From the IMG/VR virus record IMGVR_UViG_3300043410_001471, positions 62,001 through 126,000 of that record: 64,000 nt of DNA. The stretch is one strand, 5' to 3'. This document shows, piece after piece, positions 1-64,000 of this stretch. Below the pieces are notes generated by a model, which worked only from the letters and a program-made list of their open reading frames with translations, was not told where the DNA came from and searched no databases. The translations under genes and the position numbers were made by a program. How positions within the stretch are numbered: the stretch's first letter is position 1; each line of letters starts with the position of its first letter.

Positions 1-1
1 G

Positions 2-700
2 GGTGATATTGCTAAATTTGGATTTTCTCAAATTAGCAATTTTCAATATGCGGATAGAATTACAACGGAATACGATAAAGCAATACAAGGTGGTAAAACT
101 ATATTAGGTGGTGTACCCATTAAGATAGGAAATACTGCGGCGATGAGAGCTGTTTTATTTACCATAATGTTAAAAACATCTCAAGACCCAAAAGGCGATT
201 TATTGAGAGATATTGGACCAGCTATACAAGCGTATTGGGTTGGCGCCCAAACCGATAAAATGGCTGTTCCAAATATTCCATGCGTTGGTGCATTGAAAAA
301 CATAAATACAATATTTGGCGTAAACTTATCACCTGGTGTATGGACTCCATTGCCAGTACCCGCAGTTGGTAGTGTTGACCCATTTTTGTTAAGTTTTATA
401 GCTTCAGCATCATTACACTTACTAACAGTTGGTGGAATCATAACATGCAACTGTCAATACCCACCACCAGCACCACCTGCTCCAGGAATATTACCATGGG
501 GTGGTTATTTTGTTAAACCATTCACAGGTACACAAAATTCTATGAAACCGGCATTAAATGATTTAAAAACATTGGGTAAAGCAGCTGCATTGAATATTGG
601 TAAACCATTATTGGGAGATGCATTAACTGCCATATTTAATGAAGATAGCAATGCATTGGAAAATATAACAAAAGAATTAAAAAACAACAATAAAGGATAA
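2..700 (+). CDS. Hypothetical protein, 5'-truncated by the window edge (baseplate-region gene)
   Basis: The frame of the 143..700 ORF stays open back to base 2 (GDIAKFGFSQ...), so the ATG at 143 is probably internal; contains a Pro-rich stretch YPPPAPPAPG. Confidence 0.6.
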   Translation, partial: GDIAKFGFSQISNFQYADRITTEYDKAIQGGKTILGGVPIKIGNTAAMRAVLFTIMLKTSQDPKGDLLRDIGPAIQAYWVGAQTDKMAVPNIPCVGALKNINTIFGVNLSPGVWTPLPVPAVGSVDPFLLSFIASASLHLLTVGGIITCNCQYPPPAPPAPGILPWGGYFVKPFTGTQNSMKPALNDLKTLGKAAALNIGKPLLGDALTAIFNEDSNALENITKELKNNNKG

Positions 701-712
701 TTATTAAATTAA

Positions 713-720
713 ATATTTAT
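713..720 (+). promoter_or_regulatory. Putative phage late-promoter motif ATATTTAT
   Basis: Intergenic, 23 nt before ATG 744; the same motif recurs before about 10 structural or head genes. Confidence 0.55.
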
Positions 721-743
721 TACTAAACATATATACAATTACT

Positions 744-1244
744 ATGGATTCAAAATTATTAGTCGGATTAATTAAGGAAGTTGTTAAAAATGAAGTTAAA
801 CAACAAGTTAAAGAAGAATTAGCAAAGCTAATCAAATCCGGTGCGGTTACATTAAACTCACAAAGAAAACCATCTACTCCATCATTGAGAGAGATGACAG
901 AAGTTGCTCCTACGCCTGTTAGAAAGCAACAACCGGTTCAACAACAAAGACCTCAAATTCAAAAGGAATTTTCAAAAGACCCTATGATTAATGAGATTCT
1001 TAATATGACTCAACCATTCACAGCAGAACAAAGAAAAGAAGGTGCAAGTGCGGTTAGTAGTGTATTAGATATGATTAAGCCTGAATTAAGAGTTGATGAA
1101 AGTGAATGGGAAACTATGGATTTTAGAGATGTAAATGTACCTGCTGGAACACCTCAATTCGAATCAACAGGTGATGGATTACAAGATGCTACTATAAAAG
1201 CATTGACAAGAGATTATTCAGAATTAGTAAAGAGATTTAAATAA
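744..1244 (+). CDS. Hypothetical protein
   Basis: 166-aa ORF with N-terminal amphipathic helix (LIKEVVKNEVKQQVKEEL); its stop abuts the gp25-like gene. Confidence 0.7.
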   Translation: MDSKLLVGLIKEVVKNEVKQQVKEELAKLIKSGAVTLNSQRKPSTPSLREMTEVAPTPVRKQQPVQQQRPQIQKEFSKDPMINEILNMTQPFTAEQRKEGASAVSSVLDMIKPELRVDESEWETMDFRDVNVPAGTPQFESTGDGLQDATIKALTRDYSELVKRFK

Positions 1245-1681
1245 TGGCAATAGAGCTTGGTAAAGTTAATGTAACTGATTTAGCTGCAAATGATTATAAA
1301 GTATTGGGAATTGGTGTTAATACTACATCCGATTCTAATGGTGTATTTGCTGTAAATTTCACTACAATTTCTCAAGCTAAAAGTAATTTAAAAAATTTAA
1401 TATTAACTCATAAGGGAGAACGAGTAATGCAGCCTGATTTTGGTTGTGATATTTGGTTGATTTTATTTGAACCAATTATTGAGGGAACAATTGAAACGAA
1501 TATAGAAAGAACTATTTTGGAAGCAGTTGATAGATGGTTGCCATATTTGAATATAGATGAAATAATATTTGATTATGATGATAATGATATTGATACTAAT
1601 AAAATTATGTTAGATATAAAGTTCTCATTAAAATCAAATAAAAATATAAGAGATTCAGTACAAATAAATGTAAATAATTAA
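1244..1681 (+). CDS. gp25: Baseplate wedge subunit, gp25/GPW-like
   Basis: Motif LKNLILTHKGERVMQPDFGCDI..ILFEP and typical size (145 aa). Confidence 0.9.
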   Translation: MAIELGKVNVTDLAANDYKVLGIGVNTTSDSNGVFAVNFTTISQAKSNLKNLILTHKGERVMQPDFGCDIWLILFEPIIEGTIETNIERTILEAVDRWLPYLNIDEIIFDYDDNDIDTNKIMLDIKFSLKSNKNIRDSVQINVNN

Positions 1682-1683
1682 TA

Positions 1684-3696
1684 ATGGCAATAAAATCATT
1701 AGATAAAAGTTTTGGTAGTGGTAAGAATATAAATTATGTTGGTAAAGATTTTACAACATTTAAAGAAAATCTTATAGAGTATGCCAAAACTTATTTTCCA
1801 AACACATATTCGGATTTCAATGAATCATCACCTGGTATGGTTTTCATTGAACAAGCAGCTGCAATAGGTGATATACTCGCGTTTTATCAAGATACGCAAT
1901 TAAAAGAATCTATGATATCACATGCAACTGAACGAAAAAATGTAGTTGCATTAGCTCAATCAATGGGGTATAAACCAAAAGTAACATCTCCTGCTGTTAC
2001 TACTATAACTATTTATCAATTATTACCGGCGGTTGGTAGTGGTGCAAGTAATGTTCCAGATGAAACATATTGTGTGAAAATAAAAGAAGGTATGGAAGTT
2101 TCTTCTACTACCAACTCTAACATAATTTTTAGAACAATTGATTCGGTTGATTTTGGATTAATCGATGGTAGAGAAGTTGATGTATATGAAAGGGATTCCA
2201 ATGGTGAACCAACTTTTTATTTATTAACTAAAAAGGTAAAAGCAATATCTGCTGTTCAAAAAGAAACTTCATTTACATTTGGTTCATATGAAGAATATCC
2301 TAAAGTAGAATTAACTGATGAAAATATAATTTCAATAGTATCTGTTACGGATTCTAATAATAACAAATATTATGAAGTTCCATATCTAGCTCAAGAGAGT
2401 ATTTTTATAGAGCAACCAAATATACAATCAAATTCGGATTTATATACAAATTCATCCGATGTTCCATATATTTTAGAAGTACAAAAAGTACCTCGTAGAT
2501 TTTCTATAAAAGTAAATTCAGATAATACAATGGATTTACAATTTGGTAGTGGTGATACATCTATGAATGATGAGATAATTTTACCAAATCCAAAGAATGT
2601 AGGATTGGGATTAGCAAATTCAATTAATAGATTGAATGATGGTATTGACCCATCTAATTTCTTAAAAACAAATACATTTGGAGTAGTACCAACAAATACA
2701 ACATTGACTGTAAAATATTTAGTAGGTGGTGGGGTTAGTTCAAATGTGAATACGGGTGATTTAATTAAAATCAACAAAATAGAATTTGAAGAAGATTTGG
2801 TTTCTATTACAAATCAAGCCTTATATGAATCTATGAAGCAATCTATTGCAGTTGAAAATTTAGAACCAGCAATAGGAGGTAGAGGTAGTGAATCAATCGA
2901 AGAAATCAGACAAAATGCTTTAGCAATGTTTGGTTCTCAAAATAGAGCAGTAACGAGACAAGATTATGTTGTAAGAGCATTATCAATGCCAGAACGATAT
3001 GGTAGTGTTGCAAAAGTATATGTTTCACCTGATGGCGAAATAGATAATAATTCTCCTGCATCGATTCTTGCAAATCCTAAAAATATATCTGAATTTGTTG
3101 GTATAGTTGAATCATTAAAAGATAAATCTAAACAAGACATTCAAAAAGAATTAGTTAAATATCTTACTGAAAAGAAAACGGCAATTGCGGAGGTGAATAA
3201 TCCATTTGCGATAAATATGTATATATTGGGATACGATTCTAATAAGAATTTAACAAATATAAATGATGCTGTAAAGCAAAACCTTAAAACATATTTAGGG
3301 GAATATCGTATGATTACGGATGCAGTGAATATTATTAACGGATTTATTGTTAATATTGGGGTTGATTTTGATATCATATGTTATTCAAACTATAATAAAA
3401 ACGAAGTACTTGCAAATTGTTTAATAGAATTACAATCGTATTTCGATATAGATAATTGGACATTCAATAAACCAATCAATATTTCAGAAATAGAATTGAT
3501 ATTAGCAAATGTAGAAGGTGTAATGAGTGTTCCATCGGTTAAGATACACAATTTGTGTGGAGGGGATGGTAATTATTCAACAAATAAATATAACATAGAA
3601 CAGGCTACTAAAGGTAAGATTGTATATCCATCTTTAGACCCATCTATATTTGAAGTAAAATATCCAAACAAAGACATAAAAGGGAGGGCTTTATAA
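1684..3696 (+). CDS. gp6: Baseplate wedge subunit, T4 gp6 / baseplate J-like
   Basis: KDF...KENLIEYAK.YFP.TYSDFNESSPGM, LAQSMGYKPK, GGRGSESIEEIRQNA..MF.SQNRAVT.QDY; follows gp25. Confidence 0.9.
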   Translation: MAIKSLDKSFGSGKNINYVGKDFTTFKENLIEYAKTYFPNTYSDFNESSPGMVFIEQAAAIGDILAFYQDTQLKESMISHATERKNVVALAQSMGYKPKVTSPAVTTITIYQLLPAVGSGASNVPDETYCVKIKEGMEVSSTTNSNIIFRTIDSVDFGLIDGREVDVYERDSNGEPTFYLLTKKVKAISAVQKETSFTFGSYEEYPKVELTDENIISIVSVTDSNNNKYYEVPYLAQESIFIEQPNIQSNSDLYTNSSDVPYILEVQKVPRRFSIKVNSDNTMDLQFGSGDTSMNDEIILPNPKNVGLGLANSINRLNDGIDPSNFLKTNTFGVVPTNTTLTVKYLVGGGVSSNVNTGDLIKINKIEFEEDLVSITNQALYESMKQSIAVENLEPAIGGRGSESIEEIRQNALAMFGSQNRAVTRQDYVVRALSMPERYGSVAKVYVSPDGEIDNNSPASILANPKNISEFVGIVESLKDKSKQDIQKELVKYLTEKKTAIAEVNNPFAINMYILGYDSNKNLTNINDAVKQNLKTYLGEYRMITDAVNIINGFIVNIGVDFDIICYSNYNKNEVLANCLIELQSYFDIDNWTFNKPINISEIELILANVEGVMSVPSVKIHNLCGGDGNYSTNKYNIEQATKGKIVYPSLDPSIFEVKYPNKDIKGRAL

Positions 3697-4772
3697 TGCA
3701 TAAATTTTATACATCATCATACGATGCAAGTATCTACTTACAACAACCTGACCAGAATGCTGGTAGAGATGAAATATTGGAAGTAGGTAAATTATATTAT
3801 GGAGATATCAAAGATATATACAGAACTTTAATTAAGTTTGATGTATCATCCATATCATCATCAATAGCTAGTGGGGAGATAACAGGAAGTTGGAAAGCTT
3901 TCTTAAATCTTAAATCCGCAAATTCTGAAGAAATTCCTTTGGAATATACAATTTATGCAAACGCAGTTTCTCAAAGTTGGACTATGGGAACTGGTACTAA
4001 ATTTGATAATATTAGTACAGATGGTATTAGTTGGAAATATAGAAATGGTATAGATAAATGGGTTTCATATGATACTACGGGAGGAACGGCAGTTTATACA
4101 TCAAATACAACGGGTTCTGCTAACGCAGAAGGTGGTGTTTGGTATTTGAGTGGTTCTGCTTCACAATCATACTCATATGAGCCGGATGATGTTAGAATGG
4201 ATGTTACCGATATGGTTTCATTGTGGGTTAGTGGGTCTGTATTAAATAATGGTATGATTGTACATCATAGTTTAAATGCTGAAAATGATACAATCGATTA
4301 TGGTGTACTTAAATTTTTCTCAAAAGAAACACATACTATATATGAACCAAAATTAGAAATAGTTTGGGATGATTCATCATTTATCACAGGTTCTTTAACG
4401 GAAATACCATCTGAAAATTTTAAAATTGCTTTAACAAATTTAAAAGCAAAATACCAAAAAGATACAAAAGTAAAAATAAGAGTTAAGGGTAGAGAATTAT
4501 ATCCATTGAGAACTTTCTCCGGAACATTTGATTACGATAATACAAACTATTTACCTACTACATCTTATTATCAATTGGAAGATTATATAACAAATGAAAT
4601 TATATATCCATTTGGTGAATACACAAAATTAAGTTGTGATTCTTCTGGTAGTTATTTTATATTAGATTTGAATACTTTACCATCAAATAGAGTGTACAAA
4701 ATAAAAATAAAAGTAATTCAATCGGGTATCACATATATAATAGATGATAAATCAACATTTGAAATAGTATAA
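3696..4772 (+). CDS. Virion structural protein with N-terminal DNRLRE/CBM96-like domain
   Basis: DASIYLQQPDQNAG.DE.LEV...RTLIKFDVS...LNL...IYANAVSQSWTMGTG pattern, then F.SKE....EPKLEI.WDD. Confidence 0.55.
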   Translation: MHKFYTSSYDASIYLQQPDQNAGRDEILEVGKLYYGDIKDIYRTLIKFDVSSISSSIASGEITGSWKAFLNLKSANSEEIPLEYTIYANAVSQSWTMGTGTKFDNISTDGISWKYRNGIDKWVSYDTTGGTAVYTSNTTGSANAEGGVWYLSGSASQSYSYEPDDVRMDVTDMVSLWVSGSVLNNGMIVHHSLNAENDTIDYGVLKFFSKETHTIYEPKLEIVWDDSSFITGSLTEIPSENFKIALTNLKAKYQKDTKVKIRVKGRELYPLRTFSGTFDYDNTNYLPTTSYYQLEDYITNEIIYPFGEYTKLSCDSSGSYFILDLNTLPSNRVYKIKIKVIQSGITYIIDDKSTFEIV

Positions 4773-4774
4773 TA

Positions 4775-5917
4775 ATGACTAATTTAGAAGCAATAGCATT
4801 AAAGTTAGAAGAAGAAAAGAAAGCAAAATTAGAATCGATATTAAGTATATCGGGTTCATCAGCTATTGCCAAAAATGAATATGGTGTAACTGTTGTAGAT
4901 GAAACAAATGCAGCATCTTCTTTACTATTCAAGCCATTAACTAAAACTAAATTAGATGATGTTGAATTAGTAAAAGCTATCGATGTTGAAGTAAAGGAAT
5001 TGAAGCCAGATATTCCTGCTATTAATCGTAATCTAGTTCCAAAACCATTATATGATGAAAAGGTAACCGAAAACGAAGATTTAAGAAAAGAGGTAGAGAA
5101 ACTTACAAATGATGTTGAAACTTTGACAAATGAGATATCATCTTTAAATAGTAAATTACTAAGTGAGATAAATCAAAAGTTAAATATAGAGCAAACAAAT
5201 GATTTATTAGTAAATCAGTTAGATACATTAGGTGGTACATTGGGAGATATAAGTGGGCAGATATCAACATCTTTACAAAAATCAGTTGATGAATCCATTT
5301 TAAGAGCATCTTTGCAATCACAAAATACGGGTTTCAAAGCTCAAATTAATGCTTTAATTAAACAAATTGATTCATTAAATGCAATTATCCGTGGTTTACA
5401 AGCACAATTAGGAGCAGTTCAACAACAACAAGCAATTCAACAATCAACTGTAAATTCGGCAGCAGCTAGTGGTGGTGATGTGATAAATAAAGTGGTGGTA
5501 TTAACATTTGAAGGACCTAAAGAAGAACCAAATTTTAAATTAGTTGGTAAATTAAATCCAGATAATGGTGATACCAAATTTGTAACAGGTGGTACTTTAA
5601 GATTTGTAAACAACGATACACAACCTGTTACGATTGAGTTAGCGGCACCTGTTGGTGGTGGAATGCAAAAGCCTTGGTTGATATTTCCAAAGTCAAATTT
5701 CCAAATAGAAGGTGGTAAAGATGATAGTTTGAAATTATCAATAAGTAAAAGTGCCGGGGATGGTATAGAACCTTCATACGGCGGATGGCTTAGTGGGTGG
5801 GGAAAAAGTAAAGGATACGATACAACTATGACTGTTAATGTTAAACGAACTGATGGTAGTACTGAATCAAAATCATATACGATTCATTTTGTAAAAAATC
5901 ATCCAAAATCATTTTAA
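4775..5917 (+). CDS. Coiled-coil structural protein with C-terminal beta-sandwich (Ig-like) domain
   Basis: Long heptad-like L/Q/N-rich central region; beta-rich C-terminal about 140 aa. Confidence 0.55.
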   Translation: MTNLEAIALKLEEEKKAKLESILSISGSSAIAKNEYGVTVVDETNAASSLLFKPLTKTKLDDVELVKAIDVEVKELKPDIPAINRNLVPKPLYDEKVTENEDLRKEVEKLTNDVETLTNEISSLNSKLLSEINQKLNIEQTNDLLVNQLDTLGGTLGDISGQISTSLQKSVDESILRASLQSQNTGFKAQINALIKQIDSLNAIIRGLQAQLGAVQQQQAIQQSTVNSAAASGGDVINKVVVLTFEGPKEEPNFKLVGKLNPDNGDTKFVTGGTLRFVNNDTQPVTIELAAPVGGGMQKPWLIFPKSNFQIEGGKDDSLKLSISKSAGDGIEPSYGGWLSGWGKSKGYDTTMTVNVKRTDGSTESKSYTIHFVKNHPKSF

Positions 5918-5923
5918 TAAATT

Positions 5924-7192
5924 ATGAGTATTAAAAAATATACAAACTTCGAAGCAGTAAATGCTAAGATAGATAATGAAGGTCGTTTTTTACAACCAGA
6001 AGATTTCTTTATTGTTTCTAAAAATGAGATAGAAGATACTGATTTTGGTGATTGTAAGTATGATGTTATGGAAGTATCTGTTTACGATATTAATAGTAAT
6101 TTATTACCACAAAAATCGGGAAACAATGTTGCTTATATAAAAAAGCAAGATATTAAAAATTATATGTATAGTTTAGTTAATGCAGGTGGTCAAAAGGAAA
6201 TTGCCATCAACATTGAAAAACTATTAAATGATTTAGGATTTAAAAATGGCATTCTTAAAGTTAATATAAATTTTGTTAGAAATAAAGTTGGTTCAGATAA
6301 TGAATTACAAAGAGTTTGGATACAAGAAATTTCTCCTTCAAGAGAGGAAGTTCGTATTATACCATTAAAAACAAAAGATGAAAATATAAATAATATTACA
6401 AAATCAGAATTTAAAAAAATTAATAATTTAAGTAAAGATTTTAAATATTACAAAAAAAATATATTAGATGCATTAGATAAATTTGAAGTTAATTCATTAT
6501 CAGTAATTGATGATGCATTAGTTGCTAAATTTGGAAATGATTTTAGAGCAACAATTAGAAAAGATTTTGGTTTAAGAGATTTAGATACTTTTAATAAGAG
6601 AGTATTCGAAAATTTCAGAGATAGTATTAAGCATTGGGTAAATAATAGATACTACGATATATCTCAATCCAATTTTGGAAAACCATCCGAAACTAGATTT
6701 GAAGATTGTGAACAATATGAATTTAATATGTTATTAACATCTATACAATCTATTTTAAATAACTGTATTTCATTTAATATAAAAACATTAAAAAGAAGAA
6801 GTGTAAATTATAACCAAGTTCCAAAAGAATTTGCAATAGTTGAATTGAGAAAACAAATACAAAATAATTTGGAATCATTCCAAACAAAGATTGATATTAA
6901 AAGAAATATTTATTCGCCTGATAGGGCAAATGTTGTAGTTGGTGGTACTAAGGAATTACCTCCAATAACAACTGTAATAGAGAAGGAAGTAGTAATTGAA
7001 ACTCCAAAGCCAGAACCTACTCCTATACCCGAACCTAAGCCTGAGCCGGTTATTGAACCGCCCAAAACTGCACCAGAACCATCTATACCATCTTATGGTG
7101 GAGGTGGCGGCGGAGGCGGTAGAGTTATGGATGATTATAGAAACTATAATGGTGGAATAATCGATAGACCTAATGTGCAAGAGTATACATAA
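5924..7192 (+). CDS. Hypothetical structural protein with Pro/Glu-rich C-terminal tail
   Basis: 422-aa ORF in the baseplate operon; tail PKPEPTPIPEPKPEPVIEPPKTAPEP followed by a Gly run. Confidence 0.6.
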   Translation: MSIKKYTNFEAVNAKIDNEGRFLQPEDFFIVSKNEIEDTDFGDCKYDVMEVSVYDINSNLLPQKSGNNVAYIKKQDIKNYMYSLVNAGGQKEIAINIEKLLNDLGFKNGILKVNINFVRNKVGSDNELQRVWIQEISPSREEVRIIPLKTKDENINNITKSEFKKINNLSKDFKYYKKNILDALDKFEVNSLSVIDDALVAKFGNDFRATIRKDFGLRDLDTFNKRVFENFRDSIKHWVNNRYYDISQSNFGKPSETRFEDCEQYEFNMLLTSIQSILNNCISFNIKTLKRRSVNYNQVPKEFAIVELRKQIQNNLESFQTKIDIKRNIYSPDRANVVVGGTKELPPITTVIEKEVVIETPKPEPTPIPEPKPEPVIEPPKTAPEPSIPSYGGGGGGGGRVMDDYRNYNGGIIDRPNVQEYT

Positions 7193-7205
7193 AATTATCA
7201 TTAAG

Positions 7206-7214
7206 ATATTTATA
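7206..7214 (+). promoter_or_regulatory. Putative late-promoter motif ATATTTATA
   Basis: Intergenic, 13 nt before the TTG at 7228. Confidence 0.55.
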
Positions 7215-7227
7215 ATAAACAATTACT

Positions 7228-10200
7228 TTGGAAAAACCAATAGAACAACTTTTTGATTATCCTACATTCGATAGTAATAATGGAATTCCACTAGCTGTAT
7301 TAAACGATGCGGCTTCTGGATTTGATTATGGATTTCCAGCGCCATCACCGGCGCCGCCATATGTACCACCAGTTCCAACTAATCCAATGACTATTCATCT
7401 TATTGGTGAAGATTCTGTTGCATTAGAATTTTTAGAAGATGGTGCTTCAAAGGGATTTGGAAATGTAGTAGATGTAATCTATTCGAGTAATCTACAATTT
7501 AATGGACCAAAAACATATACGGCAAATTTAGCCAATGGTAAGGTATTATCTAAATTCGTAGTTGCTACAAAAAAATTACAATATATCAATGGTGAAATAG
7601 ATGGTATAGGTGTTACCGAATATAGATTGGTAAACGATAATTGGGAAGAGCAGGCAACTCAAAATTTTAATTTCGGAAGTATTGCATTACGATTTAAATC
7701 ATCAGTTTCTATACCAGTAAAACCAATAGAAACTATACAAATTGTACCAACTGTTATTTCAACTGCCAATCCCAATTCTCAAATTGAAATGGGATTCTTT
7801 TCAAATTTAGAAAATGAATTAAATAACAGTCTTAGATTATATTATCAAATTGTATACAACTCATCTATAATAGATTCGGGAGATGTTACATTGGGTAATA
7901 ATATATTTAAAGAGTTTTCAAATCAAATTTTAGATAATGCTTCTGTAAATTTTGAAGTTAGGGGTAATACGCCTGATGGAATTTTTGTAGAACAAATTTA
8001 TAGTGGTATTTCATCACAATATAATGGTGATTTTAGTAGATTAAATAAAGTACCATACGCATTTAGTGTACCGGCTTCTCAATTAAAAAATTCATTTTTA
8101 GTAATAGTAGATGCTGGTAAAGAAGTAAAATATGCAGAACCTAAGATAACATTAGGACAAACTCAATACAATGTTGCAGTAAAAGAATCCGATACCGAAA
8201 AACCTATTGCCATTTCATTTAATACTGAAAATGCAGATAGAGTTTTGGTTTATGTAGATTCTACTACAATAATAGAAGTACCTGCTTCCGATAAAAGTGT
8301 TACACTATATTTCCAAAAAGATTTTAAAGAAATTTACGGAACTAAAAAATTAATATTAGTAGCAGAAGGTAATAATTATGGAACTGGCCAAAAAGCAGAA
8401 GTATTAGTTACATTTACTGCTATAAACGATTTTCCATCAATAACCGAAACAACCTTTGCAGATGTGATTGATGTTCCTTCGTTTTCGGATTTCAACATCG
8501 AATATGAAATTAAATATTCTACATTTGCAGCAACTTCTGTAGATGTTTGGTTAAAACAAAAAGATGGTTCTAAGATTGGATTGTTAAGTAATCAATCTTC
8601 AAATGGAAGTATAAAAATAAATCTTAAAAAATTAAGAGAAACTTATCCAAATTGGGTTGGTAGTGATAATGTAACATTAGTATTAAAACCATACAATAGA
8701 GGAGGAGCTGAAGAATTAATTGGTAATGAATATGAAGTTGTTACTAAATTAATTTTACCAACTTTACAATTGGATGAAGATATTATATCTACTGCATTAT
8801 TTCAAGCATTTGCTGAAAAAATAAGTGTAGTAGAACCTGAACCAGATAGTAAATATTTAACACATCTTGCCAATTTTGGGAATGATGAACAAATTATAAT
8901 TTCTTCTTGGGAAAATGATAATTGGACATTATCTAAAAAATCAGAAGATGAATTGGGTAACATATTTGTTAAAGATTCCGATGTAGTTGAATCTATAATA
9001 TTAAAATTATATTCACCAATACCATCTAACATTGTAAACAATTCTACATTTTGGATTACAAAGTTAATGACGAATCCATTAATAGAAACTGTTATATTAA
9101 ATGAGCAAGATGAATTAACATGTCCTCCATTAAAAGGACCAAATTTTAATATAGATGTTGATTTTGTTAGTGGGCAATCTACTAATTATGAATCTTTAGA
9201 TAATTTAATTTTAAGTGGTTCTACATCATCTAATCAATTAGTAACTACATATTTAAGTTCATCTTTAATAGATACAACCGAACTTAATATAGAATATGTA
9301 AGTGGTTCTACATATGTATGGAATAATTTTGTACATTTTAGTTCTGCTAAAGAAAGAGTTGATAATTTTGTTTATAAAGTACAATTAATAGAAAGATACG
9401 AATCATTATATACATCGGCATCTACAAATAATACATATAACAATAGTATTTCAGCTGCAAACGAAAGAGAAAGACAGCTTATAAAAAAGAATCAAGTATT
9501 GCAAGGATTTGATGGATTTGAAAATTTCTTATATACATCATCTTCTCTAAGTTGGCCTTACAATGGTAATGATAGAAAATTAAGTACTTCATCCGAAGTA
9601 AGTGATTGGTATGATAATATAATTGATTTAGCTGAAACATTTGATATAGAAAATCCAAACTGGGTTCAAAACAATATACCACAATATATTGTTAATGATG
9701 AAAATAATGATAGTTTGTTGTTATTCTTCTCAATGATTGGACAGCATTTTGATAACATATATTATCACACAAAAGCAATTGAAAGAAGTAGAGGATTGGG
9801 ATACAAATCTAAAGATGGTATTTCTGATAAGTTATTATTTGATGTATTACAATCATTTGGTTGGGATGCAAAGAATTTAGCAACTGATACTCAATTATGG
9901 AATTATGTGTTCGGTTTGGATAAGGATGGTAATATAAAAAATGAAAATCCTGCAAAAGCTAGAACATATGAAGTTTGGAGAAGAATTGTAAACAACTTAC
10001 CTTATTTGTTAAAACACAAAGGTACGAGAAGAGGTGTGTATGCATTATTAAGTTGTTATGGTATTCCATCATCTAATCTTTCAATTTTGGAGTTTGGTGG
10101 ACCAGAAGTAACTGAAACTACTAAGAGTAAATTAGTAATGGATAACATTACAACTGCTCTTAAAATGAATAGTGGTTCATCTATTGAAATGGATTGGAAC

Positions 10201-12207
10201 ATAACTGACAAAGGTACTAAACCAAATACGATTGAATTATTTATAAAACCATCAAACTATACAAATTATCAAACTATAATTTCTGGTAGTGATTGGAGTT
10301 TACAATTGAGTGGTTCTACTAATAGTGAATATGGTAAAGTGGCTTTCAATTATTCGGGTTCAACGGCATTATCATCATCATTACTTCCAATATTCAATGG
10401 TGGATTTTTTGGTATAGCTATAAGTAGTGGTTCTAATGGGGTACAATTAAATGTAAGACAATCAGATAAAGAAAGAACTTTATTTGAAGAATCAATATCA
10501 TCGTCTGTATCTACAAATTGGAATAATGGTTCTACTATTAAATTAGGAGGAACTTATAGTGGTAGCGTTGATGAATTCCGTTTATGGTCTGATGTATTGG
10601 ATGCGCAAATATTTTATGAGCATGTTTCATTTCCTGAAATGATTAATGGTAATCATACATCATCTTCAACTGATGATTTATATTTCCGTTTAGATTTTGA
10701 ATATCCAAAGAATTTAGCAGAAACATCATCATTAATAAATGTTGATACTAATGTGTACTTTGAAAACGGATTGACACGAAACGATTATGAAAATGGAACA
10801 ACGGCATCTTTATATTCAATAAACGCATCACCATTATTGTCAGCATCGGCTAGTGGATTTAATTCAATCGGAGTATATCCATTTCAATTTGAACCAATAG
10901 ATAGAACTATTGTATTATCAATGCCAGATGCTGGTGTAGGTAGATATTCTACAAATAAAGTTAGATTTGAAGAACAAACATTGGTTTCAGATTTATCTTC
11001 AAAAAGTAGAGCAACTAAAAAAGCATACGACCAATCGCCGGTTGATTCAAACAGAGTTGGATTATTCTTCTCTCCTACAAAAGAGTTGAATATTGATATT
11101 GCAAAATCATTTGGTGGAATTAATTTGGATGATTACATTGGTGACCCATCTGATAACTACAAATCAAATTATAGTAGATTGGATTCATTGAGAAATTACT
11201 ATTTCCAAAGATTCGATGGTAGAGATATTTACGCATACATTAACTTAATCAAACTATATGAGAAATCTATGTTTGAAGATATTAAGAAAATGTTGCCGGC
11301 TAGAGTTAAAGCAACTACTGGTTTATTAATCGAACCGCATATTTTAGAAAGAAGTAAAATTGCTCAAAAGAAACCAACGGGCGAAGATTATCAAAAAGAA
11401 AGTGCTATCCATTATAGTGATACTACAATATTAAATTCTGAAAATATTCAAAAAGAAGTAACATTAGATACTACATTAGAATATAATTTAGTTTCAGAAA
11501 ATAATCAATATGATGCAACAATTTATTCATCATCTGTTGATAGAACCATTGGTGAAAATTATCAATATGAATCTACATACGATTATGTAGCTGATACTGA
11601 TACTTTTGGTGAAAGTTATCAAAAAGAAGTTGATATAAATGTAAGATTAGAAGAGCCAACGATACTTACTGAAATTGATATTATTAATAGTAATCAAATA
11701 GTTGGTCAAACTGATTATGAAAATATTGGATTTGGCATTTATGCACAAAGTGGTTCTGCAATTAGAACTTATTTTGATAAAGATGGTAGACGAGTTAAAG
11801 AAAGAGTTAGAGTTCAATTGGTAACGGAACAAAAGGAAAGAGAAGTTTCTAAGTTCAAAGTAGTAATTGATGGTAAGGGTGACCCACGTGGTGGTTATGA
11901 ATTGACATCATCGGTTTATACTGAAACTAAATTGAATATACAGCCATTTAGTGGTTCAACTCCGCCAGTTGTTGGTGGTGATATAATTGATGTAAAACCA
12001 TTAAACGGATATTTACCTACACATAATAAATTTACTTCGGATTTAACAACCGGATTAAAAAATTCTTATTATTTGGGAAGTAAAAATACAGCCGCAACAA
12101 CATTGGATGGTAGTTCTCCAATTGAAACATTTGTATCTAATCCAAATACATTGAAAGTAAATAAAGCAGGTAGAGCAGCTAACGAACCAATTTTGGAAGT
12201 AGAGTAA
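7228..12207 (+). CDS. Large baseplate wedge-like protein (gp7/P2 gpI-like segment plus LamG-like domain), TTG start
   Basis: LPYLLKHKGTRRGVYALLSCYG resembles the P2 gpI/gp7 motif; TIELFIKP...YSGSVDEFRLWS is a LamG-like signature; 1659 aa. Confidence 0.65.
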   Translation: MEKPIEQLFDYPTFDSNNGIPLAVLNDAASGFDYGFPAPSPAPPYVPPVPTNPMTIHLIGEDSVALEFLEDGASKGFGNVVDVIYSSNLQFNGPKTYTANLANGKVLSKFVVATKKLQYINGEIDGIGVTEYRLVNDNWEEQATQNFNFGSIALRFKSSVSIPVKPIETIQIVPTVISTANPNSQIEMGFFSNLENELNNSLRLYYQIVYNSSIIDSGDVTLGNNIFKEFSNQILDNASVNFEVRGNTPDGIFVEQIYSGISSQYNGDFSRLNKVPYAFSVPASQLKNSFLVIVDAGKEVKYAEPKITLGQTQYNVAVKESDTEKPIAISFNTENADRVLVYVDSTTIIEVPASDKSVTLYFQKDFKEIYGTKKLILVAEGNNYGTGQKAEVLVTFTAINDFPSITETTFADVIDVPSFSDFNIEYEIKYSTFAATSVDVWLKQKDGSKIGLLSNQSSNGSIKINLKKLRETYPNWVGSDNVTLVLKPYNRGGAEELIGNEYEVVTKLILPTLQLDEDIISTALFQAFAEKISVVEPEPDSKYLTHLANFGNDEQIIISSWENDNWTLSKKSEDELGNIFVKDSDVVESIILKLYSPIPSNIVNNSTFWITKLMTNPLIETVILNEQDELTCPPLKGPNFNIDVDFVSGQSTNYESLDNLILSGSTSSNQLVTTYLSSSLIDTTELNIEYVSGSTYVWNNFVHFSSAKERVDNFVYKVQLIERYESLYTSASTNNTYNNSISAANERERQLIKKNQVLQGFDGFENFLYTSSSLSWPYNGNDRKLSTSSEVSDWYDNIIDLAETFDIENPNWVQNNIPQYIVNDENNDSLLLFFSMIGQHFDNIYYHTKAIERSRGLGYKSKDGISDKLLFDVLQSFGWDAKNLATDTQLWNYVFGLDKDGNIKNENPAKARTYEVWRRIVNNLPYLLKHKGTRRGVYALLSCYGIPSSNLSILEFGGPEVTETTKSKLVMDNITTALKMNSGSSIEMDWNITDKGTKPNTIELFIKPSNYTNYQTIISGSDWSLQLSGSTNSEYGKVAFNYSGSTALSSSLLPIFNGGFFGIAISSGSNGVQLNVRQSDKERTLFEESISSSVSTNWNNGSTIKLGGTYSGSVDEFRLWSDVLDAQIFYEHVSFPEMINGNHTSSSTDDLYFRLDFEYPKNLAETSSLINVDTNVYFENGLTRNDYENGTTASLYSINASPLLSASASGFNSIGVYPFQFEPIDRTIVLSMPDAGVGRYSTNKVRFEEQTLVSDLSSKSRATKKAYDQSPVDSNRVGLFFSPTKELNIDIAKSFGGINLDDYIGDPSDNYKSNYSRLDSLRNYYFQRFDGRDIYAYINLIKLYEKSMFEDIKKMLPARVKATTGLLIEPHILERSKIAQKKPTGEDYQKESAIHYSDTTILNSENIQKEVTLDTTLEYNLVSENNQYDATIYSSSVDRTIGENYQYESTYDYVADTDTFGESYQKEVDINVRLEEPTILTEIDIINSNQIVGQTDYENIGFGIYAQSGSAIRTYFDKDGRRVKERVRVQLVTEQKEREVSKFKVVIDGKGDPRGGYELTSSVYTETKLNIQPFSGSTPPVVGGDIIDVKPLNGYLPTHNKFTSDLTTGLKNSYYLGSKNTAATTLDGSSPIETFVSNPNTLKVNKAGRAANEPILEVE

Positions 12208-12225
12208 CGGATTTTTAAAATAATT

Positions 12226-12234
12226 ATATTTATA
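12226..12234 (+). promoter_or_regulatory. Putative late-promoter motif ATATTTATA
   Basis: Intergenic, 21 nt before ATG 12256. Confidence 0.55.
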
Positions 12235-12255
12235 AACAAAGAATAATAATATACT

Positions 12256-12879
12256 ATGGGATATTTAAGTAATACCGAATTAACAGTTGATGCTATCTTA
12301 ACTAAAAAAGGTAGAGAAAAATTGGCAGCTGGACAAGGATTAAACATCACTCAATTTGCATTAGCAGATGATGAGATTGATTATACTCTTTATGAACCAG
12401 CACATCCACTTGGTTCTGCATATTATGATGCAGCAATTAAGAATATGCCAGTTTTAGAAGCTAACCCTGATGAAACGCAGGTGATGAAATATAAATTAGT
12501 AACACTTCCTAAGAATACAACTCGTATTCCTGTGGTTGAATTTGGTGTTCCTAATGTTTCAGTTAATCAAAAAAGTGGTGAGGTAGCATTATCTCCAACA
12601 ACATCTCCAGCCGGAAATAGAAGTTTAGGATACACTATTGTGTTATCTAACAAAAATGCCGGTGATATCGTAGGTGAAGGTGTAACATCCGATGTAGGTT
12701 CAGTACCTGTATTTATTGGTGATGATGTATCTGCAACAGCAGCAATTGCTAAAGGATTAACATTTAAGTTTATTCCAAACCCATCTTTAACTTCGACTAT
12801 CAGAACAACTATAACTGTTTATGGTAACGAAACGGGTGGTTCTCAAACTATTCCTGTAACCGTAACATATGTACAATAA
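12256..12879 (+). CDS. Tail/baseplate structural protein resembling the N-half of tail-collar-fibre (DUF3751-like) domains
   Basis: ILTKKGREKLAAGQGLNITQFALADDEIDY motif. Confidence 0.55.
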   Translation: MGYLSNTELTVDAILTKKGREKLAAGQGLNITQFALADDEIDYTLYEPAHPLGSAYYDAAIKNMPVLEANPDETQVMKYKLVTLPKNTTRIPVVEFGVPNVSVNQKSGEVALSPTTSPAGNRSLGYTIVLSNKNAGDIVGEGVTSDVGSVPVFIGDDVSATAAIAKGLTFKFIPNPSLTSTIRTTITVYGNETGGSQTIPVTVTYVQ

Positions 12880-12886
12880 TTAAACT

Positions 12887-14104
12887 ATGGCATTAATAAG
12901 AGATAATAGAGGAGCCCTTTTAGCAAGTAATATATCACAATACTTAGCAGGCGCAGCGAATACCGCTGGTACTCCCGTTGATACTAACGAATTAGTTAGA
13001 ATAATGAACCAATTTTTGGGAACTGGTGAACAAATCAGTTCTGATTTAACTACCATTACAAATGGTATTTATAAGAAATTTGGGGCAATTGATAAAGTAA
13101 CTAATAGAACTGAAATAGTAACTTCAGGTATTTGGAGTGGTGATACAGGTTCGTTAAACGCATTTTATACTTCAGCCGTACAACTTAATGGTACGACTGG
13201 TAAGTATTACTTAGATGTTTATAACGCAGTAACATCATCTGATACAGCAGAGGTTCAGTTTTCAATCGCATATGGTGATGTAAACGGATATGGTGCACCA
13301 ACATTAACACAAGATGATTCATCTACACTTCCAACGAAGGCAGTATATAATCAATTAAAAAATGTATTATTGGATTCAGCTGATACATATTTTACTGATT
13401 ATGCTGGAAATGAAATGACATCTTTCTACGCAATTAATGTAAATAGAGCAAGATACAAAGAAAGATTAGACCCAGGTAATATTTCAATTAACTTATCAGG
13501 TTCAGTTGGAATGGTAACTTTGATTGATAATAGTGGTGGAACTGATGAAAATGTAACAACTGCTGGTAGAGTTTACTATTTAGCAAGTGGTTCACTAAAC
13601 ATTGGTTCAGCATTAACTGCATCAATCAATACATATACGGCATCAAACGGACAAGGTTTTGGATTATTCTATCCAGATATGGGTGTTATTTTATTAAACC
13701 CATCCGCATTATCAGCATCCGTTGGTGGTAATTTGATGGCAGCTGGTGGTTCAACTACTGCACAATATCATCAATCGGGTTCAGCATCTGGTTCATTGAA
13801 ATTATTTGATGCATTGGCTAAGGGAGCTGATTTCCAAGCGAGAAGAACTGAAAATGTTTCTACATCACATTATTTCGTAAGAGCAAACAATAGAGAATTC
13901 AACTTCTCAAATAACCCAACATTCGTAACGGGTTCAGTTGGAGCATTTGTAAATTCATCATTCGAAAAAGACCCACATGTTTATATTACAACTGTTGGTT
14001 TATACAATGATGCAAATGAATTATTAGCAGTAGCTAAAACTTCAAAACCAATTGAAAAATCATTCGATAAAGAAGTAGCAATAAAAGTAAAGTTAGATTT
14101 TTAA
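12887..14104 (+). CDS. Tail/baseplate structural protein with C-terminal collar-fibre-like segment
   Basis: C-terminus YITTVGLYNDANELLAVAKTSKPI; paralogous to 14177..15361. Confidence 0.6.
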   Translation: MALIRDNRGALLASNISQYLAGAANTAGTPVDTNELVRIMNQFLGTGEQISSDLTTITNGIYKKFGAIDKVTNRTEIVTSGIWSGDTGSLNAFYTSAVQLNGTTGKYYLDVYNAVTSSDTAEVQFSIAYGDVNGYGAPTLTQDDSSTLPTKAVYNQLKNVLLDSADTYFTDYAGNEMTSFYAINVNRARYKERLDPGNISINLSGSVGMVTLIDNSGGTDENVTTAGRVYYLASGSLNIGSALTASINTYTASNGQGFGLFYPDMGVILLNPSALSASVGGNLMAAGGSTTAQYHQSGSASGSLKLFDALAKGADFQARRTENVSTSHYFVRANNREFNFSNNPTFVTGSVGAFVNSSFEKDPHVYITTVGLYNDANELLAVAKTSKPIEKSFDKEVAIKVKLDF

Positions 14105-14128
14105 GAGAGAGTAACTAATTAAACTAAC

Positions 14129-14151
14129 GGCCCACCTTTCGGTGGGTTTTT
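14129..14151 (+). terminator. Rho-independent terminator
   Basis: CCCACC-tttc-GGTGGG hairpin (14131-14146) followed by TTTTT, just after the stop at 14104. Confidence 0.9.
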
Positions 14152-14161
14152 AGTTTCAAAG

Positions 14162-14170
14162 ATATTTATA
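14162..14170 (+). promoter_or_regulatory. Putative late-promoter motif ATATTTATA
   Basis: Lies directly after the terminator and 6 nt before ATG 14177, where a new transcript would have to start. Confidence 0.65.
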
Positions 14171-14176
14171 TACGAT

Positions 14177-15361
14177 ATGTTAAAAAGAATACCAAAATCG
14201 GATATTAGTATTAGGCCGTTTAAGGCATATAAAGAGTGGAACTTTTCAAGTGGTTCTACTCAAATAGATATATTGGAAGCATCTGATGTTTCATCATCCT
14301 TATCTATTGGAAATATTACATCTTTTGCAAAAAAATCAATATACGGACAACTTAGAGCACAATTTTATAATGGATATGAAGATAATCCATTTTTAAGATT
14401 TGGTGATAAAGAAAATATATACGAACCATCCGAAGGTGGTAGGGATAGATTTTTAAGTGGAAGTGCTAAAGTAATTTCTATTCCACAAATATATGTTGGT
14501 GAAGGAATTAAGAAAGGGTCTGTAACATTTTTAGATAATGGTAAAACATATATCGATGATACGCATGGTAACTTAATTGATGCGGATGGTGATACTATTA
14601 GTGTTGTATCAATCGATGTTGAAGCCAATAAAATAATATTTACCGATATCCTATCAAATGATTATACAGCTTCTTTTCAAACTGCGATAGGGGATTTTGA
14701 TATTGAATTAGAAACATTCAATTTGAGATATGAGGGGGTGAATTATGATATGAATATTCTTTCATTCGATATTGAATCGGGTGTGATGGTAGTTGATAAT
14801 ATACCATTCTTAGAAGGAGCAGCTGGTGTTAGTAGAATTGGTAATGTATTTTATACACAAGGATTGATAGTAATCACTAGGAATGTCAATGATTTATTAT
14901 TAGCAAATTGGGATTTAACATATAAATCTACAAAAACAATATATGAACACGAATATCTTCTTATAGTAAATCAAGATGAATTCAATGTTTCACAAAATCC
15001 ATCGGCAATAGTAGAAGTTGGTAAAGAAGTAGAATTTGTAAAAGGTTCGGATGGTAAGATATATAAAGCAATTACTAATGCAGGAACTAAATATATTCGT
15101 AAAAAAACTACATTAGATAATGGTGATGTTTTAGATTTCAGATTTACATCATCTGTAAGTTCATCTACACATTTTGCTGGATTTGAACATTATGATTTAA
15201 GTGGTTCAGTAGATTCAACTGGTTCATTCCTTTTACCATTTATTACAACAATTGGTTTATATGATGATGATATGGATTTAGTGGCAGTAGCAAAATTACC
15301 ACAACCAATTAAATCGGAACCAGATATTCCTATTAACTTTATTGTTCGATTTGATTTATAA
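14177..15361 (+). CDS. Tail/baseplate structural protein, paralog of 12887..14104
   Basis: Shares EFN.S.NP and FITTIGLYDD..DLVAVAKL.QPIK motifs with the upstream gene. Confidence 0.6.
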   Translation: MLKRIPKSDISIRPFKAYKEWNFSSGSTQIDILEASDVSSSLSIGNITSFAKKSIYGQLRAQFYNGYEDNPFLRFGDKENIYEPSEGGRDRFLSGSAKVISIPQIYVGEGIKKGSVTFLDNGKTYIDDTHGNLIDADGDTISVVSIDVEANKIIFTDILSNDYTASFQTAIGDFDIELETFNLRYEGVNYDMNILSFDIESGVMVVDNIPFLEGAAGVSRIGNVFYTQGLIVITRNVNDLLLANWDLTYKSTKTIYEHEYLLIVNQDEFNVSQNPSAIVEVGKEVEFVKGSDGKIYKAITNAGTKYIRKKTTLDNGDVLDFRFTSSVSSSTHFAGFEHYDLSGSVDSTGSFLLPFITTIGLYDDDMDLVAVAKLPQPIKSEPDIPINFIVRFDL

Positions 15362-15364
15362 TTT

Positions 15365-15373
15365 ATATTTATA
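15365..15373 (+). promoter_or_regulatory. Putative late-promoter motif ATATTTATA
   Basis: Intergenic, 16 nt before ATG 15390. Confidence 0.55.
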
Positions 15374-15389
15374 GTAAACAATAGATAAC

Positions 15390-15599
15390 ATGTCAAAGAT
15401 TTTAGAATTATACAAAGCTGCTCAATCGGCATTAGGTGTTGATAAAATTGGATTTGATGCAGGTGTTGCAGCAAAAACTCCATACACTACAAATGATTTA
15501 AAAAAAGTAGATGAGCAAGTATTAACAGCTGCAAAATATAAAGCAGGTAGAGGTGGTGAATTAAAAGCAGAAAAATATTCTGATAAAGCAAAAAAATAA
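15390..15599 (+). CDS. Small hypothetical protein (69 aa)
   Basis: Fills the gap between genes, has its own upstream motif and typical codon usage. Confidence 0.65.
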   Translation: MSKILELYKAAQSALGVDKIGFDAGVAAKTPYTTNDLKKVDEQVLTAAKYKAGRGGELKAEKYSDKAKK

Positions 15600-15608
15600 A
15601 CCAATTTA

Positions 15609-16013
15609 ATGGCTAAAAAAGTTACAAAGAAATCTAGCAGCTGGGTTGCTAGAAAATACGGGTTTAAATCTGGTCTTGAAGAGAATATATCAATACAAAT
15701 CGAAAGTAAAGGGATTGAGGTTAAATATGAGTCCGAAAAAGTGGATTATATTATACCTGCTTCTAAACATACTTACAATCCTGATTTTAAGTTGCCTAAT
15801 GGTATTTTCGTAGAAACGAAAGGAAGATTCCTTGCAGCAGATAGAAAAAAACACCTGTTAGTTAAACAACAAAACCCCAATTTGGATATACGATTCGTAT
15901 TTTCCAACTCAAAGAACAAAATAAGTAAAACTTCAAAAACTACTTACGCAGATTGGTGCGATAAGAACGGATTTAAGTATGCCGATAAGGTAATACCCGA
16001 AGATTGGTTCTAA
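15609..16013 (+). CDS. Endonuclease I / Holliday-junction resolvase, T7 gp3 family
   Basis: FKSGLEE...YE.EKV.Y..P...HTYNPDF.LPNGIFVETKGRF...DRKKHLLVKQQ.P.LDIRFVFSNS..KI.K.SKTTYADWC.K.GF is the gp3 signature. Confidence 0.92.
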   Translation: MAKKVTKKSSSWVARKYGFKSGLEENISIQIESKGIEVKYESEKVDYIIPASKHTYNPDFKLPNGIFVETKGRFLAADRKKHLLVKQQNPNLDIRFVFSNSKNKISKTSKTTYADWCDKNGFKYADKVIPEDWF

Positions 16014-16017
16014 AATA

Positions 16018-16049
16018 TTTGGAAATATAAAATATTTGTCGTATCTTTG
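16018..16049 (+). promoter_or_regulatory. Bacteroidota primary-sigma promoter
   Basis: TTTG (16018-21), 20-nt spacer, TATCTTTG (16042-49) matches the -33 TTTG / -7 TAnnTTTG consensus. Confidence 0.8.
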
Positions 16050-16053
16050 TTTT

Positions 16054-16995
16054 GTGTTGAAAAGTACTGACAAAAATATCGTAGTATCTACGCTTTCTAA
16101 TGCGTTGGGTAGTTATTCCAATTTAAGGGGTAACGAATTAGCATTTTATTGTCCATTTTGTAATCACCACAAACAAAAACTACAAGTTAATACCGAAACT
16201 CAAAAATGGCATTGTTGGACTTGTAATAGTGGTGGTAAGAAATTGACTTCTTTATTAAAGAGATTAGATGTTGATAGAAAAACTATATCCATCATTAGAG
16301 AAATATATGGAGATTCCCATTATAATCCTCAAAACGAAGATGAAGGTACAAAAGTATTCATTCAGTTACCAAAAGAATTTATTTCATTGATAGATGAACC
16401 AAAAGGATTTAACCCAGAATACAAACACGCTATTCATTACTTAAATGAAAGAGGTATCACACAAAAAGATATTGTAAAATATAATATAGGTTATTGTAAA
16501 GATGGATTGTATGCCAGAAGGGTTATAATCCCATCATACACTTCAGATGGACAATTAAACTATTTTGTTTCTCGTTCATATTATGCTGAAGAGAAAATGA
16601 AATACAAAAACCCACCAATCAGTAAGAATGTAATATGTTTGGAATCTCAAGTTAATTGGAACGAACCAATTATTCTTTGTGAGGGTGTATTTGATGCGAT
16701 TACAATTAAAAGAAATGCTATTCCACTTTTAGGTAAGTTTCCATCCAAACAATTGGTTGAGAAAATCTTTATGAGTGGAGTTAGTGATATCATCATTTCA
16801 TTGGATAATGATGCAATCAATGAAGCATTAAAAGCAGCTGAATATTTTAGAAAAAATGGTATCCATGTAAAAATGATGTATCTTAAAGATAAAGATGCAG
16901 CTGATATGGGATACGAAAAGTTTTATGAAGAACTAAAGAAAACTAAAGAGTTTTCATCGGAAGAGTTATTATTAAATAAGATTATGAGTCTATGA
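16054..16995 (+). CDS. DNA primase (Zn-ribbon plus TOPRIM)
   Basis: CPFC..H...WHCWTC zinc finger; CEGVFDAI and SLDNDA TOPRIM motifs. The start is more likely GTG 16054 or TTG 16057 than the track's TTG 16036, which lies inside the promoter. Confidence 0.9.
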   Translation: MLKSTDKNIVVSTLSNALGSYSNLRGNELAFYCPFCNHHKQKLQVNTETQKWHCWTCNSGGKKLTSLLKRLDVDRKTISIIREIYGDSHYNPQNEDEGTKVFIQLPKEFISLIDEPKGFNPEYKHAIHYLNERGITQKDIVKYNIGYCKDGLYARRVIIPSYTSDGQLNYFVSRSYYAEEKMKYKNPPISKNVICLESQVNWNEPIILCEGVFDAITIKRNAIPLLGKFPSKQLVEKIFMSGVSDIIISLDNDAINEALKAAEYFRKNGIHVKMMYLKDKDAADMGYEKFYEELKKTKEFSSEELLLNKIMSL

Positions 16996-19900
16996 GTTTA
17001 AAAAAGATTTACCACATCGCAGACGTCCATATTCGTAATGTTAAAAGGCATACTGAATATAGGCAAGTATTTGAAAAGATGTTTGAGGAAATCCGTAAAA
17101 GAGGTACGGAAGATTCAATCATTTATTTAGCAGGAGATATTGCTCATGCTAAATTAGAACTTTCGCCTGAATTGGTTAGAGAGATTAGTTGGTTATTTAC
17201 GGAATGTTCTAAGCATTGTGAAACTATCCTTATTACGGGTAATCACGATTGTAATATGAACAATTCTGATAGATTGGATGTACTTACTCCAATTGTAGAA
17301 GCCTTAAATCTACCAAACTTTACATATTTGAGAGATACGCAAGTTTATTCCATTGGTGGAGTAGATTTCGGTGTATTCAGTATTTTTGATGATAAATCAA
17401 ATTGGCCTAAAGCAGAAACTTTAAGTGGAAACAAAAAGATTGCTTTATTTCACGGACCAGTTGATAACTCACAAACCGATATTGGATATGTAGTATCTTC
17501 TCGTCATTTCACAACCGAAATGTTTGATGGATATGATTTAGCCTTATTAGGTGATATCCATAAAAGACAAGAGATGATTTCTCCAAAAGGATGTAAAGTA
17601 GTTTATGCCGGTTCATTGGTTCAACAAAACTTTGGTGAAACTTTGGATAAGCACGGATTCCTTGTTTGGGATTTAGATACTTTAACTTATGAAGCAATTG
17701 ATATTCCAAATGATTATGGATATTACACTATGGATATTGATAATGGAAAAGTTCCTATTGTAAGTGATATGCCAAAGAAACCTCGTTTGAGAGTTCGCTT
17801 ATCTAATACCGATTCTGCTGATACTAAAAGAGTAATGGCTGAAATTAAGATGAGATATGGTGTTGAGGATTTCACAATTATCAGAACTGATTCATTGGCT
17901 AAATCAAAGACAGGTAATCGATTAAACAAATTAGATTTTGAAGATATTACGGATGTAAACTATCAGAACTCACTTATCAATGAATATGTTGAGAGAATGA
18001 TGCCTTTCGTAGCAAAGGAAGATTTAGATAAATTACAAACAATCAATAGAGATATAAATAGTAGAATTGTAAATGAAGATGTTCAAAGAAATATTCAATG
18101 GAAACCAATTAAGTTTGAGTTTTCAAATATGTTTAGTTATGGAGAGGATAACAAAATTGATTTCACAAAGTTAGGTGGATTAATGGGATTATTTGCACCA
18201 AACGCAACGGGTAAATCATCCTTATTCGATTCAATTTCATTTTGTTTATACGATAAGAGTAGTAGAGCATTCAAAGCAGCTAACATTCTAAACAATCGTA
18301 AATCAGAATTCGCTTGTCATTTACACTTTCAAATCGATGGGTTAGATTATCACATCGAAAGAACTGCTAAGACAATTAACAAAGGTAAGAATGTTAAAGT
18401 TGATGTACAATTCTGGAGACAAGATGGTGATGAGAAAACATCTTTAAATGGAACGGAGAGAAGGGATACAAATCAAATTATCGAACAATATGTTGGTAAA
18501 TATGAGGATTTCGTATTAACCGCTTTATCTTTACAAGGTAACAATGCACTATTCATTGATAAATCTCAATCAGAAAGAAAGGATTTATTAGCACAATTTA
18601 TGGGATTAAATGTATTCGATAAATTGTATGAAACTGCAACCGAAGATATCAAAGAGGTATCCGTTTTAATTAAGAATTTTAAGAAAACCGATTTCACTAG
18701 TGAATTGGCTGATAAAGCAATTGAATTAAAGGATAAGAAGGTTGAATTAAAAGATTTAGAAAAAGAGTTGGGTAGATTGAATGGTGATTCTACCGATTTG
18801 AGTAATAGAATCGTTGGATTGAGTGCAGAACTTACTCCAATGGATGGTAATTTGGATTTAGATAGTTTAACTCAACAACAAAATAAAATTGGTAGAGATA
18901 TTTTACATATTCTTGCAGAAAAGAAAGCAAAGGTAGAAACTATTGAAACATATACAACTACTATTAATGAATTATCTGCATCTATGGAAGATAAAAAGAA
19001 ATTTTATCTTTCAGAAACGGAATACATTGATATCGATAAAGCAAATGAATCATATGTTCAAGCGGAAAAGGATTATAATGTAGCAAACAATATTTACTAT
19101 GTTGCTAAAAAACAATTGGAAGCAGCAGAAGAAAAGATTAAACATTTGGATTCACATCAATACGACCCTAATTGTAAATTTTGTTGTGATAATGTATTCG
19201 TAAAGGATGCGATGAAAGCAAAAGAAGATTTGCAATCATTGGAAGTTAATGTGGATGAAGCTATGAATGATGTGAGTGGTTTTTCTAATATTATGGGTAT
19301 GTTTGAAGATGCCAAATCTCAATATGATACTATGTTGGATTTGAGAGGTAAGTATAGTAAGGCAATTGTTATCAAAGAGAAAGCAGAAGCTGAATTAGAA
19401 GGATTGGATACTAAAGAAGAATTATTAGAACACCAATTGGAAGTAGTTAAGGGTAACATTCAAAAATATCACGATAATGAAGCAACTATTAAAAAGAATG
19501 CACAAATTAACGAAGCGATTGTTGGATTAAAAAGAACTAAATCAGAAATTGAAGAAGAGATTAAGAAAGTTACAAAGGATATAGCCGGTGTAAATGGTTC
19601 TATTTCTTCCATATCTTCGTTTATAGAGGGGATAAAGAGTAGGATGGATGAAGTTAAGGATTTAGAAGAAAAAAACCGATTATACACCTATTATTTAGAT
19701 GCAGTTAAGAGAGATGGTATTCCTTATGAGTTGATTTCCAAAGCATTGCCAGTAATTGAAAATGAAATAAATAATATTCTTTCACAAGTTGTTGATTTTG
19801 GAATTGTAATGGAAGTGGATGGTAAATCAATTAATGCAAAAATCGTTTACGATGACCAAGAATGGCCATTGGAAATGTGTAGTGGTATGGAGAAATTTGT

Positions 19901-20150
19901 AAGTGGATTAGCAATCAGAGTTGCACTTATTAATGTATGTAATTTACCTCGTCCAAACTTCTTAGTAATTGATGAAGGATTTGGTACATTAGATAGCGAT
20001 AATTTATCATCTTTATTTATGATGATGCAGTATCTTAAAACTCAATTTGATTTCATTTGGATGATTTCTCACTTAGATGCAATGAGAGATATCGTAGATG
20101 GATTAATAGAAATTAAAAAAGAAAATGGATTTAGTAAGATTGACTTCTAA
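16992..20150 (+). CDS. Fused Mre11/SbcD (gp47-like) nuclease and Rad50/SbcC (gp46-like) ATPase
   Basis: Phosphoesterase motifs HIADVH, GDIAH, GNHD, FHG, GDIH, YAGS; Walker A APNATGKSS; Zn-hook CKFC; signature CSGMEKF; Walker B VIDEGFG; H-loop ISH. Confidence 0.93.
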   Translation: MSLKKIYHIADVHIRNVKRHTEYRQVFEKMFEEIRKRGTEDSIIYLAGDIAHAKLELSPELVREISWLFTECSKHCETILITGNHDCNMNNSDRLDVLTPIVEALNLPNFTYLRDTQVYSIGGVDFGVFSIFDDKSNWPKAETLSGNKKIALFHGPVDNSQTDIGYVVSSRHFTTEMFDGYDLALLGDIHKRQEMISPKGCKVVYAGSLVQQNFGETLDKHGFLVWDLDTLTYEAIDIPNDYGYYTMDIDNGKVPIVSDMPKKPRLRVRLSNTDSADTKRVMAEIKMRYGVEDFTIIRTDSLAKSKTGNRLNKLDFEDITDVNYQNSLINEYVERMMPFVAKEDLDKLQTINRDINSRIVNEDVQRNIQWKPIKFEFSNMFSYGEDNKIDFTKLGGLMGLFAPNATGKSSLFDSISFCLYDKSSRAFKAANILNNRKSEFACHLHFQIDGLDYHIERTAKTINKGKNVKVDVQFWRQDGDEKTSLNGTERRDTNQIIEQYVGKYEDFVLTALSLQGNNALFIDKSQSERKDLLAQFMGLNVFDKLYETATEDIKEVSVLIKNFKKTDFTSELADKAIELKDKKVELKDLEKELGRLNGDSTDLSNRIVGLSAELTPMDGNLDLDSLTQQQNKIGRDILHILAEKKAKVETIETYTTTINELSASMEDKKKFYLSETEYIDIDKANESYVQAEKDYNVANNIYYVAKKQLEAAEEKIKHLDSHQYDPNCKFCCDNVFVKDAMKAKEDLQSLEVNVDEAMNDVSGFSNIMGMFEDAKSQYDTMLDLRGKYSKAIVIKEKAEAELEGLDTKEELLEHQLEVVKGNIQKYHDNEATIKKNAQINEAIVGLKRTKSEIEEEIKKVTKDIAGVNGSISSISSFIEGIKSRMDEVKDLEEKNRLYTYYLDAVKRDGIPYELISKALPVIENEINNILSQVVDFGIVMEVDGKSINAKIVYDDQEWPLEMCSGMEKFVSGLAIRVALINVCNLPRPNFLVIDEGFGTLDSDNLSSLFMMMQYLKTQFDFIWMISHLDAMRDIVDGLIEIKKENGFSKIDF

Positions 20151-20310
20151 CCTTGTCAACTTTCAACACACTCGATTGAGGTTTGGTTACACCAACGTGT
20201 TTCTTAATTAAGTTTTCTACTAAACTTCCCATTTTGAACCCGTGTTCTTCGCAATAATTTTTGAGAAGTTCATGGGTTTCTTTTTTGATTTGTAACATTG
20301 CGTATTTCAT
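20131..20310 (-). CDS. Ribbon-helix-helix DNA-binding protein (59 aa, below the ORF-track cutoff)
   Basis: Manual translation MKYAMLQIKKETHELLKNYCEEHGFKMGSLVENLIKKHVGVTKPQSSVLKVDKVRSQSY*; strand-helix-G-helix pattern of CopG/Arc/MetJ proteins. Confidence 0.7.
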   Translation of the reverse strand: MKYAMLQIKKETHELLKNYCEEHGFKMGSLVENLIKKHVGVTKPQSSVLKVDKVRSQSY

Positions 20311-20359
20311 AACTCTTTAGTTTTCTTTAGTTTAATAAAGGAATCATTAGTTTTCTAAA

Positions 20360-20397
20360 TATAAATATGATATATTTATTTTTTTAAGAATATTTAT
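20360..20397. promoter_or_regulatory. Divergent cluster of ATATTTAT motifs
   Basis: Minus-strand ATATTTATA at 20360-68 facing the RHH gene; plus-strand copies at 20372-79 and 20390-97 facing the tail fibre gene. Confidence 0.5.
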
Positions 20398-20411
20398 TTA
20401 AAAAGAGAATA

Positions 20412-23400
20412 ATGGCCGTAATACAAAAAACTTTATTTGCTGAAAATTTAGATAGATATCAAACTCTTATAACTGATACAAATCCAAATAGTGAATATTT
20501 TAAAATAACAGAACTATCCGATACTCTAACGGGTGGTAAAAATGCATTTTTGATTCAAGGTTCAGAGTATTTAGTGCCTGATACTTTAATTAAAATTGAA
20601 ATTAAAGATGCAAATGGAGATATTATATATCACGAGCCAGGAGAAGGTATCGTTTCATCTTCAGTAAATGGTGAACCGATTGTAACCGAATATTATGAAG
20701 GTACATCAAAAGTAGTCGCGGTTCACATATACCCCGATACGGCATATGGACCTGCTACAATTACGATATTAGGAGAATTATCATCTTACAATAGTAACGG
20801 ATTAAATACACCAATACCAATTGATTGGGAAGGTAAGTATAATGTTAAATGGCAGAAGCAGGTAAATGTAAATCCATCTTTAGCCAATACTACAAAAATT
20901 CGTTTTTATCAAAGACCGGTTGCAAGTATTTCTGAAACACTTTCTCCAATTTATACAATTGTAGATGGAGTTAAAGTTGAGTCAAATGTAGTATCATCTT
21001 TTGCAAATGTTAGAATATCAAAAATGGAAACATTTGCAGGTGATGTTAAAAGAATAAAGGTATTTAGAACATCGTTGGGCGATATTTCCGATTCTGATTT
21101 GATACAAGATATATTGGTAGAATCTAAAGAATTGCTCACATCATATGAATTAAGTGGTAGCGTTGTTGGTAATAGTGGATTATTTACATCTGAAACTTTA
21201 AGTAAACTATGGAACGCTGATGGAGTTACTACTGAATTGACATCTAGTCGAATAGATAATGGGGTTAAATTAAATGGTAGTGGGTATTTTAGATATACTT
21301 CATCTTTGAATTTATCGGATGTAAGTGTTTATGAATTAGGTATTGATGCATTTTATTCATCTTCAACTGCAAGTAATTTAGGAATTTATATAAGTGGTTC
21401 TAATAATGGTGAATATTTAATTGGTACATTGAATGGTATAGTTCCTACGAAAAACTTAAAAGACCAAACAATTCAATTCACTTTACCTTTGACAGAGCCA
21501 ACCGCATCTTTATATTTTTCACAATCTCAAAGTGAATGGCATGTTGGTAATATTAGTTTAAAATTAACGCAAGATACAGCATTCTCTCCATCGGAAATTG
21601 AATTTGTAACATCAATGCCAACTGTAATTGGTAATGAGACTTATGAATTTAATTTTGAATTTTATGATGTAAATAATAACTATGTGCCGGTTGCAGTTAC
21701 TCAATCAGCATTATTTACGGGCGGTAATAATAATTTGGGTGGAACGATAACATTAATCAGTTCATCGGCATCTTCTTCGTTATCTCAATTATATGCAGTA
21801 TCATCTTCTATTAGTGGAACGATGACTGTATATAGTTCATCGGCAAGTAGTTCGGTTGGCATAGTCAGTAGTTCAATTTATACATTAAGTGGTTCGGTTA
21901 GTTCATCGATAGCAGCTGTAAGTTCATCTGTAAGCCAGAGTGTGTATAATGGATTATTAACCGCATTTACAAAAGTACAAGATTTAGCAGATGGAAATTA
22001 TAGTGGTTCATTTATAAGTGGTAATATAATGTATTCACCGGTTATAGGTGGGCAGACTGGATACTTTAGTACCTTATTTAAAGTGGGGGCTAGTAATTCA
22101 ATTTATTTAGATGCAAGAGCTAGTACTAAAAAAATATATATTGGAGGTGTAAATGATACTGGTTCATATAATAGTGGAAGTACTCCGGTTTATATGGATA
22201 GTGATGGTAAATTTTCATTAAAAGACCAATTAACTTGGGATGGTAGTTCTTTATCCGTAAATGGTACAATAAATGTTACAGGTGGAAATGCGGCAACTCA
22301 AACTTATGCAAATGGAGTTGGATTAAACGCAGCATTATCAGCATCGGCAGCATATACAAATGCAAAAGCAGTTGCGGATAGTATTGCAAACGGAAGTTAT
22401 AATGGTGGTACTTTAATAAGTAATGGTAGTATAATTTCACCAGTTATTGCTGGAGCTGATGGGTATATTTCAAATGTATTGAAAGTTGGCAGTGGTGGTA
22501 TCACATTGGATGGTACTAATAAAAAAATATATGTTGGCGTTGGTAGTTACAATAATGCAAATACTCCATTTTATTTTGCATCCGGCTCTTCGAATATATT
22601 CTCATTGGGAGATAAATTAACATTCGATGGTACTACATTGGGAATAAATGGTGGTATAACTGCAACATCATTAACATTAGCAAGTGGTGTTACTATTGCA
22701 AATACAAAAATTACGGGATTAGGTACATTATCTACATTGAATAGTGTAAACGCAACTTATATAGATGATAATTCAATTACGACTGGTAAAGTTGTTGCTA
22801 ATACATTGGATGCATCCCATATTTCTGCATTAAACTTTACAGGTAAAAATGCGGTATTTACAACTGGAACTATTGGTGGATGGACTATAAATCCCGATAA
22901 ATTATCTTCACCACCGGATGGTAGTGGATATAGTAGATTAACATTCTCACCATCGCCATTGATAGCAGTAAATGATACATCAGGTAATCCAAAACTAACC
23001 ATTAGAGCTGGTGATTTAACAAACTTAGGCGCTGGTACTAGTGTATCATTGAATTTTGGTAGCTATAATGTTAATTCTTGGTCTGATGCAATATATCAGG
23101 GTTCAACTACAATTAATGGTACTGCTTTTACATTTTCACCAAGCGCAGCTGGAACATATAGTGGTACGATATCAATGAGTGCCGTAGGCGGTATTGCAAC
23201 TACACCCGGCGGATGGAGTGGATATTTGTATGTGGGGGTAAGATGGGAAGTGGCATCTGATGCTGGATTTTCAAATATAATTGGCAATGGTACGATTGGT
23301 AGTGGTGGTATTAGTAGTGCAGGTACTGTTTCAATTTCAGCAGCAACGCAATCGATATCAATTTCAATACCATCGGCTGGAACATATTATGCGAGATTAT

Positions 23401-23960
23401 GTTGGACTAGAACACTTTATAGTAATACAACATCTACTACACAATTTTATCAAAAAAGTAGTAGTGTTTCCAATGTTTCATTGGGTTCATCAGTTGAAGC
23501 AACTGAATTAACTGATAAAGGTTTCCAAGTAGTAAACGCAACTGATACATATTTAAGAATTGATAGAAGTTCATTTTCCGGAGCATATGTTAAAGTTGGT
23601 GGCTCAATATCAGCAACGGGTAATATAACCGCATATGCATCATCGGATAAAAGATTAAAGGAAAACATTATTCCAATCGAAAATGCTTTAGATAAAATAG
23701 ATAAAATAGATGGAGTTGAATTTGATTGGACTGATGCTTATATGGAGAAAGAAGTTGGTGATGATAAAGATGCACAAAGTTTAATTAAAAAGCACGATAT
23801 TGGAGTTATTGCACAACAAATAGAAGAAGTTTTGCCAGAAGTTGTTATGAAAAGAGAAGATGGGTATTTGGCAGTTAGATATGAAAAAATAATTCCTTTA
23901 TTAATAGAATCTATAAAAGAATTGAAGAAAGAAATTATTGAATTAAAAAATAATAAATAA
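20412..23960 (+). CDS. Tail fibre/spike protein with C-terminal intramolecular chaperone (peptidase S74)
   Basis: SDKRLKENI.PIENALDKI..IDGVEFDW...IGVIAQ.IEEVLPEVV...DGYLAV.YEKIIPLLIESIKEL; G/S/T-rich beta-repeat body. Confidence 0.88.
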   Translation: MAVIQKTLFAENLDRYQTLITDTNPNSEYFKITELSDTLTGGKNAFLIQGSEYLVPDTLIKIEIKDANGDIIYHEPGEGIVSSSVNGEPIVTEYYEGTSKVVAVHIYPDTAYGPATITILGELSSYNSNGLNTPIPIDWEGKYNVKWQKQVNVNPSLANTTKIRFYQRPVASISETLSPIYTIVDGVKVESNVVSSFANVRISKMETFAGDVKRIKVFRTSLGDISDSDLIQDILVESKELLTSYELSGSVVGNSGLFTSETLSKLWNADGVTTELTSSRIDNGVKLNGSGYFRYTSSLNLSDVSVYELGIDAFYSSSTASNLGIYISGSNNGEYLIGTLNGIVPTKNLKDQTIQFTLPLTEPTASLYFSQSQSEWHVGNISLKLTQDTAFSPSEIEFVTSMPTVIGNETYEFNFEFYDVNNNYVPVAVTQSALFTGGNNNLGGTITLISSSASSSLSQLYAVSSSISGTMTVYSSSASSSVGIVSSSIYTLSGSVSSSIAAVSSSVSQSVYNGLLTAFTKVQDLADGNYSGSFISGNIMYSPVIGGQTGYFSTLFKVGASNSIYLDARASTKKIYIGGVNDTGSYNSGSTPVYMDSDGKFSLKDQLTWDGSSLSVNGTINVTGGNAATQTYANGVGLNAALSASAAYTNAKAVADSIANGSYNGGTLISNGSIISPVIAGADGYISNVLKVGSGGITLDGTNKKIYVGVGSYNNANTPFYFASGSSNIFSLGDKLTFDGTTLGINGGITATSLTLASGVTIANTKITGLGTLSTLNSVNATYIDDNSITTGKVVANTLDASHISALNFTGKNAVFTTGTIGGWTINPDKLSSPPDGSGYSRLTFSPSPLIAVNDTSGNPKLTIRAGDLTNLGAGTSVSLNFGSYNVNSWSDAIYQGSTTINGTAFTFSPSAAGTYSGTISMSAVGGIATTPGGWSGYLYVGVRWEVASDAGFSNIIGNGTIGSGGISSAGTVSISAATQSISISIPSAGTYYARLCWTRTLYSNTTSTTQFYQKSSSVSNVSLGSSVEATELTDKGFQVVNATDTYLRIDRSSFSGAYVKVGGSISATGNITAYASSDKRLKENIIPIENALDKIDKIDGVEFDWTDAYMEKEVGDDKDAQSLIKKHDIGVIAQQIEEVLPEVVMKREDGYLAVRYEKIIPLLIESIKELKKEIIELKNNK

Positions 23961-25504
23961 TGGCTATACCCTCAAGTGGTGAATTATCAATGAATTTATT
24001 TAATACCGATAGAGGAATCTCATCGGGTACTCAAATAGATTTAGCTGCAGCAGGAACTGCATATGCTATTTCCTATACAACGGATGGTTCAAATGATTTA
24101 CAAATGTATGAATTTTATGGTAAATCATCCCTATATTGGACAGCAACTCGAAGTGGTAATTTTACAAGAAACAATTGTTCAGCAGGATATGTAGCTAGTA
24201 CTGTTACTTATTCAAAAACATATACATCGTATATTTCTCAAGCAAATGCAAACGCTTTAGCAAGTGGTGATGCAAATTTTAATAGTGAAGGACAAACATA
24301 TGCAAATACATATGGAACTTGTACATTAACATTAAATGCGGCCGCTACTTATGGTTGCGAATCAAACGCACCAAATAAAGGATATATAAATGTATCAAGT
24401 TATAGTGGTGGAACGGGTACTGGATATGGATTTAGATATAAATTAGAATCGGCCGATGATTCAACCTATTCTGCTTGGATAAATGGTACAGGAACTACGG
24501 GTGGTATTTTAGCTAATGGAAATTGGATGTTACAAATCAGAGATAGTGCCAATAATTATATGTACAAATATAATTATGTTATCAATTGTAATTATCCATC
24601 ATTGACCGGAACAGTCACATCAGGTGGTTCATATAATGGAAACGCTTATATTAGAGTTACATCAATATCAGGAGGTAGTGGTTCAGGATATTATTGGTAT
24701 TTGAATACAGACCCAACCCATAGAGCAGTTAATGATTATGCATTAAATTTATCAAATGGAGAATACATCGTATTTATAGCAGATGGTGCTGGAAATGTTT
24801 CATCGTTTAATCCGATAACATTTAGTTACCCAGAACCACCAAATTATTTATCAGTTAGATTTAAAAGTGTTAATGATGGTTCGGCGCCATCGGGAACAAA
24901 TGGTGGATGTGATATAGGAACGAATATAACAGTAGAAATGCCATCGGGCGCAACTTTTGAAAACGCGAGTTCATTTATTAATACGATATTTGGTGGATAT
25001 CCATCTGGAAATGTTGGATGGTTATCATACAATGGAAGATATGTTCCGATTGGTAAATATACTTCCGGTAATTCTGTAGCACCATTTGGTTCTAGAGCAA
25101 ATTGCCCGGTGGCATGTACGGGATATAGTGCTGTTTCACCTGCTGAATATCAATGTGTTGGATATACTAAACAACAAAAATATCATGATGGTAATTGTGG
25201 ATATACTTGGGTAGATGTTGAAACCAATTCTTCTTATTGTGGATATTCTGCACCAACTTATGCATCTATATATTTATCAAGCGGATACGATGCTGCATCA
25301 GCGTGTGATGGATTTGGTGGATATTATACATACTACATACCATATGGGGATTCTTGGTCATATGCAACGGCATTATATAGTGATAATTCGGGAACAGTTG
25401 CTTCGGCTGGATTTTATTCGGATGGTACTATTGTTAAAGAATGGGATGGAGTTTCTGATTTTTATAGTACACAAATGTGTGGCGGTGGAGGAGGTATCGC
25501 ATAA
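23960..25504 (+). CDS. Tail-fibre-associated adhesin-like protein (DUF5977-like segment, SprB-like repeats, Cys-rich C-terminus)
   Basis: RSGNFTRNNC.AG....VTY...YTS.ISQA.A......GQ.YAN.YGTC resembles DUF5977; two I.V...SGG.G.GY...L.NG.Y...I.D units. Confidence 0.6.
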   Translation: MAIPSSGELSMNLFNTDRGISSGTQIDLAAAGTAYAISYTTDGSNDLQMYEFYGKSSLYWTATRSGNFTRNNCSAGYVASTVTYSKTYTSYISQANANALASGDANFNSEGQTYANTYGTCTLTLNAAATYGCESNAPNKGYINVSSYSGGTGTGYGFRYKLESADDSTYSAWINGTGTTGGILANGNWMLQIRDSANNYMYKYNYVINCNYPSLTGTVTSGGSYNGNAYIRVTSISGGSGSGYYWYLNTDPTHRAVNDYALNLSNGEYIVFIADGAGNVSSFNPITFSYPEPPNYLSVRFKSVNDGSAPSGTNGGCDIGTNITVEMPSGATFENASSFINTIFGGYPSGNVGWLSYNGRYVPIGKYTSGNSVAPFGSRANCPVACTGYSAVSPAEYQCVGYTKQQKYHDGNCGYTWVDVETNSSYCGYSAPTYASIYLSSGYDAASACDGFGGYYTYYIPYGDSWSYATALYSDNSGTVASAGFYSDGTIVKEWDGVSDFYSTQMCGGGGGIA

Positions 25505-25517
25505 ATAAAATAAAAAT

Positions 25518-26492
25518 ATGATAGTATTCATAACAACGGGTTACGGGAAAAATATAGTGGGAGGTTCTGATATATGGTGTAATAACTTTATGGAGAATAT
25601 TTTACCATTAGTTACAGAGGATTACAAAATTGTAGTTGATGGTAGACCTTTATTGCCAGAAAAAGATGCAATATATACTTTCCAAAACGATGAAGAAATA
25701 GATAGGATATTAGATGAGTGTGATAAGATAGTTTTTCTACACCACGCATACAAACCAAATCCTATAATAAAAAAGTATATTCACAAAACTCACACAACTT
25801 TTGTTCATGCGTTTATTCCTGATATGTTAGGATTAAATGATGAGTACGAAAACTTAATGACACGATTGGATTGGCATTGGCAAAAGGATATTTTAGATAA
25901 TTCGGATAATATAGTATGGATAGGATATGAAAGGGATACAATACACACATACTTTCCAAATACAATAACAATACCAAATTATTACGAATGGAAAAATAAT
26001 AAACCATTTGAAGATGTTCGTAGTAATAAAATAGGATATGCGGCAAGATGTGAAACGAGAAAGAACGCACATTATTTAGATGCAATACCTGCTTTTATAT
26101 TCTCAAACAAATACGATTACAAACGAATGTTAGAAGGTAGTAAGATAAATGCAGATGTTCACCAATTTATAGAATTCGATTATCGTTTCCATAATAAATT
26201 CTTTCAAAAAGATTTTAAAATATTTCACGGATGTTATACTAAAGAACCATTTGGATATGCAATATTTGATGCAATTGATAATGGTAAATTACCTATAATA
26301 CATTCGGACTGGATGAGAGATATTAAATATCGATATAGAGCAATGAATAAAAAGCAATTTAATTATCAGTATCTAAGAATATTAGAAGATGGTTATGAAA
26401 AAAATAAAAAACAATTCGATAGATTGAAATTGGGTTTACAAAAATATACAAATAAAGAAAAATGGATTCAGCAAATATTGGAAATACTATAA
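25518..26492 (+). CDS. GT-B fold glycosyltransferase (GT4-like)
   Basis: N-terminal FITT...GGSD; IGYAARCETRKN; EPFGYAIFDAIDNGKLPII resembles the GT4 E-x7-(E/D) donor motif. Confidence 0.7.
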   Translation: MIVFITTGYGKNIVGGSDIWCNNFMENILPLVTEDYKIVVDGRPLLPEKDAIYTFQNDEEIDRILDECDKIVFLHHAYKPNPIIKKYIHKTHTTFVHAFIPDMLGLNDEYENLMTRLDWHWQKDILDNSDNIVWIGYERDTIHTYFPNTITIPNYYEWKNNKPFEDVRSNKIGYAARCETRKNAHYLDAIPAFIFSNKYDYKRMLEGSKINADVHQFIEFDYRFHNKFFQKDFKIFHGCYTKEPFGYAIFDAIDNGKLPIIHSDWMRDIKYRYRAMNKKQFNYQYLRILEDGYEKNKKQFDRLKLGLQKYTNKEKWIQQILEIL

Positions 26493-27634
26493 AAATACAT
26501 TGCGATTATACAGAATTAAAAGGAATATTTTATGATTGTGATATATCGAATTTTGAAATAATAGAGAATTCATATTTCAATACTCAAAAAAATGCGATTG
26601 TTTTATTGGATAGAACTCAATTAGAATATTTTTACAATTCATATAAAAATAATCAAAATGAATTTGATAGAATATGCCATATGTGGAAAAAAAATAATAA
26701 TTTAATTGTTTTTTGGAGATGTCACTTTGAACCAATGATATATAATTTGGAAAAGAAATTTATTTTAAATAAATGGGATTTTAAACATATATCAATAACC
26801 GATTCAGAAATATTTAAAAATGTAGAAGGATTTTATTTTGACCATTTTTCAAATTTAATTCATATGGTGGGTTGTGATAAAAATGGATTATATGAATGCT
26901 TAGAAGATACTATTGAACATACATTTGAAAAAAAATATGATTATTCTTTTTCATTTTTCACACCTAGAATTCAAAAAATTCATTTATTAAATAAAATAAT
27001 TGATAATAAATTGACTGAAAGATGTTTGATAAGAATGAACAAACCATTTTATGATAATGAACAAATATTAACTAATCCAGAATATATTGGATTGGTAAAA
27101 CCATCTATTAAAAAATTTTACAAAGAAAATATAATATTCAGAAATTTTGATGAATATAGACCGTATGTTAAGTTTAATAACGCTGAAATGAAAATGCATG
27201 AAACACATAGTAGTGCTTATATAAAAATAAAGGAATATGATACATCGTATATAGATTTAAACGCAGAAACACATTGTATATTCAATATTCCACCTGTAAA
27301 TACCGAAAAAGTCTATAAATCATTATTTACCGAAAAACCATTTATATGTATTGGTTCTCAAAAGGTTTACGAAGAGTTGGAAAAAATTGGAATAAATACA
27401 TATGTAGATGTATTCGATTTGCATATATTGAGAGATACGAATGAACCAATAGAACATATAGATGCTATAATAGAATTTCAGAAAAAAAACATTAACAATA
27501 TTCCCAAACTATTCAATGAGTTGGAGAGTATTAGAAAACAAAATAGAAAATTATTTTTAGAACATTATAAAAAGATAACGAGAGAGGTTTACGATTTCGT
27601 AATGGGTTATTATGCAGAGCTTATTAAATCTTAA
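26462..27634 (+). CDS. Putative glycosyltransferase, distant GT10-like family (paralog 1 of 3)
   Basis: NAETH...VNTEKVYKSLFTEKPFICIG...LEKIGI.TY; same motif as 40785 and 49987. Confidence 0.45.
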   Translation: MDSANIGNTIKIHCDYTELKGIFYDCDISNFEIIENSYFNTQKNAIVLLDRTQLEYFYNSYKNNQNEFDRICHMWKKNNNLIVFWRCHFEPMIYNLEKKFILNKWDFKHISITDSEIFKNVEGFYFDHFSNLIHMVGCDKNGLYECLEDTIEHTFEKKYDYSFSFFTPRIQKIHLLNKIIDNKLTERCLIRMNKPFYDNEQILTNPEYIGLVKPSIKKFYKENIIFRNFDEYRPYVKFNNAEMKMHETHSSAYIKIKEYDTSYIDLNAETHCIFNIPPVNTEKVYKSLFTEKPFICIGSQKVYEELEKIGINTYVDVFDLHILRDTNEPIEHIDAIIEFQKKNINNIPKLFNELESIRKQNRKLFLEHYKKITREVYDFVMGYYAELIKS

Positions 27635-28376
27635 CATTATAAAAGATTATTTAACTAATAATCATACCATTGATGAAAATGGTAATTTAATTTATACACC
27701 TATAAATTATCGTTGGACTCATGGTGCAACTGATTTGCATTTGGGTGATGGATTAATGATATATTCACTCATTCAATTTAACAGAGCTAAAACATGCGTT
27801 TGTATTGGAACAGGTGGAGGATTTATTCCACGCCTTATGACTCAATCAAGAGTTGATTTGTGGCATCAAAAAATATTTGAAGGAAATCCATCGAATGAAT
27901 GGGGTGATATTGGAACTACCATAATAGTTGATGCTTCAAACGGAGTTGGCGGATTTACCGATTGGACTGAAGAAGATTCATTTTTAAGAAAACATTTTTC
28001 ACCACAAATTATATTGGAAACATCGGAAAAAGCATTTTATGATTATTTTGTAAGACAAGATATTAAAATAGATTACTTACATATTGATGGAGACCACTCA
28101 TACGAAGGTGTTAAAAAAGATTTTGAATTATATTCAACTATAATGTCTGAAAATGGAATTATTACAATTCACGATACAGACCAACTATATCACGATACAT
28201 TCGTTGTAACTGAAAATTCTAAAAAAGATTTTGCAACATTCGATGGACCTGCAAAATTTGTAAAAGAATTGCAAAATAATACCGAATGGGACTTGGTAAA
28301 TTTGAAAAATTTTCGTATATTTGAATCAAAAAGACCAACAACAACAGGATTGACACTACTAACAAGAAAAAGTTAA
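27612..28376 (+). CDS. Class I SAM-dependent methyltransferase (Methyltransf_24-like)
   Basis: CVCIGTGGG motif I; IDYLHIDGDHSYEGVKKDF...GIITIHD. Confidence 0.85.
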   Translation: MQSLLNLNIIKDYLTNNHTIDENGNLIYTPINYRWTHGATDLHLGDGLMIYSLIQFNRAKTCVCIGTGGGFIPRLMTQSRVDLWHQKIFEGNPSNEWGDIGTTIIVDASNGVGGFTDWTEEDSFLRKHFSPQIILETSEKAFYDYFVRQDIKIDYLHIDGDHSYEGVKKDFELYSTIMSENGIITIHDTDQLYHDTFVVTENSKKDFATFDGPAKFVKELQNNTEWDLVNLKNFRIFESKRPTTTGLTLLTRKS

Positions 28377-28387
28377 AAATAAAGTTA

Positions 28388-29230
28388 ATGAAAAAAGTAA
28401 GATTAGTAACAGTGACAGGAAGTAGAACAAACACTCTCTGGCATATGTTAAATCACTACAAACACATAGTTGATGAAATTTATGTAGTAGTTTATGAATG
28501 GGAAGGTATGTCTACCTTAAAAGAAGTTGGAGATATACTTAAAAACTTTCCAACTGCAAAAATAGTTAGAGTTGAGAGTAAAGAAAAATTTAATTGGGAA
28601 TATGTTACTCAATTATATAATGAAACTAAATTAATGCATCCCGATGATTGGTGGGTAGTTTCAGATGATGATGAATTTCATATATACTCTATGCCATTAC
28701 CATTTATGATAGAAGATTGTGAAGAAAATGGATGGGATATAGTAAGAGGTGGGTTTTTGGATAGAATAGGTACATTTGGAAGTTTTCCTGAAATACAACC
28801 ATATAAAAATATATTTGAGCAATTCCCATTAGCAGGATTCTTTAGATATCCATTGAGTGGTGCTTGTCCTAATAAAGTATGTGTTATGAAAGGATATGTA
28901 GAAGTTACTTCAGGGCAACATTATGCAAAAATTAATGGAGAAGTTTTATGGGGAACGCAATCTGAAAATAAATTAATAGCACCAATAGATAAATATTATA
29001 CACAGGTTCATCATTTTAAATGGGATAGTACTTGTGTAGAAAGAATTAAAGCAGTAGCAGATATTAGAAAGGATTATGCATATTCTTCAGAATACTTAAA
29101 AATGTATCAAGCTATTAGAAGAAATAATTTTGAAATTGATATTGCTAATCCAGAATTCAATATGGAATTTATTGAGCAAGGTGAGTATTCAAAATGGTCG
29201 GAATTAATGCAAAAAATAATTACAATATAA
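28388..29230 (+). CDS. GT-A fold glycosyltransferase (GT2-like)
   Basis: N-terminal strand, MLNHY..IVDEIYV, DxD-type motif WWVVSDDDEF, late HHFKW. Confidence 0.7.
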   Translation: MKKVRLVTVTGSRTNTLWHMLNHYKHIVDEIYVVVYEWEGMSTLKEVGDILKNFPTAKIVRVESKEKFNWEYVTQLYNETKLMHPDDWWVVSDDDEFHIYSMPLPFMIEDCEENGWDIVRGGFLDRIGTFGSFPEIQPYKNIFEQFPLAGFFRYPLSGACPNKVCVMKGYVEVTSGQHYAKINGEVLWGTQSENKLIAPIDKYYTQVHHFKWDSTCVERIKAVADIRKDYAYSSEYLKMYQAIRRNNFEIDIANPEFNMEFIEQGEYSKWSELMQKIITI

Positions 29231-29262
29231 TTTGGAATTTTAAATAAAATATATTATCTTTA
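29231..29262 (+). promoter_or_regulatory. Bacteroidota-type promoter
   Basis: TTTG (29231-34), 20-nt spacer, TATCTTTA (29255-62). Confidence 0.7.
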
Positions 29263-29278
29263 TAAAAATAATAGAGTT

Positions 29279-29491
29279 ATGGCTACATCAAAAAAACAAG
29301 AAGAAACGCAAGAAACATCCGAATTATTACTATTAGAAGCTAAGAAAGTTAAAGCATTGGAAAAAATTGCAAACTCTTTAGATGCACTTACTGTTTGGTT
29401 TGAAGAAATCGATAAAGAAGAGTGGGGAGAGAGATTGCAATGGTATTTAGCAGAATTTCATAAGAAGATAGTGGAGGAGGATGCAAACTAA
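29279..29491 (+). CDS. Small helical hypothetical protein (70 aa)
   Basis: Directly downstream of the promoter; overlaps the next start. Confidence 0.65.
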   Translation: MATSKKQEETQETSELLLLEAKKVKALEKIANSLDALTVWFEEIDKEEWGERLQWYLAEFHKKIVEEDAN

Positions 29492-30893
29492 TCACAAATT
29501 AGGAATCATTGTACCTTATAGAAATCGATACGAACATTTAGAAACATTTAAACAATCAATTGTTAATTATTTCAATAATGGTCGTATCGATTATGAATTG
29601 ATAATAATTGAGCAAGATGATGCTAAATTATTCAATCGTGGTATGCTACTTAATATTGGATTCACATACGCAAAAAAATTAAAATGCGATTATGTAGTAT
29701 TTCACGATGTAGATATGATTCCTTTGAGTGTTGATTACTCATATTCGGATATTCCACTACATTTAGCAACCGATTTTCAATATTCTACTGATGAGAAAAA
29801 ACGTGAAGTATTTGATACATACTTTGGTGGTGTAACAATATTCCCAGTTAAAATGTTTGAATCAATTGATGGTTATTCAAACAAATATTGGGGATGGGGA
29901 TATGAAGATGATGATTTATTATTAAGATGTAAACATCACAATATACCACTTGATAGTAAAAATTTTAAAAATATAGGAAATCGAAAATATTTAAAATTAA
30001 ATGGAATTGATTCATACATTAAATTAAAAAATGTTATAGATTTTAATTATCATTTTACATTATCACTAACTTTTTGTCCAGATGATTTAAAATTAGACCA
30101 TAATAGAGAATCGGATGAGTTCACCATATTCAGTATACCTGGATATGATTTTGCTATTTCATATACATCTTTCCATCGTTATAATTTTTGTGCATTTGAT
30201 TACAAATTAAATTCACACTTTATAAATTCTGAAATAAAGCCAAACTATTTAACAAATATTACAATAACATACGATTGTGATGAGAAAGTTATAAGTGTTT
30301 ATCAGGATGGAATTCTTATAGGAAAAACCGATACTATTAGAAAGTTTTTAGTAGATTATAAAACAGCTAAAACAATTTATATAGGTGTTGGAAACCCTGA
30401 TAGAGAAGTTATACCCAATTGGTTTAAAGGATATTTCAAATCTTTTGCGTATTATGATGAAGTATTAGATGGTGATACTTTGTATAAATTGGGAACTGAA
30501 TTGGATACCATATTACCTAAATCAGAATCGTTATTAATGTACTATGATGCATCTAAAATATATGATTATAAATTAAAAGATTTATCAGGAAATAGAAATT
30601 ATGCTGAAATAGTTGCTTGTGAGATGGTAGATGTAAATGATTCGGAAGAAATTACTCATTTGATTCCATATAGAAGAAAAAGTAAATTCAAATCATTGAA
30701 GCATGATGAGAATGGATTTTTAGGAAACAAATGGAAAAATGAATGCACACGATGGAATCAATTGAGATTTATAAATGAAATTATTGATAATGAAGAATTA
30801 TTAAAAAATGATGGATTATCTACATTAGAATTCGTAGAGCATGGTGTAAAAAGAATTGATAAAAATATTAGAATAATAAATGTTGGTATATAA
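29481..30893 (+). CDS. GT7 (beta-1,4-galactosyltransferase-family) glycosyltransferase with inserted LamG-like domain
   Basis: IIVPYRNR, FNRGMLLNIG, FHDVD, YFGGV, GYSNKYWGWGYEDDD are GT7 hallmarks; a LamG-like insert follows. Confidence 0.88.
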   Translation: MQTNHKLGIIVPYRNRYEHLETFKQSIVNYFNNGRIDYELIIIEQDDAKLFNRGMLLNIGFTYAKKLKCDYVVFHDVDMIPLSVDYSYSDIPLHLATDFQYSTDEKKREVFDTYFGGVTIFPVKMFESIDGYSNKYWGWGYEDDDLLLRCKHHNIPLDSKNFKNIGNRKYLKLNGIDSYIKLKNVIDFNYHFTLSLTFCPDDLKLDHNRESDEFTIFSIPGYDFAISYTSFHRYNFCAFDYKLNSHFINSEIKPNYLTNITITYDCDEKVISVYQDGILIGKTDTIRKFLVDYKTAKTIYIGVGNPDREVIPNWFKGYFKSFAYYDEVLDGDTLYKLGTELDTILPKSESLLMYYDASKIYDYKLKDLSGNRNYAEIVACEMVDVNDSEEITHLIPYRRKSKFKSLKHDENGFLGNKWKNECTRWNQLRFINEIIDNEELLKNDGLSTLEFVEHGVKRIDKNIRIINVGI

Positions 30894-32299
30894 TGAAATT
30901 AGGAGTTTGCGTACCATATAGAAATAGAGAAGAACATATGAAAGTGTTCGTTCCTCATGTTTCAAAGTTTTTAGAAGAAAGAGGTATTGAACATACTATT
31001 TATCTTGCACATCAATGCGATGATAAACTTTTCAATAGAGGATTAATGAAGAACATTGCTGCAAAGCATGCATTTGATGATGGATGCGATTATATAGTTT
31101 GGCATGATATTGATATGGTGCCCGAAGATGATAGTTGTGATTATTCATTTCCAGAAGTAAACCCACAACATATCGCTGTTCGTATCTCACAATCGGATTA
31201 TCAGTTAAAGTATGAGGAATACTTTGGTGGAGCAGTAATATTTTCAAAAGAACAAGTTGAAAGAACCAATGGGTACTCAAATGATTATTGGGATTGGGGA
31301 ATGGAAGATGATGATTTATTTTGGAGATGTGTAATGGAGGGATATGCTGAAAAAACTCAATTAGAATATAATAAAGAACAAATTGTAGCATATTTCAATG
31401 GTGTGGATTCTAAAATAGAATTTAGACCTTCAAGAGAACAAAAAAATTGTTTATCTAATTCACATACTGTTTCCATATTAGTTAAAGCTGAACAGCAAAT
31501 AGAGAAAGTTCCCATTTGGTTGATTGGTGATAACAATAGACAATTTATGGAATATCCAATTTTCAGAAAACCTGGATACGATTGGGGATTATCTTTTAAT
31601 AATAGTAGAGCATATACAATGCAACTTTGGGATAGAATGAAAGGACATTTGTATCAATGGATTAAACGATATGAGAATCAATGGAGTTGGATTACTATGG
31701 CAGTTGATGCTGAAAATAAAAAAATACATTTTTATTTGAATGGAAAAGAATCTGATGCACGATTAGGAACGGGAACTCAATCTCCATTGTTATACAATGA
31801 ACCATTAAAAAGATATGGTATGGAGCCATTTTATGTTGGGTATTCCAAATCCCCCGTTGAATCATATTTTAAAGGAGCGATTGCATCGATAGTAATGTGG
31901 GATAGATGTTTAAACCCTAAAGAAATTAAAAATATACACACTAAATTTCCAGAAGATGGATTAGTATTGGATTTATTTACAATGGCATTGGATTTTGGGG
32001 AATCTACAAATGTTGAAACTAAAAAGGAATTAATAGAAATTCCACATACGATTTTACCATATAGAAGAGATGGTAAGTTTAAATGTTTACCACATCAGAC
32101 AGAAGGATTAATCAAAGAAGGTGGAATTGATAAATGGGCCAAAGGAGAAACAACTGCACAAAATGAAAGAAGATATGTTTTACAAATGCAGCAAGGAAAT
32201 ATTGATTATAAATCCGATGGTATTAATTCTATGAAATACGAATTATTATCAATTGATACTATATATAATAAACATAAACTTATAAATGTTAAAGCATAG
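30893..32299 (+). CDS. GT7 glycosyltransferase paralog with inserted LamG-like domain
   Basis: VCVPYRNR, FNRGLMKNI, WHDID, YFGGA, GYSNDYWDWGMEDDD; C-terminal SDGINSMKYEL. Confidence 0.88.
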   Translation: MKLGVCVPYRNREEHMKVFVPHVSKFLEERGIEHTIYLAHQCDDKLFNRGLMKNIAAKHAFDDGCDYIVWHDIDMVPEDDSCDYSFPEVNPQHIAVRISQSDYQLKYEEYFGGAVIFSKEQVERTNGYSNDYWDWGMEDDDLFWRCVMEGYAEKTQLEYNKEQIVAYFNGVDSKIEFRPSREQKNCLSNSHTVSILVKAEQQIEKVPIWLIGDNNRQFMEYPIFRKPGYDWGLSFNNSRAYTMQLWDRMKGHLYQWIKRYENQWSWITMAVDAENKKIHFYLNGKESDARLGTGTQSPLLYNEPLKRYGMEPFYVGYSKSPVESYFKGAIASIVMWDRCLNPKEIKNIHTKFPEDGLVLDLFTMALDFGESTNVETKKELIEIPHTILPYRRDGKFKCLPHQTEGLIKEGGIDKWAKGETTAQNERRYVLQMQQGNIDYKSDGINSMKYELLSIDTIYNKHKLINVKA

Positions 32300-32301
32300 T
32301 T

Positions 32302-33702
32302 ATGGCATATAAAAAACCACTTTACGAAGAAGTAAAGAATACATTGGATAATGTTGGTAAAGGAATGTGTTTGGCAAAATGGACACAGGTTACAACTCAC
32401 TTACATACGGGTCACAACCATTCTTGTCACCACCCTAATACACATAAAGTTTCCGAACAAGAAATTAAACGAAACCCATCGGCACTTCATAATACTTTGT
32501 TTAAAAAGCAGAGAAGAAAAGAAATGATGAATGGAGCTAGACCTACCGAATGTGATTATTGTTGGGGAGTTGAGGATAATTCGGATTTATATTCGGATAG
32601 AGTTTTTAAATCATCCGAAGATTGGAGTTGGCCATTGGCAGACCAAATCATTAATTCAAATTGGAGAGATGACTTTAACCCACGTTATGTAGAAGTTGCA
32701 TTCTCAAATGCTTGTAATTTCGCATGTTCATATTGTTCACCAACCTTTTCAACAAAATGGATGGAAGAAATACAACAATATGGAGCATATAATACTACCG
32801 ATAGTTTCAATGATTTAAAACATTTGGCAGCTGAACAAAAAATGCCAATACCATTAAGAGAACATAATCCATATGTTGAAGCATTTTGGAAGTGGTGGCC
32901 TGATTTATATAGAGATTTGCATACATTCCGTATTACAGGTGGTGAACCATTGATGCATAAAGATACTTGGAAGGTATTGGATTATATTATAGATGAACCA
33001 AACCCAAATAAGAATTTAGATTTCTCTATTAACTCTAATTTAGGTGTACCTGATGAATTAATCACCAAATTGATTGAAAAATTAAAAAGAATTACGGAAG
33101 AAGATAAGGTAAAGGGATTTGTACTATTTACATCTTGTGATGGATGGGGTGAACAAGCCGAATATATTCGTAATGGTTTGGAATTTAATCGTTTTTGGAA
33201 CAATGTGAATAGAATTTTGAGAGAAGTTCCTAGAATTACTATAACATTTATGGTAACATATAATATGTTATCAGTATTTAGTTTTGATAAATTAATTAAA
33301 GGTGTTTATGATTTAAAAAGAGAATATGCCGGGGATGATAGATATTGGTTATCACCCGTATTATTGGATACATCGTATTTAAGACACCCAAGACATCAAA
33401 CTGTTCAAATACTTCCACATCAATTTAAGCAAAACATATTTGACCAAGCTCAATTAGCATTTTATTATGGAATTCCATACTATTCAAAGGGATATGTTGG
33501 GTATTCTGACTTGGAAATTCAAAAATTAAAGAGAACATATGATTGGGCAATATCACCAATAGATAATGGTGAATTATTCAAAGCAAGATATAACTTTTAT
33601 CAGTTCTTTAGTGAGCATGATAAGAGAAGGGGAACTGATTTTTGTAAAACATTCCCAGAATTAGAAGAATTTTATCACTTTACAAAAGAAATTAAGTTAT
33701 AA
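32302..33702 (+). CDS. Radical SAM protein with N-terminal Twitch-like Fe-S domain
   Basis: CxxxCxxC (NACNFACSYC), ITGGEP, N-terminal CLAKW...HSCHH...C.YCW..E. Confidence 0.85.
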   Translation: MAYKKPLYEEVKNTLDNVGKGMCLAKWTQVTTHLHTGHNHSCHHPNTHKVSEQEIKRNPSALHNTLFKKQRRKEMMNGARPTECDYCWGVEDNSDLYSDRVFKSSEDWSWPLADQIINSNWRDDFNPRYVEVAFSNACNFACSYCSPTFSTKWMEEIQQYGAYNTTDSFNDLKHLAAEQKMPIPLREHNPYVEAFWKWWPDLYRDLHTFRITGGEPLMHKDTWKVLDYIIDEPNPNKNLDFSINSNLGVPDELITKLIEKLKRITEEDKVKGFVLFTSCDGWGEQAEYIRNGLEFNRFWNNVNRILREVPRITITFMVTYNMLSVFSFDKLIKGVYDLKREYAGDDRYWLSPVLLDTSYLRHPRHQTVQILPHQFKQNIFDQAQLAFYYGIPYYSKGYVGYSDLEIQKLKRTYDWAISPIDNGELFKARYNFYQFFSEHDKRRGTDFCKTFPELEEFYHFTKEIKL

Positions 33703-34436
33703 TGTATAAAGTATCACACAAAGCACCATTAATTTTAGCAGATTTGCCATGGTGGCCTCATAATGCATATGGTATCATAGATACATCGGCATTTTATGTA
33801 ATGAATGAATCAAGTTGGACAATAAGTGGAACTTGGAAACGAAGTGAAGATGATTCCAAAATAGATGATATGGCTGGAATCTTTATGAGAAGAGGACTTC
33901 ATACGGGCATTGTTTATAGAAAGCCTGATATGTTGATGCTTAATTTTTGGTATGTTGAAAATGAAGAAGAAAAATATGCAGATAAGATTCTTTTTTATAA
34001 AGATGAAGCATTTTGGAACGAACCACACTTATTTACATTAAATTGGGATGGTGAAACATTTACTTATGAATTTTGGATAGATGATGAGTTGGTATATTCA
34101 GAAACATTGGCTGGAAAATTAAGAGATTATATAAACGCACCTTATTTCATTGGGGCTGCCGATACGAAAGGTGATTTTAGTTGGGCGCAAGAATGTTATA
34201 CGGATTTTTTTATAGTTTCTAATAAAAAATTAGATGGTTCTACTATAAATGATTTTAGAAAAAACATAGATGAATATGTTGAAGAAAATAAACATGGATT
34301 CAGATGTTTAACAAAAAATGAATTGGGATTATTATGTTGTTTTGATTTTAAAACCGAAACTGATTATAAGTTTTGGGATATGACTGGAAATAATAATCAT
34401 TTAATGAAACATTGTAAGGATTTAGAAAAATTATAA
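33702..34436 (+). CDS. LamG/concanavalin-like beta-sandwich protein
   Basis: WTISGTW...HLFTLNWDG...FWIDDELV...YFIGAAD pattern. Confidence 0.55.
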   Translation: MYKVSHKAPLILADLPWWPHNAYGIIDTSAFYVMNESSWTISGTWKRSEDDSKIDDMAGIFMRRGLHTGIVYRKPDMLMLNFWYVENEEEKYADKILFYKDEAFWNEPHLFTLNWDGETFTYEFWIDDELVYSETLAGKLRDYINAPYFIGAADTKGDFSWAQECYTDFFIVSNKKLDGSTINDFRKNIDEYVEENKHGFRCLTKNELGLLCCFDFKTETDYKFWDMTGNNNHLMKHCKDLEKL

Positions 34437-34437
34437 T

Positions 34438-35403
34438 ATGAAAATATTAGTTACAGGAGGAGCAGGTTATTTAGGCTCTGTTATAGTTGATAAAATGTTA
34501 AACGCCGGTTATGAAGTTGTTGTATTGGATAAGTTATTATTTAATCAAACTTCATTATTACAATATACATCCAATCCAAAGTTCAAATTTATTTATGGAG
34601 ATGTTCGTAATGTAACAGAATTGGAAAGATTATGTAATGAATCGGATGTGATTATTCCATTAGCTGCAATTGTAGGATTTCCTGCATGTGCGGCAGACCC
34701 AAAGTTAGCAAAAGAAATTAACTTTGACCAAATTGTCAATATAGTAAGATTTGGTAAAGGTAAAAAGATTTTATATCCTAATACAAATAGTGGGTATGGA
34801 ATTGGTGAGGGACAAACGGAATGTACCGAAGATTCACCATTAACCCCTATTTCGGTATATGGGCAAACCAAATGTGATGCTGAAAACTTTTTAAGAACGA
34901 TGACTGATGCTATTACATTCAGATTGGCAACTGTATTTGGAGTATCACCGAGAATGAGAACGGATTTATTAGTAAACGATTTTACTTATAAAGCAATTAC
35001 GGATAAATACATAGTAGTATTTGAAAAGAATTTTAAAAGAAACTTTATTCATGTCGAAGATGTGGCATCCGCATTTCTTTTTATGTTACAAAATTACGAT
35101 ACATACAAAGGTGAAGTATTCAATGTAGGATTGAGTTCGGCAAACCTTTCAAAGCAAGAATTATTAGAAAAGATTCAATCGCATGTAAAGGATTTTGCGG
35201 TATCATACAACGACTTTTATGAGGACCCTGATAAAAGAGATTACATTGTATCAAACGCTAAAATAGAAGCGACTGGATGGATGCCAGAGTGGGATTTGGA
35301 TAGAGGTATTAAACAACTTATGATGGGATACCAAATGGTAGTTCCAAAAATGGGTTCTGAATTTAGAAACGGATTTCCTTTAGGTTACGCACAAAACTTT
35401 TAA
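34438..35403 (+). CDS. NAD-dependent sugar epimerase/dehydratase (extended SDR)
   Basis: TGGAGYLG; YGQTK catalytic YxxxK; RLATVFG, RNFIHVED. Confidence 0.92.
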   Translation: MKILVTGGAGYLGSVIVDKMLNAGYEVVVLDKLLFNQTSLLQYTSNPKFKFIYGDVRNVTELERLCNESDVIIPLAAIVGFPACAADPKLAKEINFDQIVNIVRFGKGKKILYPNTNSGYGIGEGQTECTEDSPLTPISVYGQTKCDAENFLRTMTDAITFRLATVFGVSPRMRTDLLVNDFTYKAITDKYIVVFEKNFKRNFIHVEDVASAFLFMLQNYDTYKGEVFNVGLSSANLSKQELLEKIQSHVKDFAVSYNDFYEDPDKRDYIVSNAKIEATGWMPEWDLDRGIKQLMMGYQMVVPKMGSEFRNGFPLGYAQNF

Positions 35404-35404
35404 T

Positions 35405-35950
35405 ATGAGTAATAAGTGGGATGAATTTATAGAAACACCATCTAAGAAATTTGGATATCAAGTTCCATCATTTCAACCATCAGTATTCAGAGAATATAGA
35501 GGTGAAATATTTACAACTTTCCATTCGGAAGAACATCCGGTAATGAGACACATTCATTATGATAAAAGTGAGATATCAATTCACGGAAGATTTTCTCGTT
35601 CATACAAAGGAGTATTGAGAGGATTACATTGGGATAAAAAAACATGGAAGTTAGTTCAAGCAGTAGTAGGTGATATCTACTTAGTTGTATTGGATATGAG
35701 AGAAACTTCACCAACTTATGGAGATTGGGAATCGTACATCATATCCGAAAGATTAAGAAATCAAGTACTGATTCCACCGGGATTTGCAAATGGACATTAT
35801 GCATTAACTGATTGTATGTTTCACTATAACCTATTTTACAAAGATGGTTATGTAGATGCAGATGAGCAAGGTGTAGTTAAATGGAATGACCCGGAGTTTC
35901 AAATGGAATGGCCAACCGATAAACCTATATTACAAAAAAGAGATAGATAA
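35405..35950 (+). CDS. rmlC: dTDP-4-dehydrorhamnose 3,5-epimerase family (cupin)
   Basis: FREYRGEI, SYKGVLRGLH, GDIYLVVLDMR..SPTYG.W, IPPGFANG, WNDP...EWP. Confidence 0.92.
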   Translation: MSNKWDEFIETPSKKFGYQVPSFQPSVFREYRGEIFTTFHSEEHPVMRHIHYDKSEISIHGRFSRSYKGVLRGLHWDKKTWKLVQAVVGDIYLVVLDMRETSPTYGDWESYIISERLRNQVLIPPGFANGHYALTDCMFHYNLFYKDGYVDADEQGVVKWNDPEFQMEWPTDKPILQKRDR

Positions 35951-36783
35951 TGCCTACACTTTGGACATTTGGTGATTCGTTTACAGCGGGGCATGGTATG
36001 AATGGTGAGATACCAGAATATGAACATGCTGACAAGAATTACAAATGGACAAAATTATTATCAAATGAGTTACAATATGACTTAAAAGATTTCAGCCAAA
36101 ACGGAATTCCTAATGAAAGAATATTATTTAAACTTTTAGAAAATTTAGAAAATTTTGAGAAAGATGATATTGTAATTATACAAAGTAGTACAATAACGAG
36201 ATATGAATTTCCATTTTATGAAAAAAAGAAAAAATTAAAAGAACCCACCGATGGTTATATGTATTTTTTAAACGAAATGGATTCAATAACATATGATATG
36301 GTAAAAGATGATTATGAAACTTATGATGGGAACATAATAAGTGAAATGGAATATAAAGCCAGTAAAGATTTCATGCAATATATCGTACCATCCACATATT
36401 ATTATAGAAGAAATATAGTAAATCTTTCAAATATAGCAAAATATTTATACAATAAAAAATTAATAAAAAATGTTATATTTTGGAATTTGGAATCAATTAG
36501 AACCGATTCCATACCAAATAAACAGCCATTAGTATTTAATATATTTGATGATTATTCCGATATGTATGATTATTCTTTGTACGATATGAGTTATACTGGA
36601 ATCGATACATTTGATTATGGCTGGTTAAATATATTTCGTAAACTTAAATTGACAATATGGGATGATAGTCAGAAATCTATATATGATTTTCATTTATCAA
36701 AAAAAGGACATATATGGTTTACAAATGTTATTTTAGATAAATTAAATATTTCTAAACGAATTAAACCATTGAGTATATTATGA
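35950..36783 (+). CDS. SGNH/GDSL-like protein (paralog 1 of 5)
   Basis: WTFGDSFT block I, NG..N..I, C-terminal DFHLSKKGH. Confidence 0.65.
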   Translation: MPTLWTFGDSFTAGHGMNGEIPEYEHADKNYKWTKLLSNELQYDLKDFSQNGIPNERILFKLLENLENFEKDDIVIIQSSTITRYEFPFYEKKKKLKEPTDGYMYFLNEMDSITYDMVKDDYETYDGNIISEMEYKASKDFMQYIVPSTYYYRRNIVNLSNIAKYLYNKKLIKNVIFWNLESIRTDSIPNKQPLVFNIFDDYSDMYDYSLYDMSYTGIDTFDYGWLNIFRKLKLTIWDDSQKSIYDFHLSKKGHIWFTNVILDKLNISKRIKPLSIL

Positions 36784-37535
36784 AATACGATTTAATAGTA
36801 GGATTCGGATGTAGTTTTACAGAAGGAGGTGGTTTGGATAATCCAAATGTTTATAAGTTTATCAATAATATTGAAGATAGCACTATTGGATTTTTACACC
36901 CCGATATAATACAATTTAAATATGATAATAATTTTATATCGTATTTATCTGAATTGTATAAATGTGATTATATAAATTTTGGAGAATCGATGTCATCAAA
37001 TGATTTAATATTTCAAAAAATATATGATTATTTTAAAGAAAAAATTATAAACAAACGAATTCTATGTATTGGACAAGTCACAATGTTTACAAGACAAAAT
37101 GTTTATTATGATTTTACTAAGGAAACTTTAAAATTAAATAGAGTAGAATTTAGTGACCCACCATTTAATAATGATGATAAATACAAACCACTATATCAGT
37201 ATTATGAAAATTACTTATCATTTATTTATAATGAAGATGTAGTAGTTTCTAATTTAGAAAAAAATATTGAATTATATGATAATTGGTTAAGATATAAAGG
37301 CGTAGATACATTGTGGTTATCATATGATGGTAATCCAAATCAATTCATAGAATCGGATAAATTTATTAAATTTGATGGTGATAATTTGGGAGCATGGGCT
37401 GAAAAAAATAAATTGAGAATTATGGATATACCCAATTGCCCGGTGCCAGACCCACATCTGAATTTAGAAGGTCATATGGAAGTTGCAAAATTAATTTATC
37501 AAAAAGTAAAAAATAGAAAAACAAAAGTTATATGA
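36780..37535 (+). CDS. SGNH-like protein (paralog 2 of 5)
   Basis: GFGCSFTEG, SSNDLI, DPHLNLEGH. Confidence 0.65.
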   Translation: MKYDLIVGFGCSFTEGGGLDNPNVYKFINNIEDSTIGFLHPDIIQFKYDNNFISYLSELYKCDYINFGESMSSNDLIFQKIYDYFKEKIINKRILCIGQVTMFTRQNVYYDFTKETLKLNRVEFSDPPFNNDDKYKPLYQYYENYLSFIYNEDVVVSNLEKNIELYDNWLRYKGVDTLWLSYDGNPNQFIESDKFIKFDGDNLGAWAEKNKLRIMDIPNCPVPDPHLNLEGHMEVAKLIYQKVKNRKTKVI

Positions 37536-38167
37536 TACGAAATTTAGAAAACTACAATAAGGTAGAAAATGTGCATGAATCCTTTACACCACAAGATTTA
37601 ATTGATTTTGAAAATCTAATAGTAAAACATTGGGAAGATGCAAAAATCAGAGGACCTATACATTTATCGAATGGAAATGAAGAACAATTAATTGAAATAT
37701 TTAAAAGAATTTCAAAAAATGATTGGGTATTTAGTACATGGCGTTCTCATTATCATGCATTATTAAAAGGGGTATGTCCTGTTTGGATTGAAGAAGAAAT
37801 TCTAAAAGGTAAATCTATTACATTATGTAATTTAGATGAAAAATTTTATTCATCTGCTATTGTGGGAGGTACTCTATCAATTGCATTAGGAGTTGCAATG
37901 GGAATTAAAGCAAAAGGTAGTGATGAAAAGGTTTGGTGTTTTATTGGAGATATGTCTTTTGAAAGTGGTATATTCTACGAAGTTCATAAATATGCAAGAA
38001 ATTTTGATTTACCATTATATTTTGTAGTAGAAGATAATGGTGTTTCTACATATACACCAACCGCAGTAACTTGGAATACTAAAAGAGATATCCCATCGGA
38101 TGTTATACATTATAAGTATGATTCAAAATTTCCACATTACGGAACTGGTAAATGGATAGCATTTTAA
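37532..38167 (+). CDS. TPP-dependent enzyme, E1-alpha-like subunit (shortened)
   Basis: STWRSHYH, SAIVGG, GDMSFESG...VVEDNG (GDG-x-N TPP motif). Confidence 0.88.
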   Translation: MIRNLENYNKVENVHESFTPQDLIDFENLIVKHWEDAKIRGPIHLSNGNEEQLIEIFKRISKNDWVFSTWRSHYHALLKGVCPVWIEEEILKGKSITLCNLDEKFYSSAIVGGTLSIALGVAMGIKAKGSDEKVWCFIGDMSFESGIFYEVHKYARNFDLPLYFVVEDNGVSTYTPTAVTWNTKRDIPSDVIHYKYDSKFPHYGTGKWIAF

Positions 38168-38168
38168 T

Positions 38169-39389
38169 ATGTTGTATAACAATAATTTGCACGGATTTGA
38201 TAAGTTTATTTCAGAATGGGACTTAAATACTGAATATGTTTTATTTGGTGCCAGTAAAGAGTGCGTACAATTTATTCGTAGTATGGATATTTTAATGGGA
38301 GAAGGTGTATTGAAAATAAAATACATAGTTGACCATTCTATAAAAGATAACGATACATTAGATAACATAAAAGAAATAAGTTCAGCATATCACGAATCAA
38401 AAGTAATTCAATCAAATAGAAATAATTTAAAGTTGGTTAATATGGATGAATATGATTTCAATCAAAACCAACAAATTATTATTACAACGGATGTATTTAA
38501 AAACAAATACAAAAAGTTGTTAGATGAAAAAAATATAAAATGGACTTGGTATAAACATATTGCTTCAATCTGGCCTTTTAAACATAAAAACAAAACTCAC
38601 ATATTTCAAACAGATGTGTTGGTTACTGAAAAATGTACATTGAATTGTTCACATTGTAATATGTTCATGCCACATTTTGAACAACCAATTCATAGAGAAG
38701 TTGATACAATAAAAAACGATATTGATTCATTTTTTAACAAAGTGGATTATGTTAGTATATTTCATTTAGTTGGTGGTGAACCAGTTTTATATCCAAATAT
38801 TGAAGATGTAGTTAGATATGTTATTACAAATTATATACACAAAATTGATAAATTAATAATTACAACCAACGGAACAATTTTACCAAAAGATAGTATGCTT
38901 AATTTATTAAAAGTAAATGATGTTATTTTGAGTGTAAGTGATTATACCGATAAGTTAGAAAATATAAAAAAGAAAGTTGTAAAGGTATTAGAAAAATATA
39001 AACAATTTGGAATCAATCATTATGTAAGAAATGAAATTGAATGGTATGATTTTGGTGATTTAAGAATAAAAGGTGGTAGAACAACGGAACAATTAATAAA
39101 TCATTTTGATAGTTGTACTGCACCATTTAGAGGATTAAATGATGGCAAATTTTATTATTGTCATTTAAACACATCGGCAGTTAGAACAAATTTATTTCCA
39201 TTAAATGAAAATGATTATGTTGATATAAACTCTATTTCGAAGGAAGAATTATTGAAGTTTGATTTGGGATATACCGATTTAGGATATATTACATTTTGTG
39301 ATAATTGTAACGGATGTAATACTGGAATTAAAATATCAGTTAGTTATGAAAAACAGGGTGTTAGAGATTTAAATTACGATGTACTATGA
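38169..39389 (+). CDS. Radical SAM protein with N-terminal Rossmann-like domain
   Basis: EKCTLNCSHC, LVGGEP, ITTNG; N-terminal LFGAS...IVD; C-terminal C...FYYCH...CDNCNGC cluster. Confidence 0.85.
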   Translation: MLYNNNLHGFDKFISEWDLNTEYVLFGASKECVQFIRSMDILMGEGVLKIKYIVDHSIKDNDTLDNIKEISSAYHESKVIQSNRNNLKLVNMDEYDFNQNQQIIITTDVFKNKYKKLLDEKNIKWTWYKHIASIWPFKHKNKTHIFQTDVLVTEKCTLNCSHCNMFMPHFEQPIHREVDTIKNDIDSFFNKVDYVSIFHLVGGEPVLYPNIEDVVRYVITNYIHKIDKLIITTNGTILPKDSMLNLLKVNDVILSVSDYTDKLENIKKKVVKVLEKYKQFGINHYVRNEIEWYDFGDLRIKGGRTTEQLINHFDSCTAPFRGLNDGKFYYCHLNTSAVRTNLFPLNENDYVDINSISKEELLKFDLGYTDLGYITFCDNCNGCNTGIKISVSYEKQGVRDLNYDVL

Positions 39390-39826
39390 AAGTAATAATT
39401 GATATAGATAATACATTATGTAATAGTAATGTAAGATTTGCTTTAGCAACAAAACCAAATGGAAAAATAGATTGGGAAGTAGCACATATTCCTAATAATA
39501 TTTTGATGGATGACCCATTTTATCCTATGATTGATTTAGCAAAAAGATATAAGAAAGATGGATTTGAGGTTATACTACTTACAGGTCGACCGGAATCGGT
39601 TAGAGGAGTTACAATTGAGTGGTTAAAAAAATATGATATAGAATATGACCAATTAATTATGAGAAGTTGGGAAGATAACTTTTTAAAGGCACCAATTTAT
39701 AAAAAGAAAATGTATGAAACTTATATCAAAGAAGGAGTATTTTGTGCATATGATGATGACCAACGAATAATTGATATGTGGGTTGAATTGGGAATACCTT
39801 GTTTTAAAGTTTATGTTATTGATTAA
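39386..39826 (+). CDS. HAD-superfamily phosphatase (PNKP/PseT-like)
   Basis: IIDIDNTL motif I, LLTGRP motif II, K, AYDDD motif IV. Confidence 0.88.
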   Translation: MKVIIDIDNTLCNSNVRFALATKPNGKIDWEVAHIPNNILMDDPFYPMIDLAKRYKKDGFEVILLTGRPESVRGVTIEWLKKYDIEYDQLIMRSWEDNFLKAPIYKKKMYETYIKEGVFCAYDDDQRIIDMWVELGIPCFKVYVID

Positions 39827-40769
39827 TAGAAATCCGCAAACATTAGAAGAGTTGGGCTCAACTTATATTGGTCCTTTGGTATTCAATTACTTTAAATGGT
39901 TAATTGATAATCTAAATGATGCTGATTTAGTTTTATTTAATTCACGAGAAGGATATTTTCTAAAAGATATTTGGGAAATTTATAGAGATACATATAATCT
40001 ACCCAAAAGTGTATATTTTAAAACATCTCGTAAGTTGGCATCGATGGTTGCATTTACAAATGAAACCGAAATATATGAATCATTCAAATTACATAGATAT
40101 GAAGGTGATATTAATGATTTATTATTTGATAGATTTGGTATTAAAGTAAACACTGCAAATAAATGGGTAGATACTACGAAAGAACTACCAGATTTGAGTA
40201 AGTGGATTGAAATGATTGTAAGAAAATCAAATGAATTACGAATTGAGTATAAAAAATACATAGATGAAATAATTGGTTCAGCTAAAAACATTATAATGGT
40301 AGATAGTGGATATCAGGGTACTACTCAATACTATTTAGAAAAGGTTTATGGATATCAATTTAGAGGAATGTATTTTACATACAAAGGTAATTTAAATATA
40401 AAAAATGCTGAAGGGTTGTATCCATTCTATGAATCAAATTTAAAAGATAATTTAATATTTTTCGAATCCCTTTTTGTAGATAAGGTTGGTACATATACTG
40501 ATTTAATAAATGGTGAGTTTGTAAATAGTGATTGGGAAATGACTGAAGCTGATTTTAAAGATAAACAAGCTATAATAGCTGGAATAAAGCAATATATAAA
40601 ATCAAACATTTCGCTTCCACATTTATATTCACCGCAAATCCAATTTGGCGATTATATATTTGATAAAATGTGTCAATGGGGATATATAGAAAACGAATCC
40701 CTATTCGATAGTTTTAAGCACGATAATAAATTTGTTAGAAACAATATTAAAAAAGTAGATAGAAGATAG
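39813..40769 (+). CDS. Putative glycan phosphoribosyltransferase (gPRT/CriT-like)
   Basis: G.TYIGPLV..YF.WL...DLVLFNSREGYFLK...Y..TSR...MVDSGYQGTTQ matches the C-terminal domain of polysaccharide-locus HAD fusion proteins. ATG 39813 is preferred over the track's 39771 start. Confidence 0.6.
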   Translation: MLLINRNPQTLEELGSTYIGPLVFNYFKWLIDNLNDADLVLFNSREGYFLKDIWEIYRDTYNLPKSVYFKTSRKLASMVAFTNETEIYESFKLHRYEGDINDLLFDRFGIKVNTANKWVDTTKELPDLSKWIEMIVRKSNELRIEYKKYIDEIIGSAKNIIMVDSGYQGTTQYYLEKVYGYQFRGMYFTYKGNLNIKNAEGLYPFYESNLKDNLIFFESLFVDKVGTYTDLINGEFVNSDWEMTEADFKDKQAIIAGIKQYIKSNISLPHLYSPQIQFGDYIFDKMCQWGYIENESLFDSFKHDNKFVRNNIKKVDRR

Positions 40770-40784
40770 TTATATAAAAGATAT

Positions 40785-42107
40785 TTGGTTATGCTACAAA
40801 GTGATGACACTTTATTTAATTTTTATTTTGAAAATGTTGATAAATTTGGAAGAATATTACCAAATAATTTATCAAAAGAAGAATTAAATCACTTTAATAG
40901 ATTATGTTCCGATAACTACGATTGGCAATCATTTGTTTCCGATGGATATTCTACAAAACTTTTAAGTTCATTTTACATAGCATATTGTAAGAATAAAAAA
41001 TTATCAACTACTAATATAAACGATGATAATTTAATTTATTTATGCGAAAGTTTTGAACCATCCCCATACATTAACTCATTTATAGAAAATATGAGTTCCG
41101 ATGTTTTCACTAAATTAAAAAATGGAAACATACGAATCGTATTTAATTGGGCTGGAGAAGCTTTATATGATGAACGAATTAATTCTAGTTTGGAATTGGA
41201 ATTTGCAAAATATAATTTGAATGTAAATTCAATTTTTATATTAACAAGTGCAAATAATATAAAAAATACATCTAATATAAATTATATATCAGACCATTTT
41301 TTCCTACAAAATTCAGCAAATTCTTTAAAATTATTTTTAACACAAACTAGTGCTAAAAATATGAATAATGATTTTGATTGGAATTCGGAAATTGTCAGTT
41401 ATGATATTTTTACAAAGTATAAATCTAAGCATTTCATTTCTTTAAATAGGCAAATAAGTAGACCTCATAGATATGCATTTGGATTATTTGTAGAAAAACA
41501 TAATTTATGGGATAAGGGGTATTTTAGTTTTTTACATATGATGGATAATGTTACACAATGTTTTGAAACGCTTTCTATGAATGATTTCAATTCATATGGA
41601 GATATACATGATTCATTTAAATCGAAGATACCAATACATTTGGATACGATACATCTTTTGGATAAAACTAAAATGCATAATTTTAGAGTATCTGAAATTT
41701 ACTATAAACCAGCTTACGAAGATTCTGTTATAAACATTGTTACGGAAACGGCATTTTCTAATAATAAAGTATTCATGTCAGAAAAAACATTTCATCCGAT
41801 TATTAATTTACAACCATTTATTATATTTTCATCAAATGGTCATTTAGCAGAATTAAAAAGATTGGGATTTAAAACATTCGATGGATTCATAGATGAAAGT
41901 TATGATATGGAGGAAAACTCACAAAAAAGATTTAAAATGGTATGTGATGAAATATTAAGATTATCTCAAATGGATATTTCAGAACTAAATAAATTATACT
42001 TATCTTATAAAGAAATTTACATTCATAATAGACAACATTTATTAAAATTTACCAATTATGATTATTACTACAATTGTTTACAAAAAATAAAAAAATATGG
42101 AATTTAA
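40785..42107 (+). CDS. Putative glycosyltransferase, distant GT10-like family (paralog 2 of 3)
   Basis: FISLNR..RPHR; INIVTET...FMSEKTFHPI.NLQPFII...LKRLGFKTF..IDESYD. Confidence 0.5.
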   Translation: MVMLQSDDTLFNFYFENVDKFGRILPNNLSKEELNHFNRLCSDNYDWQSFVSDGYSTKLLSSFYIAYCKNKKLSTTNINDDNLIYLCESFEPSPYINSFIENMSSDVFTKLKNGNIRIVFNWAGEALYDERINSSLELEFAKYNLNVNSIFILTSANNIKNTSNINYISDHFFLQNSANSLKLFLTQTSAKNMNNDFDWNSEIVSYDIFTKYKSKHFISLNRQISRPHRYAFGLFVEKHNLWDKGYFSFLHMMDNVTQCFETLSMNDFNSYGDIHDSFKSKIPIHLDTIHLLDKTKMHNFRVSEIYYKPAYEDSVINIVTETAFSNNKVFMSEKTFHPIINLQPFIIFSSNGHLAELKRLGFKTFDGFIDESYDMEENSQKRFKMVCDEILRLSQMDISELNKLYLSYKEIYIHNRQHLLKFTNYDYYYNCLQKIKKYGI

Positions 42108-43095
42108 CGGAAAAAAAGTTTTAGTTACTGGAGCAAATGGATTAGTAGGATTACCAGCAGTTAAGAAATGTTTAGAAGAGGGTGCTGAAAAAGTATATGC
42201 GGTAGACCTTAAATTTGGTGATAATCTTAAATTATTACAATCACAATATAGTGATAAAATAGTTTTAGTACAAAGTGATTTAACATATCTTTCCCATTGT
42301 GAAAATTTATTCACATTGGATAAAATTGATATTGTACTACACATTGCAGGAGTCAAAGGTTCACCGGCTCGTTCATCTACACAACCTGCGGATTATCTAT
42401 TCCCAATGTTGATGTTCAATACCAATATGATTAAAGCATCATTTGATGCGAAGGTTGATTGGTTTGTATATCTTTCATCGGTTGGAGTTTATAAACCAGC
42501 AGATGTAATGAACGAAGAAGATATTTGGTCACAAGAAGAAACTTGGGCATCAACTCCATCTCGTTTAGATTGGCATCCAGGTTGGACAAAAAGAATGGGA
42601 GAACTTACTTTGGATTCATTACGAGTTCAATATGGTTGGGATAATTGGACTGTAATTAGACCTTCTAACATATATGGAACAAACGATAATTTTGCGCAAG
42701 ATGCAACGGTAATCTCTTCTAACATTTGGAAGTTATTCAATGTAGAGGGGGATGATATGATATGTTGGGGCGATGGTTCATCCAAAAGAGATTTTGTATT
42801 TGGTGATGATGTGGCACAAGCATCAATTGATGTAGTTAAAAAAGAAGTTAGAGATATTATCAACTTTGGATGTGCAGAAGCAGTATCAATCAAAGATACA
42901 ATTGAAACTATTGTTGAATGTTATACTGAAATTACGGGTAAAACTAAAAACATAGTTTGGGATTCTACAAAAACAAACGGAGACCCTATTAGATGTTTAG
43001 GTTCTAAAAAACAAAAACAATATGGTATTTTACCACAAACTACATTAAAAGAAGGATTAACAAAATCAATTTTAGAATATAAAAGTAGATTATAA
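42097..43095 (+). CDS. GDP-fucose-synthase-like extended SDR lacking the canonical catalytic Tyr
   Basis: TGANGLVG, LSSVGVY, RPSNIYG.NDNF, WGDGSSKRDF; PGWTK stands where YxxxK is expected. Confidence 0.85.
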   Translation: MEFNGKKVLVTGANGLVGLPAVKKCLEEGAEKVYAVDLKFGDNLKLLQSQYSDKIVLVQSDLTYLSHCENLFTLDKIDIVLHIAGVKGSPARSSTQPADYLFPMLMFNTNMIKASFDAKVDWFVYLSSVGVYKPADVMNEEDIWSQEETWASTPSRLDWHPGWTKRMGELTLDSLRVQYGWDNWTVIRPSNIYGTNDNFAQDATVISSNIWKLFNVEGDDMICWGDGSSKRDFVFGDDVAQASIDVVKKEVRDIINFGCAEAVSIKDTIETIVECYTEITGKTKNIVWDSTKTNGDPIRCLGSKKQKQYGILPQTTLKEGLTKSILEYKSRL

Positions 43096-44111
43096 TGAAA
43101 CATTTAGTAGCAGCTGGTTGTTCGTTTTCATCGTTGGTAAAGCCAAATGTGGATATGCCAACCGAATACGATATACTTAAAAAAGATAAAACTACATGGA
43201 CTTGGATTGAATGGATACAATATTACGAAGGAGATTCTTATCAAATTCACAATTATGGATGCCCTACAAACGATAATGATACCATTGTAGAGAGTGTATT
43301 GTATGGTATTAATAAACTTATAAAGCAAGGAGTAGATAAATCCGATATAGAGGTGATAATTCAATGGTCTGCTGTGAGTAGAAATTCATTTTTTATACCA
43401 AAAGGAATGGTTGATAGAGCAAAACTGAATGTAACTACTCATACAAACGATTTTATTTCAGAAAAACGATATAAATACGAACATGGGTTCAAATATTTAA
43501 CGGGTGGGTATAATAGAACAAATAATTTAGATGAATTAAATGATATCGTATTTAATTATTTGGGGTTAGAATACTCAAATGAAGAAAGAATAATAAGTTT
43601 TCTAAAAAATATAATTTTTATATCAAGTTTTTGTAAATCAACTGGTATAAAGTATAAATTCTTTACTATGGGTAATAACTTTTCATCAAATATATTTACA
43701 AAATACGAAGATATAAATAAAACACTTAAAAGTCAGCAAGAACCACATATGGATATCAGACCTGATATTTTAGAGAAAAGACTTGTCGGAGAAAATTGGA
43801 ATGCATCTACATTAATCGATATCCCATATATTAATTACTTATTTGAATTAATTGATTTAAATGATTTTTGGTTTTATGAAATAGAAAATTATCATAAATT
43901 TGGAGGTGCAATTGAGTGGTCTGTTGGCGAATGGGGAAGTGGTGTTAAAGATGATTCTGGACTTGGATTAAGCGAATTGGTATATTTTGAAATGGAAGGA
44001 TTATCTGATGAAGAAAAAGCTGATTATTTTAAACATCGTTCTTATGGACATCCATCATCTTTAATGTGGAGGAAGTTTTATTTTGAAGTATTAAAACCAA
44101 ATTTTCTATGA
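43095..44111 (+). CDS. SGNH-like protein (paralog 3 of 5)
   Basis: AAGCSFS, TNDNDTI, IIQWS, GHPS; close paralog of the next gene. Confidence 0.6.
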   Translation: MKHLVAAGCSFSSLVKPNVDMPTEYDILKKDKTTWTWIEWIQYYEGDSYQIHNYGCPTNDNDTIVESVLYGINKLIKQGVDKSDIEVIIQWSAVSRNSFFIPKGMVDRAKLNVTTHTNDFISEKRYKYEHGFKYLTGGYNRTNNLDELNDIVFNYLGLEYSNEERIISFLKNIIFISSFCKSTGIKYKFFTMGNNFSSNIFTKYEDINKTLKSQQEPHMDIRPDILEKRLVGENWNASTLIDIPYINYLFELIDLNDFWFYEIENYHKFGGAIEWSVGEWGSGVKDDSGLGLSELVYFEMEGLSDEEKADYFKHRSYGHPSSLMWRKFYFEVLKPNFL

Positions 44112-45193
44112 AATATATAATTACAAATGGTTGTTCTTTTACTAGAGCTGGTAGAATAAACATTGATGTAACCGATGATAATTTTATAAAGGAAGATGAT
44201 ATGTCTAATAATGGGGATTCATCGGAATTTAACTATTATCCGCATTGGATACAATTATTAAACCCTGAATTGAAAGTTATAAATTTGGGTAATGTTACTA
44301 ATGATAATCAAGTTATCGCTAGAAACATAATATACAAAATTGAAAAAATGAAAAAGGATGGAATCGAACCATCCGATATATCAGTTGTAGTACAATGGTC
44401 ATCTTTTTATAGAAATGCATATTTTGTATCACCATCCAAACAATTAGAAAATACAAAATTAAAATTACCACAACATCGTAAAAGATGGGATGATGATTAT
44501 GCACACATTAATGATTTTGTAGAAGAAAAGAATGAGGTGGGTGAATACGGATACTATTTCTTATCAGGGGGATTTGGGATGGACCATGTAAAAAATCCAA
44601 TGAAAGAATTCGCATATTTAAATTTAGGACATCTACATTCATATGAAGAAAGATTACTTATATTTTTGGAAGCAATAGTGATGTTACAAATGTATTTTAA
44701 ATCAAATGGTATAAAATATAAAATGTTTAATATAGCTAATAATTTTTCAGATGAATATGTTTTGAATTGTGTGAATGGTGGTGGATTTCCAATGTTTAAA
44801 CCTGATAATTCTAAAAACAATGAAATGTATGAAGTTATCAAAAACAAATACATACCAAACACTTGGAATTCTCAAATGCTATATTTTAAAAATCCACATT
44901 TATCCTATTATTATGATATGATTGACTGGAGTGGATTTTGGTTCTATGAAGAAGAAAATTTACATAAATTTGGTGGTGTAATTGAGTGGGGGATACGAAA
45001 TTTTGATATAAATTATAGAGATGGTATAAATGCAAACATATTATTTATGGAACAATATAGAAGAGATGTTATTCATACGGAAGAAAGTTTGATTGATATT
45101 TATCAAGACGGTCATTGTCCATTGGGGCACATATCATCTGCATTATATAGAAAATTTGTAAAAGAAATCGTATCAACATGGAATCTTTATTAA
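44108..45193 (+). CDS. SGNH-like protein (paralog 4 of 5)
   Basis: TNGCSFT, TNDNQVI, VVQWS, GHIS; shares FWFYE.EN.HKFGG.IEW with 43095. Confidence 0.6.
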   Translation: MKYIITNGCSFTRAGRINIDVTDDNFIKEDDMSNNGDSSEFNYYPHWIQLLNPELKVINLGNVTNDNQVIARNIIYKIEKMKKDGIEPSDISVVVQWSSFYRNAYFVSPSKQLENTKLKLPQHRKRWDDDYAHINDFVEEKNEVGEYGYYFLSGGFGMDHVKNPMKEFAYLNLGHLHSYEERLLIFLEAIVMLQMYFKSNGIKYKMFNIANNFSDEYVLNCVNGGGFPMFKPDNSKNNEMYEVIKNKYIPNTWNSQMLYFKNPHLSYYYDMIDWSGFWFYEEENLHKFGGVIEWGIRNFDINYRDGINANILFMEQYRRDVIHTEESLIDIYQDGHCPLGHISSALYRKFVKEIVSTWNLY

Positions 45194-45843
45194 AAAAAGA
45201 ATTATTTGAAAACGGATATGTATCATTTCATTTAAAAGATTTAGATGAAACTATTTATGAAAATCTTAAAAGTATATTTCCAATTGGTAATTTAAAGCCG
45301 GAAATGTTTAAAAACCTCAAACATGCTATACCAATGGATGTTGGATATGAATACGATAACAAATCATTGATGGATGTTTCATTCCAAAAACTTAATACTA
45401 TAAAGAGGAATATTTTAGATAAATTGGAAGAACATAATAATCAGTTGTGGTTTTATGGTTGGTTATATGAAGTCAATACTGAAAATAATCCATTTGATAA
45501 ACTTATAAAACCAATATTTAATAAATTTTACGATACAACGATAACAACAGCTAATTCACAAGTTACAATGTATAATGATGGGTGTTATCTTAGAAATCAT
45601 CGTGATGGTAATTATGAGTTTGATGGTGGTACTAGAAATTGTGTAATATTGATTTATCTATCTACCGATTATGAAAACGGAAAAGGTGGAGAGTTGGTAC
45701 TATCATCCGATAATGATAATGAATTAGTAGTAGAACCCATATATGGTAATGTTGCTGTAATGGATTTTACAAAACATGATGCCTGGCATAGAGTTGAAAA
45801 GGTTATAGATTACAATCGATATTGTTTTATAAATTTTTGCTAA
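45178..45843 (+). CDS. 2OG-Fe(II) oxygenase (prolyl-4-hydroxylase-like)
   Basis: TMYNDGCYL..HRDG (HxD), ILIYL, GGEL, WHRV, R. Confidence 0.85.
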   Translation: MESLLKKELFENGYVSFHLKDLDETIYENLKSIFPIGNLKPEMFKNLKHAIPMDVGYEYDNKSLMDVSFQKLNTIKRNILDKLEEHNNQLWFYGWLYEVNTENNPFDKLIKPIFNKFYDTTITTANSQVTMYNDGCYLRNHRDGNYEFDGGTRNCVILIYLSTDYENGKGGELVLSSDNDNELVVEPIYGNVAVMDFTKHDAWHRVEKVIDYNRYCFINFC

Positions 45844-45844
45844 T

Positions 45845-46462
45845 ATGAATGAATCGCATAAAATTCAATTATTTAAAGAAGGTTATACTACATTTAATTT
45901 ATACGAATTAAATGATTCAGAAATCAATCAATCTTTAAATGAATTGCAAACATTATCTAAAAAAGAATTTAAAAATTTAAGATATAAAACCATAAATAAT
46001 ACAAATGATGGTGTCTTTATAAAAGATTCTTTTGAAAATTTGGAAGAAATAAAAAATTCTATAAAAAAAACCAATCTTTACGAAATGTGGTATTATAACG
46101 ATGTAATACCAAAAAACAAATATAATAAGCAATTATTGAATAAAATAAAGCAATTTTTTTATAATGAAGATGTGAATGATTTTAATCATGCAACATATAT
46201 TACAATGTATAATGATGGGTGTGTTTTAATAGAGCATAATGATGGGTTTAATCCTAATTCAAAATATAAATGCGTAATACTAATTTATTTAAATGATGAA
46301 TCGGAAATTCAAACCGGTGGAGAATTGATATTAGATGGTAATATATTGATTAAACCTGTTATAGGAAATGTTGCTATAATGGATTTTACAAAGAATGATA
46401 TCAAACATGGTGTAAAAGAAGTTAGTGGATATCATAGAAAATGTTATCTAAATTTTTGTTAA
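45845..46462 (+). CDS. 2OG-Fe(II) oxygenase paralog
   Basis: TMYNDGC.L.EHNDG, ILIYLN, GGEL, HGV, RKC. Confidence 0.85.
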   Translation: MNESHKIQLFKEGYTTFNLYELNDSEINQSLNELQTLSKKEFKNLRYKTINNTNDGVFIKDSFENLEEIKNSIKKTNLYEMWYYNDVIPKNKYNKQLLNKIKQFFYNEDVNDFNHATYITMYNDGCVLIEHNDGFNPNSKYKCVILIYLNDESEIQTGGELILDGNILIKPVIGNVAIMDFTKNDIKHGVKEVSGYHRKCYLNFC

Positions 46463-46486
46463 TATCAAAAAAAATTAGTATCTTTA
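46455..46486 (+). promoter_or_regulatory. Bacteroidota-type promoter
   Basis: TTTG (46455-58), 20-nt spacer, TATCTTTA (46479-86), 16 nt before ATG 46503. Confidence 0.7.
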
Positions 46487-46502
46487 TAAATTAATATAAC
46501 AT

Positions 46503-48110
46503 ATGCAACAACCATTTAAAATATACACATTAGAATCAAATGACCAAAAGGTTTTAAAGAAAGTTTTGGAATCGTCTGTTAATATCGAAAATATACGAGC
46601 TTCATCAGAAGGAGTTGGTAATAGAAGTTATGAACTTCCAACCGATATGGTGAAAACATTGGAAAATTGTGAATTAGAAAAAACCAATATCATATCAAAT
46701 GATTCTAAATTAAGTCAAATTTGGTATACATTAAATAAGCCTGAAAATAAGATAGAAGTTGAAAAAATGTTAGAAAAGCATTTTAAACAATTATATCCCA
46801 ATATAACTTATCCTTTGGAAATTTTATGGAATGTTACAATGTATACAGAGGGGTGTTTTATTGAAGAACATATAGATGGTAGAGATGCCGATAGAATGGC
46901 TGGATTTTTATTTTATTTAAATGAAAGTTATGATAGTGATAATGGTGGTCTATTAAGAGTTATAGACCCAAATACAAATGAAATAACAAATATTGTTCCG
47001 GAATTCGGACAAGCAATATGTATAGATTATATAAACAATGAGGTATCACACGAAGTGACACCTGTTAAACAAGGAAAAAGATTAGCAATTTGCGCATTCA
47101 TTCATAAAAGAAATCATATGGGAAAAAGTTACAAAATTTTAGTTACTGGAGCAAGTGGATTTATAGGTTCACAATTGGTTAAAAGTTTAAAAGAAAGAGG
47201 ATATTGGAATTTACGAACAACTTCATTTAGTAGAGACTTACCAAATACAATCAAAGATAAGGAATCAATTGAACATTTTAAAGGAGATTTACAAGATGCA
47301 AACTTTTGTAAGGAAGTTTCCGAAGGTGTAGATGTAGTATTTCATTGTGCAGCAAATACATCAAACGCATTAGATACAAAACAAAATCCTTTATTACATG
47401 TTACTCCAAATGTAGAAATGAATGTAAATTTGATGGAACAAAGTTGGAGAAATGGAGTTAAGAAGTTTATGTTTATTTCATCTAATACTGTATACCCAGA
47501 TATGAAGGACGCATTTTGTACCGAAGATATAAATATCCATGCAACTCCTACATTTCCAATATATGGGGCGGTTGGTAATATGAAAAGATATGGTGAATTA
47601 CTTTGTGAATATTTTTCAAAACAAATCCATAATCCAATGCAATGTGTAATTATTAGACCATCAAATGCATTTGGACCAAATGATAAATTTGATTTCGAAA
47701 AGTGTCATGTTACACCTGCAAACATTCGTAAAGTTGCAGATGGTTTAAATCCAATTCCGGTATGGGGTGATGGTAGTGAGGTAAGAGATTTACTTCATGT
47801 TGAAGATATGGCGGATGGTATGATATTTTTAGCAGAAATGGTAGATAAATATTCTATTTACAATGTTTGTTATGGAGAAGGATTTAGTGTAAATGAAGTA
47901 TTAGGATGGATTAAAGAAGCTGATAATAATGATAATCCTGTCGAATATGTAAATAATAAAGCTCCAATGATTCCTGTTAGATTAATGTCATCTAAAAAAA
48001 TAAATGAGTTGGGGTGGAAACCAAAAAGAGATTTAAAGCAAGCTCTTAAAGAAACATTGGAATGGTATAAAGAACATAAACACTTATATAATCCAAACTC
48101 AAAACCATAA
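46503..48110 (+). CDS. In-frame fusion of a 2OG-Fe(II) oxygenase and a GDP-fucose-synthase-like SDR
   Basis: N-half EHIDG, FLFYLN, GGLL, HEV, R; C-half (from Met at 47118) TGASGFIG, FISSNTVY, VGNMK in place of YxxxK, RPSNAFG, WGDGSEVRD. Confidence 0.85.
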   Translation: MQQPFKIYTLESNDQKVLKKVLESSVNIENIRASSEGVGNRSYELPTDMVKTLENCELEKTNIISNDSKLSQIWYTLNKPENKIEVEKMLEKHFKQLYPNITYPLEILWNVTMYTEGCFIEEHIDGRDADRMAGFLFYLNESYDSDNGGLLRVIDPNTNEITNIVPEFGQAICIDYINNEVSHEVTPVKQGKRLAICAFIHKRNHMGKSYKILVTGASGFIGSQLVKSLKERGYWNLRTTSFSRDLPNTIKDKESIEHFKGDLQDANFCKEVSEGVDVVFHCAANTSNALDTKQNPLLHVTPNVEMNVNLMEQSWRNGVKKFMFISSNTVYPDMKDAFCTEDINIHATPTFPIYGAVGNMKRYGELLCEYFSKQIHNPMQCVIIRPSNAFGPNDKFDFEKCHVTPANIRKVADGLNPIPVWGDGSEVRDLLHVEDMADGMIFLAEMVDKYSIYNVCYGEGFSVNEVLGWIKEADNNDNPVEYVNNKAPMIPVRLMSSKKINELGWKPKRDLKQALKETLEWYKEHKHLYNPNSKP

Positions 48111-48829
48111 TGGATAGTATATTATTTTCAGGTTGTTCTTACACATATGGAGAGGGATTGTGGAGAGAAACAGGTGATACACATCAAAATTCTGAAAATC
48201 AAAAATATCTTTTAGAAAATAGATGGACAACAAAAGTTTCAAATCATTTTAATCTCAATCAAATTTCAAAAGGGTACAATGGTGGAAGTAACATTGGTTC
48301 TATTAAATTTGTAAGAGAAGAATTTGATGCAACTACTTGGAATGGGAATGATATTAAATTGATATTATTTCAAACTACGCAATTCAATAGACACAAATTT
48401 AGTATAGATGAACAAATATCCGAATTAGAAAAATTTGTAAAAGAATTTGAAAATAAAAATATACCTGTAAGATTTATACATTGGCAATGGGTTGATATAA
48501 CGGATGAAGAGATGGAAATATTCTTAAATAGAAAGCATGATTTTTTAGGAAAATTAAATCCATCATTTTTTCCAGATAAAACAATTCCACCATATGATGG
48601 TAATAAATTAACTTCTAAAATAATAAGAGATAGAACAATCAGAATTTTAGATAAATTTAATTTTCACGAAATGGTGTATCATAACGATGCACATAAAAAA
48701 GGAACATTATCTAACAAATATACATTGGCTGGAAAATTAAGATGTGAAGATTTCCATATGAATCAAGAAGGGCATGATATTTTAACAAATGAAATAATTA
48801 ATTATATAGAAAAAAATAAGTTATTATGA
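48110..48829 (+). CDS. SGNH-like protein (paralog 5 of 5)
   Basis: FSGCSYTYG, GGSNIGS, DFHMNQEGH. Confidence 0.65.
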   Translation: MDSILFSGCSYTYGEGLWRETGDTHQNSENQKYLLENRWTTKVSNHFNLNQISKGYNGGSNIGSIKFVREEFDATTWNGNDIKLILFQTTQFNRHKFSIDEQISELEKFVKEFENKNIPVRFIHWQWVDITDEEMEIFLNRKHDFLGKLNPSFFPDKTIPPYDGNKLTSKIIRDRTIRILDKFNFHEMVYHNDAHKKGTLSNKYTLAGKLRCEDFHMNQEGHDILTNEIINYIEKNKLL

Positions 48830-49365
48830 ATACACCTCAATATTCTCCTTACAAAGATGCACTAACAAATGCTATGACTGAATTAGCAAAATTAGATGAT
48901 AGTATCTTTATTGGACAACAAATAGTTTATGCTGGAAATCCTATGTCTACAACATTAGGAGAAGTTCCAAAAGAAAAAATGATTGAAGTTCCTGTTATGG
49001 AAGAAACTCAAATGGGAATGAGTTTAGGATTGGCAATGACTGGTAAACGAGTAATAACATTTTATCCTCGTTGGGATTTTATTATTTCAGCAACCAATCA
49101 ATTAGTAAATCATTTGGATAAGTTTGAAATAATGACTGGTAAAAAGCCAAATGTAATAATTCGTTTAGGTAAAGGTTCTGATAAACCATTAGACCCTGGT
49201 CATCAACATAAAGGAAATTATTTTGAAGAGTTTAAATCTTTATGCAAGAACATAGAATTTCACGATTTAAAAACTCCTTCGGATATCGAATCGGCATATA
49301 AATATGCTACAAAAGAAGGTGGTGTGCATTTATTAGTAGAATACCCCGAATTATATTATAGTTAA
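48826..49365 (+). CDS. TPP-dependent enzyme, E1-beta/transketolase pyrimidine-binding subunit (no C-terminal domain)
   Basis: FIGQ...IE.PV.EETQMG...GLAM.G, NQLVNHLDK, GHQH; only 179 aa. Confidence 0.85.
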   Translation: MNTPQYSPYKDALTNAMTELAKLDDSIFIGQQIVYAGNPMSTTLGEVPKEKMIEVPVMEETQMGMSLGLAMTGKRVITFYPRWDFIISATNQLVNHLDKFEIMTGKKPNVIIRLGKGSDKPLDPGHQHKGNYFEEFKSLCKNIEFHDLKTPSDIESAYKYATKEGGVHLLVEYPELYYS

Positions 49366-49994
49366 TGAAAGAATTGATATTAGAAAATGGTAAAGTCGTT
49401 TATGATGAGATATACGATGGTGGTGGTAGCTCTTTTGGTGTAAATGCACTTAGAGATGAGAGAGTAAAATCCGTAATAAAAAGAGGAAACATATTGGAAA
49501 TGTGTTCTGGTCCAGGCTTTATGGGGTTTTTTTTAAATTTTGAAGGATTTGCAGATTATTTGGTTTTATCTGATATAAATGATGTACATGAATCATACAT
49601 TAGAGAAACTATTCTACAAAATAATTTGATGAATACTAAATTCATTCAATCAGATGGATTTAAATCATTCTATATACATAATGTGTTTGATACGATTGTT
49701 ATGAATGCACCACATTATGCATCTCCTAGAAATGGAGGATATGTTAGTAAAGAGGAAGAACTTATTTGTTTAGACCAAGATTTAGAATTCCACAAACATT
49801 TTTTTAAAACGGCAAAAAATTATTTAAAAAAAGATGGAGTTATCATATTAATTGGTAATATGGGCGGAATCCAACCACAAGAAATAATTGATATGGCTGG
49901 CGATGAATATTTATGTAATCTAATAGCATGTGAAAGATATGGTTGGATTAGAGATTCTAGGTTTTATGTTTTAGAAATAAAAGTAAATGGGTAG
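49365..49994 (+). CDS. Class I SAM methyltransferase (HemK/PrmC-like, probable N-methyltransferase)
   Basis: LEMCSGPG motif I, SDIN, SDGF, IVMNAPHY (NPPY-like motif IV). Confidence 0.8.
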   Translation: MKELILENGKVVYDEIYDGGGSSFGVNALRDERVKSVIKRGNILEMCSGPGFMGFFLNFEGFADYLVLSDINDVHESYIRETILQNNLMNTKFIQSDGFKSFYIHNVFDTIVMNAPHYASPRNGGYVSKEEELICLDQDLEFHKHFFKTAKNYLKKDGVIILIGNMGGIQPQEIIDMAGDEYLCNLIACERYGWIRDSRFYVLEIKVNG

Positions 49995-51426
49995 TAAAGA
50001 AAAAATAGTAGTTGGGTATGATATATTGTTTCCATACAATGAAGTTCCCAATTGTCTAAATCCAAAATATTTAGAATTTGCATATCATACCGATTGGACC
50101 TTCGATACATCGGAACATTATTTTAAAAATAAATTAAAAGCCATATGGCCGGTATTCAATGCAAGATTCAATGTACAATTAAATGATGAAGATGGCAACC
50201 CTGGTTATTTTGGAATAGAAACCCGCTCGGTTCATAGTATTATCAGAGAAAGAGAAAGAGGTAATTGTTATGATTGGTATTATTTAATTGAACCATATGG
50301 TGATATTGCTAATTTTTTAGGATTGGATAAATTTTCAAATAATATACCATTTAGTAAATTAATTCCATCAAAAACATTAGAAGAAATACGAGATTGGGGT
50401 GGAAAATTAGTTATTAACTATGTAATAGATGGTAATATAAATAAATTTCAATTAATAAAATTGTATAAATGTTTATTAGATTTAAATATTCCATTTAATA
50501 AGATTATCATATGTCATAATGATTTTAATTTAGAAAAAATGATGAAGCCAATATTTGGTGAAGATTTTCCAAAATTGATTCATTTTTGTTGGTCATTAAA
50601 TTCGAAAGCTGAAGAATACTTTAAGAAATTAAATCAAGATGATTATAATTTTTGGCAAGATGAAAATAAAAAAGCATCTTATAACTTTCTAACAACTGAA
50701 GAAGTATCCAATTTTGATAATAAAATTTACAAATTCAATAATTTCAATAGAAGAATTAGATTTCATAGAGCTGAAGTTTTATATTTTTTATGGAAAAATA
50801 ATATGATTGAAAATAATTTAATTAGTTATGATATGAATTTGTTTTTGGATGGTCCATTGGATGATATGAAATCTAGATTGAATGAAAATGAGTATAATGA
50901 ATTCATAAATTATATTCAACAAACATCTCCAAGAATAATAGATTATGATAATTTGGATAATGTATGGGGGTACGGATTTGAAAATAAAGAAGTATATTTG
51001 AATTCATTGATATCAATTGTTTCAGAAACTTTATTTTATGAAGAGAGTGGATATCTATCCGAAAAGATATGGAAACCAATAGTTCATGGACATCCTTTCA
51101 TATTAATAGGACCTGCAAATTCTTTGAAATTTTTGAAAGAAGAATTTGGATTCAAAACATTTGAACCAATAATAAATGAAAATTATGATTCCGAAGAAAA
51201 TCCTAAAAAAAGATTAGAATTAGTTTTGAATGAAATAGCTAGATTAAATAGTTATTCAATAGATGAATTGAAGGAAATGATAAAAGAATTAATACCTATT
51301 ATAAAGCATAATAAAAAACTTATGTATGATATTGGTAGTAAACATATATCATTAGACCATTATCATTTTTTAAAATTAACAGGTAGAGAAAAGTTAATAC
51401 CAAAACCAAAAATATCAATATTATGA
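49987..51426 (+). CDS. Putative glycosyltransferase, distant GT10-like family (paralog 3 of 3)
   Basis: FNNFNRR.RFHR; ISIVSET...YLSEKIWKPI..GHPFILIG...LKFLK..FGFKTF..INENYD. Confidence 0.5.
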   Translation: MGSKEKIVVGYDILFPYNEVPNCLNPKYLEFAYHTDWTFDTSEHYFKNKLKAIWPVFNARFNVQLNDEDGNPGYFGIETRSVHSIIRERERGNCYDWYYLIEPYGDIANFLGLDKFSNNIPFSKLIPSKTLEEIRDWGGKLVINYVIDGNINKFQLIKLYKCLLDLNIPFNKIIICHNDFNLEKMMKPIFGEDFPKLIHFCWSLNSKAEEYFKKLNQDDYNFWQDENKKASYNFLTTEEVSNFDNKIYKFNNFNRRIRFHRAEVLYFLWKNNMIENNLISYDMNLFLDGPLDDMKSRLNENEYNEFINYIQQTSPRIIDYDNLDNVWGYGFENKEVYLNSLISIVSETLFYEESGYLSEKIWKPIVHGHPFILIGPANSLKFLKEEFGFKTFEPIINENYDSEENPKKRLELVLNEIARLNSYSIDELKEMIKELIPIIKHNKKLMYDIGSKHISLDHYHFLKLTGREKLIPKPKISIL

Positions 51427-51542
51427 TGAATCCATTCAAATATTTAAAAGAGTTGTACGAAAAGTACAAAATGAAGAAAAGAATTGCAAAAAAATTAGCA
51501 GAGCTTAAAAAAAGAGACCCATTTGTTTATAAAAACTTCTAA
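51423..51542 (+). CDS. Small basic protein (39 aa, not in the ORF track)
   Basis: Manual translation MMNPFKYLKELYEKYKMKKRIAKKLAELKKRDPFVYKNF*; ATGA overlap with the upstream stop; fills the gap exactly. Confidence 0.6.
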   Translation: MMNPFKYLKELYEKYKMKKRIAKKLAELKKRDPFVYKNF

Positions 51543-51556
51543 AGTTAAGTTTTGGA

Positions 51557-51565
51557 ATATTTATA
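51557..51565 (+). promoter_or_regulatory. Putative late-promoter motif ATATTTATA
   Basis: Intergenic, 3 nt before ATG 51569. Confidence 0.5.
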
Positions 51566-51568
51566 TGT

Positions 51569-54500
51569 ATGAATTTAAGCGAAGTAGATAAACCAGAAGT
51601 TAAAAAGACCATAGTAGTATATTCAGGTCGTTTTCAACCATTTCACAAAGGGCATTATGTTTCTTATTTAAAACTTTGTAGTAAGTTTGGTAAGAATAAT
51701 GTCTATATTGGTACATCTAATGATACTTCCGGTCCAAAATCTCCATTTAACTTTAACGAAAAAGTTAAAATAATGAACACTATGTTCGGTATTCCATCGG
51801 ACAAGATAGTTCAGGTGAAAAATCCATATGCTCCAAAAGAAATTTTACAACAATTTGATGGTAAAACAACTCAATACATTGCAGCAGTTGGAGAAAAGGA
51901 TGCAAATAGATTACAAGGTAAATATTTTAAGCCATATAAAGGTAAAGCTGGATATGGTTACGATGAAATTGGTTATGTTTATCCCGTTCCTGCTGAAACT
52001 AACGCAATTAGTGGAACTGATGTTCGAAGTTGGTTAGGTAGTGATAGTAAAGATAAAGAAAAAGGATTTTTAAAAGCATATCCAAAATTTGATAAAGAAA
52101 TTTTTAAAATGATAACAGGTAAATTAAACGAATCGGTAAATACAAATCCATCATATACGATGAGGCCAGAACCACATCCAACTAGACATGAAACGGAACA
52201 CCCAACCGATGAACCTGATTGGCATAAAAAGGATGAACCATATGACCCTATTTCGGAATTAATAGGTAAAACTATGATGGAAGAAATGTTTCAAGACTTT
52301 TTAAGAGAATATTTGGATGAAGAATCCGAAGCTCAGAAAATGGGATTGATACACTTAGGTGGTGGGTATTATGGTAAGGAGCAAGGTAAACCAGCTACTC
52401 ATAAATCGGAAGATGGTAAAATTAGAGCATTAACACCCGCTGAAGTAGCTGCGGAAAAGCAAAAACAAATGGCTAAAGGTCCTTCGGATGCACCTGCAAA
52501 CGAACCTAAACCATCTCAACCAGGTCAACCTGTTAATAAAGGAGCAACTGCTCAAGGTAAAGTTGATAAAGCAAAGGAAGAACCAACTAATAAAAAAGTA
52601 GGTGGAGAACAGCCTGGTCAACAAGCGCCTCCGCCTGAACAAAAGTTAAGTGGAGCAGAATTGAAATCATCTGCCGAAATGTCTCCAGATGAAAAGAAAC
52701 AAGCCGAAGTAAAAGAAAAATTACATCATGCAATGGCTGATTTATCAGATGATGATAAAAAAGTAGTAGATGATGTTAATAACCCGGATTCAGAAATGAG
52801 AAAGGGTTGGTATGAAAAATTAAATGATTGGACTGGAGATAAACTACATAAAGTTGGTAAAGCAGTTGGGCATGTAATTGCACATAAAGTAGACCAATAT
52901 AAAGAATTTGGTAAGGGTATGTACTCATTAGCAACTTCAGGTAAATTGGGTACAATTACAGATGAAGAAACTGGTAAAAAAGTACATTGGTCTGATTATA
53001 CACAGGGAGGTTCATCCAAAGAAGGATGGGGAGATAAAATGAAAGATGTGCCTGTTTATAAAAAAGATAGTCATGGACATCCTATACATGATGAAGAAGG
53101 TAATCCGGTTCAAGATAAAGATTGGAGGGGTAGACCTAAAACACAAAAAGAACCTGTATTTAGAGAAGATTTATCACCAAGAGAATTGGCATTAGCAAAG
53201 AAATCTTGGTATGAAAGAAATGAACAAATAAAAGGTTTAAAAGGAACTGCTATGGATGCCGCTCTTATTGCTGGTAGTATGATGACAGCAGGGGCTGCAA
53301 CTGGGGCATTAGCTGCAAAGGGTATCGGTACTACTGCAAATGTTGCATCGTATGCGGGGCAAACATTGGGACATGCAATTCAACATGGAGCTGTTCACTC
53401 ATTCACATCGGGGGCGAGTTATTTTGGAATTCACTTAGGAAAGGATATGGCTAAACACGTTGCAATTGAAGCAACGGGATTAGGTGCGATGGGAACAACT
53501 ACTGCTGGAACTGTTTTAAGTGTTGCAACGGGTGGTATTTTGGAAGGAATTGGTAATGATTCAAATCAGCCAAATCCACAAGATATGATGATGAACCTAA
53601 TAAAGAAAATAGGTGAAAGAATGCAAACATTTAAAATGAGTGATGAACAAATGTTGGCATCTATTGAATCATATAAAAAAAATAAACCAGAATCCGATTT
53701 AGCAAACGCTGCAAAGGATTTAATGAAAGAAGATTTATCAGATTCTAAAAAAGCAAATATACAACACTTTGTAGAATTTGCAACTAAGAGATTAAAACTA
53801 CAAGAAACTCCAAAAGTAACTTTGGTAGGTGGAAAAGAATATGGTAATGTAAAATCTTCATTAGGTGGATACAGCCCAGAAGATAAAACAATATATGTTG
53901 CAACTGAAGGTAGATTGACAGCAGATATCCTAAGAACTCTTGCGCATGAGATGGTTCATAGAAAGCAAGATGAGATGGGATACATCAAAGATTCGGTACA
54001 AGATGGTGCGGATGGTTCTCCAATAGAAAACCAAGCACATTCAATTGCTGGAATCTTAATGAGAGAATATGGTAGAATCAACAAACAAATTTACAACGAA
54101 GATGTTAATGTAGATGTTGATAAAGGTGATGAAGTTTTAATGGGTAAATTTAAAAACAAAAAAGTTACCGTTAAAGATATTGGAACTGATGACCATGGGA
54201 TGCCAACAATCAATGGTAAGCAAGCAACTACATTCAGAATTCCACGAGGTGAAAGTGTAAACGAAGTTGGTTCAAATGATTGGAGATTCAAAGCAATTAT
54301 GAAATTGTGGGATAAAGCATCTACATTTGGTAGAAAGAAAATTGCAGCAGCAGTTTGTAAAGACCCAAATGCGGATAGAAATGATGTTGCAAGAGAATTG
54401 AGAAGTTTTGGATATAGAGATATAACATCGGTTGGTGACCAATTAGGATTAGACGAAAAAAAAAATCTTAAAGAAAAATTATCACACTCCAATTTAGATA

Positions 54501-56257
54501 GTGTAGAGAAATATGCGGATAGAGAATTATCTCCTGCTGATATTGAATTTAGTAATCATTTCTTTGATAGATTAAATGACCCAAGAAATGGTAAAGAAAT
54601 TTCAGAACCAGAATTAACTGGGTTTTTCAAAAGATTAGCAAGACACAAAAAAGAATTTTTAGATTTTTTAGATAAGTACAATCAAATCGTAGTTAAAGAT
54701 ACGAGAAGTGATATCAATATCCCATTTGTAAAAATGGCAAATAAAGTTATCGCTAAGACTGTAATGAGAAAGGGCGAATTTCAAACATCATCTCATACAA
54801 TCGTAAATGAAGCACAGGCCGTTAGTGGTGGCAAGGTTCATAAATTCATTACTGGTAAAAATTTAGGATTCAAAGGTAAAAAGTATTCTGAAATTGAATT
54901 TGAAACATTAGGAATCGATAATAGAAATCAGACTGTTAGATTGAAAATTATAGCACCAAAAGAAATTGGTGGTAATGAAATGAGTTTAGATTTCAGAACA
55001 ATTAGAAGAGGTCCTTTTTTCAAAACCGATACTCATTCTCACTCAATACATGAAGGATTGATATTAGAAGGTGGTGCATACGGGCACATGTCACATCCAT
55101 TTGATGATATGGATTTAACTTTTGGTGATTTGAAAAAGATTATCAAAGGAGCATTGACGGGTAATTTAGAATTGACAAGAGAGAAAACTGATGGGCAAGC
55201 ATTGGCAATCAGTTGGAAGAATGGTAGATTAATTGCAGCAAGAAATAAATCACATTTAGCTAATGGTGGAGCCGGTGCAATGGGTATCGAAGATGTAGCA
55301 AATAAGTTTGGTGGTAGAGGTGGTTTAACCGATGCATACAATTTCGCAATGAAGGATTTGACAGCAGCAATCCAATCATTATCAGAAGCACAAAGAAAAA
55401 AGATATTTAACGAAGGACAATGTTTTATGAATTTGGAAGTAATATGGCCAACTTCAGTAAATGTTATTCCTTACGGACAGGCTTTATTAGTATTCCACAA
55501 TACAACTTGTTATGATGAAAAGGGTGTAGCAGTTGGAGCAAATCAGGGAGCAGCAACAATGTTAGCAGGAATGATTAAGCAAGTAAACGCTGATGTTCAA
55601 TCAAAGTATACAATACAAGGTCCACCTGTAACAGAACTACCTAAAAATGAGGAGTTAAGTTCGAAGCAAACAAAATACCTAACTCAATTACAAAAGATTC
55701 AATTTCAATTCCAATTATCCGATAAGGATGGTGTTTCTGAATATCATCAAGCATGGTGGGAAGATTTTGTGAACAAAGGTGGAGTTAAATTACAAAAATT
55801 AGAAAAGGAAGCATTAGTAAGAAGATGGGCATTTGGCGATAAATCATTTCGTTTAAACACTATCGCTGATAAAGATGCTCAAAAATGGGCAATCGATAAT
55901 GATAAAGTAAATGTAGCTAAACAACAAAAAGAAAATGTTAGACAATTTGAAGAAATATTTTTGGGGGTTGGTGCAGACGTTCTCTCATTTATGGGTTCAG
56001 TTTTAACAGCAAACCCAGATGCAGCAGTTCGTAATATGAAAGATAGATTAAAATCAACTGCGGAGAAAGTTAGAGGAAGTGGTGACCCATCTAAAATAGC
56101 TAAATTGAAAATGGAATTAAGTAGATTGGCTAGTATTGGTGGTAAAGACAAGATAGTTCCAAACGAAGGTATTGTATTTGTTTATAAAGGAAACACTTAC
56201 AAACTTACAGGTACATTCGCACCATTAAATCAAATTTTAGGTATATTTTACGAATAA
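51569..56257 (+). CDS. Multidomain protein: HxGH nucleotidyltransferase, low-complexity/hydrophobic region, HExxH zincin, small domains, and C-terminal ligase-like KxDG domain (DUF6267-like)
   Basis: GRFQPFHKGH (51644-55); RTLAHEMVH (53945-59); GGAYGHMSHPFD, EKTDG (55181-95), ARNK, NLEVI, EGIVF, YKLTG at the C-terminus. Confidence 0.75.
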   Translation: MNLSEVDKPEVKKTIVVYSGRFQPFHKGHYVSYLKLCSKFGKNNVYIGTSNDTSGPKSPFNFNEKVKIMNTMFGIPSDKIVQVKNPYAPKEILQQFDGKTTQYIAAVGEKDANRLQGKYFKPYKGKAGYGYDEIGYVYPVPAETNAISGTDVRSWLGSDSKDKEKGFLKAYPKFDKEIFKMITGKLNESVNTNPSYTMRPEPHPTRHETEHPTDEPDWHKKDEPYDPISELIGKTMMEEMFQDFLREYLDEESEAQKMGLIHLGGGYYGKEQGKPATHKSEDGKIRALTPAEVAAEKQKQMAKGPSDAPANEPKPSQPGQPVNKGATAQGKVDKAKEEPTNKKVGGEQPGQQAPPPEQKLSGAELKSSAEMSPDEKKQAEVKEKLHHAMADLSDDDKKVVDDVNNPDSEMRKGWYEKLNDWTGDKLHKVGKAVGHVIAHKVDQYKEFGKGMYSLATSGKLGTITDEETGKKVHWSDYTQGGSSKEGWGDKMKDVPVYKKDSHGHPIHDEEGNPVQDKDWRGRPKTQKEPVFREDLSPRELALAKKSWYERNEQIKGLKGTAMDAALIAGSMMTAGAATGALAAKGIGTTANVASYAGQTLGHAIQHGAVHSFTSGASYFGIHLGKDMAKHVAIEATGLGAMGTTTAGTVLSVATGGILEGIGNDSNQPNPQDMMMNLIKKIGERMQTFKMSDEQMLASIESYKKNKPESDLANAAKDLMKEDLSDSKKANIQHFVEFATKRLKLQETPKVTLVGGKEYGNVKSSLGGYSPEDKTIYVATEGRLTADILRTLAHEMVHRKQDEMGYIKDSVQDGADGSPIENQAHSIAGILMREYGRINKQIYNEDVNVDVDKGDEVLMGKFKNKKVTVKDIGTDDHGMPTINGKQATTFRIPRGESVNEVGSNDWRFKAIMKLWDKASTFGRKKIAAAVCKDPNADRNDVARELRSFGYRDITSVGDQLGLDEKKNLKEKLSHSNLDSVEKYADRELSPADIEFSNHFFDRLNDPRNGKEISEPELTGFFKRLARHKKEFLDFLDKYNQIVVKDTRSDINIPFVKMANKVIAKTVMRKGEFQTSSHTIVNEAQAVSGGKVHKFITGKNLGFKGKKYSEIEFETLGIDNRNQTVRLKIIAPKEIGGNEMSLDFRTIRRGPFFKTDTHSHSIHEGLILEGGAYGHMSHPFDDMDLTFGDLKKIIKGALTGNLELTREKTDGQALAISWKNGRLIAARNKSHLANGGAGAMGIEDVANKFGGRGGLTDAYNFAMKDLTAAIQSLSEAQRKKIFNEGQCFMNLEVIWPTSVNVIPYGQALLVFHNTTCYDEKGVAVGANQGAATMLAGMIKQVNADVQSKYTIQGPPVTELPKNEELSSKQTKYLTQLQKIQFQFQLSDKDGVSEYHQAWWEDFVNKGGVKLQKLEKEALVRRWAFGDKSFRLNTIADKDAQKWAIDNDKVNVAKQQKENVRQFEEIFLGVGADVLSFMGSVLTANPDAAVRNMKDRLKSTAEKVRGSGDPSKIAKLKMELSRLASIGGKDKIVPNEGIVFVYKGNTYKLTGTFAPLNQILGIFYE

Positions 56258-56303
56258 AAAATAATATATATACATATATACAAAGGTTATTAATAAAAGA
56301 ATT

Positions 56304-56972
56304 ATGGTAAAAAGAACAAGTTTTGAACAAAAAAATAAACACATTCACAAATCTCGTAAACTAATTATCGATACGGTATTTGGTAGAACCGATGATAATC
56401 AAAATGTGTTTGGTTATGAAAAAGAAGCAGAACAAAAAAGAGAAGTAGGTGAGAAGTGGGTTGATAAAGATGGTAAGGAGTGGGAACAAAAAGAAGGATT
56501 TAAAATCAACACTACTAAAATGGATGAGGTTAGAGAATATCTAAAAAAGATAACAACTTGCTCATCCGATGATTGTAAAACAATTCAATATAGTACTGCT
56601 GATAAGAAGTTAATTGCTAAAACGGGGTTATGTACAACTTGTTTGGCAAAGCAAGAAAGTATATTGAGAGGTGATGGAACTTGGCCTTTTTATGAAGATT
56701 ATAAAATAACTTTAAACAAGTTAGATTATGTTAGAGATGTTAAAGCACAATTAGAAGAGGCTTTAGAAGGTGTCAAGCAGCAAGTTGAAATGATTAATGA
56801 AGATGGTACTATAAGCAAATGGCAATGGGATATTGATATTCAAAAAGTAAAATCTGATTTAAAAAATGATATTGCTGGAGCTTACAACGCAATTGAAGAA
56901 TTGTTAGAGCGTAAGTTGGCATTAGAAAATAAGTTACAGGAATTAAATCATTCAGAATTAATAAAAAACTAA
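56304..56972 (+). CDS. Hypothetical protein with Cys cluster and coiled coil, upstream of terminase
   Basis: CSSDDC...CTTC; C-terminal heptads. A small-terminase role is possible but unsupported. Confidence 0.55.
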   Translation: MVKRTSFEQKNKHIHKSRKLIIDTVFGRTDDNQNVFGYEKEAEQKREVGEKWVDKDGKEWEQKEGFKINTTKMDEVREYLKKITTCSSDDCKTIQYSTADKKLIAKTGLCTTCLAKQESILRGDGTWPFYEDYKITLNKLDYVRDVKAQLEEALEGVKQQVEMINEDGTISKWQWDIDIQKVKSDLKNDIAGAYNAIEELLERKLALENKLQELNHSELIKN

Positions 56973-56975
56973 ATT

Positions 56976-57623
56976 ATGAAAAAATTCTTAAACATTAAGA
57001 ACATTGCAATTGCAGTATTAGTTGTAATTGTATTATTAGAACTTTGGAACCCAGGTGGAGTTATGCCAGGTAAAACTATCAGAATCGATGGTAAAAAATA
57101 CGAAGTTATCAAACATGAAATTGATACAATCGATGTAATCAAAACAAAAGTAGTTACTAAAAAAGGTGAAGATATCTATCACGAAACAATTGTTGAAAAG
57201 GAAGTACAAATTCCAGCAGTAGTAGATACTATGGCTTTATTGAAAGATTACTATTCAAAAGTATTATACAAAGATGTATTAGTATTGCCTGATTCATTGG
57301 GAACAGTAGCTGTAACTGATACAATTTCACAAAATAAAATCTTAGGTAGAACTTTCAATGCAAATGTTAAACAAAGAACTATTAAAGAAACTACAATTGT
57401 AAAAGAATTACCTAAAACAAAAGTATTCTACGGATTCGAAGGTGGATTCAATAAATCAGATGTTGTATCTCATATTGGAGCAGGTGTTATCTTAAATACT
57501 AAAAAGGATAAATTATATCACTTAGGTATTGGAGTAGCTAATAGAGTAGTAGATGGTACAAATGGTTCTCTTTCTCCTTACATCAATGGTGGTGTATATT
57601 GGAAGATTAGATTAAAAAAATAA
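56976..57623 (+). CDS. Membrane-anchored protein with C-terminal beta-strands (possible lysis accessory)
   Basis: N-terminal TM helix IAIAVLVVIVLLELW; alternating beta pattern ending YINGGVYWKI. Confidence 0.5.
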   Translation: MKKFLNIKNIAIAVLVVIVLLELWNPGGVMPGKTIRIDGKKYEVIKHEIDTIDVIKTKVVTKKGEDIYHETIVEKEVQIPAVVDTMALLKDYYSKVLYKDVLVLPDSLGTVAVTDTISQNKILGRTFNANVKQRTIKETTIVKELPKTKVFYGFEGGFNKSDVVSHIGAGVILNTKKDKLYHLGIGVANRVVDGTNGSLSPYINGGVYWKIRLKK

Positions 57624-57624
57624 T

Positions 57625-59235
57625 ATGGCAGTTCAAGGGAAACCAACGAAAAGTCTAAAAGAAATAATTGCTGAAGAATATCGTAAATGTGCGGCTGACC
57701 CCATTTACTTTATGAAGAAGTATTGTGTTATTCAACATCCGGTGAGAGGGAAAATTCCCTTTCACCTTTATCCTTTCCAGGAAGATTGTTTAACGGATTT
57801 TAAAGACCATCGGTTTAACATCATCCTTAAATCTCGTCAATTGGGTTTATCAACTCTTTCGGCAGGATTTATTCTTTGGAAAATGATTTTCAATCAGGAC
57901 TTTAATGCATTGGTTATCGCAACAAAAGTTACGGTAGCAAAAAACCTTGTAGAGAAAGTAAGGGTTATGCACGATTTACTTCCTATATGGTTGAGAGATG
58001 GTGGAACTGCGGCAGCAGAAGATAACAAACTCTCACTTAAATTAAAAAATGGTTCGCAAGTAAAAGCAATCGCATCTTCTCCAGATGCAGGTCGTTCAGA
58101 AGCCTTATCACTATTAGTTGTGGATGAGGCAGCTTTCATTAGAGATATTGATGAGATTTGGTTATCAGCGCAATCTACCTTATCAACGGGTGGTAGTGCT
58201 ATTGTATTATCTACACCAAATGGTATTGGTAACTGGTTTCATAAAATGTGGGTTGAAGGTGAAAGTGGAACAAATGGTTTTAATTGTATAAATCTCCATT
58301 GGACTGTACACCCTGAAAGAAATCAGGCTTGGAGAGATGAACAAACTCGTATCTTAGGAGTTAAGGGAGCAGCACAAGAATGTGATTGTGACTTTATCGG
58401 TTCAGGAGATACTGTATTTGAACCAGCTCTACTGACTTGGTATAAAGATACCTATGTAATGGAGCCGGTTGAGAAAAGAGGATTTGATAACAATCTATGG
58501 GTATGGGAATATCCAAATTATAATAAACAATATATTGTTGTAGCGGACGTTGCCCGTGGAGATGGTTCTGACTACTCTACGGCTCATATTATTGATATAG
58601 AAGATTGTGTTCAAGTTGCAGAATATAGAGGTAAAGTTGATACAAAGGATTTTGGAAACTTTTTAACCTCATTGGCAACTGAATATAATACGGCACTTTT
58701 GATTATTGAAAATGCAAATGTGGGATGGGCTTGTATTCAGCAAGTAATCGATAGAAATTATAGTAATTTATTCTATATGAGTAATGATTTGAAATATATC
58801 GATGTTGAAAGACAAATGTCAAACAAATATTATAGAGATGAAAGACAAATGGTTGCTGGATTCTCTACTACATCTAAAACTCGTCCTTTAATCATATCAG
58901 CATTGGATACTTATATGAATGATAAAGATATCATTATTCGTTCTCAAAGAACAATTGATGAGATGTTTACATTTATCTGGAGTGGAGGTAGAGCTGAAGC
59001 GATGAAAGGGTATAATGATGACTTGATTATGGCATTGGGTATTGGACTTTGGGTTCGTAATACCGCACTTCGTTTAAGACAAGAAGGTATAGACTTAACA
59101 AAAAGTATGTTGAATTCAACTACTATCCAAAATAACACCGGAGTATATGCTACAAACTGGCAGCAAGGTAGAAATCCGTATGAAATGGAGGTAGGAAAAG
59201 GTCAAACCGAAAATTTAACTTGGTTACTTCAATAA
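57625..59235 (+). CDS. terL: Terminase large subunit (T4 gp17-like)
   Basis: CAADPIYF...Y..IQHP, LKSRQLGLST, VVDEAAFI, STPNG, VADVARGDGSDYS, IIENANVG, DDLIMAL. Confidence 0.95.
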   Translation: MAVQGKPTKSLKEIIAEEYRKCAADPIYFMKKYCVIQHPVRGKIPFHLYPFQEDCLTDFKDHRFNIILKSRQLGLSTLSAGFILWKMIFNQDFNALVIATKVTVAKNLVEKVRVMHDLLPIWLRDGGTAAAEDNKLSLKLKNGSQVKAIASSPDAGRSEALSLLVVDEAAFIRDIDEIWLSAQSTLSTGGSAIVLSTPNGIGNWFHKMWVEGESGTNGFNCINLHWTVHPERNQAWRDEQTRILGVKGAAQECDCDFIGSGDTVFEPALLTWYKDTYVMEPVEKRGFDNNLWVWEYPNYNKQYIVVADVARGDGSDYSTAHIIDIEDCVQVAEYRGKVDTKDFGNFLTSLATEYNTALLIIENANVGWACIQQVIDRNYSNLFYMSNDLKYIDVERQMSNKYYRDERQMVAGFSTTSKTRPLIISALDTYMNDKDIIIRSQRTIDEMFTFIWSGGRAEAMKGYNDDLIMALGIGLWVRNTALRLRQEGIDLTKSMLNSTTIQNNTGVYATNWQQGRNPYEMEVGKGQTENLTWLLQ

Positions 59236-59242
59236 ATTTTAT

Positions 59243-59251
59243 ATATTTATA
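59243..59251 (+). promoter_or_regulatory. Putative late-promoter motif ATATTTATA
   Basis: Intergenic, 25 nt before ATG 59277. Confidence 0.55.
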
Positions 59252-59276
59252 TGTTGAAACTATTAAAAATACAAAA

Positions 59277-59780
59277 ATGAGATTATTAGACTTAATTCCT
59301 TTGAAAGAAATGGAAAATCCTTGTTGGAAAGGATATGAAATGGTAGGAACTAAAACAAAAGATGGTAAAGAAGTACCAAATTGTGTACCCGTAAGTGAAG
59401 ATATCGATTCGGATGATGATGTAAACTATGGTTTAGTTGAACCAGAAGAATACGATGTTGAAGATGAGGATATGGAAGATTTTATCTCATTTATGCGAGG
59501 ATATGATAAATCTTTAAATGAAGGATGTCAATGTTTAAGAGAAGCTGAATATCAAGGTAGACAAGTTCAGTTGGGTAAACCAATGGCTGGGGATGTTAAA
59601 AAATTCAAAGTGTATGTTAAAAACCCAGCTGGTAATGTAGTTAAGGTAAATTTTGGACAGAAGGGAGTTAAAATTAAAAAGAACAATCCAGATAGAAGAA
59701 GAAGTTTCAGAGCAAGACATAATTGTGACCAACCCGGCCCAAGACATAAAGCTAGATACTGGTCTTGTAGAAAGTGGTAA
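59277..59780 (+). CDS. Small head-region protein with CWKGY...VPNCVP and FRARHNC...RYWSC..W modules
   Basis: Two short Cys/Trp modules I recognise from large-phage head regions. ATG 59277 follows the motif; the track's 59220 start overlaps terL. Confidence 0.7.
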   Translation: MRLLDLIPLKEMENPCWKGYEMVGTKTKDGKEVPNCVPVSEDIDSDDDVNYGLVEPEEYDVEDEDMEDFISFMRGYDKSLNEGCQCLREAEYQGRQVQLGKPMAGDVKKFKVYVKNPAGNVVKVNFGQKGVKIKKNNPDRRRSFRARHNCDQPGPRHKARYWSCRKW

Positions 59781-59782
59781 AA

Positions 59783-59814
59783 TTTGGAAATACAAAAAAT
59801 TTTACTTATCTTTG
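59783..59814 (+). promoter_or_regulatory. Bacteroidota primary-sigma promoter upstream of portal
   Basis: TTTG (59783-86), 20-nt spacer, TATCTTTG (59807-14). Confidence 0.8.
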
Positions 59815-59835
59815 TAAATTAATATAAATTAAAAA

Positions 59836-61578
59836 ATGGCAGATAAATCAATATTCGGTAGGTTACAAAAATTATTTTCAACGAATACTATAATTCGTAA
59901 AACGCAGCAAGGTGTTAAAGTAATTGATACAGATGAGTATCAAAATATGACAACTAATCTTGTAGACCGTTATATGAAATTAAAGATTAGTAATTATGGA
60001 GTTGGTTCATTGGAATCATCTTTGGCATATCAACAAGTTAGAATTGATTTGTTCAGAGATTATGATTCAATGGATATGGACCCGATTTTAGCATCTGCAT
60101 TGGATATTTACGCTGATGAATGTACACCTACAAACGAACATGGTAATGTTTTGAAAATACATCACGAAGATGATAATATCAAACAAATATTAGAAAATTT
60201 ATTCTACGATATTCTTAATGTGGAATTTAATTTATGGCCTTGGACTAGAAATTTAGTTAAATATGGTGATTTCTTTTTACAATTAGAAATTTCACCTGAA
60301 TTGGGTATTATTAATGTAATGCCAATGTCTACTTATGAAATGAGTAGAGTTGAGGGATTTGACCCTGAAAATCCTCAAAGAGTAAAATTTGTATATTCAC
60401 CATATCAGAATCCATATACAACTGGATTACAATCTACAAAAACTGAATATGAAAACTATGAAATTGCACATTTTCGTTTAAATGGTGATGCAAACTTCTT
60501 ACCTTATGGAAAATCTATGATTGAAGGTGGTAGAAGAGTTTGGAAGCAATTACAATTGATGGAAGATGCTATGTTAATTCATAGAGTGATGAGAGCTCCC
60601 GAAAAAAGAATCTTTAAAGTGGATGTGGGTAATATTCCACCAAACGAAGTAGATAACTACATGCAAAAGATTATCAACGCATCGAAGAAAGTTCCATTCG
60701 TTGATGAAAGAACAGGTGAATATAATTTAAAATACAATATTCAAAACTTAATAGAAGATTATTATATGCCAGTTCGTGGTAGCGATAATGGTACTTCTAT
60801 TGATACATTAAAAGGTTTAGAATATAATATGATTGATGACCTTAACTACTTAAAAGGTAAGTTAATGGCAGCATTGAAAATTCCAAAAGCATATTTAGGA
60901 TTTGAAGAAGATACCAATGGTAAAGCAACATTGGCATCGATGGATATCCGTTTCGCAAAGACAATCGAAAGAATTCAAAAAGTATTAATTTCAGAATTAA
61001 CAAAGATAGGAATCATTCACTTATATGCGCAAGGTATAGATGATGATAGATTGACTAACTTTACATTGGAACTTACAATCCCATCTAAAATCTACGAACA
61101 AGAGCAAGTTGAATTATATACTTCTAAAGTAGCATTGATTCAACAAATGCAACAAACAAAGATGTTCTCTAAAGAATGGATGTATGATTCAGTAATGAAG
61201 ATGGCTAAAGATGAGCAAGATGAATTGACATTGCAAGTATTGGAAGATACTAAGCAAATGTTTAGATTGACATCAATTGAAACGCAAGGTGTAGACCCTG
61301 CTAAGGAAACGGGAGTAGAAGGCGGCCCAACCAATGTAGAAGAAGAATTAAATAAATTAAAATTGGAATTGGATGGCGATGTTGGTAGACCAAAAGACCC
61401 GGTTAGATATGGTAAAGATGACCATCCGGAAGGAAGAGACCCGTTGGGAATAAAGACTCTAAAGCAAAGAGAAGGTTCTGTGGCTTATAAACCGAGAAAA
61501 AATTCATATTTGGAGATATTTAAGGATATGAATGGTAATAAAAAGACTATTTTGACAGAAGATTTAACAAAAGAGTAA
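59836..61578 (+). CDS. gp20: Portal protein (T4 gp20-like)
   Basis: YDSMD.DPI...ALDIYADE, MEDAMLIHRV.RAPEKRIFK.DVGNIPP, EDYYMPVRG, IDTL.G, LMAALKIPKAYLG. Confidence 0.95.
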   Translation: MADKSIFGRLQKLFSTNTIIRKTQQGVKVIDTDEYQNMTTNLVDRYMKLKISNYGVGSLESSLAYQQVRIDLFRDYDSMDMDPILASALDIYADECTPTNEHGNVLKIHHEDDNIKQILENLFYDILNVEFNLWPWTRNLVKYGDFFLQLEISPELGIINVMPMSTYEMSRVEGFDPENPQRVKFVYSPYQNPYTTGLQSTKTEYENYEIAHFRLNGDANFLPYGKSMIEGGRRVWKQLQLMEDAMLIHRVMRAPEKRIFKVDVGNIPPNEVDNYMQKIINASKKVPFVDERTGEYNLKYNIQNLIEDYYMPVRGSDNGTSIDTLKGLEYNMIDDLNYLKGKLMAALKIPKAYLGFEEDTNGKATLASMDIRFAKTIERIQKVLISELTKIGIIHLYAQGIDDDRLTNFTLELTIPSKIYEQEQVELYTSKVALIQQMQQTKMFSKEWMYDSVMKMAKDEQDELTLQVLEDTKQMFRLTSIETQGVDPAKETGVEGGPTNVEEELNKLKLELDGDVGRPKDPVRYGKDDHPEGRDPLGIKTLKQREGSVAYKPRKNSYLEIFKDMNGNKKTILTEDLTKE

Positions 61579-61595
61579 TAAACCAATATAAAAAT

Positions 61596-61604
61596 ATATT
61601 TATA
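61596..61604 (+). promoter_or_regulatory. Putative late-promoter motif ATATTTATA
   Basis: Intergenic, 21 nt before ATG 61626. Confidence 0.55.
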
Positions 61605-61625
61605 TCTGACAAATTATAAAAATTG

Positions 61626-62498
61626 ATGAAAAAAATAAAACATTCAAAGTTTAAAAATACGGGATTTATATTCGAATTATTAGTAAGACAAATTACATCT
61701 GAAATAATGTCTGCTAACAAATCAATAGCAGAAGGTATTTTAAAAGAACATTTCAATTCGAAAAAAGAATTGTCAAAAGAATTAAAGTTATATCAGTATT
61801 TGATAAATGAGAAATACAATTCAGAAGCAAAAGCTGAGAAATTTATTGATACTATCTTAGAAGCTCGTAAAAGATTAGATGAGAAAAAACTTACAAAAGA
61901 AAAGTATAATCTTATCAAACAAATTAAAGAAACTTACGGATTGGATGAATTTATTAAATCTCCAATTTCGAATTATAAAACATTAGCATCTATTTATAAA
62001 ATATTTGAAGTAGTAACAACCGAAGAACAATACGAACCAACTGATATCGTAAATTCTCGTTTTACTATTGCAGAAAGTATTATAAATTCTTCTATTCAAA
62101 ATAAAGAAGCAAAAGTTAAAGATGCAGTTTTAGAAGAATATAGAAAACAAGATGAAGATTTAAGAGCTATTTCTTACAAAATATTAGTAGAGAATTTTAA
62201 TTCAAAATATAAAAATTTATCTAAAGAACAAAAGGGATTATTGAAAGAATATATCAATAATATCAATAATACAGGTAAATTAAATGAATATGTTTCAAAC
62301 GAAGTAACTGATTTAGTAAATTCTTTAAAAGAAATCGGTTCTAAAATTTCAGATAAAGTTACTAAGATTAAATTGGCTGAAACTATATCTAACATACGAA
62401 AAATAAAATCAGTTAAGAAAGTTAGAGAGCAACACTTATCAGCGATGATGATGAGTTATGAATTATTAAAGGAATTAAAAGATAGTTTAAATAAATAA
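61626..62498 (+). CDS. Hypothetical head-assembly-region protein
   Basis: KHSKFKNTGFIFELLVRQI N-terminus, all-helical; immediately after portal, where prohead core genes lie in T4. Confidence 0.6.
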   Translation: MKKIKHSKFKNTGFIFELLVRQITSEIMSANKSIAEGILKEHFNSKKELSKELKLYQYLINEKYNSEAKAEKFIDTILEARKRLDEKKLTKEKYNLIKQIKETYGLDEFIKSPISNYKTLASIYKIFEVVTTEEQYEPTDIVNSRFTIAESIINSSIQNKEAKVKDAVLEEYRKQDEDLRAISYKILVENFNSKYKNLSKEQKGLLKEYINNINNTGKLNEYVSNEVTDLVNSLKEIGSKISDKVTKIKLAETISNIRKIKSVKKVREQHLSAMMMSYELLKELKDSLNK

Positions 62499-62501
62499 AA
62501 A

Positions 62502-62747
62502 ATGGTAAATTATAGAGCATTTAATGCAAAATTGGTAACATCTGGTTCTACCGCATTAGTAGATAGAGCATGGGGTGTATTGCCTGTAAGTGGGGTAACT
62601 GGTACAATTACATTGGAAGGGTTTGGAACAGGTAGTACTGTTCATCCAACTATTGCATTGGAACATTTAGTAGCAGGACAACCATTTCCTTGTCACCTTA
62701 GAAATATATCAGTAACCAATGGTGGTTCTGTTTATGTATTAGCTTAA
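62502..62747 (+). CDS. Small beta-rich hypothetical protein (possible head decoration)
   Basis: 81 aa, G/T/V-rich, ending LVAGQPFPCHLRNISVT.GG.VYVL. Confidence 0.5.
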   Translation: MVNYRAFNAKLVTSGSTALVDRAWGVLPVSGVTGTITLEGFGTGSTVHPTIALEHLVAGQPFPCHLRNISVTNGGSVYVLA

Positions 62748-62759
62748 ATCATATAACAA

Positions 62760-63302
62760 ATGCCAGCAGTATCAAAAGCACAACAACGATTTATGGGCAT
62801 GGTTCATGCAGCTGATAAAGGAGAAACTCCTGCATCACCTGAAGTAGCAAAAGTAGCAGCTTCTATGGATGATAAAGATGCTAAAGATTTTGCATCAACA
62901 TCTCATAAAGGATTGCCTGATAAAATCAAAGAATTTATAGTAAGAGAAGCTAGAGGTGTTAAATCAATCCAAAATGATTATATGAAAACAGTTAATGCTA
63001 TTGCACAAACTTTGGAATCATATAAGCAGGCTAAAGGAACTTCAAATGAAAAGAAATTTGTTGAAAGATTGAAACAACTACAAACTTTAAAAAAGAAATT
63101 TGCTAAAGAATTGGATGATAAGGTTAGTGGATTGTATAAAGATGTTGAGTTAAAAGCCGATGTGGATGAAATGAACACAAGTGGTGCAGCTGGAGAATAC
63201 AATACTCCATTTGCATTTGGTAAAAAAGAAGATGAGAAATCCAAAGGTAAAAGACAAGCAGATTTGACTGGATATTCGGTAGTTAAGGAAATTAAAAAAT
63301 AA
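62760..63302 (+). CDS. Head-region protein with DUF3008-like N-terminus
   Basis: MPAVSKAQQRFMG.V.A...FAST.HKGLP.K; C-terminal EMN.S...GEY.TPFAF module. Confidence 0.55.
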   Translation: MPAVSKAQQRFMGMVHAADKGETPASPEVAKVAASMDDKDAKDFASTSHKGLPDKIKEFIVREARGVKSIQNDYMKTVNAIAQTLESYKQAKGTSNEKKFVERLKQLQTLKKKFAKELDDKVSGLYKDVELKADVDEMNTSGAAGEYNTPFAFGKKEDEKSKGKRQADLTGYSVVKEIKK

Positions 63303-63304
63303 TC

Positions 63305-63313
63305 ATATTTATA
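63305..63313 (+). promoter_or_regulatory. Putative late-promoter motif ATATTTATA
   Basis: Intergenic, 20 nt before ATG 63334. Confidence 0.55.
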
Positions 63314-63333
63314 CAATATAAAGTATATTATAA

Positions 63334-63648
63334 ATGAAATTACATCAATTAAGAGAATTTGTTAAGCAAGTTGTAAAAGAAGAGCAAGATTATCAGCAAT
63401 TATTCAAACATATGTTGGATAAGACTGGTAAAGATATCAACTCTATGAGTGATGAAGATAAAAAGAAATTCTTCAGTGCCGTAGATACTGCTTACAAAGC
63501 AAAATCGGAGGGTAGATTAAGAGGGTATAACGAAGCTGAATTAACTGCTGGACAAAAGAAAATTGATGTGGATAATGATGGTGAGATTGAAGGTTCGGAT
63601 TTAGCAGCATTGAGAGCCAAAAATGAAGGGGCTCAAAAAAAAAAGTAA
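63334..63648 (+). CDS. Head-region protein with EF-hand/dockerin-like DxDxDG loop; ends on a slippery site
   Basis: QKKIDVDNDGEIEGSDLAAL; ends CAA AAA AAA AAG TAA. Confidence 0.7.
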   Translation: MKLHQLREFVKQVVKEEQDYQQLFKHMLDKTGKDINSMSDEDKKKFFSAVDTAYKAKSEGRLRGYNEAELTAGQKKIDVDNDGEIEGSDLAALRAKNEGAQKKK

Positions 63649-63707
63649 ATGAAAATTTAGCAATTGATATAGTAGCTACATTAGGTACTATTATGGTTGC
63701 TAAAATT
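63639..63707 (+). other. Putative programmed -1 ribosomal frameshift signal
   Basis: A AAA AAG heptamer (63639-45), 7-nt spacer, imperfect hairpin 63653-63707. Confidence 0.6.
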
Positions 63708-64000
63708 ATATTTTATTATTTAGTGGATTTGGCAATTAAAGGAATGAAATATTTCCAAGGAAAGTCGGAACACAAAAAAGAAGTTAAAAAGATTTTAGAT
63801 TATATATCGGATGATACAAAAGTAATATCAGATATAGCTAAAATGGTAGACCCGAAAAAAGGAATTGATAACACAACGGCTGATAAAATTGTAAATTTAC
63901 CAAGAGTAAAAACTCAAATAATAAAAGTGAGTGATTCTACAAATGGTGAATTGAGTGAAACCGAATTAGAAAATGAATTAAAGACAATTATAATTAAGTC
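63645..64000 (+). CDS. -1-frame extension ORF running off the window end (contains a hydrophobic helix)
   Basis: VNENLAIDIVATLGTIMVAKIIFYYLVDLAIKG...; no stop to 64000; frame closed upstream by TGA at 63624. Confidence 0.65.

What the first reader, a model, noticed from the sequence alone, without database searches (positions are those of the whole stretch)
25518..51426. 26-kb, 28-gene phage-encoded glycan synthesis and decoration system between tail-fibre and head genes
Seen: GT4-like, GT2-like, 2 GT7, 3 GT10-like, RmlC, 3 sugar SDRs, TPP alpha and beta subunits, HAD plus gPRT-like, 5 SGNH-like, 3 2OG oxygenases, 2 radical SAM, 2 methyltransferases and a free LamG protein, all co-oriented and tightly overlapping. 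I see no flippase, Wzy polymerase, chain-length regulator, ABC exporter or undecaprenyl-P initiating transferase, and no obviously multi-TM protein. Established: host capsule or LPS loci and serotype-converting phage cassettes need membrane components. Inference: this is a cytoplasmic pathway building a complex, heavily decorated glycan on a phage substrate. The most likely substrate is virion protein (as in glycosylated mycobacteriophages and giant viruses); DNA is the alternative.
Basis: partly seen in the sequence, partly recalled or inferred. Interest (0 to 1): 0.85.

Follow-up and report, generated by a model that had tools for sequence, protein, structure and literature searches.

The report
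Phage-encoded soluble glycan-building gene cluster
An uncultured 245-kb T4-like phage carries a 26-kb block of 28 genes that makes unusual sugars and joins them into a decorated glycan without any membrane export parts; hundreds of related phages carry the same block, but what the glycan is attached to (virion, host surface or DNA) is still unknown.

Summary
Window 25518-51426 contains 28 co-oriented, tightly packed genes. They encode 7 glycosyltransferases (one GT4-fold, one GT2-like, two GT7+LamG, three of a new GT-B family) and three sugar SDRs, one fused to a 2OG oxygenase. There are also an RmlC-like epimerase, a split ThDP enzyme, two radical SAM enzymes, two further 2OG oxygenases, two methyltransferases, two HAD-like proteins, five SGNH-like proteins, a free LamG protein and a conserved 70-aa protein.

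No multi-pass membrane protein is encoded here, nor among 2,762 ORFs of 158 related loci.

The block is a fixed feature of a large clade of uncultured phages. It has a conserved core and a variable tailoring arm. It usually follows tail-fibre genes and lies upstream of the terminase gene. Several of its families look virus-restricted.

The acceptor is unresolved. I favour virion protein (about 0.4) over host envelope polysaccharide (about 0.3). DNA is less likely, because no thymidylate-synthase-like or TET-like gene is in the window.

The nearest precedents are the cyanophage P-SSM2 "LPS" clusters and the Mimivirus fibril glycogene clusters. I rate it a new variant of a known kind, moderately to highly interesting.

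The parts
25518..26492 (+). GT4-fold (GT-B) glycosyltransferase; first gene of the conserved core
   Evidence: No Pfam or PHROG hit. AF2 pLDDT 91. Foldseek PDB hits to GlgM, PimA, BshA and WaaG, E 6e-10, TM 0.6-0.66. Family found in 120 of 158 related loci.
26462..27634 (+). Member of the new GT-B family (paralogue of 40785 and 49987); accessory
   Evidence: hhalign 98.4% to the C-terminal half of the 40785 family. Present in 26 loci.
27612..28376 (+). Class I SAM methyltransferase (Methyltransf_24); core
   Evidence: Pfam PF13578, 1.8e-10. Found in 140 loci.
28388..29230 (+). GT2-like GT-A glycosyltransferase with an invariant DDD motif; core
   Evidence: 22 of 27 family members hit Glyco_tranf_2_4, best E 7.7e-7. 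D93, D94 and D95 are invariant. Found in 149 loci.
29279..29491 (+). Conserved 70-aa acidic protein of unknown role; the 28th gene; core
   Evidence: ORF listed. Homologue in 151 of 158 loci. A promoter-like TATCTTTATAAA lies 24 nt upstream.
29481..30893 (+). GT7 (beta-4-galactosyltransferase-like) glycosyltransferase with a LamG-like C-terminal half; core
   Evidence: Pfam 7N 2.1e-21 and 7C 5e-17. DVD and WGWGYEDDD motifs are visible in the translation. Full-length paralogue of 30893.
30893..32299 (+). GT7 glycosyltransferase fused to a Laminin_G_3 (ConA-like) domain; core
   Evidence: Pfam 7C, 7N and Laminin_G_3. 262 relatives in IMG/VR. No match in 50,697 deposited phage genomes. All Atlas clusters with this architecture are viral.
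32302..33702 (+). Radical SAM enzyme with an N-terminal twitch domain; core and the most conserved gene
   Evidence: NF033640, 353 bits. CX3CX2C at residue 138 plus four N-terminal Cys. 559 relatives in IMG/VR.
33702..34436 (+). Free LamG/ConA-like protein; core
   Evidence: hhalign 99.1% to the LamG region of 30893. Found in 148 loci.
34438..35403 (+). Extended SDR acting on NDP-sugars (GalE / 4,6-dehydratase-like)
   Evidence: Pfam Epimerase 2.1e-35. NCBIfam best partial hits are GalE and dTDP-glucose 4,6-dehydratase.
35405..35950 (+). RmlC-like NDP-4-keto-6-deoxyhexose 3,5-epimerase (cupin)
   Evidence: Pfam dTDP_sugar_isom 9.3e-33. TIGR01221, 107 bits, below the equivalog cut-off.
35950..36783 (+). 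SGNH-like hydrolase/acyltransferase (GDSFT motif)
   Evidence: Weak Lipase_GDSL_2 hit. Sequence shown. hhalign 99.9% to the 36780 family.
36780..37535 (+). SGNH-like protein (GCSFT motif)
   Evidence: hhalign 99.2% to the 43095 family and 99.9% to the 35950 family.
37532..38167 (+). Short ThDP-binding subunit (E1-alpha-like, 211 aa)
   Evidence: Pfam E1_dh 9.3e-14 and TPP_enzyme_C. Partial hit to PDH E1 alpha.
38169..39389 (+). Second radical SAM enzyme with C-terminal auxiliary-cluster cysteines; part of a mobile 3-gene sub-module
   Evidence: Pfam Radical_SAM 1.6e-12 and Fer4_12. CX3CX2C at residue 156 and CX2CX2C at 377. Co-occurs with 39386 and 39771 in about 32 loci.
39386..39826 (+). HAD phosphatase (PNKP-phosphatase / acid phosphatase B type)
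   Evidence: Pfam HAD_PNKP 8.8e-17.
39813..40769 (+).
   Evidence: No Pfam or NCBIfam hit. Atlas: score 0.94 to 'HAD family hydrolase' clusters, structural TM 0.85-0.91, and the Atlas record starts at residue 15.
40785..42107 (+). New GT-B-fold glycosyltransferase family with a GT10-like E...EK motif
   Evidence: No hit in Pfam, PHROGs or PDB sequence searches. AF2 pLDDT 89.8. Foldseek shows a GT-B fold: OtsA, VldE, MurG, FUT13. BFVD matches are uncultured phages and Mimivirus LCMiAC02. 470 unnamed protein clusters, none with a Pfam domain.
42097..43095 (+). Extended SDR, GDP-L-fucose-synthase-like (probable 4-reductase)
   Evidence: Pfam Epimerase 5.6e-33. NCBIfam best partial hit is Fcl, 1.1e-34.
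43095..44111 (+). SGNH-like protein (GCS...N...H conserved; DUF6071-related)
   Evidence: Alignment A4 invariants G8, C9, S10, N61 and H319. 6 of 20 members hit DUF6071.
44108..45193 (+). SGNH-like protein, paralogue of 43095
   Evidence: BLASTP 30% identity, 3.6e-52. Weak DUF6071 hit.
45178..45843 (+). 2OG-Fe(II) oxygenase (P4H-type, PF13640)
   Evidence: Pfam 7.6e-11. HxD motif at residue 141.
45845..46462 (+). 2OG-Fe(II) oxygenase, paralogue of 45178
   Evidence: Pfam 9.7e-7. BLASTP 35% identity to 45178.
46503..48110 (+). Fusion of a 2OG-Fe(II) oxygenase (N-terminal) with an extended SDR (Fcl/GalE-like)
   Evidence: Pfam 2OG-FeII_Oxy_3 3e-13 and Epimerase 6.9e-48. In deposited phages only the SDR half matches, at about 30% identity. 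TATCTTTATAAA lies 24 nt upstream.
48110..48829 (+). SGNH-like protein (GCSYT motif)
   Evidence: hhalign 97.1% to the 36780 family.
48826..49365 (+). Short ThDP pyrimidine-binding subunit (E1-beta-like, 179 aa)
   Evidence: Pfam Transket_pyr 1.3e-7. Partial hit to PDH E1 beta.
49365..49994 (+). MTS-type (RsmC/HemK-like) SAM methyltransferase
   Evidence: Pfam MTS 1.9e-8.
49987..51426 (+). New GT-B family glycosyltransferase, paralogue of 40785; last gene of the cluster
   Evidence: BLASTP 32% identity over 205 aa, 7.5e-20. Aligned in A1 with the invariant E...EK motif.

Best explanation
The block is a complete set of soluble enzymes for building a glycan, carried by a whole phage lineage.

Proposed steps (each inferred from family membership, not shown):
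1. It starts from host NDP-hexoses; it encodes no sugar kinase or nucleotidyltransferase of its own.
2. The SDRs and the RmlC-like epimerase make 6-deoxy-L-hexose-type sugars.
3. A minimal split ThDP enzyme probably adds a two-carbon branch to a keto-sugar.
4. The two radical SAM enzymes and three 2OG oxygenases carry out C-H chemistry such as epimerisation, oxidation or hydroxylation.
5. Seven glycosyltransferases assemble an oligosaccharide.
6. Two methyltransferases, five SGNH-like acyl-handling proteins and two HAD-type phosphatases decorate it.

Organisation. A conserved core builds an invariant inner part. The core is GT4, a methyltransferase, GT2-like, the 70-aa protein, two GT7-LamG enzymes, the twitch radical SAM enzyme and the free LamG protein. 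A rapidly reshuffled downstream arm makes a lineage-specific outer part.

Acceptor. Because no variant encodes any membrane step, I think assembly happens in the cytoplasm on a phage-specified acceptor. The most likely acceptor is virion protein (tail fibres or another exposed structural protein). In that reading the LamG modules act as the acceptor- or glycan-binding parts.
For: Shown:
- Enzyme inventory.
- No multi-TM ORF in the cluster or among 2,762 + strand ORFs of 158 related loci.
- Conserved core and variable arm. Core families occur in 120-156 of 158 loci. The variable pool in relatives includes Sulfotransfer_2, UDP-sugar dehydrogenase, a small cytidylyltransferase-like protein and a third radical SAM enzyme.
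- Fixed genomic position. A tail-fibre-family gene lies within three ORFs upstream in 41 of 68 non-redundant loci. Glycan genes lie directly upstream of the 51569 homologue and the terminase gene in 13 of 15 loci anchored on the terminase gene.
- Virus-restricted families. All Atlas clusters with GT7+LamG are viral. The GT-B family has 470 unnamed clusters, on contigs of at most 245 kb among the 120 clusters listed. Its structural neighbours are uncultured phages and Mimiviridae. Deposited phage genomes contain neither family.
- The exact promoter-like 12-mer TATCTTTRTAAA occurs three times on the + strand: before 29279, before 46503 and before the portal gene.

Precedent: giant viruses and mycobacteriophages glycosylate their own virions using virus-encoded, clade-specific gene sets (PMC9614988; PMC12619734, citing Freeman 2023).
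Against: - No acceptor has been identified.
- The major capsid protein is the same length as that of Flavobacterium phage immuto, which lacks the cluster, and 53% identical to it; it has no extra tail.
- O-antigen and capsule glycosyltransferases are also soluble, and the host could supply the initiating transferase, flippase and polymerase.
- The comparable P-SSM2 cluster also has no annotated membrane gene and is interpreted as host-surface modification (PMC7824862).
- Hypervariability fits superinfection exclusion equally well.
- The shared promoter-like motif is conserved only among close relatives (9 of 100 upstream regions).
- Tail-fibre adjacency may reflect only a shared variable genomic island.
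- The TM scan is a crude hydropathy method.
- The individual chemical steps are inferred from family membership only.
Confidence: 0.42

Rival explanations
1. Host-envelope remodelling. The phage enzymes make new NDP-sugars and add them to host undecaprenyl-linked O-antigen, capsule or protein-glycan intermediates. The host's own initiating transferase, flippase, polymerase and ligase finish the job. The changed cell surface blocks superinfection or stops progeny from re-adsorbing to debris.
For: - The same kind of cluster in cyanophage P-SSM2 (PSSM2_257-271: SDRs, GT2, GT1, 2OG, methyltransferase) is interpreted this way (PMC7824862).
- Glycosyltransferases of surface-polysaccharide pathways are normally soluble or peripheral (established knowledge), so the absence of TM proteins does not exclude this.
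- The variable arm differs even between phages whose radical SAM enzymes are 94-98% identical. This mirrors O-antigen-like diversification.
Against: - No variant among 158 loci carries any flippase, polymerase or acetyltransferase-type membrane protein. Known serotype-converting phage cassettes (Gtr, Oac) consist largely of such proteins (established knowledge).
- The key glycosyltransferase families look virus-restricted rather than borrowed from host loci.
- The conserved core implies one conserved acceptor across a clade diverse enough to have different hosts.
- No integrase or lysogeny gene was seen in the window.
Confidence: 0.3
2. DNA hypermodification. The glycosyltransferases attach a complex glycan to a hydroxylated or hydroxymethylated base in phage DNA to evade restriction and CRISPR.
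For: - Phages do attach mono- to trisaccharides to DNA using GT-A and GT-B enzymes, often with partner epimerases (10.1101/2023.12.21.572611; PMC13326640).
- The cluster has 2OG oxygenases, methyltransferases and an MTS-type methyltransferase.
- PDB neighbours of the GT4 model include a phage glycosyltransferase (9iqz).
Against: - Hallmark partners are missing from the 64-kb window and the extra 19 kb read: no thymidylate-synthase homologue, TET/JBP-type oxygenase or C5-cytosine methyltransferase.
- The 2OG enzymes are PF13640 (P4H-type), not TET/JBP-type.
- Seven glycosyltransferases plus acyl, branch and methyl tailoring far exceed any known DNA glycan.
- The LamG lectin-like modules and the tail-fibre neighbourhood do not fit DNA.
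- About 160 kb of the genome was not examined.
Confidence: 0.07
3. A soluble glycosylated small molecule or glycolipid (a secondary-metabolite-like product) made during infection, for example a toxin, signal or protectant, rather than a glycan attached to a macromolecule.
For: - Radical SAM, 2OG, ThDP, methyltransferase and HAD enzymes are typical of natural-product sugar tailoring.
- Iyer et al. raise this possibility for a second cyanophage cluster (PMC7824862).
- GT4 structural neighbours include small-molecule and lipid glycosyltransferases: BshA, PimA, AviGT4, SenB.
Against: - The cluster has no aglycone-building genes (PKS, NRPS or terpene synthase) and no exporter.
- Seven glycosyltransferases and two or three LamG modules suggest an oligosaccharide on a macromolecule.
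- Lineage-wide conservation next to structural genes points the same way.
Confidence: 0.1

Closest known systems
Cyanophage P-SSM2-type 'LPS / capsular polysaccharide modification' clusters of T4-like jumbo phages (Sullivan 2005; Iyer et al. 2021, PMC7824862)
   Same: A co-oriented, overlapping block in a large T4-like phage. It holds several NAD-dependent sugar epimerase/dehydratase paralogues, a cupin sugar epimerase, glycosyltransferases of several families, 2OG oxygenase(s) and methyltransferase(s). No flippase or polymerase is annotated. Its function is untested.
   Different: - The block here is nearly twice as large (28 genes against 15).
- Only the generic SDR domains are homologous, at about 29-31% identity.
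- P-SSM2 and all deposited phages lack GT7-LamG and the GT-B family.
- The block here has radical SAM enzymes, a split ThDP enzyme, five SGNH-like proteins and LamG modules.
- It has no sugar kinase or nucleotidyltransferase.
- It has a conserved core and sits next to tail-fibre genes.
Mimivirus-genus clade-specific glycogene clusters that build the glycans of the virion fibrils (PMC9614988)
   Same: - Virus-encoded clusters of 9-21 genes for bacterial-type rare sugars, glycosyltransferases, methyltransferases and, in one clade, sulfate metabolism.
- Content is clade-specific.
- They act in the cytoplasm without the host secretory pathway.
- The new GT-B family has structural neighbours in Mimiviridae.
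- Relatives of this phage carry a sulfotransferase.
   Different: Those are eukaryotic giant viruses in which the virion glycan has been demonstrated. Here the virus is a tailed phage and no product or acceptor is known. The genes here form one operon-like block rather than having individual promoters.
Mycobacteriophage virion glycosylation (Freeman et al. 2023, as summarised in PMC12619734)
   Same: Phage-encoded soluble glycosyltransferases located in the structural gene region, modifying virion proteins in the cytoplasm.
   Different: Those systems have one or two glycosyltransferases and use host sugars, with glycans on C-terminal extensions of the capsid and tail-tube subunits. Here there are 28 genes with de novo sugar tailoring, and the capsid protein shows no extension.
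Phage DNA glycan hypermodification gene clusters (10.1101/2023.12.21.572611; PMC13326640)
   Same: Phage GT-A and GT-B enzymes with partner sugar epimerases, and diversification of the glycan.
   Different: Those clusters are built around a thymidylate-synthase homologue or a TET-like 5mYOX with a C5-methyltransferase. None is in this window, and the glycans made there are one to three sugars.
Core glycosyltransferase orthogroups of 'moraphages', 200-307-kb aquatic phages with predicted Bacteroidota hosts (PMC12619734)
   Same: Large uncultured aquatic phages, distantly related to T4 and to Rhodothermus phage. Four putative glycosyltransferase orthogroups are among the genes shared by most members. 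The portal protein here also matches Rhodothermus phage RM378 and Flavobacterium phages.
   Different: I could not test whether this contig belongs to that lineage. The paper does not describe a cluster, its sugar-tailoring genes or its organisation.
Bacterial O-antigen/capsule loci and flagellin glycosylation islands
   Same: NDP-sugar tailoring genes plus several glycosyltransferases and methyl/acyl decoration, with hypervariable gene content between close relatives. Flagellin islands likewise act in the cytoplasm without flippase or polymerase (established knowledge).
   Different: O-antigen and capsule loci carry the initiating transferase, Wzx/Wzy or an ABC exporter in the same cluster. 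All of these are absent here and in all relatives.

Membership tests
Wzx/Wzy- or ABC-transporter-dependent surface polysaccharide locus | In-cluster polyprenyl-phosphate initiating transferase, flippase or ABC exporter, polymerase and chain-length regulator (all integral membrane proteins) | tested here: not met
   No protein in 25518-51426 has more than one hydrophobic 19-aa window, and the single one is the ThDP-binding glycine-rich segment of 37532. None of 2,762 ORFs in 158 related loci has four or more such windows. No Pfam hit to these families.
Wzx/Wzy- or ABC-transporter-dependent surface polysaccharide locus | NDP-sugar biosynthesis genes plus several glycosyltransferases | tested here: met
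   Three SDRs, RmlC and seven glycosyltransferases.
Serotype-converting phage cassette (Gtr / Oac type) | Membrane proteins GtrA and GtrB with a serotype-specific GtrC, or a membrane O-acetyltransferase, carried by a temperate phage | tested here: not met
   No TM proteins. No integrase was found among the window proteins that were annotated. The rest of the genome was not examined.
Phage DNA glycosyl-hypermodification cluster | Thymidylate-synthase homologue or TET/JBP-type 5mYOX (with or without a C5-cytosine methyltransferase) next to the glycosyltransferases | tested here: not met
   The 2OG enzymes match PF13640/PF13661 only. The methyltransferases are PF13578 and PF05175. Nothing of this kind appears in the flanks. 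About 160 kb of the contig was not examined.
T4-like/jumbo phage sugar cluster of the P-SSM2 type | Co-oriented block with SDR paralogues, a cupin epimerase, multi-family glycosyltransferases, 2OG oxygenase and methyltransferase in a T4-like phage | tested here: met
   for the block. for the T4-like baseplate, terminase, portal, gp23 and gp13 genes. for the comparator.
T4-like/jumbo phage sugar cluster of the P-SSM2 type | Own sugar kinase and HIGH-type nucleotidyltransferase for sugar activation (described for the complete clusters, PMC7824862) | tested here: not met
   None lies within 25518-51426. Some relatives have a 137-aa CTP_transf_like gene between the GT7 genes. The adjacent 1562-aa protein has such a domain, but its two ends are homologous to a protein of Mel-JY01, where no such cluster lies within 17 kb upstream of the portal gene.
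Virus-encoded virion glycosylation system | Glycan demonstrated on a virion protein | not testable with these tools
   The phage is uncultured. This needs glycoproteomics or staining of particles.
Virus-encoded virion glycosylation system | Glycosyltransferase genes embedded among structural genes, plus a recognisable acceptor feature | tested here: inconclusive
   Position after the tail-fibre genes and before the terminase, portal and capsid genes. No capsid extension relative to a phage that lacks the cluster. Tail-fibre acceptors were not assessed.
CAZy GT7 (beta-4-galactosyltransferase-like) | Glyco_transf_7N and 7C domains above the Pfam threshold, with DXD and WGWG-x-EDDD motifs | tested here: met
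   Scores of 61.7-76.4 bits against cut-offs of 23 and 27. Motifs visible in the 29481 translation. DID motif of 30893 in the pattern list.
CAZy GT4 | GT-B fold closest to GT4 structures; sequence-family match | tested here: inconclusive
   The fold criterion is met. There is no Pfam, PHROG or PDB sequence match.
CAZy GT10 (alpha-1,3/4-fucosyltransferase) | Sequence or clear structural match to GT10; conserved donor-binding E...EK motif | tested here: inconclusive
   GT-B fold with low TM (0.3-0.37). The only GT10 structure is at rank 34. E321, E333 and K334 are invariant. Their resemblance to the GT10 motif is recalled from memory only.
SGNH/GDSL hydrolase superfamily | Catalytic Ser (block I), Gly, Asn and His (block V); family HMM match | tested here: inconclusive
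   S10, N61 and H319 are invariant, but block I reads GCS rather than GDS. Pfam hits are below threshold (Lipase_GDSL_2 at 18 bits; DUF6071 in 6 of 20 members). No PDB sequence hit.

The most novel reading that the evidence does not exclude
A widespread clade of uncultured aquatic jumbo phages builds its own complex, hypervariable glycan coat on tail fibres or other virion proteins. Assembly is entirely in the cytoplasm and uses virus-only enzyme families: GT7-LamG, a new GT-B family, a GCS-type SGNH family, a twitch radical SAM enzyme and a minimal split ThDP enzyme. This would be a tailed-phage counterpart of the Mimivirus fibril glycocalyx, with a conserved inner core and a swappable outer part.
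Probability: 0.35. Interest if true: 0.85.

Novelty: new variant of a known kind. Interest (0 to 1): 0.62.

Why it matters
Self-encoded glycosylation of virions is established for giant viruses and for a few mycobacteriophages. Large sugar clusters in cyanophages have gone unexplained for 20 years.

This block shows that such clusters can be a fixed, lineage-wide module in hundreds of environmental phage contigs. The module has a conserved core, a fast-evolving tailoring arm and several enzyme families that appear restricted to viruses.

If the glycan coats the virion, it would affect host recognition, particle stickiness, grazing and decay in lakes and oceans. If it remodels the host surface, it is a large investment in superinfection exclusion by a lytic phage.

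Either way, the block is a source of unexplored carbohydrate enzymes. These include a LamG-fused GT7, a new GT-B family, a minimal split ThDP enzyme likely to make branched sugars, and an N-terminal-twitch radical SAM enzyme.

Tried and rejected
- Megablast of window 1-25000 against 50,697 phage genomes found no match, so no annotated close relative exists.
- PHROGs on ten unannotated cluster proteins gave essentially nothing.
- phmmer searches of five proteins and profile searches of four families against PDB sequences found nothing significant. Folds had to come from AF2 plus Foldseek.
- I considered adding the next gene (51569-56257, N-terminal cytidylyltransferase-like) to the cluster as the missing sugar-activating enzyme. 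I rejected this. Its two ends are 37-38% identical to a 639-aa protein of Microcystis phage Mel-JY01, where no such cluster lies within 17 kb upstream of the portal gene. Its C-terminal part has a KxDG ligase-type motif.
- The T4 late-promoter consensus TATAAATA is not enriched (22 found, 22.6 expected). Sigma-70-type promoters and intrinsic terminators are not above chance and none marks the cluster borders.
- The shared TATCTTTRTAAA element is not conserved beyond close relatives, so I give it little weight.
- The cellular context of the twitch radical SAM enzyme was uninformative. In Bdellovibrionota it sits in tandem arrays of paralogues without glycan genes.
- Walking along the source contig with the look-up of encoding contigs added only about 19 kb: protease, gp23 and gp13. 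One look-up failed. I stopped because it could not cover the remaining 160 kb.
- Literature searches for GT7/LamG phage enzymes or a description of this cluster found nothing.

Full report
**Where the window comes from**

The window is positions 62001-126000 of a 245,436-bp metagenomic contig, JGI 3300043410 Ga0451707_0000003, also listed as IMGVR_UViG_3300043410_001471. All genes are on the + strand and G+C is about 30%.

The phage is a distant T4-like myovirus:
- gp25/gp6-like baseplate wedge proteins;
- a fused SbcD-SbcC;
- a tail fibre with a C-terminal S74 chaperone domain;
- large terminase and T4-type portal;
- further downstream, an S77 prohead protease, gp23 and gp13.

The closest cultured relatives by portal protein are Microcystis phage Mel-JY01 (50%) and Flavobacterium phage immuto (48%), followed by Rhodothermus phage RM378. 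Neither Mel-JY01 nor immuto has a comparable cluster within 17-20 kb upstream of its portal gene. Megablast of the first 25 kb against deposited phage genomes found nothing.

The host is unknown. Bacteroidota is suggested by the relatives and by the 'moraphage' paper (PMC12619734). Two contigs carrying the same cluster have been binned into Pelagibacterales MAGs; that could be mis-binning at low G+C or a hint about the host.

**Checking the observation**

Between 25518 and 51426 there are 27 + strand ORFs of at least 80 aa. A 70-aa ORF at 29279-29491 is conserved in 151 of 158 related loci. Most neighbours overlap or abut. Only two gaps exceed 15 nt.

Pfam and NCBIfam directly confirm these families:
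- two GT7 enzymes, one with a Laminin_G_3 hit and the other its full-length paralogue;
- two radical SAM enzymes; 32302 is a strong member of the N-terminal-twitch family NF033640;
- three extended SDRs, one fused to a 2OG oxygenase;
- an RmlC-like epimerase;
- short E1-alpha-like and E1-beta-like ThDP subunits;
- a HAD phosphatase;
- two free P4H-type 2OG oxygenases;
- two methyltransferases.

Ten proteins had no hit, so I built families from related loci:
- 25518 has a GT4 fold. AF2 pLDDT is 91. Foldseek finds GlgM, PimA, BshA and WaaG at E 6e-10 and TM 0.6-0.66.
- 28388 is GT2-like. 22 of 27 members hit Glyco_tranf_2_4, and a DDD motif is invariant.
- 26462, 40785 and 49987 are one family with a GT-B fold (pLDDT 89.8).
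- 33702 is a free LamG protein (hhalign 99.1%).
- 35950, 36780, 43095, 44108 and 48110 are one SGNH-like superfamily. Ser, Asn and His are invariant, and block I reads G-C-S in four of them.
- 39771 is HAD-like rather than phosphoribosyltransferase-like.

A hydropathy scan finds no multi-pass membrane protein.

**Boundaries**

Upstream lie the tail fibre (20412-23960) and a DUF5977 protein (23960-25504).

Downstream, 51569-56257 encodes a 1562-aa protein with an N-terminal cytidylyltransferase-like domain. I considered it as the missing sugar-activating enzyme. Its two ends are homologous to a 639-aa protein of Mel-JY01, and its C-terminal part carries a KxDG ligase-type motif.

**Distribution and architecture**

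IMG/VR holds 559 stretches encoding relatives of the radical SAM enzyme 32302, 262 encoding relatives of GT7-LamG, and at least 598 encoding relatives of the terminase.

In 158 fetched loci a core is nearly always present and in the same order. Some contigs were fetched twice. The core is:
1. GT4 (25518), replaced in one subgroup by a DUF6734-type protein;
2. the methyltransferase 27612;
3. the GT2-like 28388;
4. the 70-aa protein;
5. two or three GT7-LamG genes;
6. the twitch radical SAM enzyme;
7. the free LamG protein.

Downstream of the core the content varies. It differs even between phages whose radical SAM enzymes are 94-98% identical. The 38169-39386-39771 trio comes and goes as a unit. 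Relatives add a carbohydrate sulfotransferase, a UDP-sugar dehydrogenase, a small cytidylyltransferase-like protein, a third radical SAM family and further SGNH-like and GT-B paralogues.

The location is stable:
- A tail-fibre-family gene lies within three ORFs upstream in 41 of 68 non-redundant loci.
- In 13 of 15 loci anchored on the terminase gene that reach far enough, glycan genes sit directly upstream of the 51569 homologue.
- A more distant phage-like contig binned as Neomarinimicrobiota shows the same theme: a Peptidase_G2 tail-spike-type gene followed by a block of radical SAM and GT-B genes.

None of 2,762 + strand ORFs of at least 80 aa in these loci has four or more hydrophobic windows. 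The absence of membrane components is therefore a property of the whole family, not of this one genome.

**Virus restriction**

- Every ESM Atlas cluster with the GT7+LamG architecture is 100% viral. The nearest cellular look-alike is a GT2+LamG protein of Bacillota at score 0.88.
- The GT-B family comprises 470 protein clusters. Among the 120 listed, none carries a functional name or a Pfam domain, and all sit on contigs of at most 245 kb.
- Its structural neighbours among viral models are uncultured freshwater-type phage proteins and a Mimivirus-group protein.
- Neither family has any tblastn match in 50,697 deposited phage genomes.
- The twitch radical SAM enzyme does have cellular homologues (40-48% identity), mostly in Bdellovibrionota. 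There it forms tandem arrays of paralogues with no glycan genes, which says nothing about its substrate here.

**How it most likely works**

What is shown is the enzyme set and its organisation. The chemistry is inferred from family knowledge.

- With no kinase or nucleotidyltransferase, the pathway must draw on host NDP-hexoses.
- 34438 (GalE/4,6-dehydratase-like), 35405 (3,5-epimerase) and the Fcl-like reductases 42097 and 46503-C would give 6-deoxy-L-hexoses.
- The split ThDP enzyme (37532 and 48826) resembles E1-type pairs that add two-carbon branches to keto-sugars in antibiotic sugar pathways. This comparison is from my own knowledge and was not tested.
- The radical SAM and 2OG enzymes provide C-H chemistry.
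- Seven glycosyltransferases assemble the chain.
- Methyltransferases, SGNH-like proteins and HAD phosphatases decorate or process it.
- The split into core and variable arm suggests a conserved inner structure with a variable outer one.

**The acceptor**

The acceptor is the open question.

For virion protein:
- the total absence of membrane parts in all variants;
- virus-restricted glycosyltransferase families;
- LamG modules;
- the fixed position after tail-fibre genes and before head genes;
- a promoter-like 12-mer shared with the portal gene;
- the precedents of giant viruses and mycobacteriophages (PMC9614988; PMC12619734).

Against it:
- no acceptor has been identified;
- the capsid protein has no extension relative to immuto;
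- the shared motif is not widely conserved;
- soluble glycosyltransferases are normal in host surface-polysaccharide pathways, which could supply the membrane steps.

The closely analogous P-SSM2 cluster is interpreted in the literature as host LPS or capsule modification against superinfection (PMC7824862).

DNA glycosylation is less likely. Its hallmark partners (a thymidylate-synthase homologue, or a TET-like oxygenase with a C5-methyltransferase; 10.1101/2023.12.21.572611, PMC13326640) are absent from the roughly 83 kb examined, and the tailoring capacity far exceeds known DNA glycans. About 160 kb was not examined.

My estimates are: virion protein 0.4, host envelope 0.3, small glycoconjugate 0.1, DNA 0.07, other 0.1.

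**Comparison and novelty**

This is the same kind of object as the cyanophage 'LPS' clusters and, functionally, the Mimivirus glycogene clusters. It differs in four ways:
- size (28 genes);
- enzyme complement (GT7-LamG, new GT-B and SGNH-like families, twitch radical SAM enzyme, minimal split ThDP enzyme, 2OG-SDR fusion);
- a clear organisation into core and variable arm;
- its status as a lineage-wide fixture next to the tail-fibre genes.

The moraphage paper notes four core glycosyltransferase orthogroups in what may be the same lineage, but it describes no cluster. I found no description of this module in the literature searched. I rate it a new variant of a known kind, with interest about 0.6.

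Noticed in passing
window 51569-56257: A 1562-aa protein. Its N-terminal HIGH-type cytidylyltransferase-like domain (aa 9-208) and its C-terminal ~410 aa, which carry a KxDG ligase-type motif, are 37-38% identical to the two ends of a 639-aa protein of Microcystis phage Mel-JY01. The ~940-aa middle part is extra and unannotated. It lies directly after the glycan cluster in most relatives.
   Followed up: partly
window 7206, 12226, 14162, 15365, 51557, 61596, 63305 (+ strand): ATATTTATA occurs nine times on the + strand, and seven of these are intergenic. Six lie 12-30 nt upstream of a start codon (7228, 12256, 14177, 51569, 61623, 63334) and one lies just after the stop at 15361. This is a candidate phage promoter class, although the overall count is not above chance (12 found, 8.4 expected).
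   Followed up: partly
window 29255, 46479, 59807 (+ strand): The exact 12-mer TATCTTTRTAAA occurs three times, all intergenic and 24-29 nt before the starts of 29279, 46503 and the portal gene. It contains a TAnnTTTG-like element reminiscent of the Bacteroidota -7 box. It is conserved only in close relatives (9 of 100 upstream regions).
   Followed up: partly
L173 9914-20204 (also L177, L184, L197, L199, L205): Bdellovibrionota chromosomes carry tandem arrays of up to seven paralogous N-terminal-twitch radical SAM genes (about 445 aa each), with no glycan genes nearby. Their function is unknown.
   Followed up: partly
L163 and L168 (NHJA01000031.1, VHCC01000006.1): Contigs assigned to Pelagibacter/Pelagibacterales MAGs carry this phage glycan module; L168 has 17 homologous genes in order. 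They are probably phage contigs mis-binned by low G+C, or possibly a hint about the host.
   Followed up: partly
L179 2161-18350 (and the matching L178): A contig binned as Neomarinimicrobiota has a Peptidase_G2 (tail-spike chaperone) protein followed by a block of unannotated genes. The block includes two twitch radical SAM genes and homologues of the new GT-B family. It looks like a phage or prophage with the same tail-fibre-then-glycan arrangement.
   Followed up: partly
window 16992-20150: A single 1052-aa ORF combines SbcD-like (N-terminal) and SbcC-like (C-terminal) PHROG matches, so the nuclease and ATPase subunits are fused.
   Followed up: no
window 15609-16013: A strong match to T7-type endonuclease I (Phage_endo_I, 1.2e-58) in a T4-like genome. 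It is preceded by the longest non-coding stretch of this part of the window (247 nt).
   Followed up: no
window 14105-14176: A G+C-rich hairpin followed by a T run (ggcccacc-tttc-ggtgggttttt) lies just after the stop of 12887-14104 and just before an ATATTTATA element. It is the clearest terminator-like site seen in the window.
   Followed up: no
window 7228-12207: A 1659-aa ORF with a TTG start has no PHROG match at all. It sits among baseplate and tail genes and is probably a large structural or fibre protein.
   Followed up: no
window 12887-14104 and 14177-15361: Two adjacent proteins with no family match share a C-terminal domain (29% identity over 136 aa).
   Followed up: no

What the first reader, a model, noticed from the sequence alone, without database searches (positions are those of the whole stretch)
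34438..49365. Dispersed module for a probable branched-chain or unusual nucleotide sugar (TPP alpha/beta, RmlC, three SDRs)
Seen: a minimal E1-alpha-like gene (37532, 211 aa) and an E1-beta-like gene lacking its C-domain (48826, 179 aa) lie 11 kb apart. No E2 or E3 genes are present, so this is not a pyruvate dehydrogenase complex. RmlC and three SDRs are interleaved. Established: TPP carboligases such as YerE add a pyruvate-derived C2 unit to NDP-4-keto sugars (yersiniose), followed by reduction. Inference: a phage route to a C-branched or higher-carbon sugar.
Basis: inference. Interest (0 to 1): 0.65.

Follow-up and report, generated by a model that had tools for sequence, protein, structure and literature searches.

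The report
Split mini thiamine enzyme, phage heptose pathway
A 245-kb uncultured phage carries the two halves of a stripped-down thiamine enzyme 11 kb apart, inside a gene set for modifying a seven-carbon nucleotide sugar. In bacteria the same two halves lie side by side in heptose-sugar clusters, so the enzyme most likely adds a two-carbon branch to an activated heptose, though this is unproven.

Summary
Window 37532-38167 encodes a 211-aa E1-alpha-like ThDP/Mg-binding (PP) domain. Window 48826-49365 encodes a 179-aa E1-beta-like Pyr domain with no C-terminal domain. The whole 245-kb phage genome has no E2, lipoyl, E3 or Transketolase_C match.

The pair belongs to a distinct, widespread minimal family:
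- The two genes are adjacent in 26 of 28 bacterial and archaeal loci.
- They are fused in cyanophages S-SM2 and P-TIM68.
- Their catalytic motifs are intact.
- They are predicted to bind each other (0.82, against a best control of 0.00).

Their neighbours are nucleotide-heptose genes, not central metabolism. These are GmhA/HddA/GmhB/HddC-like genes, a C4-dehydrogenase about 50% identical to window SDR 34438, ColD-type 3-dehydratases and B12 radical-SAM enzymes. The window's "RmlC" is closest to GDP-4-keto-heptose epimerases. SDR 34438 matches PDB 6VO6 at 5e-105. An HddA-like kinase lies about 110 kb away, outside the window.

Best reading (about 0.5): a minimal E1-type carboligase adds a pyruvate-derived C2 unit to a GDP-4-keto-heptose. 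It is refined to heptose chemistry, and the branching step remains inference.

The parts
37532..38167 (+). Minimal E1-alpha-like subunit (211 aa). It is the ThDP diphosphate/Mg-binding PP domain, with the motif GDM-x27-EDN.
   Evidence: It matches Pfam E1_dh at 9e-14 and NCBIfam PDH E1 alpha at 3e-23. The motif is visible in the translation. N169 and G139 are invariant and D140 nearly so across 35 relatives. The word search found 4,812 relatives with E <= 0.001; the 120 listed are 80-88% identical.
48826..49365 (+). Minimal E1-beta-like subunit (179 aa). It is the Pyr domain only, with catalytic Glu59.
   Evidence: It matches Transket_pyr at 1.3e-7 and PDH E1 beta in NCBIfam and the PDB. E59 is invariant in 26 of 26 family members. 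The predicted complex with alpha scores 0.82 against a best control of 0.00.
34438..35403 (+). [quoted passage not shown] It is the presumed maker of the 4-keto acceptor.
   Evidence: It matches PDB 6VO6/6VO8 at 4.9e-105 over residues 2-302. Homologues 46-52% identical occur within about 7 kb of alpha/beta in 18 bacterial loci, and it is present in 61 of 71 related viral loci. That 6VO6 is Cj1427 is from my memory.
35405..35950 (+). RmlC-fold epimerase, closest to GDP-D-glycero-4-keto-D-lyxo-heptose 3,5- and 3-epimerases.
   Evidence: It matches PDB 8DCO, 7M14, 8DB5 and 8DCL at 1e-35 to 1e-33, against about 1e-23 for dTDP RmlC. It is present in 74 of 75 related viral loci, usually directly upstream of alpha.
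40785..42107 (+). GT-B-fold glycosyltransferase (440 aa). It belongs to a multi-copy paralogous family that usually lies directly downstream of alpha.
   Evidence: No Pfam match. The AlphaFold model has pLDDT 88. Foldseek hits are OtsA, GT4, TarM and LmbT at probability 0.99-1.0 but low TM scores of 0.3-0.4. It is present in 66 of 76 viral loci, often in 2-3 copies.
42097..43095 (+). GDP-fucose-synthase-like SDR. It is a candidate ketoreductase, acting either on C4 or on the side-chain carbonyl.
   Evidence: It matches PDB GDP-fucose synthases at 3e-19 and 7ANH at 1e-12. It is present in 70 of 75 viral loci.
46503..48110 (+). Fusion of a 2OG-Fe(II) oxygenase (residues about 110-201) with a GDP-mannose-3,5-epimerase/GFS-like SDR (residues about 210-530).
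   Evidence: Pfam and PDB. It is present in 70 of 73 viral loci.
32302..33702 (+). Radical SAM protein (466 aa), a frequent member of the phage block.
   Evidence: It matches Pfam Radical_SAM at 1.2e-6. It is present in 56 of 69 viral loci. It has a weak hit to the profile of the bacterial B12-rSAM partner.
38169..39826 (+). Lineage-specific insert directly after alpha: a radical SAM protein (406 aa, 38169-39389) and a HAD phosphatase (146 aa, 39386-39826).
   Evidence: Pfam and NCBIfam. These genes occur in only 19 of 80 related loci. Their synteny is kept in L004-L006.
35950..37535 (+). Two SGNH/GDSL/DUF6071-like proteins inserted between the epimerase and alpha.
   Evidence: 35950-36783 has a weak GDSL match. 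36780-37535 resembles DUF6071-like viral clusters in the ESM Atlas at 0.97. They occur in 6 and 19 related loci respectively.
43095..46462 (+). Variable fill between the SDRs: two proteins of unknown function (338 aa, and 361 aa with a weak DUF6071 match) and two 2OG-Fe(II) oxygenases.
   Evidence: Pfam. Presence in relatives is variable.
48110..48829 (+). SGNH/GDSL-like protein whose stop overlaps the start of beta.
   Evidence: ESM Atlas match to GDSL-bearing viral clusters at 0.96-0.97, with TM 0.64-0.71. PHROG 4180 at 5e-5.
49365..51426 (+). A class I methyltransferase (209 aa) and a second GT-B family paralogue (479 aa).
   Evidence: Pfam MTS at 1.9e-8. The 479-aa protein aligns with the 440-aa family (23% identity in A3) and hits that family's copies in viral loci.
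27612..32299 (+). Upstream glycan genes: a methyltransferase, a GT2-like protein, and two GT7 (beta-4-galactosyltransferase-like) enzymes, one of them with a ConA-like lectin domain.
   Evidence: Pfam. The same order is kept in L004 and L005.

Best explanation
The two genes encode the halves of one minimal heteromeric thiamine-diphosphate enzyme. Alpha is the PP domain and beta is the Pyr domain. It is an E1-type protein stripped of everything that ties E1 to a dehydrogenase complex. It works inside a pathway that remodels an activated heptose.

Proposed sequence (inferred except where noted):
1. [quoted passage not shown]
2. The Cj1427-like SDR (34438) oxidises it at C4.
3. The RmlC-fold enzyme (35405) epimerises it.
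4. The alpha/beta enzyme decarboxylates pyruvate to hydroxyethyl-ThDP and adds this C2 unit to the C4 carbonyl. This gives a 4-C-acetyl tertiary alcohol, a branched C9 sugar.
5. The GFS-like SDRs and the 2OG oxygenase-SDR fusion tailor the product.
6. The GT-B and other glycosyltransferases transfer it to a phage or host surface target.

What is shown: domain identity, intact catalytic motifs, and the adjacency, fusion and co-occurrence patterns. The alpha/beta contact and the heptose assignment of the neighbours rest on prediction and homology. What is inferred: the donor, the acceptor, the C-C bond formation and the glycan's target.
For: (1) Identity and competence. Alpha has the GDM...EDN ThDP/Mg motif, and beta has an invariant Glu59.

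(2) The two proteins are partners.
- They are adjacent in 26 of 28 prokaryotic loci.
- They are fused in S-SM2 SSM2_198, P-TIM68 gp190 and metagenomic proteins of about 400 aa.
- The complex model scores 0.82 against a best control of 0.00. That mark was reached by 51 of 78 solved complexes and 2 of 108 mismatched pairs. The runs agree in 100% of contacts and the partner pLDDT is 90.

(3) There is no E2, lipoyl, E3 or Transketolase_C match in the genome.

(4) Neighbourhood in bacteria:
- Cj1427-like SDR in 18 loci at 46-52% identity.
- HddA-like kinase in 18 loci.
- HddC-like nucleotidyltransferase, with or without a fused GmhB-like phosphatase, in 14 loci.
- B12 radical-SAM in 11 loci.
- A DegT-family protein in 10 loci. 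All 10 carry SFY(Y/A)AH(H) or SFFFSHH, with His in place of the Schiff-base Lys (9 of 10 as a His-His pair). That is the ColD/RfbH 3-dehydratase signature. In 6 of the 10 it lies directly beside alpha/beta.
- A 4-keto-forming enzyme, a 3-dehydratase and a ThDP enzyme together make up the yersiniose logic (PMC9306805).

(5) Pathway bookkeeping. In L018, L020, L021, L024 and L029 the only SDR within 7 kb is the C4-dehydrogenase homologue. No ketoreductase is left to resolve the 4-keto group.

(6) In 80 related viral loci the conserved core is Cj1427-like SDR, epimerase, alpha, GT-B, SDR, 2OG/SDR fusion, beta.

(7) Precedent. E1 alpha/beta-type (alphaKADH2) enzymes add pyruvate-derived C2 branches to NDP-keto sugars at C3 or C4. 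Examples are Plm8/Plm9, avilamycin, aldgamycin and KbDH-alpha/beta (PMC4802897, PMC12247030, PMC10338323).
Against: - No assay exists for any member of this mini family.
- I know of no described 4-C-branched heptose.
- The C. jejuni pathway runs with the same dehydrogenase, epimerase and reductase trio and needs no ThDP enzyme (PMC10680097). The phage has such a trio, so alpha/beta are not needed to close a plain epimer pathway.
- The phage lacks the ColD-type dehydratase, which supplies the strongest bacterial argument.
- Cyanophage homologues sit beside a Zn-alcohol dehydrogenase and sugar-phosphate-type genes, and have no Cj1427-like or RmlC-like gene.
- One relative is fused to an APH-type kinase. 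That would suit a role at the sugar-phosphate level.
- Known sugar-branching E1 pairs are described as highly similar to PDH E1 subunits, whereas these are truncated.
- That 6VO6 is Cj1427 is from my memory; I could not confirm it in the paper library.
Confidence: 0.5

Rival explanations
1. Precursor-forming role. The mini enzyme acts at the sugar-phosphate level like a transketolase or DXS. It joins a C2 unit (from hydroxypyruvate, a ketose phosphate or pyruvate) to an aldose phosphate. The resulting ketose phosphate is a heptulose or octulose phosphate, which feeds the GmhA/HddA/GmhB/HddC-like activation route. From my memory, this would parallel the transaldolase LmbR at the start of the lincosamide octose pathway.
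For: - The module co-occurs with HddA-like kinase (18 loci), nucleotidyltransferase with or without GmhB-like phosphatase (14 loci) and SIS isomerase (6 loci).
- All of these score well below the NCBIfam equivalog cut-offs, as if they act on a related but different sugar.
- In the Pelagibacteraceae loci the order is SIS, alpha, beta, kinase.
- P0227 is an APH-kinase-alpha fusion.
- Cyanophage homologues lie among genes annotated as carbohydrate kinase, phosphoheptose isomerase and Zn-ADH.
Against: - Both halves resemble 2-oxo-acid E1 rather than transketolase.
- A pyruvate-derived product would be a 1-deoxy-ketose, which an aldose-ketose isomerase and an anomeric kinase cannot use.
- SDR 34438 and the epimerase are close to enzymes that act on the ordinary GDP-manno-heptose, and sedoheptulose 7-phosphate is a central metabolite.
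- SIS is present in only 6 of 28 loci and is absent from the phage genome.
- The closest physical linkage is to the 4-keto-forming SDR and the 3-dehydratase.
Confidence: 0.17
2. Plain decarboxylase or acyl supplier. The enzyme decarboxylates a 2-oxo acid to an aldehyde, or makes an acyloin, that is used for a non-carbohydrate decoration of the glycan. It forms no C-C bond with the sugar. One variant is a link to the 2-oxoglutarate that the Cj1427-type dehydrogenase consumes.
For: - The sequence is E1-like and there is no E2.
- The cluster is rich in decorating enzymes: SGNH-like proteins, methyltransferases and 2OG oxygenases.
- Cj1427-type enzymes need 2-oxoglutarate as co-substrate (PMC10680097).
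Against: - The conserved neighbours offer no obvious use for a free aldehyde.
- The tight and phylogenetically wide linkage is to 4-keto-sugar-forming enzymes.
- C. jejuni runs Cj1427 without such an enzyme (PMC10680097).
Confidence: 0.12
3. Hydroxyacetyl (glycolyl) rather than acetyl branching. The acceptor is the same, but the enzyme acts like the transketolases proposed for miharamycin and amipurimycin. It transfers a C2 ketol unit from hydroxypyruvate or a ketose.
For: - Transketolase-type branching of keto sugars has been proposed (PMC12247030).
- Some bacterial loci (L012, L038, L017) carry a second, split-transketolase-like pair in the same cluster, so both chemistries may occur in these glycans.
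Against: - The sequence affinity is to E1, not to transketolase.
- alphaKADH2 enzymes are reported to be restricted to pyruvate and C2 acetyl branches (PMC12247030).
Confidence: 0.1
4. The separation of the two genes reflects decay. Alpha and beta would be remnants that no longer form an enzyme in this phage.
For: The genes are 10.7 kb apart. The proteins are short compared with canonical E1 subunits.
Against: - Both are full length relative to their own family, and the catalytic residues are intact.
- Alpha is 72-88% identical across 80 viral loci, and beta is present in 69 of them at a median 71% identity.
- The split arrangement is conserved across the clade.
- The complex prediction passes.
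Confidence: 0.03

Closest known systems
alphaKADH2-type (E1 alpha/beta) sugar-branching ThDP enzymes of actinomycete antibiotic clusters: Plm8/Plm9 (paulomycose), AviB1/AviB2 and EvdU5/EvdS3 (eurekanate), the aldgamycin pair, and KbDH-alpha/beta (kibdelomycin)
   Same: - Two chains homologous to PDH E1 alpha and beta, with no E2 or E3.
- Encoded among NDP-sugar genes that make a keto sugar.
- Pyruvate is the donor for a C2 branch at C3 or C4 (PMC4802897, PMC10338323, PMC12247030).
   Different: - Both chains here are truncated to the bare PP domain (211 aa) and Pyr domain (179 aa).
- The context is surface-glycan and heptose genes of phages, SAR11, CPR bacteria and others, not deoxyhexose genes of antibiotic clusters.
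- The genes are split by 6-11 kb in this phage clade.
- I could not compare sequences directly with the characterised pairs, because none was on hand.
YerE / ErwE / MygE (acetolactate-synthase-like ThDP enzymes of yersiniose, erwiniose and gastriose biosynthesis)
   Same: The pathway logic matches: an NDP-sugar 4-keto intermediate, PLP/PMP-dependent 3-deoxygenation, ThDP-dependent addition of an acyl anion equivalent at C4, then ketoreduction (PMC9306805).
   Different: These are not homologous at the family level. YerE is a single-chain enzyme of the decarboxylase superfamily, a flavoprotein by the title of the cited Chen et al. paper (PMC4802897). Here there are two separate E1-type chains, and none of the scanned window proteins matched Pfam TPP_enzyme_N. 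The acceptors there are CDP-3,6-dideoxy-4-keto-hexoses.
Campylobacter jejuni capsular heptose modification enzymes (Cj1427 C4-dehydrogenase, Cj1430 3,5-epimerase, Cj1428 C4-reductase, HS:5 C3-dehydratase; HddA/GmhB/HddC)
   Same: - Window SDR 34438, the RmlC-fold protein and the GFS-like SDR are homologues of this trio.
- The phage kinase matches the HddA model over its full length.
- The bacterial partner loci add a ColD-type dehydratase like that of serotype HS:5 (PMC10440746).
   Different: In the two C. jejuni heptose-pathway papers I read, no ThDP enzyme is part of the pathway (PMC10680097, PMC10440746). The phage genome lacks GmhA, HddC and the dehydratase.
Pyruvate / branched-chain 2-oxo-acid / acetoin dehydrogenase E1 alpha2beta2
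   Same: These are the best sequence matches for both chains. The ThDP motif and the catalytic Glu are conserved.
   Different: - Alpha stops at E1_dh profile position 170 of 300.
- Beta lacks the C-terminal domain, which by textbook knowledge binds E2.
- No E2, lipoyl domain or E3 exists in the genome.
Cyanophage 'transketolase central region-containing protein' (S-SM2 SSM2_198, P-TIM68 gp190; PHROG 34187, function unknown)
   Same: It belongs to the same mini family. Its alpha part is 43% identical and its beta part 31-37% identical to the window proteins, and it lies in a phage sugar-gene island.
   Different: There it is a single fused chain of about 380-400 aa beside a Zn-alcohol dehydrogenase. 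No Cj1427-like, RmlC-like or HddA-like gene lies nearby.

Membership tests
E1 alpha/beta-type (alphaKADH2) sugar-branching ThDP enzymes | Two chains: alpha with the ThDP/Mg motif (PP domain), and beta with the Pyr domain and the cofactor-activating Glu | tested here: met
E1 alpha/beta-type (alphaKADH2) sugar-branching ThDP enzymes | The two chains form one enzyme | tested here: met
   They are adjacent in 26 of 28 loci. Fusions exist. The complex model scores 0.82 against a best control of 0.00. This is a prediction only, not a measurement.
E1 alpha/beta-type (alphaKADH2) sugar-branching ThDP enzymes | Encoded with enzymes that make an NDP-keto sugar, and without E2/E3 | tested here: met
E1 alpha/beta-type (alphaKADH2) sugar-branching ThDP enzymes | Near full-length similarity to PDH E1 alpha and beta subunits | tested here: not met
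   Alpha covers E1_dh profile positions 8-170 of 300. Beta has no Transketolase_C domain. The lengths of the characterised pairs were not checked here.
E1 alpha/beta-type (alphaKADH2) sugar-branching ThDP enzymes | Pyruvate-dependent C-C bond formation on a keto sugar | not testable with these tools
   This needs an enzyme assay.
2-oxo-acid dehydrogenase complex E1 (PDH, BCKDH, acetoin DH) | A C-terminal domain on beta that docks E2, plus E2 with lipoyl domains and E3 | tested here: not met
Transketolase, including split transketolases | Transketolase_N-type PP domain, Pyr domain and Transketolase_C domain | tested here: not met
   Only marginal partial transketolase/DXS hits, at 1e-5 to 1e-6 over about 60 residues around the ThDP motif. 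There is no Transketolase_C in the genome.
YerE-like (decarboxylase superfamily) sugar-branching enzymes | A single chain with Pyr, middle and PP domains in that order | tested here: not met
   There are separate PP and Pyr chains of E1 type. None of the scanned window proteins matched TPP_enzyme_N or TPP_enzyme_M.
GDP-heptose modification pathway of the C. jejuni type | C4-dehydrogenase homologue (Cj1427 type) | tested here: met
   PDB 6VO6/6VO8 at 4.9e-105. The identity of the entry with Cj1427 is from my memory; the enzymology is from PMC10680097.
GDP-heptose modification pathway of the C. jejuni type | GDP-4-keto-heptose 3- or 3,5-epimerase homologue | tested here: met
   The heptose epimerases score about 1e-35, ahead of dTDP RmlC at about 1e-23.
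GDP-heptose modification pathway of the C. jejuni type | Own supply route for the sugar: GmhA, HddA, GmhB, HddC | tested here: inconclusive
   An HddA-like kinase is present at G000 209693-210745 (NF049969, 5e-100). There is no SIS and no NTP_transferase match. A HAD phosphatase and a small RfaE-II/TagD-like cytidylyltransferase-fold protein are present, but their specificity is unknown.

The most novel reading that the evidence does not exclude
A previously unrecognised minimal two-chain ThDP carboligase family builds C-branched heptoses, which are C9 sugars with a quaternary C4. These sugars would go into the surface glycans of abundant uncultured microbes (SAR11, CPR bacteria, Verrucomicrobia, Nitrospirales and others). 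A large clade of roughly 200-330-kb aquatic phages carries the same chemistry, with the two subunit genes kept permanently apart, to glycosylate its virion or re-dress its host.
Probability: 0.4. Interest if true: 0.75.

Novelty: new variant of a known kind. Interest (0 to 1): 0.6.

Why it matters
If the reading is right, it matters in four ways.
- It extends ThDP-dependent sugar branching from actinomycete antibiotics and a few LPS sugars to heptoses, to phages, and to some of the most abundant uncultured bacteria.
- It defines the smallest known E1-type catalytic unit, about 390 residues in two chains or one. That is attractive as a carboligase for making tertiary alcohols.
- It predicts a new class of branched C9 sugars in environmental glycans, which are likely phage-receptor or anti-receptor structures.
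- It is a clean case of an obligate heteromer whose genes stay separated by 6-11 kb, with a further pathway gene more than 100 kb away, throughout a phage clade. That warns against reading phage pathways only from contiguous operons.

Tried and rejected
- Megablast of the region against named phages found nothing. The nearest named phages by terminase are only 52-55% identical.
- The 35-sequence alignment was too diverse for the genome scan, so I used a 10-sequence one.
- The word-based protein search returned only near-identical phage proteins. I therefore spent the one exhaustive search on alpha to reach distant and fused relatives.
- Erwiniose- or caryophyllose-like sugars made from heptose plus radical-SAM methylation was a lead from my memory. 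I rejected it: erwiniose comes from CDP-3,6-dideoxy-4-keto-glucose and 4-hydroxy-2-oxopentanoate through ErwE (PMC9306805).
- A phosphonopyruvate/sulfopyruvate-decarboxylase-like role was rejected. The chains are E1 type, and no PEP mutase appears among the window ORFs or the neighbour clusters.
- The 1562-aa protein as the sugar nucleotidyltransferase is unlikely. Its N-terminus is weakly NMNAT-like.
- I searched the phage genome for SIS, NTP_transferase and DegT genes and found none.
- I tested whether the ORFs translationally coupled to alpha (36780) and to beta (48110) replace the missing E1 parts. They do not. Both look like SGNH/DUF6071-type proteins, and the bacterial pairs lack them.
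- The 179-aa ORF after alpha in L016 is not a beta homologue.
- I tried to confirm that PDB 6VO6 is Cj1427 and failed. The code is not in the paper library, and the structural paper is not held.
- No reads tools and no alternative genetic code were used.

Full report
**Setting.** The window is bases 62001-126000 of a 245,436-base IMG/VR virus record with direct terminal repeats. It is a T4-like myovirus. It carries a baseplate wedge, a tail fibre, a large terminase and a portal, and every gene in the window lies on the + strand. GC content is 31.7% genome-wide and 29.3% in the glycan region. The nearest named phages by terminase are Flavobacterium phage immuto (55% identity) and Microcystis phage Mel-JY01 (52%). 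Megablast against named phages finds nothing. Between the tail-fibre genes and the terminase, from about 27.6 kb to 51.4 kb, lies a block of some 25 sugar-related genes.

**The observation.**
- ORF 37532-38167 (211 aa) matches Pfam E1_dh at 9e-14, but only over profile positions 8-170 of 300. It also matches TPP_enzyme_C, and PDH E1 alpha in NCBIfam (3e-23) and in the PDB.
- Its translation shows the ThDP/Mg motif as GDM-x27-EDN. G139 and N169 are invariant, and D140 and E167 nearly so, in 35 relatives.
- ORF 48826-49365 (179 aa) matches Transket_pyr at 1.3e-7 over profile positions 5-156 of 174, and E1 beta in NCBIfam and the PDB. Pfam reported no C-terminal domain for it.
- The cofactor-activating Glu (E59) is invariant in 26 of 26 family members.
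- The two genes are 10,658 bases apart.
One SDR is fused to a 2OG-Fe(II) oxygenase domain.
- The whole genome has no match to 2-oxoacid_dh, Biotin_lipoyl, Pyr_redox_2 or Transketolase_C, while the control genomes ring for all four.

**Are the two proteins one enzyme?** Three independent lines say yes.
- First, a scan of one genome per prokaryotic species found the mini-alpha at 44-57% identity in about 30 loci. They come from Pelagibacteraceae single-cell genomes, Patescibacteria, Elusimicrobia, Verrucomicrobia, Nitrospirales, Omnitrophota, Actinomycetota, a Woesearchaeote, Massilia sp. LXY-6 and others. In 26 of the 28 loci analysed, a homologue of the window's beta (35-49% identity) is the immediately adjacent gene.
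- Second, cyanophages S-SM2 (SSM2_198) and P-TIM68 (gp190) encode one fused alpha-beta chain. It is annotated 'transketolase central region-containing protein' and falls in PHROG 34187, function unknown. The exhaustive search of 1.84 billion representatives found further fusions of about 400 aa (P0139, P0215) among 118 clusters at E < 1e-30.
- Third, a complex prediction scored 0.82 with a best control of 0.00. That mark was reached by 51 of 78 solved complexes and 2 of 108 mismatched pairs. The runs agree in 100% of contacts and the partner pLDDT is 90. Because E1 heterotetramers have been solved, this pass shows likeness rather than proof.

**What pathway do they belong to?** I clustered the neighbours of alpha/beta in the 28 loci and annotated the recurrent families. 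They are:
- an SDR 46-52% identical to window SDR 34438 (18 loci);
- a GHMP kinase best matched by the HddA model (18 loci);
- a nucleotidyltransferase best matched by HddC, often fused to a GmhB-like HAD phosphatase (14 loci);
- a B12-binding radical-SAM enzyme (11 loci);
- a DegT-family protein (10 loci);
- an RmlC-fold protein (8 loci);
- a GmhA-like SIS isomerase (6 loci);
- GT2 glycosyltransferases.

None of these is a central-metabolism gene. All ten DegT-family partners have His where aminotransferases have the Schiff-base Lys (SFYYAHH and variants). From established knowledge this is the signature of the ColD/RfbH sugar 3-dehydratases. Their best NCBIfam hit is RfbH. In 6 of the 10 loci they lie directly next to alpha/beta.

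**The window's own neighbours point the same way.**
- SDR 34438-35403 matches PDB 6VO6/6VO8 at 4.9e-105 over 301 residues. I recall these entries as C. jejuni Cj1427, but I could not confirm the code in the library.
- The 'RmlC' at 35405-35950 matches GDP-D-glycero-4-keto-D-lyxo-heptose 3,5- and 3-epimerases at about 1e-35, ahead of dTDP RmlC at about 1e-23.
- SDR 42097 is GDP-fucose-synthase-like, and one of its hits (7ANH, 1e-12) I recall as a C. jejuni C4-reductase entry. The SDR half of 46503 is like GDP-mannose 3,5-epimerase or GDP-fucose synthase.
- Profiles built from the bacterial partner families, searched against the whole phage genome, found an HddA-like kinase far outside the window at G000 209693-210745 (7.8e-67; NCBIfam HddA 5e-100 over its full length).
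- That kinase sits at the end of a second glycan cluster holding GT1, GT2, an SDR, a hexapeptide acyltransferase, a methyltransferase and a GDSL-like protein.
- The kinase is 85-89% identical, and equally distant from alpha, in two related complete phage genomes.
- The phage has no SIS, NTP_transferase or DegT gene. It does have a 145-aa RfaE-II/TagD-like cytidylyltransferase-fold protein at G000 216768-217205.

**How conserved is the split?** IMG/VR holds 405 contigs with relatives of alpha. In the 80 best loci (72-88% identity; contigs up to 333 kb) the recurrent core, in order, is:
- the Cj1427-like SDR (61 of 71 loci that reach that far);
- the epimerase (74 of 75), usually touching alpha;
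- alpha;
- a 440-aa protein (66 of 76), usually touching alpha on the other side;
- the GFS-like SDR (70 of 75);
- the 2OG/SDR fusion (70 of 73);
- beta (69 loci), starting a median 6.3 kb after alpha starts.

The 440-aa family is multi-copy. It has no Pfam match, but it folds with pLDDT 88 into a GT-B glycosyltransferase. Foldseek hits OtsA, GT4, TarM and LmbT at probability 0.99-1.0 with low TM scores. So alpha and beta are not adjacent in the typical locus of this phage clade. The 11-kb spacing in the window comes from lineage-specific insertions: two SGNH/DUF6071-like genes, a radical-SAM enzyme, a HAD phosphatase, several unknowns and two 2OG oxygenases. Close relatives keep exactly the window's gene order.

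**Mechanism.** The best-supported reading is that alpha/beta is a minimal E1-type carboligase. It would make hydroxyethyl-ThDP from pyruvate and add it to the C4 carbonyl of a GDP-4-keto-heptose. The arguments are these.
- The tightest and widest linkage is to the enzyme that makes the 4-keto group.
- In bacteria, the trio of 4-keto former, ColD-type 3-dehydratase and ThDP enzyme repeats the yersiniose scheme. In that scheme YerE adds pyruvate-derived C2 to CDP-3,6-dideoxy-4-keto-glucose (PMC9306805).
- In L018, L020, L021, L024 and L029 the C4-dehydrogenase homologue is the only SDR within 7 kb, so nothing else is on hand to consume the 4-keto group.
- Homologous precedent exists. E1 alpha/beta-type (alphaKADH2) enzymes attach pyruvate-derived C2 branches at C3 or C4 of NDP-keto sugars in paulomycin, avilamycin/everninomicin, aldgamycin and kibdelomycin biosynthesis. 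The review counts about 120 such clusters (PMC4802897, PMC10338323, PMC12247030).

Against this reading:
- The C. jejuni trio works without any ThDP enzyme (PMC10680097), and the phage has such a trio.
- The phage lacks the dehydratase.
- Cyanophage homologues have a different, sugar-phosphate-flavoured context beside a Zn-alcohol dehydrogenase.
- One relative is fused to an APH-type kinase.
- No member of the family has been assayed.

I put about 0.5 on C-branching of a GDP-4-keto-heptose with an acetyl unit. I put a further 0.1 on the glycolyl variant, 0.17 on a precursor-forming transketolase/DXS-like role, 0.12 on a plain decarboxylase or acyl supplier, and 0.03 on decay. That alpha/beta is a working ThDP heteromer dedicated to a heptose-type nucleotide-sugar pathway I hold at about 0.8.

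**Comparison with what is known.** It works most like the alphaKADH2 sugar-branching pairs, and by analogy like YerE. On membership:
- It meets the two-chain PP/Pyr architecture, the partnership, the lack of E2/E3 and the keto-sugar context.
- It does not meet near-full-length similarity to E1 subunits.
- The defining reaction is untested.
- It is not a dehydrogenase-complex E1, not a transketolase and not a YerE-type enzyme.

I therefore rate it a new variant of a known kind. It is a minimal form, in a new sugar context (heptose), in new hosts (phages and uncultured bacteria), with a conserved split gene arrangement. The paper library returned no description of this family.

**Limits.**
- The ORF calls in high-GC loci (L014, L023) were noisy, so the co-occurrence counts are lower bounds.
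- The target of the glycan (virion or host surface) and the host of the phage are unknown. Pelagibacteraceae single-cell contigs carry the module, but this does not identify the host.
The PDB sequence search (9 of 10) and the small genome searches (10 of 12) are nearly spent.

Noticed in passing
G000 196.5-210.7 kb (locus L087), outside the window: There is a second glycan cluster about 110 kb from alpha. It holds GT1-like proteins, an SDR, two GT2, a hexapeptide acyltransferase, a methyltransferase, a GDSL-like protein, a P-loop kinase, and at its end the HddA-like GHMP kinase. The kinase is 85-89% identical in two related complete phage genomes.
   Followed up: partly
P0131 and P0152 (metagenomic alpha homologues): Two alpha homologues are interrupted by or fused to intein or homing-endonuclease domains (LAGLIDADG_3; Intein_splicing/HINT). 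That is unusual for an accessory sugar gene.
   Followed up: no
P0227 (552 aa, metagenomic): It is a fusion of an APH-family phosphotransferase domain with the mini-alpha. This hints at a link to a sugar kinase step.
   Followed up: no
L012 6484-8219, L038 14602-16265, L017: Some bacterial clusters (Pelagibacteraceae, Parcubacteria) carry a second ThDP pair beside the mini pair. It consists of a longer alpha-like chain (253-310 aa) and a 298-301-aa chain that in L012 matches Transket_pyr and Transketolase_C; its L038 counterpart was grouped with it by sequence only. This is a split-transketolase-like enzyme.
   Followed up: partly
window 46503-48110: A 2OG-Fe(II) oxygenase domain is fused to a GDP-mannose-3,5-epimerase/GFS-like SDR. 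The fusion is conserved in 70 of 73 related viral loci. I know of no characterised fusion of this kind.
   Followed up: partly
window 29481-32299: There are two tandem 470-aa proteins with N-terminal GT7 (beta-1,4-galactosyltransferase-like) domains. One also has a ConA-like lectin domain. GT7 is mainly an animal family.
   Followed up: no
window 51569-56257: A 1562-aa protein has a recognisable domain only at its N-terminus. That domain has a cytidylyltransferase fold and is weakly NMNAT-like (Pfam 8e-5; PDB 2QJT 5e-4). The remaining 1,400 residues or so have no match.
   Followed up: partly
window 35950-37535, 44108-45193, 48110-48829: Four paralogous SGNH/GDSL/DUF6071-like proteins are scattered through the cluster. 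They may be sugar O-acyl transferases or esterases.
   Followed up: partly
window 38169-39389: A radical-SAM protein with a 140-aa N-terminal extension lies directly after alpha. Its weak best hits are PapB, MoaA and prokaryotic viperin, at about 1e-9 over the core only. It is lineage-specific, occurring in 19 of 80 loci.
   Followed up: no
window 16992-20150: A single 1052-aa ORF combines SbcD-like (residues 4-348) and SbcC-like (residues 303-1051) nuclease parts.
   Followed up: no
L090 (LR756501, 735-kb uncultured phage): A megaphage carries the pair in the order beta then alpha, about 1 kb apart, with an SDR 5 kb downstream.
   Followed up: partly
L007, L012, L018, L020, L021, L025, L030: Seven Pelagibacteraceae single-cell or MAG contigs carry the alpha/beta heptose module. 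In L021 it lies next to typical cellular genes (an EamA transporter and a GT4 initiating transferase), so the module is chromosomal in SAR11.
   Followed up: partly

What the first reader, a model, noticed from the sequence alone, without database searches (positions are those of the whole stretch)
45178..48110. Triplicated 2OG-Fe(II) oxygenases, the third fused in frame to a nucleotide-sugar SDR
Seen: three tandem oxygenases. TTACAATGTATAATGATGGGTGTT is identical at 45563-86 and 46200-23 and partly kept at 46834, indicating local duplication. The third reads through ...IHKRNH-MGKSYKILVTGASG with no stop. Inference: the fusion links hydroxylation to sugar-nucleotide chemistry. Alternatively these P4H-like enzymes hydroxylate Pro-rich virion segments as glycan attachment sites.
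Basis: partly seen in the sequence, partly recalled or inferred. Interest (0 to 1): 0.6.

Follow-up and report, generated by a model that had tools for sequence, protein, structure and literature searches.

The report
Phage oxygenase fused to sugar reductase
A 245-kb freshwater phage carries three iron/2-oxoglutarate oxygenase genes inside a large sugar-tailoring gene island; the third is truly fused to a nucleotide-sugar reductase-like enzyme, and relatives fuse a sister oxygenase to a second such enzyme, so these common but unexplained phage oxygenases most likely modify sugars, not proteins.

Summary
Three co-directional PF13640 oxygenase ORFs lie at 45178-45843, 45845-46462 and 46503-48110. 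The third runs without a stop into an extended-SDR domain, 535 aa in all.

The fusion is not an assembly error. Contigs from two independent studies span the junction, and 12 protein clusters (65-84% identity) and 9 viral loci keep it. Their SDR halves form one clade, which fits a single origin.

"Local duplication" is misleading. The paralogues share only 26-38% amino-acid identity and belong to old lineages. The exact repeat is 23 nt, not 24.

Main new result: the oxygenase sits between two GDP-fucose-synthase-like SDR paralogues, SDR-A and SDR-B. It has fused independently to either one. Ox-SDR-B is the form here. SDR-A-Ox is the form in at least 113 clusters elsewhere. Other relatives keep separate, tightly spaced or overlapping genes, and some lack the oxygenase altogether.

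All three oxygenases keep the HxD...H...R catalytic residues. SDR-B has an invariant Val where the YxxxK tyrosine should be, so the database name "GDP-L-fucose synthase" is not supported.

Best reading (about 0.55): an optional hydroxylase module that tailors a nucleotide-sugar or sugar-derived intermediate. Prolyl hydroxylation of virion proteins is not excluded (about 0.15). The substrate is unknown.

The parts
42097..43095 (+). SDR-A, a free-standing extended SDR (332 aa). It is the partner paralogue that relatives fuse to an oxygenase.
   Evidence: PF01370 at 114.8 bits. 40% identical (E 2e-85) to the SDR part of the SDR-A-Ox fusion P0239. An SDR matching the SDR-B profile only weakly (about 90-135 bits) lies upstream of SDR-B in most loci; I take it to be SDR-A, but orthology was tested only for P0239.
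45178..45843 (+). ox1, a free Fe(II)/2OG oxygenase (221 aa), lineage A1.
   Evidence: PF13640 at 43.3 bits. H141, D143, H204 and R214 are present. Lineage from the tree.
45845..46462 (+). ox2, a free Fe(II)/2OG oxygenase (205 aa). It is a divergent sister of the ox1 type, seen only in the window, L005 and L011/L029.
   Evidence: PF13640 at 30.1 bits. 38% identical to ox1. Distribution and placement.
45563..45585 (+). 23-nt exact repeat, first copy. The second copy is at 46200-46222 and a degenerate third lies near 46833.
   Evidence: It encodes the conserved TMYNDGC strand just before the HxD motif.
46503..47117 (+). ox3, the N-terminal oxygenase domain (aa 1-205) of the fusion protein, lineage B.
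   Evidence: PF13640 at 51 bits. H123, D125 and H183 are invariant and R193 is nearly invariant in 90 homologues. AF2 model has pLDDT 96.9. Closest fold is PPHD 4iw3 at Z 18.2.
47094..47135 (+). Fusion junction, ...AFIHKRNH / MGKSYK..., with the relic start codon of the SDR at 47118-47120.
   Evidence: There is no stop codon. M206 is kept in the fused homologues. In unfused L015 and L016 an in-frame TAA sits at this spot, 1-2 codons before the ATG. Independent contigs span it. AF2 pLDDT for residues 201-210 is 88.
47118..48110 (+). SDR-B, the C-terminal extended-SDR domain (aa 206-535) of the fusion protein. It resembles GDP-mannose 3,5-epimerase and GDP-fucose synthase but has a non-canonical active site.
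   Evidence: PF01370 at 163.6 bits. Best PDB hit is 2c59 at E 7e-29. The profile alignment puts invariant Val357 at the Tyr of YxxxK, with invariant Tyr354, Lys361 and His402.
35405..35950 (+). RmlC-like sugar 3,5-epimerase (cupin), part of the same island.
   Evidence: PF00908 at E 9e-33.
37532..38167 (+). TPP-binding E1-alpha-like protein. Its partner is the E1-beta-like protein at 48826-49365.
   Evidence: PF00676 at E 9e-14. PF02779 at E 1.3e-7. The same pair flanks the SDR-A-Ox fusion in L095.
49987..51426 (+). 479-aa protein of unknown family. A homologue is fused N-terminally to SDR-A-Ox in P0239.
   Evidence: BLASTP E 3e-13, 34% identity over 119 aa. No Pfam match.

Best explanation
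What it is. The three oxygenases are active Fe(II)/2-oxoglutarate dioxygenases of a phage-specific branch of the PHD/P4H-like family PF13640. They work as optional tailoring hydroxylases or oxidases inside a roughly 26-kb phage island that builds and decorates an unusual sugar. The product could be a glycan or a sugar-derived metabolite.

Shown here:
- The oxygenase gene sits between two GDP-fucose-synthase-like SDR paralogues, SDR-A and SDR-B.
- In the window's clade, a lost stop codon in the A-rich spacer welded oxygenase lineage B to the N-terminus of SDR-B.
- In another, much larger set of phages, oxygenase lineage A2 is welded to the C-terminus of SDR-A.
- The catalytic residues of the oxygenases are conserved.

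Inferred:
- The oxygenase domain oxidises a C-H of the nucleotide-activated sugar intermediate that the SDRs handle. This could be hydroxylation of a deoxy position, or oxidation of a carbinol or amino carbon to a ketone.
- The tethered SDR, using NAD(P)H, then reduces or epimerises that product.
- The fusion fixes 1:1 stoichiometry and passes on a labile keto-sugar.
- ox1 and ox2 (lineage A1, sister to the SDR-A-fused lineage) would act at other positions or steps, giving a multiply oxidised sugar.

Presence or absence of the oxygenase between otherwise near-identical neighbours fits diversification of a surface or virion glycan.
For: (1) The fusion is real and under selection. Independent contigs span the junction. 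Twelve clusters at 65-84% identity and 9 viral loci keep both domains and the linker. The fused SDRs form one clade (SH-aLRT 99, one change).

(2) Unfused relatives keep the adjacency. In L015 and L016 the oxygenase ends AICAFIHKK-stop and the SDR starts 1-2 codons later in the same frame. In L008 the stop and start overlap (ATGA). L063 has a short spacer.

(3) There is an independent fusion of the opposite polarity. P0214 (561 aa) and P0239 (969 aa) are SDR-A followed by Oxy_3. Of the 120 best homologues of P0214, 113 carry both PF01370 and PF13640, down to 44% identity and on contigs up to 267 kb. The SDR part of P0239 is 40% identical to the window's SDR-A, and the gene after it is 47% identical to the window's SDR-B. 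The two fused oxygenases fall in different lineages.

(4) L007 and L008 encode the identical SDR-B protein with the same listed neighbours apart from a shorter SDR-A. They differ by the oxygenase gene, which marks it as an optional tailoring step.

(5) The oxygenases look catalytically competent. H123, D125 and H183 are invariant and R193 is nearly invariant in 90 homologues, and the same residues are present in ox1 and ox2.

(6) Enzymes of this fold do act on sugar phosphates. PasI 9ei7 (Z 15.0) and PolD 9blq (Z 14.6) are among the top structural neighbours.

(7) The surrounding island is sugar chemistry: four SDRs, an RmlC-like cupin, two GT7-like glycosyltransferases, three radical-SAM proteins, an E1 alpha/beta-like TPP pair, a HAD phosphatase, methyltransferases, and a cytidylyltransferase-like N-terminus.

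(8) The AF2 model of the 535-aa protein has pLDDT 90.3 and pTM 0.78, with pLDDT 88 across the linker. That hints at a fixed domain arrangement.

(9) Published context: Iyer et al. 2021 (PMC7824862, section 3.4.10) describe jumbo-cyanophage clusters combining epimerases, cupins, HAD, a HemK-like methylase and 2OGFeDO hydroxylases.
Against: - No substrate has been identified.
- The nearest solved folds and sequences are protein prolyl hydroxylases: PPHD 4iw3 (Z 18.2, E 5e-6), the PHDs, OGFOD1 and PBCV-1 vCPH.
- No PF13640 enzyme acting on an NDP-sugar is known to me.
- SDR-B lacks the canonical catalytic Tyr by alignment, and SDR-A appears to lack it too on my own reading of its sequence (not tested by alignment). 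Their redox chemistry is therefore uncertain.
- Complex prediction on the unfused L015 pair gave no verdict.
- Related phages carry further Oxy_3 genes far from the SDR module, so not all of these oxygenases need share this role.
- About 60 of 80 related loci have SDR-B without any adjacent oxygenase.
- No RNA data were available.
Confidence: 0.55

Rival explanations
1. Protein hydroxylase. The oxygenases hydroxylate Pro (or Lys, Asn, Asp) in virion or host proteins, for example Pro-rich linkers, to create O-glycan attachment sites. The island's glycosyltransferases then use those sites. The fusion to an SDR only co-localises the hydroxylase with the supply of sugar donor.
For: The closest solved relatives are prolyl hydroxylases: PPHD/EF-Tu 4iw3 at Z 18.2, the PHDs, OGFOD1/Tpa1, and the viral collagen P4H 5c5t at Z 15.4. 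A Pro-rich PxPxP linker followed by a Gly8 run exists in ORF 5924-7192, next to baseplate genes. Two GT7-like transferases lie in the island. From general knowledge, mimivirus L230 and the Skp1 P4H/Gnt1 system couple hydroxylation to glycosylation.
Against: Two independent fusions join the oxygenase to nucleotide-sugar SDRs, not to glycosyltransferases or structural proteins. The oxygenase lies between two SDR genes. No collagen-like G-X-Y run longer than four repeats was found in the genome, and only one short Pro-rich linker. A homologue of the protein that carries that linker is present in relatives whatever their oxygenase arrangement; whether they keep the Pro-rich stretch itself was not checked. 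The fold class also includes sugar-phosphate enzymes.
Confidence: 0.15
2. Secondary-metabolite pathway. The island makes a small amino-acid- or sugar-derived molecule rather than a glycan. The oxygenases hydroxylate its non-sugar part, and the SDRs act as ketoreductases on that scaffold.
For: Iyer et al. 2021 proposed this for a similar cyanophage cluster with a HemK-like methylase, carbamoyltransferases, 2OGFeDO and HAD. The window has a HemK-like methyltransferase at 49365-49994. It also has a HAD phosphatase, radical-SAM enzymes and a TPP pair. Relatives carry a carbamoyltransferase.
Against: Both SDRs are of the extended NDP-sugar type, with a full C-terminal substrate domain and best matches to GME, GMER and DdahC. 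An RmlC-like epimerase and glycosyltransferases are present. This rival overlaps the best explanation, because the oxygenase would still act on a sugar-derived small molecule.
Confidence: 0.15
3. Carrier-domain model. The SDR domains have lost redox catalysis (no YxxxK tyrosine) and serve only as NDP-sugar-binding modules that present the substrate to the oxygenase.
For: In three independent alignments the catalytic Tyr position is an invariant Val in SDR-B. On my own reading of its sequence (not tested by alignment), SDR-A has neither the Tyr nor the GMER His.
Against: SDR-B is very strongly conserved, with 80% mean column identity. The conserved residues include Ser, Lys361, His402, an invariant Tyr354 one helical turn before the canonical site, and the GxxGxxG motif. 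That pattern suggests a shifted rather than a dead active site. Most relatives have SDR-B with no oxygenase to serve.
Confidence: 0.08
4. Artefact. The read-through is an assembly or sequencing error, or a recently broken stop codon of no consequence.
For: Unfused relatives differ only by a TAA in an A-rich spacer.
Against: Contigs from three studies span the junction without indels. Twelve clusters from ENA, NCBI and JGI keep it at 65-84% identity, and they form one clade.
Confidence: 0.01

Closest known systems
Sugar- and amino-acid-modification gene clusters of jumbo (cyano)phages, such as the P-SSM2 'LPS' cluster and the S-SSM6a-type second cluster (Iyer et al. 2021, PMC7824862, section 3.4.10)
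   Same: Both are large phage islands. Both hold 1-4 NAD-dependent epimerase/dehydratase paralogues, cupin sugar isomerases, HAD phosphatases, a HemK-like methylase, glycosyltransferases and 2OGFeDO hydroxylases. Both are polymorphic between related phages.
   Different: Here the host is probably not a cyanobacterium: TerL is 55% identical to that of Flavobacterium phage immuto. The oxygenase is physically fused to an SDR, in two independent architectures. I found no mention of fusions in the section read or in term searches of that paper. The best cyanophage SDR matches are only about 28-31% identical.
GDP-L-fucose synthase (GMER/Fcl), GDP-mannose 3,5-epimerase (GME), and the Campylobacter heptose 4-reductases DdahC/MlghC
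   Same: Same extended-SDR fold: TM to target 0.77-0.89 and E down to 5e-33 with a profile. Shared features are GxxGxxG, the Ser of the triad, the Lys, and the NDKFD-x-EK-x-HV-x-P motif holding the GMER-type His, shared with DdahC.
   Different: The NCBIfam Fcl score is 142.6 against a cut-off of 500. The Tyr of YxxxK aligns with an invariant Val. GMER Cys109 / GME Cys145 is Thr329 here. The domain is fused to a dioxygenase.
PHD/P4H-like prolyl hydroxylases: Pseudomonas PPHD 4iw3, human PHD2, OGFOD1/Tpa1, PBCV-1 vCPH 5c5t
   Same: Same DSBH fold (Z 15-18). Same HxD...H triad and Arg for 2OG. All belong to PF13640.
   Different: Only 15-18% identity. The subfamily is almost exclusively viral and narrow: 225 of 1.84 billion representatives at E <= 0.001. 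It is embedded in, and fused to, sugar-nucleotide enzymes. No evidence was found for a protein substrate.
PasI (9ei7) and PolD (9blq), Fe/2OG oxygenases of nucleoside-antibiotic pathways that act on high-carbon sugar phosphates
   Same: Same fold subclass (Z 15.0 and 14.6). The substrate in the 9ei7 title is a sugar acid phosphate. This shows PHD-like scaffolds can work on phosphosugars.
   Different: No detectable sequence relationship beyond the fold. Those enzymes are not fused to SDRs, and their gene clusters are different.
KanJ/KanK in kanamycin biosynthesis (from memory, as an analogy only)
   Same: A 2OG dioxygenase oxidises a sugar carbon to a ketone and an NADPH-dependent reductase then reduces it. 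That is the two-step logic proposed here.
   Different: Those are separate proteins acting on an aminoglycoside rather than an NDP-sugar. Homology was not tested here.

Membership tests
Fe(II)/2-oxoglutarate dioxygenase, Pfam PF13640 (2OG-FeII_Oxy_3) | Profile score above the gathering cut-off of 27 bits | tested here: met
   ox1 scores 43.3, ox2 30.1 and ox3 51.0 bits.
Fe(II)/2-oxoglutarate dioxygenase, Pfam PF13640 (2OG-FeII_Oxy_3) | HxD...H iron triad plus a basic residue that binds the 2OG C5 carboxylate | tested here: met
   H123, D125 and H183 are invariant and R193 is nearly invariant in 90 homologues. The same four residues are present in all three window paralogues.
Fe(II)/2-oxoglutarate dioxygenase, Pfam PF13640 (2OG-FeII_Oxy_3) | Double-stranded beta-helix fold | tested here: met
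   AF2 pLDDT 96.9. Z 18.2, rmsd 2.4 over 171 residues to 4iw3.
Protein prolyl 4-hydroxylase (PHD/P4H) | Hydroxylates peptidyl proline | not testable with these tools
   There is only fold and weak sequence similarity. The gene context points elsewhere.
Extended SDR, NAD-dependent epimerase/dehydratase (PF01370) | Profile match and an N-terminal GxxGxxG Rossmann motif | tested here: met
   163.6 bits over aa 212-456. GASGFIG is present.
Extended SDR, NAD-dependent epimerase/dehydratase (PF01370) | Ser/Thr-Tyr-x3-Lys catalytic triad | tested here: not met
   Lys361 and Ser327 align. The Tyr position is invariant Val357 in alignments to GME 2c59, DdahC 7anh and TM0509 4zrm. An invariant Tyr354 lies three residues upstream. 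Whether Tyr354 substitutes in 3D could not be checked, because no coordinates were available.
GDP-L-fucose synthase Fcl/GMER (NCBIfam NF047922). This is the name JGI gives to homologues. | Equivalog score of at least 500 bits | tested here: not met
   142.6 bits.
GDP-L-fucose synthase Fcl/GMER (NCBIfam NF047922) | Cys/His acid-base pair for 3,5-epimerisation (residue numbers recalled from the literature) | tested here: inconclusive
   The His is kept (H402, in EKCHVTPA, which aligns with EKSHVLP of DdahC). Thr329 sits where GME has Cys145. The position of GMER Cys109 is inferred from the GME alignment only.
Phage sugar/amino-acid-modification cluster as described by Iyer et al. 2021 | Co-clustered epimerase paralogues, cupin isomerase, HAD phosphatase, HemK-like methylase, 2OGFeDO hydroxylases and glycosyltransferases | tested here: met
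   All are found between about 25.5 and 51.5 kb of the window. A carbamoyltransferase was seen only in relatives.

The most novel reading that the evidence does not exclude
Ox-SDR-B and SDR-A-Ox would be a previously uncharacterised class of bifunctional nucleotide-sugar tailoring enzymes. In them, a P4H/PHD-like Fe/2OG hydroxylase acts directly on an NDP-sugar, a substrate class not known for PF13640. It hands the product to an SDR that has a shifted Y-x2-V-x3-K active site, producing a new hydroxylated or branched sugar on a phage-directed glycan. If so, many of the unexplained 2OG oxygenases of aquatic phages may be sugar hydroxylases.
Probability: 0.4. Interest if true: 0.7.

Novelty: new variant of a known kind. 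Interest (0 to 1): 0.5.

Why it matters
By general knowledge, 2OG-Fe(II) oxygenases are among the most frequently repeated genes of unknown role in marine and freshwater phages. Two independent fusions, of different oxygenase lineages to two different nucleotide-sugar SDR paralogues, give a concrete hypothesis that can be tested by expression: these oxygenases tailor activated sugars.

If confirmed, three things follow:
- A new substrate class for the PHD/P4H-like fold.
- A new SDR active-site variant.
- A route to unusual hydroxylated sugars in phage-made glycans, which may affect host recognition, exclusion of superinfecting phages, or virion shielding.

It also corrects the automatic database name "GDP-L-fucose synthase".

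Tried and rejected
- DNA search of the 2.9-kb region against cultured phage records found nothing. Protein search found only SDR matches at 31% identity or less and no fused homologue.
- The search for related loci with the mixed alignment A2 failed for lack of a conserved block. It was repeated with the single protein.
- Complex prediction on the unfused L015 oxygenase + SDR pair gave 'no answer' (scores 0.00, 0.62, 0.00). This counts neither for nor against binding.
- The scan of cellular genomes for SDR-B found a single contig, in a Pelagibacterales MAG. That contig carries the same phage-like island. No cellular family emerged that could hint at function.
- I tried to relate oxygenase presence to the Pro-rich protein across related genomes. 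The test was uninformative: all four genomes searched hold 2-4 Oxy_3 genes and a homologue of that protein.
- Contexts of distant free-standing homologues P0127 and P0128 were on contigs too short to help, apart from showing tandem oxygenase pairs.
- Literature searches found no paper on oxygenase-SDR fusions or on 2OG oxygenases acting on NDP-sugars.
- Recent gene duplication or conversion as the origin of the triplication is rejected: paralogues are 52-58% identical in DNA and fall in separate old lineages.
- Assembly artefact is rejected.
- In the tree my script overwrote the P0387 row with a short fragment. Its placement there should be ignored.
- No alternative genetic code was used or needed.

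Full report
**Setting**

The window is bases 62001-126000 of a 245,436-bp IMG/VR virus record with direct terminal repeats. It is AT-rich, at 25-37% GC, and almost every long ORF lies on the + strand.

Baseplate-wedge, large-terminase and portal homologues show a T4-like myovirus. The terminase is 55% identical to that of Flavobacterium phage vB_FspM_immuto and 52% to that of Microcystis phage Mel-JY01. Near-identical DNA occurs in freshwater, aquatic and some marine metagenomes from several studies.

**The observation**

Three tandem ORFs are present:
- 45178-45843, 221 aa
- 45845-46462, 205 aa
- 46503-48110, 535 aa

All three match PF13640 above its cut-off. The third also matches PF01370 (Epimerase) over aa 212-456 at 163.6 bits. 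The read-through ...FIHKRNH-MGKSYKILVTGASG is as described, and the former SDR start codon lies at 47118-47120.

The exact repeat is 23 nt, not 24. It lies on the most conserved motif, and the same paralogues in relatives do not share it.

The paralogues are 38% and 26% identical in protein and 52-58% in DNA. Orthologues in related phages are 66-84% identical in DNA. The copies therefore predate these phages.

**Is the fusion real and conserved?**

Contigs from the probable source run and from two other studies span the junction with no indel there.

Among 5.8 billion clustered proteins, eleven full-length clusters (P0002-P0007, P0009-P0013; 505-543 aa, 65-84% identity), plus the truncated P0008, carry both domains. 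They keep the linker FIHKxNxM and the internal Met.

In IMG/VR, loci L005, L011/L029, L012, L013, L014, L017 and L018 are fused. On a tree of 87 SDR-B sequences the nine fused rows form one clade (SH-aLRT 99). One change explains the trait.

**How the fusion arose**

In L015 and L016 the orthologous oxygenase ends AICAFIHKK-TAA. The SDR then starts one or two codons later in the same reading frame. In L063 and L008 the two genes are in different frames, and in L008 stop and start overlap as ATGA. A small change in the A-rich spacer therefore makes or breaks the fusion.

L007 and L008 encode the identical SDR-B protein (P0053) with the same listed neighbours apart from a shorter SDR-A. They differ by the presence of the 223-aa oxygenase. 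About 60 of 80 related loci have no oxygenase next to SDR-B. The oxygenase is an optional add-on.

**The main new result**

I searched all 1.84 billion representatives with the oxygenase domain alone. Only 225 hits reached E <= 0.001, and nearly all are 200-270 aa.

The only two long proteins among the 150 listed, P0214 (561 aa) and P0239 (969 aa), are again fusions with an Epimerase domain. In these the order is reversed: SDR first, oxygenase last.
- Their SDR is the other paralogue. P0239 aa 430-760 is 40% identical (E 2e-85) to the window's free SDR at 42097-43095, which I call SDR-A.
- The gene following P0239 is 47% identical (E 2e-104) to the window's fused SDR-B.
- The N-terminal 435 aa of P0239 resemble the window's 479-aa ORF at 49987-51426.
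- The neighbourhood holds the same E1-alpha-like, E1-beta-like and radical-SAM genes.

This SDR-A-Ox architecture is common. Of the 120 best homologues of P0214, 113 carry both Pfam domains, down to 44% identity and on contigs up to 267 kb.

A tree of oxygenase domains separates three lineages:
- Lineage B: the window's ox3, the other Ox-SDR-B fusions, and the free L015/L016 genes.
- Lineage A1: the window's ox1 and ox2.
- Lineage A2: the SDR-A-Ox fusions, plus the free L008 and L068 genes.

Two different oxygenase lineages have thus fused independently to two different SDR paralogues, within a conserved order SDR-A / Ox / SDR-B. This is strong Rosetta-stone evidence that these oxygenases work with the nucleotide-sugar SDRs.

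**The oxygenase domain**

The family keeps H123, D125 and H183 invariant and R193 nearly invariant. ox1 and ox2 have the same residues.

The AF2 model of aa 1-205 is very confident, at pLDDT 96.9. Its nearest solved folds are:
- Protein prolyl hydroxylases: PPHD 4iw3 (Z 18.2), the PHDs, OGFOD1/Tpa1, and PBCV-1 vCPH (Z 15.4).
- Sugar-phosphate enzymes: PasI 9ei7 (Z 15.0) and PolD 9blq (Z 14.6).

Fold alone therefore does not decide between a protein and a sugar substrate. The nearest ESM Atlas clusters are 93-100% viral.

**The SDR domain**

SDR-B is closest to GDP-mannose 3,5-epimerase (E 7e-29), GDP-fucose synthase and the Campylobacter heptose 4-reductase DdahC. With DdahC it shares the NDKFD-x-EK-x-HV-x-P motif.

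It scores only 142.6 bits against the Fcl cut-off of 500. In three alignments the YxxxK tyrosine corresponds to an invariant Val357. Invariant Tyr354 lies one turn earlier on the same helix, Lys361 and His402 are invariant, and Thr329 sits at the GME Cys145 position.

The JGI name "GDP-L-fucose synthase" is therefore not supported. I could not inspect coordinates, so I cannot tell whether Tyr354 takes over the catalytic role.

The full-length model has pLDDT 90.3 and pTM 0.78, with pLDDT 88 across the linker. No listed Foldseek PDB match exceeded a query TM-score of 0.54, i.e. about the size of the SDR domain alone.

**Context**

From about 25.5 to 51.5 kb the window encodes the following:
- methyltransferases
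- two GT7-like glycosyltransferases
- three radical-SAM proteins
- four SDRs
- an RmlC-like cupin
- an E1 alpha/beta-like TPP pair
- a HAD phosphatase
- a HemK-like methyltransferase

A 1562-aa protein follows, beginning with a cytidylyltransferase-like domain.

This matches the kind of jumbo-phage cluster that Iyer et al. 2021 described. They proposed that such clusters decorate surface polysaccharide or make a secondary metabolite. I found no mention of fusions in the section read or in term searches of that paper.

**Interpretation**

Most likely (about 0.55), the oxygenases are optional tailoring hydroxylases or oxidases acting on the nucleotide-sugar or sugar-derived intermediate that SDR-A and SDR-B handle. 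The fusion then couples oxidation to the next reduction or epimerisation.

Shown:
- the architecture, its conservation and its independent recurrence
- the conserved catalytic residues
- the sugar-enzyme context

Inferred:
- the substrate class
- the order of the steps
- any channelling between domains

Rivals:
- Protein prolyl hydroxylation that creates glycan attachment sites, about 0.15. A Pro-rich linker exists at ORF 5924-7192, but nothing ties the oxygenases to it.
- A secondary-metabolite pathway, about 0.15. This partly overlaps the best explanation.
- SDRs acting as non-catalytic carrier domains, about 0.08.
- Artefact, about 0.01. This is refuted.

Complex prediction gave no verdict, and no RNA runs hold the region.

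**Novelty**

Phage sugar islands with 2OG hydroxylases are known. The fused architectures are in public databases under automatic names, but I found no description of them in the literature I could search. I rate this a new variant of a known kind, with moderate interest. It turns a widespread phage gene of unknown role into a testable enzyme hypothesis.

Noticed in passing
window 43095-44111, 44108-45193, 48110-48829: Three paralogous ORFs (338, 361 and 239 aa) start with a G-C-S-[FY] motif that recalls block I of SGNH/GDSL hydrolases. One matches DUF6071 weakly (E 1.2e-4, below cut-off). They interleave with the SDR and oxygenase genes and may be sugar O-acyl esterases or transferases.
   Followed up: no
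window 42097-43095: On my reading, SDR-A has neither the YxxxK tyrosine (it reads ...HPGWTKRMGE) nor the GMER-type His. Yet it is conserved across relatives and is the partner in the common SDR-A-Ox fusion.
   Followed up: partly
window 5924-7192 (aa about 365-410): A Pro-rich PxPxP linker (13 Pro in 40 aa) is followed by a run of eight Gly, in an ORF beside baseplate genes. Homologues exist in four related phage genomes.
   Followed up: partly
window 29481-32299: Two tandem glycosyltransferases match the GT7 (beta-1,4-galactosyltransferase-like) N and C domains. One also carries a Laminin_G_3/ConA-like domain. This is an unusual family for a phage.
   Followed up: no
window 51569-56257: A 1562-aa ORF begins with a cytidylyltransferase-like domain (E 8e-5); the rest is unassigned. 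The region is richer in GC (0.34-0.37) and has strong AT skew compared with the island.
   Followed up: no
L007 versus L008 (Lake metagenome contigs): The SDR-B protein is identical and the listed neighbouring genes are otherwise the same apart from a shorter SDR-A. The loci differ by the presence of a 223-aa oxygenase gene between SDR-A and SDR-B. This is a natural presence/absence polymorphism.
   Followed up: partly
P0057, P0357, P0372, P0376, P0385 (581-637 aa): Long proteins lacking PF13640. P0057 has two Epimerase stretches, which suggests an SDR-SDR fusion; the other four were not checked for domain count. If all are SDR-SDR fusions, this would be a third fusion type within the module.
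   Followed up: no
L097 (VHCC01000006.1, a MAG labelled Candidatus Pelagibacterales): This is the only hit for SDR-B among 185,579 species genomes. It is a 23-kb contig at 27% GC carrying the same island synteny, all on one strand. It is probably a phage contig binned with an AT-rich host-like genome, or it may be a hint to the host.
   Followed up: partly
G000:C1:48498-48749 (outside the window): A fourth PF13640 oxygenase (168-aa ORF) lies elsewhere in the same phage. Related genomes hold 2-4 such genes, several of them far from the SDR module.
   Followed up: no
L092-L094: Distant free-standing homologues also occur as tandem oxygenase pairs (227 + 226 aa). Tandem duplication therefore recurs in this subfamily.
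   Followed up: no
whole record: Size, habitat and the Bacteroidota-like terminase affinity resemble the 'moraphages' (aquatic jumbo phages up to 307 kb with predicted Bacteroidota hosts; PMC12619734). Membership was not tested.
   Followed up: no
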